Origin: Octopus bimaculoides
Taxonomy: Eukaryota
Direction of reading: 5' to 3'
NCBI RefSeq assembly: GCF_001194135.2
Contig: NC_068986.1
Location: 15,583,544 to 15,621,948, forward strand
Length of the DNA stretch: 38,405 nucleotides
Positions 1-38,405 of the stretch are shown here, one piece after another (position 1 is the first letter of the stretch; each line of letters begins with the position of its first letter). Made by a program: the position numbers and the translations under genes. Below the pieces are notes generated by a model, which did not search any database, was not told the origin of the DNA, and was given only the letters and a program-made list of their open reading frames with translations.

Positions 1-450
1 ATATATATATATATAGTGTGTGTGTGTATGTGTGTGTGTCTCTGTGTGTGTATATACATATATGCACACACATAGATGAGATCCAGAGACTTTCGGTGTA
101 GGAGATACATAATAGAGCTCAAATGATTCAAACTTAAACTTCGATGTCTTTACAGTGGACAATTCCGTTGGGCCTGTTAAGGGGATCAAGTCAATCAAAT
201 ATGTAGGCAATTATGCGAGTAAACAAATTTGATATATTAAGTGTAACGGCTTGAGCATGAAGTACAAAATATAATTGCATGTATACATGCAAAACGAGAG
301 AAAGCCAAAACTGAAGAATTGCAGACAATGGGTATAAATATGTAGATATTTATATTAATAGATCCAACGTACACCGAGCACAAACAAATGAGAAAGTTGA
401 AGTGGAGGAAATCAGGATTTTAGCTACAAAAGCTGCTTTGCGGGGCTCGA

Positions 451-718
451 AGATCCATCATAATTTTTTAAGATGTAGTTCATCACACTATACAAGCTAT
501 AACGGAGGCAATCATCAGTGGATAAAACGAGCCTACGTCTGCAGGGTAGAAAAGGTATTACATTTGAGATCATAATTCAGAGAAGTTCGCACGACGATCG
601 GAAATATATGATCGAAAATGTATCCTGATGAGGGAGGCTCGTTTTATGCAATGTTGACTGCTTCCACTACAGCTAGCATATTGCGATGAACTGCATCCGC
701 GAAAGTTATGATGGATCT
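451..718. repeat. Fold-back (MITE-like) element: ~95-bp imperfect inverted repeats around a ~78-bp spacer
   Basis: 472-545 aligns to the reverse complement of 624-697 at about 77% identity (includes exact ATAAAACGAGCCT/AGGCTCGTTTTAT). The pairing extends outward to AGATCCATCA (451-460) / TGATGGATCT (709-718). Confidence 0.65.
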
Positions 719-1094
719 CCAAAACAGCGTGTGTATATATGTGAGTGTGAATGTGTATGTGTGCGTATGTATGTGTTTGCGCGCGAGCGAGTGCCTTTGT
801 GTGTGTGGTTATCTACTTTGCATTCAGAAACTGCAAATTAACATTCCCAGAGCACTGTATCCTATTATTAAACATTTCGTAGGAAAGAATATAGTACATC
901 CATTTTGTGAAATGCTGCCAAACCTCCCTGAAATTTCTTCGAGAATATGAAGAAAGAGGGCAAAAAAAAATGTTGAAATAAAGTAGTACCAAATTTCACC
1001 CCTCTTACTCTCGCTAGCCTCTTTCTACTCTCTGTCACTCTACTCTCTCCCTACTCTCTCTTTCTCTTTCTCTCTCATCCTAACTCTATACTAA

Positions 1095-1800
1095 GAAAGA
1101 ATTGTAGGTGTTCTAACTTCACATTTGCATCAATCTTTTTCAGCCATGTTGGTAGTTGAGCGCTGATTCTTCCAAGTATACAAATTACTATTTGTATCAC
1201 GTCTACTTTCCTCATTGGGGCGCTAAATCCATATTTTCCACTTCAAATCCTCGTAGTTGTTTATCTTCTTTCTCTTTCATCTTCTGTCACCGGAACATGG
1301 TATGCCGATTATCATGCATGTTCTTTTTGCTTTTTTTTTTGCTTTTATCACAACAATGCCCTATTTCCAGACGCTCGGTCAGGCGACCGCACTGAATCAT
1401 TTCATCCCACAAGATTTTGAAATTTTCATTCGTGTTGACTCCTGGGGTTTGATCATAACGCATGTTCTTCAGCTGCACAGATAAGAACTTCTGTATCTAT
1501 ATTCAAGCAACAACTTCTCATCCATAACCGCCGAAATTCTGGATCTGTCTTGGCGCTCGTAGCCCTTGCAAAGTGATCGTACATCTTTTTCCTTCATTGT
1601 TTGTCTTCTTTTCCTCATTAAGGTTTTTTTCTTTATACAATTATCAGTTTTAATGACGCCGGCCGTCTTCCTATGTTTCAACAATGGTTCCACGGCATTA
1701 TTTTACATACATTTATACACTGTCGGTAGTGAAGTCTATTCTGCACTTAACATAGCTGATCCTTAATATATTTGATTCTTAACATAGATGGTCCTTAACG
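1095..1800 (-). mobile_element. Decayed R4/Dong-clade non-LTR retrotransposon, C-terminal region (post-RT and restriction-like endonuclease), frameshifted and internally rearranged
   Basis: Minus-strand frames give, in order: EPLL; MYDHFAR..TDPEFRRLWMRSCCLNIDTEVLICAAEEHAL; ENFKILWDEMIQC; KRTCMIIGIPCSGDRR; NYEDLKWKI..MRKVDVIQIVICILGRISAQLPTWLKKI..VKLEHLQ. These match the R4/Dong pattern MxGQF..W.WL..LK.ETE.LI.AAQEQAL / KILWD..IQ.D..RPDIVV / IIDIA.P.D / KY.DL..EI..W..K..VIP.VIGALG. Confidence 0.8.
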
Positions 1801-1828
1801 CTTGTTCTTAAGCTACTTATATGGGTGC

Positions 1829-1830
<2 letters not shown>

Positions 1831-1914
<84 letters not shown>

Positions 1915-2019
1915 GTCAAGACTAAGAGCGTGATTCGATTGTAAGATATTTTATTAGTTGAACAATATTTCAACAGTAAGTCTTTGTCAAATTCGTTGTT
2001 GTTGTTGTTGTTGTTGTGG

Positions 2020-2068
<49 letters not shown>

Positions 2069-2069
2069 G

Positions 2070-2104
<35 letters not shown>
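1831..2104. repeat. Compound (ATT)n/(GTT)n microsatellite field
   Basis: Directly visible long ATT runs (1831-1913, ~2020-2104) and a GTT run near 1996-2016. Confidence 0.95.
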
Positions 2105-2105
<1 letters not shown>

Positions 2106-2108
<3 letters not shown>

Positions 2109-2391
2109 TAGTTTTATTTTTATAACGTACTTTCACTTCACTACCGAGCGCAGCTCTGTGCACCTTGGGTATGTGCTGTGGTTTGCTGTGGTGCTCTTAT
2201 GTTTACTGTATTGAAAGTGCTTTGCGTAGAATGTGTGCAGTACCCAGTAGTACAGTTTTCTGTATGTTATATATATTTGTAAGTCCTGCTATTTTTGTTA
2301 TGTATTTGTCTGAATATTCTTTTTATCATACCTAATGCGCCTACTATGATAGGAATTGTTTCTGTTTTTAGATTCCACATTCGAGTTACCT
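2106..2391 (-). mobile_element. 3' end of a second R4/Dong-clade LINE (ORF end plus 3'UTR) embedded in (TAA)n; 5' part runs into the N-gap
   Basis: Minus strand reads VTRMWNLKTETIPIIVGALGMIK / SDKYITKIAGLTNIYNIQKTVLLGTAHILRKALSIQ* (one frameshift), the typical R4/Dong C-terminus (IP.V.GALG...QK..LLGTA.ILRK.L). A short UTR then ends in (TAA)n. (ATT)n also lies on the far side of the gap (2691-2772). Confidence 0.85.
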
Positions 2392-2690
2392 NNNNNNNNN
2401 NNNNNNNNNNNNNNNNNNNNNNNNNNNNNNNNNNNNNNNNNNNNNNNNNNNNNNNNNNNNNNNNNNNNNNNNNNNNNNNNNNNNNNNNNNNNNNNNNNNN
2501 NNNNNNNNNNNNNNNNNNNNNNNNNNNNNNNNNNNNNNNNNNNNNNNNNNNNNNNNNNNNNNNNNNNNNNNNNNNNNNNNNNNNNNNNNNNNNNNNNNNN
2601 NNNNNNNNNNNNNNNNNNNNNNNNNNNNNNNNNNNNNNNNNNNNNNNNNNNNNNNNNNNNNNNNNNNNNNNNNNNNNNNNNNNNNNNNNN

Positions 2691-2775
<85 letters not shown>

Positions 2776-2830
2776 TGCTGTGGATGTCGTCGTTATTATC
2801 ATCATCATCATCGTTCTCGTCGTCGTCGTC
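2691..2830. repeat. (ATT)n grading into degenerate trinucleotide repeats
   Basis: Visible directly after the gap. Confidence 0.9.
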
Positions 2831-3074
2831 AATATCTCACTTACTTCGATTTAACTGCGTCATTTTCCTTTTTTTTATATATCTGTATAGTATAGGCCAT
2901 CATTTTTGTCCTCAGTTTCTTTCTCAATCGAGTTTTCTCAGATTTTATGTTTCTTCTTCAATAAAATAGTTGAATAATGATATCGGTTCTATATATGAAG
3001 TCTCACCCCATAATTTACGGATGTACTTAGCCGCTAAAATTTATAAATAATTTCATTTTCCAATTCTTAATTAA

Positions 3075-3902
3075 CTAATTACAACATCGCTTAAACATCT
3101 CTTTAGTTTTCTCCCGGAATTGTTTACTGATGCAAAAATATATTATACCATTAAAGCTGTTGTTTATGCATGCCAAAATATTGGTAATTAGATATTCAGT
3201 TTTTGACATGATCACTTCACGATAATTGGCAATGTTTGTGCTTATAATAATGGACACAGGGAATGTTATGAGTAAAAATATGGCATTCAAAGTGATTACC
3301 AGACAAAAGGCTTTCTTTGGTTTTTTGCTTTGCCTATCGCGTTGACCAAGATTAGGTCTACGAAGTAATTTGTATGACATTAGAATAGTGCTTAAAAGTA
3401 AAATGGTTGTTGGTATGTAGGAATAAATACAGCAGAATATGAAAACAGTTATTGTATGAGAAACGAAGGGTCGGTATAGTAAAGTGGCAGAAAGTATAAA
3501 CGAACAAATAAGAACTGTTGATAATGCAATAATAAGGTAAATACTTTTCCTTGAACTGCTCGCTACAGTTAACGGCAAAAATACGGATAATAGACGTTCA
3601 AATGAGATAAGCACAGTTATCGATGAAGACAAATAGTTTAGAAATAGGCTTAAGAGTAGAGCAAAATTAAAGTGTGCAACTGAGCGTTGGTAACCGAATG
3701 GTGGTATTAAAATATCTAATATATCTATCCATAATGCGATAATGTCAACAGCAGCCAACGAAATAAGATATGGAGCGATTTTAGATTCTTTCATCACTTT
3801 GGAACACATGACGACGATAACAAGTACGTTAGTGATACTTCCAAGAATTAAAACAAAGATGTAGCTGCATTGGATAGATATAATACCATATGTGTTGTTC
3901 AT
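3075..3902 (-). CDS. Intronless class A (rhodopsin-like) GPCR, 275 aa, compact orphan receptor; putative chemosensory / FMRFamide-receptor-srw-like (paralog 1, intact)
   Basis: ATG-to-TAG ORF with seven hydrophobic segments and class A motifs: TM1 GSITN, TM2 LAAVD, TM3 ISFER, TM5 YIP, TM6 FLLITFP, TM7 NNSFNGIIY, helix 8 SKQFR, C-terminal CC. N-terminal NNT sequon present. Confidence 0.92.
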   Translation of the reverse strand: MNNTYGIISIQCSYIFVLILGSITNVLVIVVMCSKVMKESKIAPYLISLAAVDIIALWIDILDILIPPFGYQRSVAHFNFALLLSLFLNYLSSSITVLISFERLLSVFLPLTVASSSRKSIYLIIALSTVLICSFILSATLLYRPFVSHTITVFIFCCIYSYIPTTILLLSTILMSYKLLRRPNLGQRDRQSKKPKKAFCLVITLNAIFLLITFPVSIIISTNIANYREVIMSKTEYLITNILACINNSFNGIIYFCISKQFREKTKEMFKRCCN

Positions 3903-5238
3903 ATTTGTCAGTGAAAAATATTGCTTAAGATTTCATATGCAAACTACATTGGGTTATATATAACATAGCATAAGAACAATGTTGTAAAGGAAATATTACA
4001 ATCATGTTTTGTTGCAATTGTTCTTCTGTTCTCCCTGCAGGTATTCTATATTTGTATGTGACATCTCCACTAAATGATTATTGTATGAGAAACATCTATT
4101 TGAAACATATATTAATTATACTGAGTACACTGGATTAGCAGACATGGTTCAGCCTCCATGTGATACTAACTCCCAATAGGAGAAAATTGTCTTCAAGAAA
4201 ATATGCTTTTTAACTAATTGGTTCACAAACAATGAAATAGTGAAAATTAAGTAAAAATTATAAAGAATTGATATAGTGAAAAGTTACCTTGTACAGAATA
4301 AAGATGTACTATTTGATTAGATATTGTCAAAGTTCATAATATATTGGAAAAATAAATTATAGAATACATATATCGTTCTGGTAGATTTGAATTCGATAAA
4401 ATATCGATTAACACTTTGTACAATTTTTATAAAAGAAAATCCTCAAAATATAAACGTTCAACGAATCATTCCAATACCATTGTATTGCAGTTGATGTTGC
4501 TCTCGTTGCCCAGAGGGAAATCTGGTGTGTTCAAGCAGATATATGCTGGTGCTCCAACCGTGACTAACCAATCATTTTAGTGGTATGGTATATTGCACTC
4601 TCTAATACATTACTGTTTTTTTTTCCATTTAAGGGAGAATGCTTTGATTTAAAAAGTCTGTTGGTAATGCCTCTCTTGTTCGACTATGTTGAGAATTTTT
4701 AATTGCTTATCTCATTAACGTTATTTATTTAAAGAACTTTAACATAATGGTTTTGGTAATATAAATATTTAATTAGCATTTAATTACATAAATGATCCAC
4801 GTCAGGCATAATAAAATAAACTCCAGGTAATATAGCATACGCACGATGGTCGCTCTTCTCTGATGTATCTAGTAACATGATAAACTGGTTGTATTCGAAG
4901 CTTTAGTGGAAGGCTATCAGTGCAAAATTCTCTTCGTTGTTTCGTCCTTTCTTGAATTTCTTAATGCCTTAATTGCGTAAGTTAGAAATTGAAAGAATTT
5001 CCTGAAGATGTACCAATAAACAGTGGCGGCATGTCGAATTACACAATTAGGTTATACTTGTTTTAAAATTTCGTAAATATACTTTCTTCTAGATATTGGA
5101 CATCAGTTGAACATTTGACAATATTTCATTTTAGCAGATAACACTCACCTGAAATATATATATAAAAAAAATACAAACTATAGTACATTAATAAATTACA
5201 AGACATTAATAAATAATAATCGTTTTTACTACAATTAC

Positions 5239-5566
5239 AAGGCCTGAGAATGTTGGGGGAGGCTGGTTAGTCGATTACGTCATCCTCAGTGCTTGACTGG
5301 TAGTTATTTTATCGAATCCAAAAAGATGAAAGCATAGTCGTCCTCGATGGCATTTCAGCTGAGAACCGAATGAATCGGAAAAAATGCCGCAGAGCAACTT
5401 ATACGACACTATAATGATCTTGACAGCGCTGTCTGTCTTAAAAATATCGGTTTCAAATTTCTGCACAAGACCAGGAGATCCGGGGGAGGGCGTAAGTCGA
5501 TTACATCGATCCCTGTGCTCAACTGTACTCATATTTTGGACCAGAAAAGGATAACAGGAAAAACTA
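5239..5566 (-). mobile_element. Cephalopod tRNA-derived SINE, family A (OR1/Meta-type core): one decayed copy plus an adjacent 3' fragment
   Basis: Reverse complement reads ...gaggacgactatgctttcatctttttggattcgataaaataactaccagtcaagcactgagg..taatcgactaacc..ccccaacattctcaggcctt, matching the better copies at 16750 and 27111. Confidence 0.7.
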
Positions 5567-5768
5567 TTTCGGTGGCTTTCAAATCAGAGCGTAGAGATTG
5601 AACGTAATGCTGTTAATAATTTCTGTCTTATAGAATTCTCGGCAGAAATAAACTATTCATTATAAAAGGGATACTTATATCGAAAGAAAAGTGTACACTC
5701 ATAACGCGACTGACATGTCATAAACAAGATACGAGCATCAACGATATGTAACTCCATCAGCGATATCC

Positions 5769-5813
<45 letters not shown>

Positions 5814-6516
5814 CATATATATATATATAGTGAAATTCCGGCTGCAAAATGGCCATACACAGAATTTTAGACTGCATTACGCAAATTCTCTCGCTATAAC
5901 AAACGAGGCTTTTAAGAAGCCAAACCCAATCGATATCCCGAATATGATTATGAGAAAGAAAATATTGATTGAAATGAATTTCCGTAATTTCATTTCTGAA
6001 AGAAACTACAAGGAGCTACCAGGAGCTGATATATAGACACTAATACAACCTAATAAAAAGATTAAATTATAACATAGGTCGTATTTTAAATATATCTTGC
6101 CTAAAAGAAAAACTGTTCTGTACATATACACACTAAAATATATAAGTGTGTAGCATTGCAGTATTATGAGAGCGTGTACCTATCGAAGAACTGCGATTTT
6201 GCATGTGATATAACACCTAAATAATGTTTAGTAGTTCTTGGAAATCGTGCATATACGAAATCCAATCAGGTATGAAACGTAGTCTTCCCTAAGATTTTGG
6301 TTTGGGATTATATACGTTGGATAAAGCAGGAGTCTTTATTGTAACATCATATATTGCATCATATTTACACGGGTTTCACTAGTAAATATCTTTGTGTTGT
6401 ATGATAATCGTTATGTAGAGAATTGCATAATCCCATCTGAATGCCAGGTCTTCAGAAGAAAAGAGATTTTTAATCCACCGTTTGACCGTAAGATCTCAAC
6501 CAACCCCACCTCATAT

Positions 6517-6570
<54 letters not shown>

Positions 6571-6599
6571 AAAATACAAGTGTTGAAAACATTTGACCG

Positions 6600-8095
6600 G
6601 TTTCACAGTTTACACTGGTTTTCAAAAATTTGAAATACACAGACGTGGCTAATGTCGGAGTTGTTTGGTTTCTGAATAGTGTTTGAAACTGTCCTATTTT
6701 TATAGGATGTTCATGGCTCAAATTAGTATATGTTTTAAATAACGTTTCATTGGTAGAGGATAGTCATATGATTGGTCTTAGAAATGTTTGTAGATTCCCC
6801 GCTACGTCCCTGCAATAGAATCAAGTGACAATTTTAGCGTTGTAAACTAAGGCTGGTACCGTTGACTGAAAAAGTCGAGCGAGAGTACTAAACAATCAAT
6901 ACTGCCAATATCTTCTGTCAAGTGCTTGGAGAGAAGGAACACGTGATGAACTTTAGAAAGTTTTGTATGCTTCCCGTCAGGACCGTGCGTTAGTGTCAAT
7001 TTGCTGTATTTTTAGCGCCTAAAATGAAGGCCGATTCGGTTGAGTGAACATGCTTAGTTACATTCTAAGCACTCCAATTTTAATGTCTGATGGTAGAGTA
7101 GATAGGAATCGTTTGTATGCGGTGCTGTGGCTAAAACATAGGCTCTTAGCTACTTAGGTTCCTTATGTTAAATGGCAGAATGAGTTTTTTGTGTGAATAG
7201 TTATTTGTGAATGTACTATGTTAAAGTTTATGAAGTCTGTGCTTGTACTTTTGTAAGAAAATATTCTCTTTGTTTATCCGTGCTTTATCTGTGGTATTCA
7301 CCGAACATGGAGTAGGAGGACCTGGAATTTGGGCGGGACTTATTTTGTGCATATATGTCTGCGTTCACTCCTTGGAATCTGTCTAGTATTAGTGTCTCGT
7401 ATTTCAATGGTCAGTCTTATTTCTAAGAGTAAACATTGTTTGAACTATGTAATCTTCATTACATCTTTGATGCTTGACAGTGAATATTAAATTCCTAGAA
7501 GAATATGAAGAGTAATTTTTTTACAATAAAAATCTGTCCTGATTTGAATTTCTATGTTGTGTCTTCAATAAGATTGATGTAGGTCTCACAATTGGGGCGG
7601 CCACACTTTTTGACTTCCCCGATTGTTGGACTCGCATACATTTGCAGGGCCTTGATTGTAACTATACATGTTCACAAAACCGTGTCAGCCTTCATTTTAG
7701 GTGCATCTTATCACTAATGCATGGACCTAGCGGGAAACATAGAATGTTCTAAATCAATCAGATGTTTATTTTCTACAAACACTTCACACACAATATTTAG
7801 AACATTGATTGTTTTGTACTACCACTCGTATTGTTCACTAAATCGTATCACCCTTAACTTACGACGCTAAATATTGTGACTTGATAGTAACACACGGACG
7901 TACAAACATTTCTAAAACCAGTCATGTGACTATCCTTTACCAAATAAACTCCATTCAAAACATATACTAATTTGAGACATGAAGTCCCTAAAAAAAATAG
8001 GGAAAGATTCAAACAGTAGTTAGAAGCAAGACAGCTAAAATATTAGCCACATCTTTTTATTTCAAATTTTTGAAAATCAGTCTAAACTGTGAAAC
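6600..8095 (-). mobile_element. Penelope-like element remnant: degenerate GIY-YIG endonuclease region (~7215-7620) flanked by ~440-bp inverted repeats (6600-7052 and 7667-8095)
   Basis: Minus-strand translation across stops and frameshifts: VKKCGRPNCETYINLIEDTT*KFKSGQIFIVK / SRNLIFTVKHQRCNEDYIVQ / EIRDTNTRQIPRSE / EYFLQKYKHRL. This matches the PLE Cys linker plus GIY-YIG layout (KC.RP.C..C...C.S.NLIY.I.C..C...YIG). The two arms align as reverse complements at roughly 70-80% by eye. Confidence 0.75.
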
Positions 8096-8194
8096 TCCTT
8101 AAATCTTTAAGTATAATAATGAAACATATATTAACTCTTCTCAGTGCATTTTCAACTTCTATTTTACTTATATTTCCACCCGCGTGGAATTGAA

Positions 8195-8430
8195 TAACTT
8201 TGTATTCTCTCCCTCTCTCTCTCCCTCTTTCTCTCTCTTCCTCTCCCTCTCTCTCACTCTCTCTCTCCCCTCTCTCTCTCCCTCTCTCTCCCTCTCACCC
8301 TGTATCTCTCTCTCCCTCTCACCCTGTATCTCTGTCTCCCTCTCTCTCTCCCCCTCCATCTCTCCCTCTCCCTCTCCCTCTCTCCCTCCCTATCTCTCTC
8401 CTCTCTGTCTCCCCACCACCTGTCTCTCTG
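8195..8430. repeat. Degenerate (CT)n polypyrimidine tract with short internal tandem duplications
   Basis: Directly visible. Source of the spurious ORFs 8168-8486. Confidence 0.9.
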
Positions 8431-9081
8431 TATACGCGCTATTTTGTGGATTTCTTCTAGTGTACGTTTCGAAAATCTATCTATAAGTTGTCCTTGCTAT
8501 GGCGAACTGTGCTTCTATTTCATCGATTCTCTCATGCGGAGTTCAAACTCTTCTGTTGAAATATNNNNNNNNNNNNNNNNNNNNNNNNNNNNNNNNNNNN
8601 NNNNNNNNNNNNNNNNNNNNNNNNNNNNNNNNNNNNNNNNNNNNNNNNNNNNNNNNNNNNNNNNNNNNNNNNNNNNNNNNNNNNNNNNNNNNNNNNNNNN
8701 NNNNNNNNNNNNNNNNNNNNNNNNNNNNNNNNNNNNNNNNNNNNNNNNNNNNNNNNNNNNNNNNNNNNNNNNNNNNNNNNNNNNNNNNNNNNNNNNNNNN
8801 NNNNNNNNNNNNNNNNNNNNNNNNNNNNNNNNNNNNNNNNNNNNNNNNNNNNNNNNNNNNNNNNNNNNNNNNNNNNNNNNNNNNNNNNNNNNNNNNNNNN
8901 NNNNNNNNNNNNNNNNNNNNNNNNNNNNNNNNNNNNNNNNNNNNNNNNNNNNNNNNNNNNNNNNNNNNNNNNNNNNNNNNNNNNNNNNNNNNNNNNNNNN
9001 NNNNNNNNNNNNNNNNNNNNNNNNNNNNNNNNNNNNNNNTATATATATATATATATTACCATCCATGAGTTTTCAGGTGAC

Positions 9082-9510
9082 TTGCATATTAGTTCCAGAT
9101 TCAGTTCAGTACGTTATCACTGAAGATTTGGATATGAGACGCGTGTCTGCCAAGTTTGTGCCAAAACTGCTTACAGCTGACCAAAAAGACATTCGGATTT
9201 CAGTTGCACAAGGTTTTTATTTGATTATGGCGACAACACGAAAACTTTTGAAACCTTTGCGTAGGTCTTTGAGCAAGTATCGCCCAGATTTTGGCAAAAT
9301 TTGAAGCTGATTTCCTGCTCAACTATCTTTGTCATGGTCAATGAAACGATTACCTGCTTTACACCTTCCTTCCAAGAAGTGTTGTAAACAGGGGAAATGA
9401 GCAATATCGTCAAAACTTAGTGCGCATGCACAGTAGAGTTAAAGGTCAAACTGTGCCAAGCGGCTTCACTATGGCAACCGTCCGGCTACTTACTGACCAG
9501 AGCACGTGTA
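9082..9510. mobile_element. Rearranged mariner (Tc1/mariner) remnant: mid-transposase piece on +, 5' end and N-terminus on -
   Basis: + strand 9082-9215: SVQYVITEDLDMRRVSAKFVPKLLTADQKDIRISVAQ (mariner linker, W/FVP.L motif). - strand 9234-9340: MTKIVEQEISFKFCQNLGDTCSKTYAKVSKVF (mariner N-terminal EQR..IKFC.KLG). A TIR-like terminus TACACGTGCTCTGGTCAGTAAGTAGCCGGA reads from 9510 on -, abutting (TA)n. Confidence 0.75.
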
Positions 9511-9580
9511 TATATATATGTTAACAAACAAATGCACAATTTCGTGATGAATGTTATCACCCTCACTATCACTGACTCAC

Positions 9581-9621
<41 letters not shown>

Positions 9622-10289
9622 CAATCTATCTCTCTCACTCGCCTAATCTCTCTCTGACCAAAGAAATTCTATTTCCCCCCTAACTACAACACCACCATCA
9701 ATAAAACCTATCATGTATTACATATGCACGCGCACAAATATATCAAACGTATTTGTTTATATGTATATATATGAATATAATGCTATCCTCTTTTAAACAA
9801 CGCACGCATATGAGTGTCTCGGAAGTCAGCCAAAATGTTGAATTTTAACTCCCTTTTGTGAACATTATTCCCCGATGAAATACTCAATTAGCCAGTTTGA
9901 AAACGAAAATTTAAATTAAATTAAATTAAATTAAATTTTGTAATAGAACTAATTGGATATGGAAACGATTATAGGACTAGAATTTCATTATATGGATTTG
10001 AATATCTTTGAGGAAACTGATATCTGCATGCCAATTTCTCCATTTTCTGTTTCTCATATATATATATATATACCTGTAATATAATATGTGACGATTATTC
10101 GGTTGCCATAATGAGACTCCGAGTTACGATGTCGGAGCGGAAACCTGCTCCAGCATCTCCTCATTTATCAAAGCAATGAAACGTTTAATAGATAAATTCC
10201 TCTATTTCCTTAATATCGAGATCTCTTTCATGCTTTTGTGATCTTACCTTTACTATTGATATATATATATAATATACGAGGGACTTCTT

Positions 10290-10425
10290 TCAGGTTCCGT
10301 TCATGAGATCCACTCACAAGCCCTTCGTCGATCTGAGGCTACAAAGCAAAACACTTGCCGAACGTGCCACGCAATGAGACAGAATCCCCAGCTACGTGCT
10401 TGGAAAGCAAGCTTCCTACCACATA
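10290..10425 (-). mobile_element. SINE family B, 5' (tRNA-like) head fragment
   Basis: Matches the heads at 21862-21988 and 36812-36968 (atccactcacaag..cacttgcc..gtgccacgca.tg.gac.gaa..aagcaagctt..tacc). Confidence 0.7.
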
Positions 10426-10464
10426 CACACACACACACACACCTATATTTGACAACAGTGAATA

Positions 10465-11024
10465 ATAAATGCCCTGATGCAGTACCAGGCAGTGGCTCTC
10501 ATGTCTTCTGATCTTAATTGATTGGAAGTGTTATCAAGTACATTGCTTTGTCTTGGTATACAAGATGGGCTACAGCAAATATTCTGCTCAATACCACAGA
10601 TTTGCTTGTCAGTTGCTTGATCTTAACCAGTTGAGAATGTCCTTTAGTGGCTGATGATATGTGCATCTCTGATCACGAGCAGAAGTAGTGGGGCAGCATG
10701 ATAGTCATATGTCGAGAGGAATTCTTTGGGGTTTGGATAGTTCACCTTTGGAAACATGGGTATTTTGTTCGACATCCTCAAACAACCTTTATTCAAGGAC
10801 ATTTTGAGCGGGATGGGCTACTCGACCTGAAGAAAATTCTAAGTAGGCCCCACCTGCAAGGTCATGCGCTGTTTATCTTGATATGAGACTACTATGTCGC
10901 CCACATATGGTTGTGATGCATGTGCCTGGTGTGCCCTTATCAGACGGGTAGTCATGATGGGTATAATGGACTTTGTATATTTTACCCCAGTGTCACTTTG
11001 ATGGCATGCCCTGCTCTCGCACTC

Positions 11025-11071
<47 letters not shown>

Positions 11072-11079
11072 TAATAATA

Positions 11080-11147
<68 letters not shown>

Positions 11148-11160
11148 AATGGTGATGATG
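10465..11160 (+). mobile_element. Probable retroposon 3' end terminating in an (AAT)n then (GAT)n tail; family unassigned
   Basis: GC-elevated non-coding block ending ...ctgctctcgcactc immediately before a long (AAT)n/(GAT)n run. No protein motif recognised. Confidence 0.4.
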
Positions 11161-11484
11161 ATGGTAAAATACTACGTATGTAATCTCAAATTTTAAAACG
11201 AACTCATAATTTTCTTATGTTTTCTTAAGCATTCTCTAGAGCAGTACTATGTGCAAAACCAAACATATGACACCCTAGGCATTGCATCAAAATGAACTTC
11301 TAACTTGTTGTCCCTTGAGGTCTCTGGGTGAAACTTGGAGTCAACTGGTACAATTATAATGCAAAAGTCAAACATATAATAATAACTAGCTGGACCCGTG
11401 AAAAATTGATGGAAAACATTAAAAATGCAAGCATCTGTAAACAGTGAACTGGTGTCATGAGAAATGTTTGCATATTATGAGCAG

Positions 11485-11605
11485 CTGTCTCTACGTTCTG
11501 AGTTCAAATTTTGCCGAGGTCGACTTTACCTTTCGTCCCTTGGAGCTCGATAAATTAAGTATCAGTTGTGTACTGGGGCCGATCTAATCAACTGGCCCTC
11601 TCCTC
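11485..11605 (+). mobile_element. SINE family A fragment
   Basis: acgttctgagttcaaattttgccgaggtcgactttacctttcgtcc..gataaattaagtatcagttgtgtactggggccgatctaatc, the same core as the other family A copies. Confidence 0.8.
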
Positions 11606-12289
11606 GATGTGATTCACCTTGGTGATTTGATAATTCTACACCCATACGATGGGTCTTTATGTTCGTAGCAAAAATAACGTTTAAGTGACTTTTTACAAAA
11701 TCGCTTTACAATGTATCGAAAATATTTAGAAAAGTAAATATAAACTGCTTTATGATACCCTTTTTGGAATTTAGAAATTTGAAAATCTCAGAGGCGTCTA
11801 TGACATCTGCTCATGTCAGAAATTAGTCTATATTATTAAAAACACGAAATATTTCCAGTCATTTTATTGATGATTTGCATATATAAAGGTATAGACACCG
11901 AGAGGCTGTTGTAAGCTGCGGCTGGCTAACCGCTGTATCACATATGCTTGGCCACGGTGGGAAATACTTTTCGTTTACCTACAGACTTTGATGTTATAAT
12001 CACAATAATAAATATAACTTTTTAAGTTTTCAGTTTTCGGAACGGAGTTTCCGTATTCGTTCTTTGTCTCAACGAGTTTCTCGTATTCTAATTTGAGACG
12101 AAACTGGAGATAGAAGTTATTGTGCATTCCTTTATTTGTTGTAAAATGTGCGAACATGTGAACATGTGTTTTAGATTCGAAGAATGAATTTACTCTTTGC
12201 GGTCATAGCAATATCGGTTATCATTGGTTATGGTTGAATGGCGCCAGGATGGAGTCCACAACTTAGGGCATCATATATGAATGGAAAAA

Positions 12290-12331
<42 letters not shown>

Positions 12332-12712
12332 CAGCATCAGAATTAATTTTGCAGGTGTAGTAGTACTAGTACTAGTGGTGGTGATGGTGGTATTGGTGAC
12401 AATGGCGACGGTGGTAGTAATAGCAGTATGATAAGTATTAACATTTGCAGTTGCGTGGATATTTTTTTTATGCTCACGTCAATTTATTCAACAATCAGAC
12501 ACTTTCCAATAGAATTCGAATCATACGGGCGTGTCGCCTTTCATACGTTCGGAGATGATAGAATAATTGTCATTCAAGCAAAGTGGCGGATCTATTCAAC
12601 TACCCATTCCTCTCATCATTCTATGAACATTTCTCTTCGCTTCTTCGATTCTGTTACTTAACCTAAATTATTAGATATCGCAAAATTATAAATGAGGTCA
12701 CATGTCACTTGT

Positions 12713-13537
12713 TTAATTTCTTTTCCTCATACAAACTATTTCTTTGAATGTATTCCTGAATTGTTTACTGATTAAGAAATATACAATACAATTTACAGCA
12801 TAGTTAATCGTGGAACAAACGTCTGCAATTAAAAATGCATGCGAAAACTTAGAATCGTCGAGACCAGTTAAAATTGCAACAGTCGCCACAGGAAAAGTTG
12901 TAAGAAGAAATATAACATTTATACTGATCGCAAGATACATAGTATTTCGCGACTGTGTATTGTCGTGTTGCTGCTGGCCTAGACGCGGCCTGTTAAATAA
13001 CTTGTATAACAGGAGAATATTGCTTACTAATAAAAAAGCCGCTGGGATGAAGGCATATAGAAAAGCTACTGTTATCGAAAGCATCATCTCAGAAACGATA
13101 TTAGAGTATACCAACGTAGTATTAATTGTTAATAGACTTATGAACGTCGTTGATATTACAAAGAAGAAAGAATACATGTGGTTTGGCATATGCTTAAATT
13201 TAAATGGCAAGTACACGGCCAACAAACGTTCAAGGGAGATAATAATTGTTATAAATGAAGACATGTCATTGGCGTTAAAAATTAAGTATCTGTAAAAAAT
13301 ATATGTCGTTTCAGACAATTCAATTTCAGACGAAATCAAGATAATACGTAGTAAATTTAACCATACAGTGATAATATCTGTAACAGCCAAAGAAATAATA
13401 TACGGTGTGATTTTCAAACCTCTCATCTTCTTTGAACTCATAACTATGATGACGATTAAATTGTTTAGAGTGCCAAAAGACAGTATGAAAATGGAGATGC
13501 ATAGTGCAACTGCGTTTATTGTCGTATCTAATACCAT
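12713..13537 (-). CDS. Intronless class A GPCR, 274 aa, compact orphan receptor (paralog 2, intact)
   Basis: ATG-to-TAA ORF, seven hydrophobic segments: GTLNN, LAVTD, ISLER, FIP...SN (N at 5.58), FLLTTFP, NYAVNCIVY, SKQFR, C-terminal Cys. Colinear with paralog 1 at roughly 35-40% identity by eye. Confidence 0.92.
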   Translation of the reverse strand: MVLDTTINAVALCISIFILSFGTLNNLIVIIVMSSKKMRGLKITPYIISLAVTDIITVWLNLLRIILISSEIELSETTYIFYRYLIFNANDMSSFITIIISLERLLAVYLPFKFKHMPNHMYSFFFVISTTFISLLTINTTLVYSNIVSEMMLSITVAFLYAFIPAAFLLVSNILLLYKLFNRPRLGQQQHDNTQSRNTMYLAISINVIFLLTTFPVATVAILTGLDDSKFSHAFLIADVCSTINYAVNCIVYFLISKQFRNTFKEIVCMRKRN

Positions 13538-15642
13538 TTTAATGTGAGCAAATTATTTCTCCACGTTTCACAAATGTTCGGATTTACATTAGACTATATC
13601 AAATGTATTTATATGTATTTGTGTATATTTATTTCGATTATTGTGTATGTGAGTTCGATTCCTGTCGTTGTGTTTTTGAGCAACACACTTTATTTTTCCT
13701 TTGCGTCTGTCCACTCATTGATAAAAGTAAATTGTACCTGTAATATGTGAAAGGTATTCATGTCTGTAAAGTGTTCGGCCCCTTGCATGTTAAATTTCAT
13801 CGTTGTGAACTACGGAGTTCAGATGTCTATATATTAATATAAGTATATATAGCTTTCGGAGAGGTATTTTTACATTTAAAATAAAGGAATCTCACAGTGT
13901 TTCTCAATAAAATATTGTGAAAAATATTTTTGTGGACTATGCCATTTATGAATAATAGATGGCTTTTACTTTAGGATTGTTTATTAGACACTGACTTTAA
14001 AATATTTATTTTGTTCCATCAGCGAATATTACATGAAAATAATATTTTCATATAGTTTCATTACGAGCAATATCTCTCACCCATAATACAGAATTGCGGA
14101 ATAAAATAGATGGGGAAATTTTAATTTAGTCTTGGTTTTGGATTTTAACCCAATTCAGTGTTGATATGTTTTTGTTTTGTACAATGAGATGCGTGCGATA
14201 AAAAAAATTGTCATGTTTTAGGATCATTTATTGTCGAACTAATTAATGCAATTGATGTTTTGCCTTTGAAATCCTATGCTGCAATATGATAAGGACATCC
14301 GCTATTGTTTCTTGCAGGTTGTCCGGTGATGTCGAGGCTTCATTGTTCAGGTAAAGTTTTCAGATGCGTAAGATATAAACATTCGCATGTAGTCTTCTGA
14401 AACACCGCGAAGTTTGTGTCAGATATTGAATAAGTAATGCACAATTTGTTTATGGTAAACACAGTTTATACGAGGCAGGAATTATAATCACTTAGTTTAA
14501 GGTATCAATGCGGAAATGTACTCGTGAAATAACGCTGCATGTTATATAACGTATTATGTCTCATATTAAAACGTACATTTTGTTTAAGTACTTTGACAAA
14601 TAAATTCTATATATATCTGAGGTACGTTTTCTTAACTTTGAGGTCGTAAATTTCAATATTACGGAAACATAGCAAGATGCACGCTATGAATATAACAGGT
14701 AAATTTAGCACATTCCAATAAAATATCTATCTAGAGCTGGTAGTTAATATTTTGTTCCAAAACTTGCGTCTAGAATTAAAATTTCTTCTGTCTTTCCTTA
14801 TATTCCTTCTTTTTTCTGTTACTATAATCGGTAGAATTATTCTGTTGATAGTCAAAATATTTTGCGTAACAGAAATCACGATGTAGATGTTTTTCACGAA
14901 AACCAATGTTACTTGGTATATATTATGCTCTCTCTTCCGACTCCGATGATTTCTGATGGCTGTTGACATGTAGTGTGGTAATTATACTCTGAGGGGAAAA
15001 AGAAAGAAAATATAATAAGTGCTCAGCATAAAAGTACACAATTTAAGTTGCTCGTGAAGGGGAGTTGCATTTTCGACACCAGTTAAATAAATATAACACA
15101 CCTCACATTCCCACTAAGACAAAGATAGCAAATATGGTCTTGTAACATCGTAATACCATGTGGTTGATCAGAATCACGGCTTAAAGTAACAGTTACACGA
15201 CCGCTTAATCTTAAAGGATTGTCATAAAATGTTGGTATTAAAGGAGTAGAAATACTGTCACTACACTTTTCATTGTAGTTATACGTCTATAAGTAACGAG
15301 GTTTTATATTTGTATCGAATTATCGGATTCTGTTTAAATATTTGAGAACTGACGGGTGACACTTCGATACTTAAAAACTGACTACGGTTTACTAAAGCTG
15401 AGATTGTTTTCTATTGTGTGCGTAAAAAAGTAATACATTAATAGATTCGTATGGTATTGTGCTGTTCTAAAGAGATCAATAATATCAATAATGATGAAAT
15501 TTTAAATAGAAATCCATATATTATAACGTACAGTGTACTAACTAAATAGAGAAGTTTAACATTAACAAATGCATCTATATTTATATTTAAATATGTGCTA
15601 GCGTGATTTGTATGTGTTTGTGTCTTTATGTGTGTAATGTAA

Positions 15643-15701
<59 letters not shown>

Positions 15702-16004
15702 NNNNNNNNNNNNNNNNNNNNNNNNNNNNNNNNNNNNNNNNNNNNNNNNNNNNNNNNNNNNNNNNNNNNNNNNNNNNNNNNNNNNNNNNNNNNNNNNNNN
15801 NNNNNNNNNNNNNNNNNNNNNNNNNNNNNNNNNNNNNNNNNNNNNNNNNNNNNNNNNNNNNNNNNNNNNNNNNNNNNNNNNNNNNNNNNNNNNNNNNNNN
15901 NNNNNNNNNNNNNNNNNNNNNNNNNNNNNNNNNNNNNNNNNNNNNNNNNNNNNNNGTTTTAAAAAAGATCCCTGGTACTTAATTCATCAGGAATTAAGTA
16001 CCAG

Positions 16005-16588
16005 GGATCTTTTTTAAAACGGGGGCCACATTTTTTATTAACGAAACACTTTGAAACTTGGAACACTGGTAGAATGTGTCATATAAAACATCTTTTTCTC
16101 TTAGTCTTCTTAAAAAAAAGAAACCCATCAGTTATTCCATGTGAAAGTCGTCGTATTTCTGTAATTTCAACCAATCACTGACGTCCATTCAGCCGATATA
16201 CATTAAGTGCCGACTACATAAACAAACGATTCTGGAACAATTAACCCTAACCCTAACCCTAACCCTAACCGTAGGGTTAGGGTTAGGGTTAGGGTTAAAG
16301 CAAATTTAAAATGAAAAAAGCAAATAAAACGAAGGTATGGAGATTAAATACGCTTTACATCGCTTAATCAGGCAAAGGAGTAAATATAACCAACTGAATA
16401 CTTGTTAGTGATTGGTTGAAATTATCGAAATAAGACAAATTTTTACATGAAATAAATTCGAATACAAAGATATTTTTCTGTTCTATAACACAAAATAGAT
16501 AAGTATACGAAGTTTGAAAGTCTTTCCGTACCAAAAACACGACGTAAAACATTAATGAAAAATGTGGCCCCCGTTTTAAAATAGATCC
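16005..16588. mobile_element. Non-autonomous DNA transposon (MITE), copy 1: 30-bp TIR starting GGATCT, 8-bp TSD AGTACCAG, telomere-type repeats in the centre; Merlin-like or hAT-like
   Basis: Left end GGATCTTTTTTAAAACGGGGGCCACATTTT and right end AAAATGTGGCCCCCGTTTTAAAATAGATCC differ by 1 mismatch. AGTACCAG is duplicated at 15997-16004 and 16589-16596. Homologous to 30752-31426 in the opposite orientation. Confidence 0.85.
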
Positions 16589-16599
16589 AGTACCAGTTA

Positions 16600-16696
16600 C
16601 GACCTCGGTGGAATTTGAACTCAGAATGCAGCGACAGTCAAAATACCACAAAGCATTAGGTCTAGTGCGCTAACGATCCTGCCAGTTCACCGCCTT
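16600..16696 (-). mobile_element. SINE family A 5' half, reverse orientation
   Basis: Reverse complement aaggcggtgaactggcaggatcgttagc...ttctgagttcaaattccaccgaggtc matches the head of the 27111 copy. Confidence 0.75.
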
Positions 16697-16749
16697 CTTT
16701 TACCTGTTGAAATATATCAGAAACATATTTTAAGTAACTTAAAATTAAT

Positions 16750-16958
16750 GTGGTGAGCTTCAGAAACATTAGCACGCCGGGCAAAATGCTTAGCGATATT
16801 TCGTCTGTCTTTACATTCTGTGTTCAAATTCCGCCGTGGTCGACTTTGCCTTCAACCTTTCGGGGTCGATGAATTAAGTACCAGTTGTGTATTGGTGTCG
16901 ATCTAATCCACTGGCACCATGCCCCAAAATTTCGGGCCTTGTGCCTAGAATAGAAGAC
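16750..16958 (+). mobile_element. SINE family A, near full length
   Basis: tRNA-like head (ttagcacgccgggcaaaatgcttagc), B-box-like gttcaaatt, core gtcgactttgccttc..ctttcggggtcgat..aattaagtaccag, tail cgggccttgtgcctagaatagaa. Confidence 0.85.
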
Positions 16959-17004
16959 AAAAAAATTTACGTAAACTTTATTTTCATATATGGATACCTA
17001 CACG

Positions 17005-17074
<70 letters not shown>

Positions 17075-17294
17075 CACACATGTATTCTCTGTTGGAACAA
17101 GATCTCGGAGAACATATAGGTATGAATAATAGTATGCAAATATTAGGCGGAACAAAGTCGTTTGGATAGAAAATTTCAGAGACAAGTTTTGGGTGTTCTT
17201 CGCGATCCAGTTCCAAAACAAATAGAATTATCTCACGTACTCTTGGATTGTTATGAATTATTATAACGTCAGCACACATACAGAAACACATACA

Positions 17295-17328
<34 letters not shown>

Positions 17329-20300
17329 AATACTTATGTATATATATATATTTATATTTTTGACGTCATAAGAATTCATGCACATGTGTGTATGTGTGTG
17401 TATGTGTGTATGCTCGAGTGTATGTGTACAGTGACTAAATGTCCTTTTGTAACATTAATATATAAAAAAAAGGACATCAAAAGGCGAAAGGAAACTACAA
17501 TCATCGCCAAAGGAAGGCATTGAGGTTTCGGTGAATTGAACAACGGACAACTATAATTTTTTAAAAAATTAATAGAAAGAATAATGTGGTTTTGAACGAA
17601 GTAAATGGAAGTAAATACTAACTGATTCTAGAATACTGAAGCTGATTTTAACAGCAAACACTGTAACAAGAGACATGTGATAACCAATTTTGTGTTTTAC
17701 CAGGAAGACATAGGAACAACTTACACATTCAGATTGCATCACTATAAAAAATTGATTTTTAAAAAAGGAATATAAATTTTACTTCATGGAGGAAAAATAT
17801 TCAAGGAAATAAAAGCTAATATCATCCATATAATATGGAATTCGTGAGTATAGTATTAGAGAAAAAAACACCCAAAACTAAAGAAGCAATTAAAATATAA
17901 CAAAAACACTGAATAAAGAAATAGAAGAACAACTACAAATATGCACTTTAACCAGCGCTGGAAGGGTTATAAGTACTGAATGTTCGAAGTAGTGAAATTG
18001 TTTTTGAAGCTGGTTCACAGAAACAGAAGCAGACATTGTTGAAAAAAGCAAACATAAGTACCCGATGTATCAAAGAAGATATTAATTAAACAATTTTTGA
18101 AGTCGATATACTAGAAAAGGACTATCATTTACATCAAACCCTCTAGAGCTGTAATGAAATAAGTTTTTAAGGGCACCATCTGAGATTTTTGAAAAACATT
18201 TGCAACTGACAGCAAAATGATTTCATCGGATTAAGAATGATGAATTGCTTATGAGGAACAAAACTTTGGAATAAATCGCTTGATGCTTTCATGAACTTTG
18301 TCACCACTTGTAAATAAGCGATATAATTGAACAAAACTTACTCAGCTTAAGTAAAATTTTAAGCAATTATCCTATTCATTTCGAAATCACATTAAGAAGG
18401 TATAAAAAACAATCACATTCCAAGAGCAATATATTAAAATGCATTAACTATAGCTTTAGATGAATTGAATTTCTTATACAAATATCTCACCGACAATAGA
18501 AGAAAAATGTGCTGGTTTGAGGATAATACAACGATAAAAATCTGTGCAGAGTAAAATTTATCATCCACAGTATACATTTCCAGTTATATGGTATTACGGA
18601 GAGGAATATATGGAACTGCAATGAGCTGGAAAGAAATCTCAGTCTATGTTTTTTGGTCACGGATTATTTAGATATTTCAATATCTCCTGAAAAATTATAG
18701 CGTAAAAGATACGTATTAGCCATTAAATAATTTCCTTAGACTGATAGCTTCACTGAAACATTTTGTGCAACATTTTTCTTCACACCTATCGCGACTTTGT
18801 CTCTAACACGATTTCAATACAACTCTGCTTAATTCAAGCTAACAACCTTTGAATGATTTTGATTGGCTGAATTTGTTTCGTTTAAACTCATGATCTCCTA
18901 TCAAATCGTTCGCCCAGCAGGGACACCACTGAAATGTATTGAGAATTTTTGAGAAAAATACGGGAATAAGATGTTCAAAAAAGAGGCTAAGCTGCCATTT
19001 ATAGATATTTTAGTAATGGAAGTCGGAAACTAACAAATGTACCTTACAAAACCACAGACTGAAAGTAATGTCTACTGTTTCCCTCGTATCATCTACCACC
19101 TAATCAAAAATCAAATAAAAGAACACAAAAACAAACAAATATCTGTTTTAATTTACCTGAAAAGAAATGCAATGACATCCGGCACGGAAATTAAATACAC
19201 ACACGTTAAGCATAGTCATTAGTAAATAATTGGAGACAACAAACCAAAGCATTTGCTGCGCATACAATAAGAACGATGCGTCAAAAATCATTCCGAAAGG
19301 GAAAATTTTATCATGTTTCCATTGTCGATCATAAGAAAGACGAATCCTGTGACATTATTTATAGTTCTTAAACGTGTATTGACCATGACAAAGGGAGCCA
19401 GAGGAATAGTATTCTAGAAAGACAAAGACACTTCTAAAGGTAAATGCAACCCCAATTAGTAAAATGCATAATCCAGAGCTAGGTTTTGTTCCGCTATACC
19501 ATAACAAATCAAAACTGTCTGCAATCCAGCTGTGTATATTGTCTGAGGGTTTGAATATCAATTTTAAGCAAGGGAAATGGTTATTACCTTAGTATCCTGA
19601 CGTCACATAAAAATACGTACAGCATAACATTAACTGTAAATTGAGTTTTTCAAGAGCACACTATTTCTCAGTTAAGATATAATTAGATGTTCAGGGAAAC
19701 ACCAACCAAATTTTAGCGTAGCTGCTTCTTATCTATATAGAGTAGAAACATCTGATCAAAGTGGAGGCATAAGTCATTGAAAATTAACTGTATTTAAATA
19801 TTTAATGACATCTGATTAAATTGTTATTTAATTGCTTCAAACTAATTATATTGACGTTTTATTAGTTTCGAATATATTTTTTGAAAAATTCATCGGTTAA
19901 TACATACGAATGAATATTTTATAAATGCCCCCTATTAGTGTTTAAAACGTTTAATTGTTACGACCCCTGTCACAATTACGAAAGTATAGCATACTCGGTA
20001 AGATCTACTTTTTGAAAATTATGAAATTATGAAAAGTAATTTATTTTTTTTAAATCTGGAGAAACGTTTAACGAAACGAAACAAGTTAATTACAAAAAGC
20101 AATTTCATACACACACTGGCGCGCGCGCACAAACATACACCAACACAGACACGCATACAGACATACTTGTAAATGTATATGCAAGTAGAAGCCTACTTAT
20201 TTATACATATATAATGCCTTTGACACTTGTATGTTCTGAAGATGATGTAGTTAAGTGAATTTGAATAATATATGCATACGTATAGTCACATGTATACACA

Positions 20301-21169
20301 CGTATATTCGCATACATATATATATGCATCCAAACATATATACATACATTCACATGCACACCCTCACACAAGCCAATACTTATATTAATGGCTGATACAT
20401 ATGTCGGTTCTTAAGCTGCACATGCTACCTGGTGGTCCCCCTATTTCACTTCTTCTGTATAATACTACAAATTTTGATTAATATCTGTGTCGAGTTGTAC
20501 AGATCTTGAGGGATGCCAATGTTTATTAGAGTTACTTTGAGATTTGACTATAGATTACACACCTTAACTACCTCGCCTGTTAAATCCAGTGCCGGATTAA
20601 TTGTCAATGAATAAAGAATTGAGCTGCCATATGATTTTACAGAAGATATTAAACAATATAATGGTAAGAAGACCAAATCCAATCCTGATTCCATTCAGGT
20701 TTCAAACCTAATTTATACACCAGCTGACCTCTCAGTATTGATGTAAGGTTTACACACATTGATGGTTTCATTATTAAGGCTTCTGCTAATGATGGCAAAA
20801 TTGTTAATGGCGATGGGAGAATATATCATCATTTAGAAACCTCCGCTAATGGTGATTTTCAGAATACAAACACATGAATGAAATCAACTTGGTCAATTAT
20901 CAATATTATCATAGGATTCTCAAGTGTAGACAAAATATTGTCGAAAGATTCTCTTCCGGTAAGTATTAGTATTATTGATATTTACCCATCCATTAAGCCC
21001 CCCCCCCAATCAAACAGAATAAACGTTTGAAGTCACGAGGTTTATGCATATATGAGTTTTAATTAATTTGCATTTATGAAGTTCATCAGATAAAGTATGG
21101 TCTACTTGCAAATCCTGGCAATGAAACAAGCTCGTAAATTTTCTGCGGACGACTTTCGTTTTCTTATTT

Positions 21170-21392
21170 TCCTTTTATTTATTACTTGATTCAGTCATTT
21201 GGCTGCGGCGATGCTGTAGCACTACCTTTAGTCGGACCGAACAAATCCACCCCAGGACTTACTCTTCGTAAGCCTAGTATTTATTCTATTTGGACTCTCT
21301 TACCGAGCAGTTAGATTACGGGGAGGTAAACTCACTAACACCGGTTGTCAAGCGATGGTAGGCTGGGGCCAAACACAGATACGCACACACAA

Positions 21393-21439
<47 letters not shown>

Positions 21440-21988
21440 TATATATATATATATAATAATATTAGGGACAAAATCCAAAATTACAGGTAAAAAACTCAAT
21501 TAAAATCAATTTATAAAAAATTAGAATTAAATTGAGCCTTATAAAATAAAGTATATATAAAATATATAGTTTTAGGGAAAATAACAAATTTTCAAGAACT
21601 CATTTATTATATTATATTTATCTTATGATATTTACTTTACTTTATATTATACTCATTTATTGTGCTTTTAATTATTAATTTTTCTATNNNNNNNNNNNNN
21701 NNNNNNNNNNNNNNNNNNNNNNNNNNNNNNNNNNNNNNNNNNNNNNNNNNNNNNNNNNNNNNNNNNNNNNNNNNNNNNNNNNNNNNNNNNNNNNNNNNNN
21801 NNNNNNNNNNNNNNNNNNNNNNNNNNNNNNNNNNNNNNNATATATACATATACGATAGGCTAGGCTTCTTTCAGTTTCCGTCTATCAAATTCGCTCACAA
21901 GGCATTGGTCGGTTCGAGCCCAAGGTGCCACGCAGTGGGACTGAATCTGGAACCACGAGGTTGTGAAGCAAGCTTATTATCACAGACA
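21170..21988 (-). mobile_element. SINE family B, tail (21170-21381) and head (21862-21988) separated by an internal (CA)/(TA) microsatellite, an AT-rich tract and an N-gap
   Basis: The tail matches 29121-29285 and 35868-36075. The head matches 10290-10425 and 36812-36968. The same tail-microsatellite-head order recurs at 35868-36968. Confidence 0.7.
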
Positions 21989-23325
21989 CGCTTCATTTAT
22001 CTACAGAATTTCAAATTGTAAATATATATCGCTAATAAATGAAGGTGTATCGATGTATATATTGACATTTTTGAAATTTGTGTTAAGTACCATACATTCT
22101 GAGTCTACTAATATTGTAGTAATCTCTCGCAATATCGCAGTTTACCTACTGCGGGTTTATTATTTAAGCTTACGTTGATTTCTCCTTGGAATTCTTTTGC
22201 ATTTATAATAAAATAAATATATACAAATTATAAAAATAATAAAAAAAGATATACAGTATAGTTATGTTTCTAACTCGCGGATTTTCACATATCGCGGGAC
22301 TGTAACATGCGAAAGTTGAGGGATTACTGTAATGTAGGGATATTAGATAATGCTATATTTTCTGCAATTTATAATACAACTAAGAACCAAGTAGAATTAG
22401 TTGATACTTACTACACAGACGCGCCTCAAGCTATAACGTCGCCTGCGCCTATGCGCCATGCTTGCGTCTATAAACCACGCTGTGTCCATGTTCCAAGATT
22501 TATATGAAGTAAACAATTTTACTAAATATTTAATACTTGGTGTTCGTACAGAAACCACAACTAAACTCACGATGTGTGACTTCAGATTACACAACGGGAC
22601 CGTTCTTGTAGCTAAGAATATTTTAACTAAATGACCAAATAGATACCAAGTAATTAAGTAGCATTTTTTGTTTCTATATTTCAAGTTAAGACCATCTGAG
22701 CAGTAATTTGGCTAGTACCTTTTACAATAAAACCGGCTCGAGAAATGCTTTGTAAGCCAGATTCGAAAATGCAAACTGTGTGGAAGCTCGTTGTATAGAT
22801 ATTTAATTAAATGCATGCATTCATACATGCATAAATAGAAGTATACCTTTTCGTATTTATATCTCTATCAATATATATGTATGTACCTATCTTGCATTAT
22901 ATGCATATGTGAGTGTGTGCGAGCGCGCACTTGTGCATGCATACATGTACATATGAAATTATGTATGTCTCATCTATTTTTTTAATTATTATAAATCTTT
23001 AGTTATGTATTCTCATACATGTAGCTGCATATCTAGACTTGCTCATATATATTTAAATGATAAACGTTTGGCAAGCTTTACAGATTTTTACAGTTCCAAT
23101 GATGGATTGGATCTGTAATTTTCGAATGAACTTCCTCCCCTCTGTTTTCCAGAAGTCTAATTCCTCAAGACTGGTATTTATATAGTGTGTTACATATCTC
23201 AGGGCCACACTATATAAAGGCATAAACCTGAATTTGTAATCTGTAATAAAGTAACTGCAGATTTCTCAATAGTTTAGCGTAGGTGTTCTTTTTTGCACTG
23301 ATTTTCAGCTTCGGGCTGTGTGTGC

Positions 23326-23356
<31 letters not shown>

Positions 23357-23577
23357 TGTATGTATGTCTCTTCTATATTTTAATTATTGTAAATTTTCCA
23401 CCGAGGAGGGAGCCGGTTTCCAGCAAACTTACCAGGCTCCATCTTCAGGATGTAGTTAACACAAACAAATTCACATTTGGAACCTGGGAAAAGTTTTGTA
23501 TATTTTTACTGTTCCGCTCACAGATTGGACTTGTCAATTTTTCTTTCTGAAAATCCCAGTTTATCCAGATTCTACTT

Positions 23578-24130
23578 TAAGCAGTTACTAACAAAACCTA
23601 GTGCTCCACTTATTGTTTCAATGTATATGAATTCATAGTCTGGACATAAAAGCTGGAGGTTATTACGACACTGCTGATTGATGCCGGAAACGTAATGAGG
23701 AGAAACACAGCAACAATTGAGATTACGATGCGAATGGAATTGTGTAACTGTGGTTACAAGTTGTGAGAAAACTACTGGCCGAGCTTTGGTGGATTCAATA
23801 TTTCATATATTGTGGCGAAAGAACTCACGATTATGAAAACCGCTGGTACGAACAATTACACGAATAAAGATAGCAAACGGATAACTCTTGTTATCTTTTG
23901 CGAATAAAGCAACAAGTATGTAAGTCTTAGTCATAAAAATAAAAACAGAAGAGATTACACAATACGGTGTATAGGTATTAGAAAAGAAACGATATGATAA
24001 GGGAATATAAACCGCAAACAGACGTTCTATGGAAATAATTACAATTATCCATGAAGAGTATATATTTAGTATGGTACATTCTACTAAAAATTCTGAGTCC
24101 ATCAATAAGAAGCGTATATGAATTATATAT
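23578..24130 (-). pseudogene. GPCR paralog 3, pseudogene (ECL1/TM3 to early TM7 visible; TM1-TM2 presumably in the 24131-24842 gap)
   Basis: The frame is open from the gap edge: YIIHIRFLL..YSSWIIVIISIERLFAVYIPLSYRFFSNTYTPYCVI. A +1 frameshift near 23862 is followed by *LFVPAVFIIVSSFATIYEILNPPKLGQ*FSHNL*PQLHNSIRIVISIVAVFLLITFPASIS (stops at 23856-58, 23772-74, 23754-56). A second shift near 23640 gives YEFIYIETISGALGFVSNCL, after which homology is lost. Closest to paralog 4. Confidence 0.88.
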
Positions 24131-24910
24131 NNNNNNNNNNNNNNNNNNNNNNNNNNNNNNNNNNNNNNNNNNNNNNNNNNNNNNNNNNNNNNNNNNNNNN
24201 NNNNNNNNNNNNNNNNNNNNNNNNNNNNNNNNNNNNNNNNNNNNNNNNNNNNNNNNNNNNNNNNNNNNNNNNNNNNNNNNNNNNNNNNNNNNNNNNNNNN
24301 NNNNNNNNNNNNNNNNNNNNNNNNNNNNNNNNNNNNNNNNNNNNNNNNNNNNNNNNNNNNNNNNNNNNNNNNNNNNNNNNNNNNNNNNNNNNNNNNNNNN
24401 NNNNNNNNNNNNNNNNNNNNNNNNNNNNNNNNNNNNNNNNNNNNNNNNNNNNNNNNNNNNNNNNNNNNNNNNNNNNNNNNNNNNNNNNNNNNNNNNNNNN
24501 NNNNNNNNNNNNNNNNNNNNNNNNNNNNNNNNNNNNNNNNNNNNNNNNNNNNNNNNNNNNNNNNNNNNNNNNNNNNNNNNNNNNNNNNNNNNNNNNNNNN
24601 NNNNNNNNNNNNNNNNNNNNNNNNNNNNNNNNNNNNNNNNNNNNNNNNNNNNNNNNNNNNNNNNNNNNNNNNNNNNNNNNNNNNNNNNNNNNNNNNNNNN
24701 NNNNNNNNNNNNNNNNNNNNNNNNNNNNNNNNNNNNNNNNNNNNNNNNNNNNNNNNNNNNNNNNNNNNNNNNNNNNNNNNNNNNNNNNNNNNNNNNNNNN
24801 NNNNNNNNNNNNNNNNNNNNNNNNNNNNNNNNNNNNNNNNNNTATATATATATATATGCTTATATACCTACGTATATGTACATACTTACGCCTATACGTA
24901 TATATATAAA

Positions 24911-25561
24911 CGTACGTGGACGTCATGAAACGTGTACAACAAAAAATACGAAGCACAAGTAAATGGGACATGAACTATTCTTTCGAACGACGAAAGACGC
25001 AAATGGAAAACAAAACAAGCAACTTAAAAAACGGCCCTTCATCAGTTGTTGCTATTTTTCTAGTTTCGTATTTCAAGCATTTAACAACGATATACGCTTT
25101 CGATAAAACAGTTGCTCCCGCAAAGCAAATTAAATAATAATTTAGGATTTTGCGGAGGGTCAAAACAGGTAACAGAAACAGGACAGTGAAAAGAAATAGG
25201 AAGGGCTGCTAAGCCTGAACGACGTTGTTGTGGCGAACGCGTAAATCAAACGAGGACAGGAGAAAAACAAGAACATGCCTTCCTTGTTGCAGCCACACCG
25301 GAGAAAAAGAAAGAAACACAAGTTAGGAGAATAAAGATAGCCGATGGTCATGTGAAAGCCATGTGAGCAAGAGAGGATGAGTGAAGGAGAGAGTAACAGA
25401 GTAATAGGAAAGAATAGTGGGAGGAGAGGGAGTAAAAGAATATGAGAAGGAAAGAGAGAAAAACGAAAGAGTAAAAGGTCGCATAGAGAACGTATCAGAA
25501 TTATTACGATAAAACTTACTTGGAAGGTGATGCATGGCGTTTAATCATATAATAAAATAAA

Positions 25562-25562
<1 letters not shown>
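24911..25562. mobile_element. ~650-bp dispersed non-coding element, copy a (possibly the 3' end or pseudo-LTR of a Penelope-like family)
   Basis: Three colinear copies in the window (24911, 29630, 36224), all in the same orientation and adjacent to (TA)n-type tracts. The superfamily assignment is inference. Confidence 0.7.
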
Positions 25563-25592
<30 letters not shown>

Positions 25593-27110
25593 NNNNNNNN
25601 NNNNNNNNNNNNNNNNNNNNNNNNNNNNNNNNNNNNNNNNNNNNNNNNNNNNNNNNNNNNNNNNNNNNNNNNNNNNNNNNNNNNNNNNNNNNNNNNNNNN
25701 NNNNNNNNNNNNNNNNNNNNNNNNNNNNNNNNNNNNNNNNNNNNNNNNNNNNNNNNNNNNNNNNNNNNNNNNNNNNNNNNNNNNNNNNNNNNNNNNNNNN
25801 NNNNNNNNNNNNNNNNNNNNNNNNNNNNNNNNNNNNNNNNNNNNNNNNNNNNNNNNNNNNNNNNNNNNNNNNNNNNNNNNNNNNNNNNNNNNNNNNNNNN
25901 NNNNNNNNNNNNNNNNNNNNNNNNNNNNNNNNNNNNNNNNNNNNNNNNNNNNNNNNNNNNNNNNNNNNNNNNNNNNNNNNNNNNNNNNNNNNNNNNNNNN
26001 NNNNNNNNNNNNNNNNNNNNNNNNNNNNNNNNNNNNNNNNNNNNNNNNNNNNNNNNNNNNNNNNNNNNNNNNNNNNNNNNNNNNNNNNNNNNNNNNNNNN
26101 NNNNNNNNNATATATATATATATATACATATGTATATATATATGCATGTATATTTTTCTTGTTTGCACCAACATACCTATGAATATATGAATATATTTAT
26201 ATGTATATATCGGTCTGTGTATGTGCGTGTGTATGTGTGTATGTGTGTGTAAGTGTCTCTAATTATGGCCTTCCACTACAGGAGTATTTCACTTCTATCA
26301 ATAGTGTCTTTCGTTCTTATAGAGATAATATAGTTACCGTCATTAAGACAAGAGGACTTATGAAGGAAGGAAGGAAGGAAGGCTGTATATCATGAGTGAT
26401 ATAATATTTGAATTTTCAATAACTTTCCATGAAATACTCGTCGATAAACACATGCTGCTTGACTACTGCGTCTGATATTTACATTCGTTGATGACAAACT
26501 CATTGCTGTTGCTGTCGCTGCAGTCGAGACTGTCTGCACTAATTCTGCAACCTCTGCTGATGGTACTGAGGTTGGTGATAATGACATTTCCAAAGCTGTG
26601 ATGAGAATTATTATCAGTTAACATGTACATATTACAATGTTTAACGTTCAGAATAGCAACGGGACGTACATCCGTTGAGTTAATCCGCAGCAATCCCTAG
26701 TTATGATTAATGAGACACATACAATTTGTATGTATACATGTATGTGTATGCGGTGCTGGTGGTGGTGGCTGCGTGTGTTTGTATGCATGTTTCTACAGAT
26801 ACGCCTATACACATACACATATTGATGTTAAAACAAGAAACTCAAAATTCTTAGAGATGTTTATCGTGGTTAAATGGAAGAAAGTTTCTAAATACTAAAA
26901 TATATGCTAAAGGTTTCTCTCTCACTAAAACAAAGCGATTCAGTCATACTTAAATAAATGGATAAGTAAACTGAAATAAAATCTGTGTTAATATTTCATG
27001 ATATCAACTAAATAAATTCATATATGTTTCTTATAAGTCCCCGTTATTCTGGTGTTTTGTTTCCTGCCGATCATTGTTGTGTGATAGCTGCATCCATTGT
27101 AGCCATCGCT

Positions 27111-27529
27111 AAGGCGGCGAGCTGGCAGAAACGCTAGTATACCGGACGCAATGATTATCGTTATTTCGCCTGTCTTTATGTTCTGAGTTCAAATTCTGCT
27201 GAGGTCGACTTTGAATTTCCTCTTTCGGGGTCGATAATTTAATTACCAGTTGCGTACTGTGGTCGATCTAATCGAATGGCTCTCCCCCCCCCCCAGAAGA
27301 AAATGTCGGGCCTTGTGCCTAGAATAGAAATGAAAGGTTAGCACGCTGGGCGTGATACTTAGTAATATTTTGTCTGTCTTACGTTCTGAGTTCAAATTCT
27401 GCAGAGGTCGATTTTGCCTATCATCATTTCGGGGCCGATAAATTAAGTATCATTGGTGTACTGGGATCGATTTAATCGACTTGCACTCTCCCCTCAAATT
27501 TCGGGCCTTGTGCATAGAGTAGAAAAGAA
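27111..27529 (+). mobile_element. Two SINE family A copies head-to-tail (27111-27330 and 27337-27529)
   Basis: Both carry the family A head, core and tail. The second lacks the first ~20 nt. Confidence 0.85.
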
Positions 27530-27699
27530 CTGTAGAATTCGCTGTCACCAAAAATAAAATAAAATAAAATATGAAAATAAAAAGTAAAACTATTAAGTTG
27601 GCATACCTGACGTTCACCTGTTACTTTTACTAATAGTTGTGACATCTTTTGCAAGGGTCGCTGTAATACTGGCTTTAGCTCTCTCCTCTTTACCGCAAC

Positions 27700-28070
27700 T
27701 CTTTTAATGTGTTTGGAATTTCTTACGAATGTCGTTTCTTTGTTCATATGTTGATGCTTCTAAATTGATATGGAAAATTGTTAAATTTGGTTGTTTTTCA
27801 CATGGAGATATCTTTGTTCCTTCTTATTTGCATTGCTATATTTTAAATTGCTATCTATGAAGTGACACGTGCAGATTCAAGGAGCCTCCTCACTCTCCTG
27901 TATAATTCTCTCCCAATCCCTTTTATATAATTTCATAGATTAGGTTTTCATATACGCAAGTGATACTGTTCAGTCTCAAGAGGGATCCTTGTTTGAAATT
28001 TATCTCTGATACATCTGTTAAAACATATGCATAGTGGCGTCTTGCGTGTTTTTGATTTCATCTTTCAGGG
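27700..28070 (-). mobile_element. Second Penelope-like GIY-YIG remnant
   Basis: Minus-strand frames: ..VLTDVSEINFKQGSLLRLNSITCV / KNLIYEII*KGLGENYTGE*GGSLNLHVSLHR*QFK / NKETTFVR. Same layout as the 7215-7620 remnant (NLIY.I.C.GC...YIGET...L..R...HR). Confidence 0.7.
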
Positions 28071-28679
28071 ATTTTACTCATCATCCTTAATCGTTACTGA
28101 AATAGAGTGAAACCCCAGAGAGTCAATATTCAGGAACTAATTTAAAGAATATAAATAAATAAATAGAAATTGAAGGTCCAACCAAAATAATACGGCCTAC
28201 AAAATCAAACTCCAAAATATGCTGATACAGAAAAACGACATCCACCTTGAAGGAAATCCTCCAAAGATACACTAAAAAATAAGACAATTTACATAATAAC
28301 AAGACGTACGATATATATCCAATTTTCCAGTTGTGTAAATGGATTTGAGTGTGGATAAATACAGGTATGACAACCTGTATCTTCCATTTCGCAAGATTAA
28401 ACGATGAATTAAACTGTTTACAGAAGCGTAGATGTGTGTGATTGTTTAACAGCTAATTAATTTTAAAAGGATCGCAAAATAGTTAGCACTGTCGCCCTCA
28501 GTGTAAAATATAATTTATAGATTTATTGGAAAATACACCGTTGTGGAAACGCTTAAGCTTCTAAGTAATAATAGGTTACATTATATAAACATTTTGGACA
28601 TATTAACACCACAGTGTGTATATATTAAAATATATATTTACAAAAGACACACACACACACAGACATACAGACACACGTT

Positions 28680-29285
28680 TTATTCTTTTATTTGTGTCTG
28701 TCATTTGACTATGGCTATACTGGAAAACCAACTTGAAGGGTCTCAGTCGAACAAATCGACCTAACGACTTATTTTTCAACGGTTTATTCTCCCGGACACT
28801 TGGGTGGAAACACAAAGACGTAAATACACAAAATCCGGTTGTCGAGCGGTAATAGTGGAGGTGGGGTGCAAACATAGAGACGAAGGCATACACAGACACA
28901 CAGACACACGCACACACATTCATGCAGACATACACACACATATATATACATATATATAGATGTATGTGTATATATATACATATATGTATATATATATATA
29001 NNNNNNNNNNNNNNNNNNNNNNNNNNNNNNNNNNNNNNNNNNNNNNNNNNNNNNNNNNNNNNNNNNNNNNNNNNNNNNNNNNNNNNNNNNNNNNNNNNNN
29101 NNNNNNNNNNNNNNNNNNNTTTTATTCTTTTATTTGTTTCAGTCATTTGTCTGCGGCCATGCTGGAGCATCGCCTTTAGTCTAACAAATCGACACTAGGA
29201 CTTATTCTTTGTAAGCCTAGTACTTATTCTATCGTCCTGTTTTGCCGATACGCTAAGTTACGCGGACATTAACACACCAGCATGT
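28680..29285 (-). mobile_element. Two SINE family B tail fragments (28680-28880, 29121-29285) with microsatellite and an N-gap between them
   Basis: Both start ttattctttta/tttg.ttcagtcattt g.ct..ggc.at.ctgga, as in the 21170 and 35868 copies. Confidence 0.65.
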
Positions 29286-29629
29286 ATTCACTCACTCAGT
29301 GAGCAATGGTAGAAAGACATATGGTCTGATGAAAGTAACTATGAGGTAAGATAGTACATGTATCCATTTAATCAACATATAAACCAGTACCACCAACATC
29401 TCCACTAAAACTGCCATACCCACACCATTCAAACTACTGACGCCCCCACCATCAATGTGTTTGACTTCACTGCCTTCCCTCAACCACCATCACCACCACC
29501 AACATCATCATCATTACCATCACCTCCGTCTCTATCACAATTACAGCTCACACTGGAGGAATAGTAGAAGTGTCATTGAACAGTGAGAAATGTGTGAAAA
29601 TGTGATACGCTATATGTATATATATATAC

Positions 29630-30180
29630 AAACAACATAAAGAACAGCCCTTCATCAACTGTTGGCTGGTTTTCTAGTCTCGTATTTCGAGCGTTTAACA
29701 ACAATATACGCTTTCGATAAAACATTTACTCCCGCAAAGCAAATTAATTAAAATTTGGGATTTTCTGAGGGTCAAAATTGGTAACACAAACAGGACAGTG
29801 AAAAGAAACAGAAATAGCTGCTATGTCTAAACGTGGTTGTGGTGGCGAACGTGTAAATCAAGCTAGGACAGGAGACAAATAAGAACACGTCTTCTGTTTT
29901 CCAGCTACAACGGAGAGAAAGAAAGAAACACAAGTTAGGAGAACAAAGACAGATGGCAGATGCTCATGTGGGAGCCACGTGAGCAAGGGAGGAGGAGTGA
30001 GGGAGAGAGAGTGACAGCTTAATAAGATAGAATAGTAGGAGAAGAGGAGTTAAAAGAATAAGAGATAGAAAACGAGAGAAAAACGAAAAAGTAAAAAGAT
30101 CTTATGAGTGCCCATTAGAATTAAGATAAAACTTACTTGGAAGAGGATGCGAGGCGTTCAATCATATAATAATATCAATA
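29630..30180. mobile_element. ~650-bp dispersed element, copy b (one end truncated)
   Basis: Colinear with 24911-25562 from aacaacataaagaac onward, flanked by (TA)n on both sides. Confidence 0.7.
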
Positions 30181-30605
30181 ATATATATATATAAGATTAA
30201 GCATAAAATCACTTTAATGGTTTTATAAAATCCTTAGAATTAACATTTTATTCTAATTTATAATGATATAAACAATTATATTAAAGGGTGCTGAATAACC
30301 ACGGATTATAATGTCAAAGGAAGGAATCGCAAGACAAAATCTTCAAGTCGGGACAACTAACCGGAGTATACCAAGGACAAGACGGACAATATCCATATAC
30401 ATAATGTATTATACTTGGGAAAATGGCAGGAAAATGTCAGGATGCTTGATTCTGCTACACTAATATGGAGGAGATGCTTTAGTGCTCAATCCTGGTAGCC
30501 ATCCCCAGAAGGGTGGATGGAGAAATTGGATCGTTTATATACAGTATATAAGAACATAAATAATAAATTAGAACGGGAATAAAAGAATATAAATATATCC
30601 AATGT

Positions 30606-31506
30606 AAGGCAGTGACCTGGATGAAAGATCAGCACGCCGGGCGAAATGCTTAACGGTAATTCGTCTGTCTTTACGTACTGAGGTCATATTCCGTTCGGGG
30701 TCGAGTTTGCCTTCCATCCTTTCGGAGTCGATAAATTATGTACCAGCTGCGGGATCTATTTTAAAACGGGGGCGCCAGTTTTCATTTATGTTTCATGTAG
30801 TGTTTTTGGTACGGAAAGACTTTCAAACTTCGTATACTTATCTATTTTGTGTTATAGAACAGAAAAATATTTTTGTATTCGAATTTATTTCATGTAAAAA
30901 ACTGTCTTATTTCGATAATTTCTACTAATCACTGACGTCTATTCAGTTGGAAACAGTTAGCGCTGTAACAGTGTATATCGTATTAATCCCCTAACCCTAA
31001 CCCTAACCCTAACTAGGCTGTTAACCGTAACCGTAACCGTAACCCTAACCCTAAAACTAACCCTAACTCTAGAATCCGAACTCTAAAATTGTTACACACA
31101 TAGATACGCACAGCGTAATTTATTATATAAACAATATATGCGTATAAATTACGATTAAACCGGATGGAATATGTCACAGGGAATAACATTTTTATGACTG
31201 CCCAGCAGTAACTCTACTGAGCTGAATAGACGTCAGTGATTGGTTGAAATTACAGAAATACGACAACTTTAACATGGAATAACTTGCGAATTCCTTTTTT
31301 TTTTGTTAAGAAGACTAAGAGTAAAAGATGTTTTATATGACACATTCTACTAGTGCCCCAAGTTTCAAAGTGTTTCGTTAGTGTTTCGTTAAGAAAATAC
31401 TGGCGCTCCCGTTTTAAAATAGATCCCAGCTGCGTACTGGAGTCGATCTAATCGATTAACCCTTTCCCAAAAAAATTTCGGGCCTTGTGCCTAGAGTAGA
31501 AAAGAA
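30606..31506 (+). mobile_element. SINE family A split in two (30606-30751 and 31427-31506) by the MITE
   Basis: Removing 30752-31426 and one TSD copy restores ...gataaattatgtaccagctgcgtactggagtcgatctaatcga..., i.e. the family A core. Confidence 0.85.
30752..31426. mobile_element. Non-autonomous DNA transposon (MITE), copy 2: 28-bp TIR, 8-bp TSD CAGCTGCG, internal (CCCTAA)n/(CCGTAA)n
   Basis: GGATCTATTTTAAAACGGGGGCGCCAGT ... ACTGGCGCTCCCGTTTTAAAATAGATCC (1 mismatch). CAGCTGCG is at 30744-30751 and 31427-31434. Its left arm is the reverse complement of the right arm of copy 1 (the ORF track shows the shared peptide on opposite strands). Confidence 0.88.
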
Positions 31507-31920
31507 TATATTCAATCTATAACAGTAGCCGTAATTGTTACCAGCACATGTTCCGGAGACTCGAATTTTCAGGAAAAAAAACAGCATTTAGGAAAGTTAT
31601 TGATGTACATTGTGTTTTAGAAACGCAAGAAAAATCACAGCAATAAAAATGGTACGTGAATGTACTGATAGCCTGCATTTCAAGCTCATCTCGAATATTT
31701 CCTGCAGGAATTTTACAAAACAAAGTTGTAAGATAAAAGCCAAACAGCAAAGTAAATTTCTTATACTATTTGGTGAAACGCATGTGGATATAATACGGAA
31801 AAACACCTACACACAAGATATATTTATGTGTATATGTATTAATAAAATGAATGAAAATGAATTAAATTTGTAGTTGAATAGACAAATAACGAAGTTGATT
31901 CTTACCTGTTGGAATATAAT

Positions 31921-32796
31921 TTAGATATGACGGCGTTGCAATATGTATACATTTTGACGTTGAAATTCCGTCTTTCGACAGCATATTTGTTTTAGATACT
32001 GTCGGAATTTTTAACTTGTAATCAAATACGCTATAAAATTGAGACTATAATTTGTGAGAGACAGGGTATTTAAGAGGAACTGGATGTTTTTTTAGTAGTC
32101 TCATTATAGCCGTTTATTACAACCTTAGCGATGGATGTAGGAATCTTGGTGAGAAGGAAAACAGCATTGATAGCGATTACAATGCGAATGGAATTGAATA
32201 ACTGCGATGACAAGTTGCGACAAACACGTTGGTCGAATTTAGGCCGCTTCAATATTTTATATATCGTAGCGATAGAAATCACAATTAGAAAAACCGCTGG
32301 TATGAATGCATACATAATAACGATAGCAATATAATAATGCTCTTGATTCTTTACGAATATTTTGATTAATGTGAATGTCATAGAAACAAAAACATAAACA
32401 ACCAATATTACACAATAGGGTGTATACGTCTTAGAAAAGAAACGCTCGGATAAAGGAATGTAAACGGCAAACATGCGTTCTATGGAGATAACTAGAGTTA
32501 ACCATGAAGAAGCCATACTTAAAACATAAAGGATTGCCCAGGCAAATAAGGGTATATTATTTATGATAGATCTTAGATGGATAAATGTATAATATATGTG
32601 CATCAAGAAATACGTACATATTAAAATCAAATCTACAAGAGCCAGGCAAACGATGTATGGAGCGAATTTCACGTTACGAGTTGCTTTCCTGCAAAATATT
32701 CCAATGACTGCTAAATTACCGAATGTTCCGAAAATCAATATTGTTATTGAGCCATACTGTATAAAACTAATGATAATAATATCTGTGTTGTTAAAT
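31921..32796 (-). pseudogene. GPCR paralog 4, full-length but disrupted
   Basis: The frame covers NNTDIIIISFIQYGSITILIFGTFGN..LALVD..ISIER..FIP..FLLTKIP. There is no in-frame ATG back to the stop at 32841-43; caaatATTTaac here corresponds to caaatATGaac in paralog 1. A frameshift at an A7 run (+ strand T 32087-32093) leads into NIQFLLNTLSLTNYSLNFIAYLITS*KFRQYLKQICCRK...HI*, with a nonsense codon at 32011-13 and the terminal stop at 31921-23. Confidence 0.88.
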
Positions 32797-33145
32797 ATTT
32801 GAGAATTGTTGTTTATTTTGGGTGTTTCGTGTTCTTTAGTTTAAATATTTTGTTAAAATATGAAATGTTATAAATTTGTTTGAAGTATTTAGAAATGGAT
32901 GCAGAATTGATCCAAAGAGACCACCTACTTAATGATATAACACTCTTACATTCGTGTATTTTCGGTATACTAATCTCACATATGTATGCAATATATTAGG
33001 TTAAAATATTTCGATGTAATTCTAATAGGTTCCTCGCATTATGTACTTTAATTTGTCAACCAGTTGTTAAAAATATACGTACAAGCCATACTCCACAACC
33101 ACAATGGTATCATGCGCATATATTAATATACTCCTTATATGTGTG

Positions 33146-33177
<32 letters not shown>

Positions 33178-33195
33178 TACACACACACACACACA

Positions 33196-33256
<61 letters not shown>

Positions 33257-33780
33257 NNNNNNNNNNNNNNNNNNNNNNNNNNNNNNNNNNNNNNNNNNNN
33301 NNNNNNNNNNNNNNNNNNNNNNNNNNNNNNNNNNNNNNNNNNNNNNNNNNNNNNNNNNNNNNNNNNNNNNNNNNNNNNNNNNNNNNNNNNNNNNNNNNNN
33401 NNNNNNNNNNNNNNNNNNNNNNNNNNNNNNNNNNNNNNNNNNNNNNNNNNNNNNNNNNNNNNNNNNNNNNNNNNNNNNNNNNNNNNNNNNNNNNNNNNNN
33501 NNNNNNNNNNNNNNNNNNNNNNNNNNNNNNNNNNNNNNNNNNNNNNNNNNNNNNNNNNNNNNNNNNNNNNCGTACTGCCTTAATTCTTCGAAACGCCAGT
33601 GTTTTAATGGTGGCAGCTGATGGAGATGTTTCTATGTGGCTTGCTTGTTTGTTGTACCTTGTTTATCATTTTGCCCATGTTCCTTTGCCACGTCATGTAC
33701 CCAGTTATATATCTATATGTACATGTAGATGAAGGTATGTACATACATGTACATATATATGCATATACTCATATTTTGTT

Positions 33781-33832
<52 letters not shown>

Positions 33833-34259
33833 TGTATGAACGAGAATATATATATGTGTGTGTGTGTGTGTGTGTTTATAATCTTTGACGGGAGGATTTC
33901 ATTTATATCGATAGAGGTCTTCTTTTTCTCAGAGATAATGTTATCATCATTCATCTAAGACGACATATGAAGGGAGGTAGGCACTGTACCCTCAGCTCCG
34001 TAGCAGTACTATTTTCAATTATTCTCTAGCAAATGCTGAACGTTAAAGTGATGTTGCTGGACTATTGCAGCTGCTATTTCCATAAGTTGATGCAAACTCA
34101 TTACTCACCTGCTACTCCTACTGCACCTGCTGCTGCTGTTGCTGACGTGTCTACGTCTGCTACGTCAGCAGTTTATTTCTCATAGTAAAGACGATGGTGA
34201 TAATCACATCAACGAGCAGTTCTGAAACTATGGCCTGAATCAATATCGTTTACCATCGT

Positions 34260-34378
34260 AAGGCGGCAAGCTGGGCGAAATGCTTAGTGGTATTTCTTCT
34301 GTCATTACGTTGTGAGTTCAAATTCCGTCGAGGTCGACTTTACATTTCATTCTTTCGGTGTCGATAAATTAAGTACAA
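34260..34378 (+). mobile_element. SINE family A, internally deleted and 3'-truncated
   Basis: aaggcggcaagctgggcgaaatgcttag..gagttcaaattccgtcgaggtcgacttt..gtcgataaattaagtac. Confidence 0.8.
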
Positions 34379-34509
34379 ATTTCATTTTTAATTACTTGCT
34401 TTTTCAGTCATATAAAAACTCATTTATGGATACCTTGCATTTAATCTTGACTCTTTTTCTCTCCCAACCATATTGGTGTACAAAACTCGTACCCAAAGGC
34501 CTTACGAAA

Positions 34510-35595
34510 ATGATAACAACTAAACTACGTTGAGAGATTTTCTCGTATGAGTACAAACAGGGTCGGTGTGCTGCAGAAGCTCTACGGAATACCAAGTGGG
34601 CCTTTGGTAATGGTTTTGTAGACATCAAAACTGTTCAGTGATGGTTCCAAAGCTCTCGTTTAGGAGAAGATAGCCTTGAAAATAAACCAAGGCTCAGACC
34701 AAAATCAGTTATTCGCCATGATGGATTAAATGCTTTGGTTGAACAAAACAGGAAAACAAAGCTTCGAAAACTTTCGTCAGATCTTCAAAAATCTCGCACA
34801 ACTGTTTTTTGACACGTGTAAAAAATTGGATAAGTCGAGAAAACGGAAAGGTTTGTTCCACATCAACTGATCGAGATTCAAAAAACAGACGCTTTGAAGT
34901 GTGCCTCTTATTACTTTCTCGACTTCAAAATTGCTATTTTTGCATCAAATCATTACTTGTGATGAGAAATGATTCTCTTTGACAACAGTAGGAGAACATG
35001 ATAGTTATTGGATGCAGGAGAGTCACCTAAACACTATCGAAACCCACCATTGCACCCTAAAACGTTAGTGGTCACTCTATGGTGGTCTGTGAAGGGAGTT
35101 ATTCATTATTCATTCTTGCAACAAGGAAAAACGGTAACAGCAACATCGTATTGTCATGACATTGATTGTATGCATGAAAATTTGAAAAGGAAACAACCCA
35201 GATAAGTGAATAGAGATGGCCCAGTTTTGCTCCTAGACAATGTACGTCCTCACACTCCTGAAGCTGGGGTCCAAAATTGCAATGCCTCAATTATGAGATC
35301 CTCCCTATTCCACTGATATCTCACCTGCTGATCATCGCATATTTAAACATTTTGAGCTTTTCATAAGCAATAAAATCTTCTTAAAAAGAGAAGAGTAAAT
35401 TAAAACATTCGGACGTTTTATCACAGCAACAGAGAAAATTTTTTAGAGATGGAATATATGACATACGAAAACGTTGTGTAAACGACATAAATGAACTTGG
35501 ATCATACTTTGATTAAATAAATCCGTTCTCTAACACTTCTGAAACACTTTATTGTTCCCCTTCGAATATGACATTTCATATGAAACAACCTAATA
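34510..35595 (+). mobile_element. Decayed mariner (DD34D type) transposon: near-complete transposase pseudogene plus 3' TIR
   Basis: MITTKLR*EIFSYEYKQGRCAAEALRN..KTVQ*WFQ..LENKPR (HTH region); FVPHQL; ITCDEK*; HPKTLVVTLWWSVKGVIHYSFL; NRDGPVLLLDNVRPH; SPADHRIFKHF; FRDGIYDIRKRC..GSYFD* (stop 35514-16). The 3' end ...atgaaacaacctaaTA resembles mariner TIRs ending CAACCTAA plus TA. No matching 5' TIR found. Confidence 0.9.
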
Positions 35596-35867
35596 CATTC
35601 GCTGAGTCAGTCAACAAGAGAGCCTAATATCGTTTTACTCTCCTTACAATTTGTATAATTATACATGGTTCTAGTGAAACAGAGGTGCATTTTCTGATAT
35701 TGATATCAACATTCAAACTGAACAATTTGATTTTATCAATGAAAGTAGGAAAGTATTCACATTTTTATCAAAATATACTACCGGTTTCTTTCACTTTTAG
35801 GAGATACAATCCTGGTGATATAAATGGAAAAATAAACTAAAAGTCTATTTAATCAAAATTTCATTAT

Positions 35868-36078
35868 GTCACTATTTTGTTTCCTTCATTCATTTGACTG
35901 CGTCCATGCTGGAGCAACATTTTTAGTCGAACAAATCAACCCCAGAACTTATTCTTTATAAGCCTAGTACTTATCCTATCAGTGTCCCTTTTGCCGAAAC
36001 ACTACATTACTGGGAGGGAAACACACAAACGTCGCGTGTCAAGTGAGGGTACGGGGACAAATAAAGACTCACAAACAT

Positions 36079-36115
<37 letters not shown>

Positions 36116-36968
36116 TAGATAGATAGATAAAACGTTCATTCATATAGTAAATATATTTATATATATAAGCATATATTCATACATATATTACATACATCTA
36201 TACGTATATATATTTCCATATGTGGGCACAGGACGTCGTGAAACGCGTACAACCCAAAAATATGAGGTATAAGTAAATGGAGTATGAAATATTTTTTCTA
36301 ACAACGAAAGACACAAATGGAAAACAAGAGAAACAACATAAAGAACGACTGTTCATCAGTTGTTTTTCTGCTCTCGTATTTCGAGCATTTAACAACAATG
36401 TACGCTTTCGATAAAACAGTTGCTCCCGCAAAGCAAATTAAATAAAATTGGGGATTTTGCGGAGAATCAAAATTGGTAACAAAAGCAAGACAGTGGACAC
36501 AAACAAGAAATGCAGCTAAGCGTAAACGTGGTTGTGGTGGCGAATGTGTAAATGAAGCTTGGACAGGAGGCAGACAAAAACACGTCTTTCTTGTTCCATC
36601 TACAACGGAGAAATAGAAAGGAACAGAAGTTAGGAGAAGAAAGATGGCCGATGGTCACGTGGGAGCCACGTGAGCAAGGGAGGAGGAGCGAGAGAGAGAA
36701 TGATAGAGTAGTAGGAAAGAATAATGAGAGAAGAGGAGGTAAAAGAATAAGAGAGAGGAAAGGAGTAAAAAGCTCGTTTACAGTGCGCATCAGATTTATT
36801 AAAACAAAACTTGCCTTCTTTCAGTTCTGTGTACCAAATCCACTCACTACGCTGTGGTCGACCCAAGGCTATATTAGAAGGTATTTACCCAATTTTCCAC
36901 GCAGTGGGACTGAACTCCCAACCCTGTAGTGAGTAAGCAAGCTAATTACTACAAAACCACTCCTGCGC
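35868..36968 (-). mobile_element. SINE family B (tail 35868-36075, head 36812-36968) interrupted at its internal microsatellite by copy c of the 650-bp element
   Basis: The tail and head match the other family B pieces. The sequence between them is (CA)n/(GATA)n/TA-rich followed by the 36224-36812 element. Confidence 0.7.
36224..36812. mobile_element. ~650-bp dispersed element, copy c
   Basis: Colinear with copies a and b; lacks about the last 50 bp present in copy a. Confidence 0.7.
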
Positions 36969-37435
36969 CTATTTAACTATTAGCTGAGTAGGTTTGTATG
37001 TAAGCTTACAAACACCACATAGTACTGTTGTTTTCTTCCTTTTTAATTTTTGGTGGGTTGTAGTGCCGGCAGCAGTAGCAGCGTCGGCTGCGAGGAAAAG
37101 TGGCGGCAAAAATAGCTGTCAGTTAGATTAACAGCAGCCGCAGGTACATGAGTAGCTTTAGCATTTGTCCACCTAACTACAAATAATACTAGTTGTGTTA
37201 ATATTAGCAAGGTATGTAGAACTGTGACTGCCGTTCTGTACCTCAATCGAGGTTGGACTTTGTCTTGTTTAGGTTTTTCATACATACTTGAATAGGAAAT
37301 GAAGCCCTACGAAGCATTTGCAACCAGAATCCAAAGAATATCGAGACCTGCACAATCATACAACTAGATATATCAATACTATGGAAGGAAATCCCAGCAG
37401 AAACAGATTTTCCAAACATATCCCATTTTAGGCTG

Positions 37436-37941
37436 CTAAAAACAATAGGTATCCAATGATAAAACATTACGAATTGCCAAATGTTACGCAAAAAAGACAA
37501 GCTACTGAAAAAAGAAAATATATCCAAATGTCATGATGATTAAACATGCTTTGGTGTAGACCAGAGGCTCTGAAACATTTTGGGCCACCGCCCCGCTTAT
37601 GGCCACATAATACCCTTAGCGTCCCAACCCCTATTTGCATTTAAAAAAATTATATTTTACTAATTTATATATACTATGAATCCTTTTATATTTAATATAA
37701 TATTATATAATTTGTATACAATAATATAATAATATGATAAATTCACAAGCGTCCCCAATCTTTCTCCCAATGACTCCTTTTTTCCTACTAAAAACAATAG
37801 ATATCCAATGATAAAACATTACGAATTGCCAAACTTTACGCAACAAAGACAAGCTACTGAAAAAAGATAATATATCCAAATGTCATGATGATTAAACATG
37901 CTTTGGTGTAGACCGGAGGCTCTCAAACATTTTGGGCTACC
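37436..37941 (+). repeat. 154-bp direct repeat pair (37436-37589, 37788-37941), each ending in a hAT-MITE-like 5' end
   Basis: The copies are nearly identical (about 8 substitutions by eye). Each ends in C(A/G)GAGGCTCT(G/C)AAACATTTTGGGC. A candidate opposite end CTTTCAGAACCT lies at ~37983-37994. Confidence 0.85.
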
Positions 37942-38349
37942 ACCCGGATCCTCTCAATGCCCACCGGAGGGAGTGGCACCCACTTTCAGAACCTAGGGTA
38001 TAGGGAAACACAAGAGTGAAAATCTAGATCCTCTGTTTCATTGGATTAAACGGTGAATAAAAACAAATTGATTACTAAAGTGCGTTTGTACGTAATGCAT
38101 TGTATACAAAGTAATTAAATTTGAAAGGCCCTAAGAATAATTGGATCTCACACCCTGACTGTAAACTACGATTTATAGATTTATTGGAAACTCATTGGTT
38201 GTTGTATCAAGTGCCAAGGACATTCAGGTTCTAAGTGCTTACAGGCTACATTATTTAAACATGTTTGTCGGGTTCACATCACGGTACATACAATAAAATA
38301 AAAGAATATGTGTGTGTGAGTGTATGTACGTATGTATGTAAATATATTC

Positions 38350-38405
<56 letters not shown>

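Follow-up and report, generated by a model that had tools for sequence, protein, structure and literature searches.

Results

The Receptor Array

The window, as we designate the whole stretch of 38,405 nucleotides of Octopus bimaculoides DNA analyzed here, very probably includes a section of a tandem array, remodeled by loss, whose members belong to a subfamily of rhodopsin-class receptors restricted to cephalopods, very compact in size (~275 aa) and each encoded in a single coding exon; their function we infer below. By tblastn and the listing of open reading frames (ORFs), four homologous copies of a class A G-protein-coupled receptor (GPCR), here named G1 to G4, were found, all on the minus strand and with a single coding exon. 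The initial annotation had described just such a co-oriented single-exon array, with two copies intact and two independently broken, which description our searches confirmed; and the identity of 35–40% that it had estimated by eye for G1 and G2 proved to be 37.5% (blastp E 2e-50). G4 shares about 30% of its residues with either G1 or G2; G3 and G4 have about 60% of their residues and 69–73% of their DNA in common. All four copies were recognized by the Pfam models 7tm_1 or Srw/Srsx, the curated cut-offs being exceeded by G1, G2, and G4.

The copies follow one another at ~8.5–10.8 kb along the scaffold (~9–10 kb in the initial annotation); order and spacing alike depend on the scaffolding. Eight N-gaps interrupt the 38 kb, each copy occupies a separate contig, and at least one gap lies between every neighboring pair, which arrangement means that both the co-orientation and the 9–10 kb spacing rest on scaffold joins. 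G1, G2, and G4 are themselves free of internal gaps; microsatellites border most of the gaps.

Intact Copies

G1 (positions 3075–3902, minus strand) is an ORF of 275 aa, unbroken from ATG to stop codon, in DNA of 35% GC, assigned to subclade A and encoding a compact Srw/GPR139-like orphan GPCR, with both Pfam models above cut-off (7tm_1, E 1.4e-8; Srw, E 2.7e-9) and a start methionine in line with the N-termini of the family (e.g., 'MNNTG' in P0002). G2 (12713–13537, minus strand), in DNA of the same GC content, is likewise an intact single-exon ORF of subclade A, of 274 aa. When the window was shuffled 200 times under a first-order Markov model, the longest ATG-initiated ORF reached 208 aa, with a mean of 107, compared to the 275 and 274 observed. 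The AlphaFold2 model of G2 (pLDDT 77.5, pTM 0.74) displays seven transmembrane (TM) helices plus helix 8, with a predicted second extracellular loop (ECL2) of only ~5 residues, and a Foldseek search with that model gave TM scores of 0.7–0.8 to many class A receptors, indicating a generic class A fold.

Both proteins keep all the family-invariant residues, namely N1.50, D2.50, E/R3.50, P5.50, P6.50, N7.45, N7.49, and Y7.53, together with the F/R of helix 8, and would probably be working receptors. The asparagine at 5.58 that had been ascribed to the array is present in G2, but G1 has threonine there and the family consensus is serine. The family has neither W6.48, replaced by threonine, nor P7.50, and G1 and G2 also lack the canonical TM3–ECL2 disulfide, because of which absences a canonical activation can be assumed only. 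Since the exact G1 and G2 sequences had no match in a collection of called proteins, both may be unannotated and perhaps unexpressed; a word-indexed protein search with G2 likewise gave no match. The Logan contigs, for their part, are genomic unitigs, not transcripts.

Pseudogenes

G3 (23661–24130, minus strand) is a pseudogene fragment of subclade B running from TM3 to TM6, without a recognizable TM7. Its coding sequence passes from frame −3 (24126–23869) to frame −1 (23852–23661) through a frameshift near 23860, and contains at least three in-frame stops ('LFV*LFVPAV', 'LGQ*', and 'NL*PQL'). The fragment adjoins an assembly gap (24131–24842) of 712 N, an estimated size, with (TA)n at both edges. 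The ~73 N-terminal codons (~219 bp) of which G3 is short would fit in that gap, so that the missing portion, in the unread 5' third of the gene, could either lie there or have been deleted; upstream of the gap we found no N-terminal GPCR homology. Extrapolation places the former start at ~24345 instead of the ~24400 given initially.

G4 (31921–32798, minus strand) is a full-length pseudogene of subclade B with three lesions: an ATA at the site of the family ATG (32798–32796), and no alternative in-frame ATG between it and the stop codon upstream; a 1-bp frameshift within or beside the A7 run at 32093–32087; and a TAA (32013–32011) in place of the helix-8 lysine. The start formerly assigned to position 32796 therefore does not stand, the codon there being ATA. 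Over both frames, G4 is 68.7% identical in amino acids to the O. bimaculoides protein A0A0L8II40 (P0011), and none of the lesions of G3 is present in G4.

Family Membership

An exhaustive HMMER search of 1.84 billion representatives returned 19 matches with E-values under 1e-30, a number that rises to 21 at 7e-27; then came three from 1e-24 to 4e-23, including a fragmentary clade-B member (P0023), and below these in the list a continuum of generic relatives. By this search the family is sharply bounded, with ~21 clusters at 50% identity, among which the Pfam cut-offs were exceeded in 19 of 21 for 7tm_1 and in 15 of 21 for Srw. All the named members are cephalopod proteins, from O. bimaculoides, O. 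sinensis, and Sepia pharaonis, and the window has interspersed repeats 75–88% alike in common with O. sinensis, so that the proposed cephalopod origin was upheld and, for the window, narrowed to an octopod chromosome. In a neighbor-joining tree, G1 and G2 fall in clade A, G3 and G4 in clade B, and a sister clade C stands apart.

The motifs conserved on the intracellular side are E/R3.50, YKLxRPxLGQ in the third intracellular loop (ICL3), NxxxNFxxY, and SKxFR in helix 8, which conserved face would therefore imply G-protein coupling. The extracellular half is the more variable one (2.23 versus 1.49 bits in the intracellular half, p = 8e-12), as it is in most GPCR families, and would thus imply diversified small-ligand pockets. 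The ER and NxxxNxxxY motifs singled out in the initial annotation are indeed present, but are common to the whole Srw/FMRFamide-receptor-like superfamily: among the best 150 relatives, E3.49 occurs in 129 of 150 and F7.50 in 135 of 146. The subfamily belongs to the invertebrate 'ER/NFxxY' superfamily that Pfam models as Srw, an affinity that had also been anticipated and with which the Pfam results and the best solved relative agree.

That relative, among the PDB entries matched by the family profile, is GPR139 (E 1.8e-24), followed by GPR35 (6e-20) and GHSR (4e-19). Human GPR139 and GPR142 are class A orphans that respond to aromatic amino acids and to ACTH/MSH peptides. GPR139 resembles the octopus proteins in the S-WITV core of TM3, the NF instead of NP in TM7, the 'ISKRFR' of helix 8, the YKLRRK at the start of ICL3, and its recognition by Pfam Srw; it differs in keeping DRY and W6.48, in a longer ECL2, in an identity of only ~21%, and in being one conserved vertebrate gene expressed in the brain. 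The nearest characterized relatives of the superfamily are GPR139/142 and the protostome receptors for FMRFamide (type 1), myosuppressin, MIP, and proctolin, which protostome receptors, along with those for RGWamide, form the sister group of GPR139/142 (Thiel et al., 2021).

Evolution of the Array

Since two subclades (G1/G2 and G3/G4) are represented in the array, it would have originated in old local duplications. Loss would then have remodeled it, with G3 and G4 dying independently and G1 alive here but broken elsewhere: the G1 orthologue in another octopod (L011), 79–82% identical in DNA, carries four frame-breaking indels (−10, −2, +1, and −1) plus an early stop, which frameshifted state directly supports the birth-and-death evolution proposed at the outset. 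For this pair dS is 0.37 and omega 0.58, the latter a composite that takes in the neutral branch of the pseudogene. The designation of the copies as rapidly diverging was, in turn, an overstatement, the two subclades being old (G3–G4 dS ~0.64, omega 0.51), and the low identity owes at least as much to age as to rate. Furthermore, clade C has near one-to-one orthologues, 79–90% identical in amino acids, in three octopod data sets; such retention would not correspond to a chemoreceptor-like turnover, and fast turnover would therefore not be family-wide.

Discussion

Our leading guess, plausible though held with rather low confidence, is that these receptors, which would consist of seven helices almost without extracellular loops, may respond in the periphery to chemical signals from conspecifics or from the surroundings. 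Lineage-specific expansions of cephalopod class A GPCRs were described by Ritschard et al. (2019; groups 1–2) and, across 19 genomes, by Nath et al. (2025); like the present array, these published expansions are cephalopod-restricted and rhodopsin-class, in co-oriented tandem clusters with many short single-exon genes, and the reported 825-bp genes of O. bimaculoides Scaffold18646 are expressed in the skin, sucker, and axial nerve cord. The family members A0A0L8II40, A0A0L8ICK4, and A0A0L8GGA3 of O. bimaculoides do not appear in the part of the Table S2 text of Ritschard et al. (2019) that was available. The AcCRa/b/c receptors of Aplysia californica, for which expression was shown in the rhinophore and tentacle (Cummins et al., 2009), are also rhodopsin-like, mostly intronless, and short at the N-terminus, with same-orientation neighbors 9.0–9.2 and 13.3 kb apart, transposons between them, and pseudogenes; they differ in length (319–433 aa versus the 274–275 aa of the octopus array). 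Their TM3 'WITAF(I/V)TFERCLCIA', with FER for DRY, is near the octopus 'SSWITVxISxERLLAVY', a likeness at the level of motifs only, and the 'ERxxCIC' of clade C may be compared with the same signature. The FMRFamide-receptor-like genes of Lymnaea stagnalis (Koene et al., 2024) and the nematode srw/dmsr/frpr genes are large lineage-specific expansions within the same broad superfamily, sharing the similarity to Pfam Srw; the expansions in that comparison form tandem clusters of 4–26 genes with incomplete 7TM members and interspersed repeats, but they belong to other phyletic lineages and the octopus family is far smaller.

A serious rival, if on our estimate a rather unlikely one, is that the family represents a cephalopod expansion of receptors for neuropeptides with an amidated aromatic C-terminus (FMRFamide-related, myosuppressin- or MIP-like), such peptides being the main alternative ligands, with a neuroendocrine or peripheral role (gill, testis, skin, nerve cord) other than chemoreception. 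GPR139 is, after all, the closest solved relative, and aromatic amidated peptides activate every receptor of its protostome sister group (Thiel et al., 2021), but the likeness is remote and the family stands apart from all else by over six orders of magnitude in E-value. The cephalopod expansions of Ritschard et al. (2019) are nested within molluscan neuropeptide receptors and are expressed in the testis, gill, skin, and nerve cord, not strictly sensory tissue; Koene et al. are also cited in support, and clade C orthologues are retained across octopods. Nevertheless, the very short modeled loops and the ~10-residue N-terminus would leave scant surface for the docking of a peptide, and pseudogenes at two of four copies plus the loss of an orthologue elsewhere would be unusual for core neuropeptide systems.

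That the whole array is instead a dying relic, in which G1 and G2 are open through recency or luck, untranscribed and functionless, we consider quite improbable. Half of the copies are dead, as is the G1 orthologue elsewhere, the omega of that pair is 0.58, and the called-protein collection has neither G1 nor G2 in exact form; but that omega includes a neutrally evolving branch, and G1 and G2, which are old because they are only 37.5% identical, have nonetheless maintained 274–275 stop-free codons each, a length never attained in the shuffles, along with every family-invariant residue.

Finally, an artefact of mis-scaffolding, or of fewer loci whose haplotigs were collapsed or left uncollapsed, as the four contigs and eight gaps might suggest, is hardly credible, since copies only 30–60% identical cannot be haplotypes of one gene, the flanks of the copies have no duplicated unique sequence in common, the gaps lie at microsatellites as expected of short-read breaks inside one locus, and loci without N show the same co-oriented layout, with three genes of the family at intervals of 4.6 and 8.9 kb in O. 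sinensis and two copies 9.3 kb apart in a long ENA contig.

The octopus chemotactile receptors, pentameric ligand-gated channels derived from nicotinic receptors, resemble the array only in the proposed role of peripheral chemosensation; as had been stated from the start, the products of the array are 7TM GPCRs, with no similarity to those channels in Pfam or fold. Under the preferred reading of a cephalopod-restricted receptor subfamily, the array is an ordinary instance of the kind of cluster already published for cephalopods (Ritschard et al., 2019; Nath et al., 2025), for the Aplysia AcCRs, and for the FMRFamide-receptor-like genes of Lymnaea.

Organization of the Array

The window (38,405 bp, 34.6% G+C, eight N-gaps) contains four homologous G-protein-coupled receptor copies, G1 to G4, all of them located on the minus strand by both the ORF listing and tblastn searches using the two long ORFs. 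G1 (3075–3902) is an ATG-to-stop ORF of 275 aa and G2 (12713–13537) an intact ORF of 274 aa; G3, readable from 24130 down to ~23661, and G4 (32798–31921) are pseudogenes. When the window was shuffled 200 times under a first-order Markov model, the longest ATG ORF reached 208 aa at most and 107 aa on average, so that the two observed ORFs are beyond chance. A fifth copy was sought by tblastn in 1–3074 and 32800–38405 and was not found; since neither flank is as long as the spacing unit, the array may extend past the window.

G1 shares 37.5% identity with G2 (E 2e-50), within the 35–40% that the initial annotation had estimated by eye; G4 is ~30% identical to either, and G3 and G4 share ~60% identity in protein and 69–73% in DNA. 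At 37% amino-acid identity, and with the pair lacking a DNA-level match, the synonymous sites of G1 and G2 are saturated.

Successive copies are spaced by ~9.6, 10.8, and 8.5 kb. As each copy lies on a separate contig—G1 on 2691–8564, G2 on 9040–15701, G3 on 21840–24130, and G4 on 29120–33256—the co-orientation and the spacing rest on scaffold joins and estimated gap sizes. G1, G2, and G4 have no internal gap; the homology of G3 reaches the edge of the gap 24131–24842. In the register of G4, ~73 N-terminal codons (219 bp) of G3 are absent and its start extrapolates to ~24345, and not to the ~24400 initially proposed. Beyond that gap, both edges of which are (TA)n, no N-terminal homology was found, and the 5' third of G3 is either unread or deleted.

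Microsatellites of the (TA)n, (CA)n, or (TTA)n type flank seven of the eight gaps (2392, 8565, 15702, 24131, 25593, 29001, and 33257), a pattern typical of short-read assembly breaks, and long trinucleotide runs at 1782–2132 and 10842–11214 have a coding-like appearance. Neither Rfam nor the tRNA scan gave a match in the window. A mariner-type transposase remnant lies at 35005–35202 on the plus strand (Pfam Transposase_1, E 5.6e-19), and mariner-looking ORF pieces without a Pfam match occur at 34642–34979 and ~9100–9300, also on the plus strand. An interspersed repeat of ~600 bp is present in three direct copies with 80–82% identity (24843–25576, 29628–30193, and 36154–36771), the first of which starts right at the border of the gap adjoining G3, so that the element may reach into that gap. 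A SINE-like repeat of ~110–200 bp, with many copies and one tandem pair, was located at 11485–11603, 16746–16955, 27110–27529, 30600–30750, and 34266–34376, and also, with 80–89% identity, in the O. sinensis locus L003 (12825–13000 and 19890–20058). Three further pairs are probably additional copies of repeat families: an inverted pair of 92% (16390–16588 and 30950–30752), a direct pair of 94% (37433–37593 and 37785–37945), and an inverted pair of 73% (6587–7077 and 8108–7642). Interspersed repeats of the window recur in the O. sinensis locus at 75–88% identity, and these, in particular the SINE-like repeat, tie the window to octopods; none was common to the window and the ENA contig that carries other family members.

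Independent Inactivation of G3 and G4

At the start site of G4 (32798–32796), taken initially as its start, an ATA stands in place of the initiator ATG of the relatives, and no in-frame ATG occurs between that triplet and the upstream stop. G4 furthermore carries a 1-bp frameshift in an A7 run at 32093–32087, and the helix-8 Lys of the SKxFR motif has become a TAA at 32013–32011; the three lesions are independent of one another. G3, for its part, changes frame near 23860, contains three or more in-frame stops and a degraded RP>PP motif, and has no detectable TM7. None of the lesions of G3 is present in G4. Between the two copies omega is 0.51 at a dS of 0.64; this value, together with the lack of any common lesion, indicates that G3 and G4 were under constraint during much of the interval after their duplication and died separately. 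The ORF listing, the tblastn searches, and the comparison of lesions thus agree with the initial annotation as to four co-oriented single-exon copies, two intact and two pseudogenized by independent lesions.

Family Members and Subclades

To delimit the family we ran HMMER exhaustively against 1.84 billion representatives at 50% identity; 19 matches fell below 1e-30 and 21 reached 7e-27 or better, followed by three more at 1e-24 to 4e-23, among them P0023, a fragmentary protein of clade B. Beyond these the matches graded continuously into generic relatives (5,762 at E <= 1e-3). A word-indexed protein search with G2 alone gave no match and, with the family alignment, returned only 13–17 proteins and missed sequences that the query itself contained, so the family size was taken from the exhaustive search. 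The exact G1 and G2 sequences, looked up among protein records, were absent. That the family is a cephalopod one, as had been proposed, is borne out by its named members: A0A0L8II40, A0A0L8ICK4, and A0A0L8GGA3 of O. bimaculoides; XP_029636247 and XP_036359000 of O. sinensis, the latter automatically named 'cysteinyl leukotriene receptor 2-like'; and CAE1294426 of Sepia pharaonis. The others come from ENA contigs and from the Logan assemblies of SRR11869384/90/91/94; that the Logan contigs were transcripts was ruled out by their microsatellite ends, which identify them as genomic unitigs.

A neighbor-joining tree separated three clades. Clade A holds G1, G2, and the relatives P0001, P0002, and P0006; clade B holds G3, G4, A0A0L8II40, and many others; and clade C, the sister clade, includes the Sepia protein and has kept the Cys pair. 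Since G1 and G2 fall in clade A and G3 and G4 in clade B, the array joins two old subclades. The rapid divergence initially read from the low G1–G2 identity is therefore to be qualified: the identity is indeed low, but owes at least as much to age as to rate.

Orthologues and Turnover

The locus L011, from the Logan assembly of SRR11869390, is the orthologue of G1, with 79–82% DNA identity that includes ~45 bp upstream of the ATG (dS 0.37, composite omega 0.58). It bears three deletions (10, 2, and 1 bp), one 1-bp insertion, and a premature stop, with TM1 and TM4 out of frame; G1 is therefore alive in the window and dead in another octopod. The high pseudogene fraction and the lineage-specific loss of a chemoreceptor repertoire are thus both present, two of the four copies being dead and the G1 orthologue being frameshifted elsewhere; together with the separate deaths of G3 and G4, that loss upholds the birth-and-death evolution initially suggested. 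P0006 (262 aa; L011 1–1399) is this same frameshifted orthologue, open by chance: a pseudogene entered as a protein in a public collection. The protein matches included no close orthologue of G2.

In clade C, by contrast, genes of O. bimaculoides, O. sinensis, and the Logan species correspond to one another almost one to one as orthologues (79–90% amino-acid identity). Three clade-C genes in the same orientation occupy ~19.54–19.555 Mb of O. sinensis CM016863.1, at distances of 4.6 and 8.9 kb, and the ENA contig holds a pair of intact copies separated by 9.3 kb. The middle O. sinensis gene (L003 1137–2066, equal to 14608–15552 of the overlapping locus L012, ~19.55 Mb) is an intact 309-aa ORF, the orthologue of A0A0L8GGA3 (88.9%), situated between two annotated family genes and absent from the called-gene table of the locus. 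Tandem, co-oriented, single-exon genes, as in chemoreceptor repertoires such as vertebrate ORs, nematode sr genes, and Aplysia AcCRs, are accordingly found in the window, subject to the scaffold joins, and likewise as the O. sinensis trio and the pair of the ENA contig; these last two loci have no N and the same layout, making a scaffolding artefact in the window unlikely.

Protein Architecture

The Pfam 7tm_1 profile (PF00001) matched the whole 7TM core of G1, G2, and G4 at 34.9, 42.0, and 32.7 bits, respectively (cut-off 30.5), and exceeded its gathering threshold in 19 of the 21 family members. The Srw profile (PF10324, 7TM_GPCR_Srw) matched 15 of the 21, with 37.2 bits for G1 and 43.2 for G2 (cut-off 22.2), in a match restricted to the C-terminal half (profile positions 185–318). 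The AlphaFold2 model of G2 (pLDDT 77.5, pTM 0.74) predicts seven helices plus helix 8, an N-terminus of ~10 residues, and extracellular loops ECL1, ECL2, and ECL3 of ~6, 5, and 5 residues. In Foldseek, that model gave TM scores of 0.70–0.81 to OX1R/OX2R, H2R, alpha1A, and other class A receptors, with a generic class A fold and no specific nearest receptor. The octopus chemotactile receptors are nAChR-like Cys-loop ligand-gated channels, whereas G1–G4 match 7TM GPCR families only and have the class A fold; the initial distinction between the two was therefore correct.

In the family alignment N26 (N1.50), D54 (D2.50), R104 (R3.50), P165 (P5.50), P216 (P6.50), N249 (N7.49), and Y253 (Y7.53) are invariant or nearly so, and E3.49, F6.44, N7.45, and the F/R of helix 8 are also kept. 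The canonical D3.49, W6.48, and P7.50 are absent from the family, which has E3.49, T6.48, and F/C/G7.50 instead; and the TM3–ECL2 Cys pair retained in clade C is missing in clades A and B, G1 and G2 included. All four features—the three residues and the disulfide—are common, though not obligatory, in class A. The Asn reported initially at 5.58 occurs in G2 only, G1 having Thr and the consensus Ser. The ICL3 motif YKLxRPxLGQ is strikingly conserved; it is (G2 residues 178–188) the most conserved non-helix stretch from clade A to clade C, perhaps as a site where G protein or arrestin binds, and GPR139 has YKLRRK only. The alignment columns vary more in the extracellular half (entropy 2.23 bits) than in the intracellular half (1.49 bits; p = 8e-12).

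Nearest Characterized Receptors

In a profile search of the PDB the family was closer to human GPR139 (E 1.8e-24) than to other characterized class A receptors, GPR35 (E 6e-20; to one decimal, 5.8e-20) and GHSR (4e-19) coming next, and a fish GPR139 was the sole named non-cephalopod match in the word-indexed family search. GPR139 resembles the family in the S-WITV core of TM3, the NF in TM7, the ISKRFR of helix 8, and the YKLRRK at the start of ICL3. GPR139/142 are sister to the protostome FMRFamide-type-1, myosuppressin, MIP, proctolin, RGWamide, and NPY-4 receptors, whose activators are aromatic amidated peptides (Thiel et al., 2021). Among the best 150 representatives, E3.49 occurs in 129 of 150 and F7.50 in 135 of 146; being so widespread in the nearest relatives, the ER and NxxxNxxxY motifs mark the superfamily and not the array in the window. 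The initial assignment to an FMRFamide-receptor/srw-like branch, made from those motifs, is in keeping with the Srw scores, with GPR139 as nearest receptor, and with the residues shared at 3.49 and 7.50.

The Aplysia candidate chemoreceptors AcCRa/b, compared here by their published motifs, have a strong likeness to the octopus family at the motif level: they contain FER within WITAF(I/V)TFERCLCIA, are mostly intronless with short N-termini, include pseudogenes, and form same-orientation pairs spaced by 9.0–9.2 kb (Cummins, 2009). In Lymnaea ~450 FMRFaR-like genes occupy tandem clusters, in which some members are incomplete (Koene et al., 2024). For cephalopods, two publications describe class A expansions with tandem clusters, selection signatures, and pseudogene classes (Ritschard, 2019; Nath, 2025). 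Group 1 of the former contains tandem genes of 825 bp, each a single exon, for which skin, sucker, and axial nerve cord are the sites of expression (Ritschard, 2019); within the accessible text of Table S2 of that study, an accession match did not find A0A0L8II40, A0A0L8ICK4, or A0A0L8GGA3. The array is thus one more tandem cluster, pseudogenes included, of class A receptors restricted to a molluscan lineage, and of a type already described.

Discussion

We regard the fold, the family, the array, the lesions, and the loss of the G1 orthologue as demonstrated; the initial annotation stands, with corrections, in what it observed and stands in part in what it made of it. G1 and G2 would be working G-protein-coupled receptors, in which the conserved cytoplasmic face would serve the coupling to G proteins and the variable, almost loop-less extracellular half might form diversified pockets for small ligands. 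For the role of such receptors chemoreception is our leading guess, a tentative one drawn from the genomic signature and from analogy with Aplysia. Clades A and B share a length of ~275 aa, the absence of the ECL2 disulfide, T in place of W6.48, and RPxLGQ in ICL3, and come so far from octopod data only. These 'minimal' class A receptors might be octopod-specific and constitute a GPCR chemosensory repertoire of the olfactory organ, sucker, or skin beside the nicotinic-derived chemotactile receptors, with G1 and G2 as uncalled working members and with birth and death tuning the set between species—a fuller proposal that we offer as speculative and, taken whole, rather doubtful.

The main rival, which is possible if somewhat on the unlikely side, is that the family expanded as receptors of aromatic amidated peptides made by the animal itself: the affinity to GPR139 and FMRFaR, the published cephalopod expansions with non-sensory expression, and the stability of the clade-C orthologues all speak for this reading. 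That the array is a decaying, unexpressed relic is improbable, in that two old paralogues retain long ORFs along with all the invariant residues. A haplotig or a mis-assembly, finally, is highly improbable and is ruled out as the main explanation by copies that are 30–60% identical and by the N-free loci of the same layout elsewhere.

The smell and taste of octopuses at a distance are only partly understood, the contact-dependent chemotactile receptors being ion channels, and we know of no octopus GPCR tied to an external ligand. The array adds no new principle, since pseudogene-rich tandem class A expansions of cephalopods and other molluscs are already catalogued. G1, G2, and their relatives, as members of a defined, compact, and intronless family, are concrete candidates for expression mapping and deorphanization; and the array, in holding intact and dead members together, offers a small and tractable case of the birth and death of cephalopod receptors.

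What the first reader, a model, noticed from the sequence alone, without database searches (positions are those of the whole stretch)
3075..13537. Ultra-compact 7TM design: no ECL2 lid, no TM3-ECL2 disulfide, almost no N-terminus
Both intact receptors fit seven helices into 274-275 aa. The distance from R3.50 to P5.50 is 61 residues in paralogs 1 and 2 and 59 in paralog 4, versus 80 in rhodopsin (R135-P215) and the beta2-adrenoceptor (R131-P211), so ECL2 is only a few residues. Position 3.25, the near-invariant class A disulfide Cys, is F, Y and P in paralogs 1, 2 and 4, and ECL2 has no Cys. W4.50 is also absent. Loss of this disulfide with a tiny ECL2 is rare in class A (melanocortin receptors are the textbook case) and implies a wide-open or membrane-accessible pocket. 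All copies share the architecture, so it is a family trait rather than decay. Suitability for bulky or lipophilic surface cues is a hypothesis.
Basis: partly seen in the sequence, partly recalled or inferred. Interest (0 to 1): 0.8.

Follow-up and report, generated by a model that had tools for sequence, protein, structure and literature searches.

The report
Lidless, pared-down octopus class A receptors
The window carries a tandem cluster of small octopus-type G-protein-coupled receptor genes. They belong to a clade that has lost the usual outer lid loop and its disulfide bridge, as melanocortin receptors have; this is real and fairly unusual, but what the receptors sense is unknown.

Summary

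**Genes.** Two intact single-ORF class A GPCR genes lie on the minus strand: P1 at 3075-3902 (275 aa) and P2 at 12713-13537 (274 aa). Two decayed paralogs follow: P3 at about 23660-24129 and P4 at about 31921-32840. The gap at 8565-9039 is intergenic and touches no receptor ORF.

**Measurements.** R3.50 to P5.50 is 61, 61 and 59 residues. Position 3.25 is F, Y and P. There is no loop cysteine.

**Structure.** An AlphaFold2 model of P2 (pLDDT 80.5) gives seven helices plus helix 8. ECL2 is 5 residues and the N-terminal tail about 6.

**Family.** A whole-library HMMER search found a clade of 15 compact sequences, three of them from this window, with spacing 58-62 and no C3.25. NJ bootstrap support is 98/100. 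At least three of the twelve outside the window are Octopus bimaculoides proteins.

**Relatives.** The nearest relatives have spacing 63-70. Most keep C3.25 and an ECL2 cysteine, and one was modelled with a 13-residue beta-hairpin loop. The next 128 class A hits have a median spacing of 80, and 126 have C3.25. The compaction is therefore a derived clade trait, not decay.

**Function.** The intracellular face is conserved and the extracellular face variable, as expected for working receptors. The open-pocket idea rests only on analogy with MC4R (4-residue ECL2, spacing 57). Ligand, expression and coupling are untested.

**Prior work.** Loss of the disulfide in mollusc class A expansions has been published. 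The short ECL2 has not.

The parts
3075..3902 (-). P1: intact single-ORF class A (Srw-like) GPCR gene, 275 aa. Key residues: N1.50 at 3828-3830, F3.25 at 3669-3671, R3.50 at 3594-3596, P5.50 at 3411-3413, N-G-x-x-Y in TM7 at 3138-3152, C-terminal CC.
   Evidence: The nearest in-frame upstream stop is 11 codons before the ATG.
12713..13537 (-). P2: intact single-ORF class A (Srw-like) GPCR gene, 274 aa. This is the protein modelled with AlphaFold2.
   Evidence: An in-frame stop lies 6 codons before the ATG, with no AG dinucleotide in between.
13091..13105 (-). ECL2 of P2: residues 145-149, S-N-I-V-S, the only non-helical residues between TM4 (118-144) and TM5 (150-182). It contains no Cys.
13301..13303 (-). 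Position 3.25 of P2 (Y79), where nearly all class A relatives have the disulfide Cys.
8565..9039 (.). Assembly gap (475 N) in the P1-P2 intergenic region, flanked by TC and TA microsatellites. It is not part of any receptor ORF.
23660..24129 (-). P3: pseudogene fragment covering TM3 to TM6 of a spacing-59-type paralog. It has at least two frameshifts, and its 5' end is lost in the gap at 24131-24842.
31921..32840 (-). P4: pseudogene of the spacing-59 type. It has no ATG, a frameshift between TM6 and TM7, and an in-frame stop just after TM7, at the start of helix 8. It is about 70% identical in protein to the O. bimaculoides protein P0011.

Best explanation
P1 and P2 are functional, intronless members of an octopod-specific clade of Srw-like class A GPCRs. 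The clade sits in a birth-and-death tandem array and has secondarily lost almost its whole extracellular superstructure.

**Starting point.** The ancestor had the canonical C3.25-ECL2 disulfide and a short beta-hairpin ECL2.

**What changed.** The clade lost both cysteines and about 8-10 loop residues, leaving a 5-residue TM4-TM5 turn. ECL1 and ECL3 are also about 5-6 residues, the N-terminal tail is about 6 residues, and the C-terminus is little more than helix 8.

**Shown.** The signalling core is kept: N1.50, D2.50, E-R at 3.49-3.50, P5.50, F6.44, P6.50, N7.49, Y7.53, helix 8, and a conserved ICL3 motif R-P-x-L-G-Q.

**Inferred.**
- The receptor still couples to an intracellular transducer.
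- Ligands reach the helical-bundle pocket directly, without a lid, as in melanocortin receptors.
- Diversification of the outer helix halves tunes specificity.

The ligand class (peptide, small molecule or lipid) is not known.
For: **Gene integrity.** P1 and P2 are open ORFs of 275 and 274 codons in DNA of about 32% GC. Their start codons align with those of several relatives, and in-frame stops lie just upstream.

**Fold.**
- P2 model: pLDDT 80.5, pTM 0.76. Helices are 2-33, 44-69, 76-109, 118-144, 150-182, 194-226, 232-256 and H8 258-273.
- Foldseek: 977 PDB matches at E<=0.001. Every hit in the top 50 listed is a class A GPCR.

**Clade.**
- 19 library proteins score E<1e-30.
- The compact set of 15 is monophyletic in 98 of 100 NJ bootstraps. 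Spacing is 58-62 and none has C3.25.

**Direction of change.**
- The nearest relatives have spacing 63-70. Seven of nine keep C3.25 plus an ECL2 Cys.
- The model of one of them, P0016, shows a 13-residue ECL2 with two short strands.
- Two O. bimaculoides-type sequences, P0019 and P0165, keep the longer loop but have lost both Cys, which looks like an intermediate state.
- 126 of the 128 further relatives have C3.25.

**Constraint.**
- Mean column entropy is 1.46 bits on the intracellular side and 2.23 bits on the extracellular side, Mann-Whitney p = 2e-12.
- dN/dS is 0.49 between P1 and its orthologous copy in a related species, even though that copy is now a pseudogene.

**Precedent.** MC4R has a 4-residue EL2, no TM3 disulfide and a 'wide-opened extracellular vestibule' (PMC8563958).
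Against: - There is no expression, ligand or coupling evidence of any kind.
- Two of the four copies in the window are pseudogenes. The P1 ortholog in a related octopod (L003) is also a pseudogene, with several frameshifts and an in-frame TGA. Turnover is therefore high and constraint on individual copies may be weak.
- P1 and P2 each differ from their own family at two near-invariant positions. W3.41 is S in P1 and F in P2. F7.50 is G in P1 and C in P2.
- The AlphaFold2 alignment was shallow (16 sequences), and pLDDT across TM4 and ECL2 is only about 72-81 (10-residue blocks, residues 121-160).
- Pocket openness was not measured.
Confidence: 0.6

Rival explanations
1. P1 and P2 are recently dead or dying copies in a decaying array. 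Their ORFs are still open only because too little time has passed, and the compact architecture is inherited but no longer used in this species.
For: - P3 and P4 next door are pseudogenes.
- The P1 ortholog in a related species is a pseudogene.
- P1 and P2 carry substitutions at family-invariant W3.41 and at F7.50.
- Neither protein is present in a 15-billion-protein collection, so no pipeline has called or annotated them.
Against: - About 275 stop-free codons in AT-rich DNA would not stay open for long without selection.
- All core switch residues are intact in both: N1.50, D2.50, E/R3.49-3.50, P5.50, F6.44, P6.50, N7.49, Y7.53.
- dN/dS is 0.49 against a copy that has itself been drifting, which implies constraint on at least one lineage.
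- C or G at 7.50 also occurs in the intact relative P0001.
Confidence: 0.2
2. The short form is an annotation illusion. The real genes have further coding exons, either an upstream exon giving a normal N-terminus or spliced sequence within ECL2. In that case the proteins are ordinary-sized class A receptors.
For: - Only genomic sequence was examined.
- P4 has an open frame but no ATG, which could in principle mean a splice acceptor.
- Some clade members have N-terminal tails of 30-60 residues.
- An AG exists in the 10 open codons upstream of the P1 ATG and within codons 3-4 of P2.
Against: - TM4, ECL2 and TM5 are one uninterrupted reading frame in every copy, so splicing could only remove sequence there, not add it.
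- In P2 a stop lies 6 codons upstream of the ATG with no AG in between.
- The start Met aligns in P1, P0002, P0012, P0014 and P0019.
- The same spacing of 58-62 is seen in 12 independently called proteins from other assemblies.
- The relative P0016 is one contiguous 954-nt gene on a 166-kb contig.
Confidence: 0.05
3. The compact receptors no longer bind an extracellular ligand. They would act as constitutively active, membrane-lipid-sensing or accessory (co-receptor or chaperone) 7TM proteins, with the extracellular face pared away because it is not needed.
For: - All three extracellular loops and the N-terminus are trimmed together. Compared with the 125 relatives that align at all six landmark residues, the shortening is about 24 residues in the N-terminus, 4 in ECL1, 19 in ECL2 and 8 in ECL3.
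- The toggle residue W6.48 and P7.50 are absent.
Against: - T6.48 and F7.50 are shared with thousands of ordinary-length Srw-like relatives, so they do not mark loss of ligand gating.
- The outer halves of the helices are the most variable part of the clade. That is the pattern of diversifying ligand pockets, not of a disused surface.
- MC4R shows that a 4-residue ECL2 is compatible with high-affinity ligand binding.
Confidence: 0.15

Closest known systems
Melanocortin receptors (MC1R-MC5R; structure of MC4R, PMC8563958)
   Same: - Class A fold with an ECL2 of only 4-5 residues and no Cys in it.
- No Cys at 3.25, so no TM3-ECL2 disulfide.
- Similar R3.50-to-5.50 spacing: 57 in MC4R, 59-61 here.
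- In MC4R this gives a wide-open vestibule.
   Different: - No detectable specific relationship. The best PDB sequence hits are TRH and neuromedin-U receptors at about 1e-6, and MCRs are not among the top hits. The resemblance is therefore convergent.
- MC4R compensates with an ECL3 disulfide, an N-terminus-ECL3 disulfide and a Ca2+ site built on D3.25. It has an N-terminus of about 40 residues, M at 5.50 and canonical DRY, CWxP and DPxxY motifs.
- The octopus proteins have no extracellular Cys at all. They have P5.50, ERL, T6.48 and N(F/C/G)xxY, and are about 55 residues shorter overall.
[quoted passage not shown] 2025, PMC11886862; Ritschard et al. 2019, PMC6408891)
   Same: - Tandemly clustered, fast-evolving, taxon-restricted class A genes with pseudogenes among them.
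- The extracellular side is more variable than the intracellular side.
- Nath et al. report that the typical TM3-ECL2 disulfide is absent from these expansions, cephalopods included.
   Different: - Nath et al. describe ECL2 as long (25-30 residues) and ECL1 and ECL3 as 15-20 residues. Here ECL2 is 5 residues and ECL1 and ECL3 are 5-6.
- In my sample of the 128 nearest relatives, 126 do have C3.25. Loss of the Cys is therefore specific to this clade and a few others, not general.
- Neither paper describes a compact clade.
Nematode serpentine chemoreceptor families Srw and Srsx (Pfam PF10324, PF10320)
   Same: - P1 and P2 score above the Srw cut-off, and P2 above the Srsx cut-off.
- P2 residues 21-267 align to Srsx profile positions 3-256 of 257 with almost no net length difference. 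That suggests a comparably compact 7TM core.
- Both are candidate chemoreceptor expansions.
   Different: - The Pfam scores are modest (33-43 bits) and the 7tm_1 model matches as well, so this is superfamily-level similarity, not membership of a nematode family.
- Whether Srsx proteins lack C3.25 was not tested here.

Membership tests
Class A (rhodopsin-like) GPCR, Pfam 7tm_1 | Sequence match to the family profile above the curated cut-off | tested here: met
   P1 scores 34.9 bits and P2 42.0 bits against a cut-off of 30.5. The P4 relic scores 32.7.
Class A (rhodopsin-like) GPCR, Pfam 7tm_1 | Seven transmembrane helices plus helix 8, with a fold superposable on solved class A receptors | tested here: met
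   The AF2 model has seven helices plus H8. Foldseek TM-scores are 0.7-0.8 to OX1R/OX2R, alpha1A, H2R and CCK1R.
Class A (rhodopsin-like) GPCR, Pfam 7tm_1 | Core landmark residues N1.50, D2.50, R3.50, P5.50, P6.50, N7.49 and Y7.53 | tested here: met
   All are present in P1 and P2 and in 13-15 of the 15 clade members.
Class A (rhodopsin-like) GPCR, Pfam 7tm_1 | Conserved C3.25-ECL2 disulfide, W4.50, W6.48 and P7.50. These are typical but not obligatory. | tested here: not met
   Position 3.25 is F, Y or P, and ECL2 has no Cys. Position 6.48 is T and 7.50 is G or C. The last two are shared with the whole Srw-like superfamily.
Class A (rhodopsin-like) GPCR, Pfam 7tm_1 | G-protein coupling on ligand binding | not testable with these tools
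   Needs a cell-based assay.
Srw-like invertebrate receptor superfamily (Pfam 7TM_GPCR_Srw) | Profile match above the cut-off, and the shared motif set E-R-[LMFV] in TM3, T6.48-x-P6.50 and N-F-x-x-Y in TM7 | tested here: met
   Srw scores are 37.2 and 43.2 bits against a cut-off of 22.2. The motif set is shared with 128 of 128 next-best relatives. P1 and P2 themselves have G or C instead of F at 7.50.
Octopod compact clade (defined here) | R3.50-P5.50 spacing of 58-62, non-Cys at 3.25, no ECL2 Cys, ICL3 motif R-P-x-L-G-Q, and monophyly | tested here: met
   (bootstrap 98/100). P1 and P2 fall in the spacing-61 subclade with P0001 and P0002. P4 and P3 fall in the spacing-59 subclade.
Melanocortin receptor family | Sequence relationship to MC1R-MC5R | tested here: not met
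   No MCR appears among the 43 PDB sequence hits at E<=1. The best hits are TRHR and NMUR1.
Melanocortin receptor family | D3.25 Ca2+ site and intra-ECL3 disulfide | tested here: not met
   Position 3.25 is F or Y, and ECL3 has no Cys. The MC4R features come from PMC8563958.

The most novel reading that the evidence does not exclude
The octopod compact clade is a naturally minimised class A GPCR, of about 270 residues, with no disulfide, no lid and almost no N-terminus, that is still a working sensor.

Living intermediates exist in the same taxon: Cys pair plus hairpin, then Cys pair lost, then loop deleted. Together they form a stepwise natural experiment on how a class A receptor can dispense with ECL2. 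The result is a lidless pocket used for contact or lipophilic chemosensation in octopus tissues.
Probability: 0.2. Interest if true: 0.6.

Novelty: new variant of a known kind. Interest (0 to 1): 0.42.

Why it matters
ECL2 and its disulfide to TM3 are among the most conserved features of class A GPCRs. They usually shape ligand entry and receptor stability.

- **A second natural case.** This clade removed both features independently of the melanocortin receptors, and intermediate forms survive in the same animals. That gives a comparative system for asking what the lid is for and how a receptor stays stable without it.
- **A small scaffold.** A 270-residue, cysteine-bridge-free receptor could be a convenient minimal scaffold for expression and structural work.
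- **Cephalopod sensory biology.** It adds a defined, unannotated receptor clade to test in suckers, skin or gills, alongside the known nicotinic-like chemotactile receptors.
- **A correction to the literature.** It qualifies a published generalisation. Loss of the disulfide is not general among Srw-like relatives (126 of 128 keep C3.25), and ECL2 is not always long.

Tried and rejected
- **Word-index search with P2 alone.** It found nothing. This was a sensitivity failure, not absence: the full HMMER scan found the family, and later profile searches recovered only 13 and 4 members.
- **Exact look-up of P2 in public assemblies.** Not on record. The genes are un-called in public data.
- **Identifying the species.** I tried the Logan runs SRR118693xx through the literature and got one irrelevant paper. 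The window is not O. bimaculoides if P0011 is the P4 ortholog (about 70% protein identity), but that is an inference.
- **P0006 as a protein homolog.** Rejected. It is a mis-called pseudogene in which a TGA was read through.
- **W4.50 loss as part of the compaction.** Rejected. The relatives show no strongly conserved Trp column in TM4.
- **A hidden fifth paralog in or beside the gap at 8565-9039.** There is no tblastn signal on either flank.
- **The ORF at 9041-9301.** It reminded me of a mariner transposase remnant, but Pfam gave no hit, so I do not claim it.
- **The repeat finder.** Its output was dominated by runs of N and was useful only for the P3/P4 duplication and one interspersed repeat.

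Full report
**What is in the window.** The sequence is AT-rich eukaryotic DNA (about 30-38% GC) with eight assembly gaps. A tblastn of the candidate proteins against the window finds four related loci, all on the minus strand.
- P1, 3075-3902: an intact ORF of 275 aa.
- P2, 12713-13537: an intact ORF of 274 aa.
- P3, about 23660-24129: a fragment covering TM3 to TM6 with at least two frameshifts. It runs into the gap at 24131-24842.
- P4, about 31921-32840: no ATG, a frameshift between TM6 and TM7, and a stop just after TM7, at the start of helix 8.
- P3 and P4 are a tandem pair 8453 nt apart with 73-74% nucleotide identity.

**The gap.** The gap flagged by the scan's program (8565-9039) is intergenic. 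It lies 4.6 kb upstream of the P1 start and 3.7 kb downstream of the P2 stop, is bordered by microsatellites, and has no receptor similarity on either flank. Its continuity and frame therefore do not affect the finding. Only the stated distance between P1 and P2 depends on it.

**Checking the observation.**
- R3.50 to P5.50 is 61 in P1 (R103 to P164), 61 in P2 (R104 to P165) and 59 in P4.
- Position 3.25 is F, Y and P.
- There is no Trp in TM4 and no Cys in any extracellular loop.

P1 and P2 pass the Pfam cut-offs for 7tm_1 and for the Srw serpentine family. By sequence the nearest solved structures are the TRH and neuromedin-U receptors at about 1e-6.

**Structure of P2.** An AlphaFold2 model of P2 was built on 16 family sequences and has mean pLDDT 80.5 and pTM 0.76.
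- Helices run 2-33, 44-69, 76-109, 118-144, 150-182, 194-226 and 232-256, with helix 8 at 258-273.
- ECL1 is 6 residues, ECL2 is 5 (S-N-I-V-S, residues 145-149), ECL3 is 5 and ICL3 is 11.
- Foldseek against the PDB returns only class A GPCRs at the top. TM-scores are 0.7-0.8 to orexin, alpha1A-adrenergic, histamine H2 and CCK1 receptors.

**Could exons be missing?**
- TM4, ECL2 and TM5 form one uninterrupted frame in all copies, so splicing cannot add loop sequence.
- In P2 an in-frame stop lies six codons upstream of the ATG, with no AG dinucleotide between them.
- In P1 the stop is eleven codons upstream.
- The start Met aligns with that of several relatives.
- A relative, P0016, is one contiguous 954-nt gene on a 166-kb contig.

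An acceptor inside the first codons cannot be strictly excluded without transcripts, but nothing suggests one.

**The family.** A word-index search with P2 alone found nothing, and the exact proteins are not on record anywhere. These genes are un-called in public data. A full HMMER scan of 1.84 billion representative proteins with a profile of P1, P2 and P4 found 5781 hits at E<=0.001. Nineteen score E<1e-30, and these are followed by ordinary class A receptors.

Sources of the close hits:
- short contigs assembled from public sequencing runs;
- Octopus bimaculoides UniProt entries named only 'G-protein coupled receptors family 1 profile domain-containing protein' (for example A0A0L8ICK4);
- for slightly more distant relatives, Octopus sinensis LOC115211734 and a cuttlefish protein.

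P4 is about 70% identical to an O. bimaculoides protein (P0011). P1 has a 79%-identical orthologous locus in a related species. The window is therefore from an octopod other than O. bimaculoides (inference).

**Three tiers of relatives.** All hits were aligned to a family HMM, and landmark spacing was measured.

| Tier | n | R3.50-P5.50 spacing | Position 3.25 | ECL2 |
|---|---|---|---|---|
| Compact clade (P1, P2, P4 and twelve library proteins) | 15 | 58-62 | never Cys | no Cys |
| Nearest relatives | 9 | 63-70 | Cys in 7 of 9 | a Cys about 8-10 residues into a longer loop |
| Next 128 hits | 128 | median 80 (5th percentile 69, minimum 60) | Cys in 126 of 128 | not summarised; the eight printed all carry an ECL2 Cys |

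- The model of P0016, from the middle tier, shows a 13-residue ECL2 with two short strands, the classical hairpin.
- Two sequences in the middle tier (P0019 and P0165) keep the longer loop but have lost both Cys.
- The next 128 hits have a median protein length of about 360 aa.
- A neighbour-joining tree recovers the compact set as one clade in 98 of 100 bootstraps. It has a spacing-61 subclade (P1, P2, P0001, P0002) and a spacing-59 subclade (P4 and the rest).

By parsimony the disulfide and hairpin are ancestral, and the compact state is a single derived loss. The evidence is sequence-based, so the order of steps is an inference.

**Where the shortening is.** Compared with the 125 of the 128 relatives that align at all six landmark residues, P1 and P2 are shorter everywhere outside the membrane.

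| Segment | Relatives (median) | P1/P2 |
|---|---|---|
| Position of N1.50 | 49 | 25-26 |
| 2.50 to 3.50 | 54 | 50 |
| 3.50 to 5.50 | 80 | 61 |
| 5.50 to 6.50 | 56 | 51 |
| 6.50 to 7.53 | 45 | 37-40 |
| Tail after Y7.53 | 44 | 20-21 |

The very short N-terminus is shared with the Cys-bearing sister sequences and is longer in the spacing-59 subclade. It is therefore an older and separate trait.

**What is not special.** ER[LMFV] instead of DRY, N at 5.58, T at 6.48 and NFxxY instead of NPxxY occur in essentially all 128 relatives. They are traits of the Srw-like superfamily. The same holds for the lack of a conserved TM4 Trp.

Loss of the TM3-ECL2 disulfide in mollusc, including cephalopod, lineage-specific class A expansions has been published by Nath et al. 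2025 (PMC11886862). That paper describes ECL2 as 25-30 residues and ECL1 and ECL3 as 15-20 residues, and does not mention a compact clade. Ritschard et al. 2019 describe cephalopod-specific class A expansions and their tandem clustering, but not this architecture (PMC6408891).

**Are P1 and P2 working genes?**

Evidence for:
- Both ORFs are open and all core landmark residues are kept.
- Across the compact clade the intracellular side is much more conserved than the extracellular side: 1.46 against 2.23 bits of column entropy, p = 2e-12. There is a conserved ICL3 motif R-P-x-L-G-Q.
- dN/dS is 0.49 between P1 and its ortholog, even though that ortholog is now a pseudogene.

Evidence against:
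- Half the copies in the window are dead, and the P1 ortholog in a related species is dead too.
- P1 and P2 deviate from their family at W3.41 and at 7.50.
- There is no expression evidence.

I put about 0.6 on functional receptors and about 0.2 on recently inactivated copies.

**How it most likely works.**
- Shown: a class A bundle with a conserved signalling face and essentially no extracellular cover.
- Inferred: ligands enter the bundle directly, as in MC4R. There the four-residue, Cys-free EL2 and D3.25 go with a 'wide-opened extracellular vestibule' (PMC8563958). MC4R spacing is 57, from R147 (3.50) and Y212 (5.58).

The resemblance is convergent. MCRs are not among the sequence hits. 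They also compensate with an ECL3 disulfide, an N-terminus-ECL3 disulfide and a Ca2+ site, none of which is possible here.

The nearest solved relatives by sequence and fold are peptide receptors, and MC4R uses its open vestibule for peptides. Neither has been tested.

**Verdict.** The functional part remains a hypothesis by analogy. It is a new variant of a known kind (cephalopod lineage-specific Srw-like class A receptors) and is of moderate interest.

Noticed in passing
window 3075-3902 and 12713-13537 (P1 and P2 residues at positions 3.41 and 7.50): Both intact receptors differ from their own family at two near-invariant positions. W of the 'SSW' motif (3.41) is S in P1 and F in P2. F7.50 of NFxxY is G in P1 and C in P2. 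This could mean relaxed constraint or specialisation of the subclade.
   Followed up: partly
P2 residues 178-188 (window about 12974-13006) and the aligned positions in all relatives: A strongly conserved ICL3 motif, Y-K-L-x-x-R-P-x-L-G-Q, follows TM5 directly in both the compact and the Cys-bearing octopod sequences. It is a candidate transducer-contact motif specific to this group.
   Followed up: no
L003 (Logan SRR11869390 contig), 117-905: This is the orthologous copy of P1 in a related species, with 79% nucleotide identity and a conserved 30 nt upstream of the ATG. It is a pseudogene with indels of -10, -2, +1 and -1 and an in-frame TGA. It was nevertheless called as a 262-aa protein (P0006) in the public collection.
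   Followed up: yes
window 25139-25340, 29751-29952, 36446-36647: Three copies of an interspersed repeat of about 200 nt, 78-83% identical, with no Pfam match in the overlapping ORFs. Probably a SINE-like or other non-autonomous element.
   Followed up: no
window 16367-16669 (-) and 30608-30925 (+): Two ORF-like stretches share a long, nearly identical peptide (…ILKRG.HFS.MF.VVFLVRKDFQTSYTYLFCVIEQKNIFVFEFISCK…) in opposite orientations. This is another dispersed repeat family. The 30608-30925 copy was tested and had no Pfam hit.
   Followed up: partly
window 9041-9301 (+): A short ORF right after the gap reminded me of a mariner-type transposase remnant (…RRVSAKFVPKLLTADQKD…), but Pfam gave no match, so it stays unconfirmed.
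   Followed up: partly
all eight gaps (2392-2690, 8565-9039, 15702-15955, 21688-21839, 24131-24842, 25593-26109, 29001-29119, 33257-33570): In the translated flanks I read (2392-2690, 8565-9039, 15702-15955, 24131-24842, 25593-26109, 29001-29119, 33257-33570), each gap is bordered by microsatellite or low-complexity runs (TA, CA/TG, TC, AAT). The flanks of 21688-21839 were not examined. This fits assembly breaks at simple repeats rather than missing genes. The gap at 24131-24842 does cut off the 5' part of pseudogene P3.
   Followed up: partly
(tool behaviour): The word-index protein search missed relatives that the full HMMER scan found easily. P0001, for example, is 47% identical and shares a 9-residue word with P2. 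'No hit' from that tool should not be read as absence for this family.
   Followed up: yes
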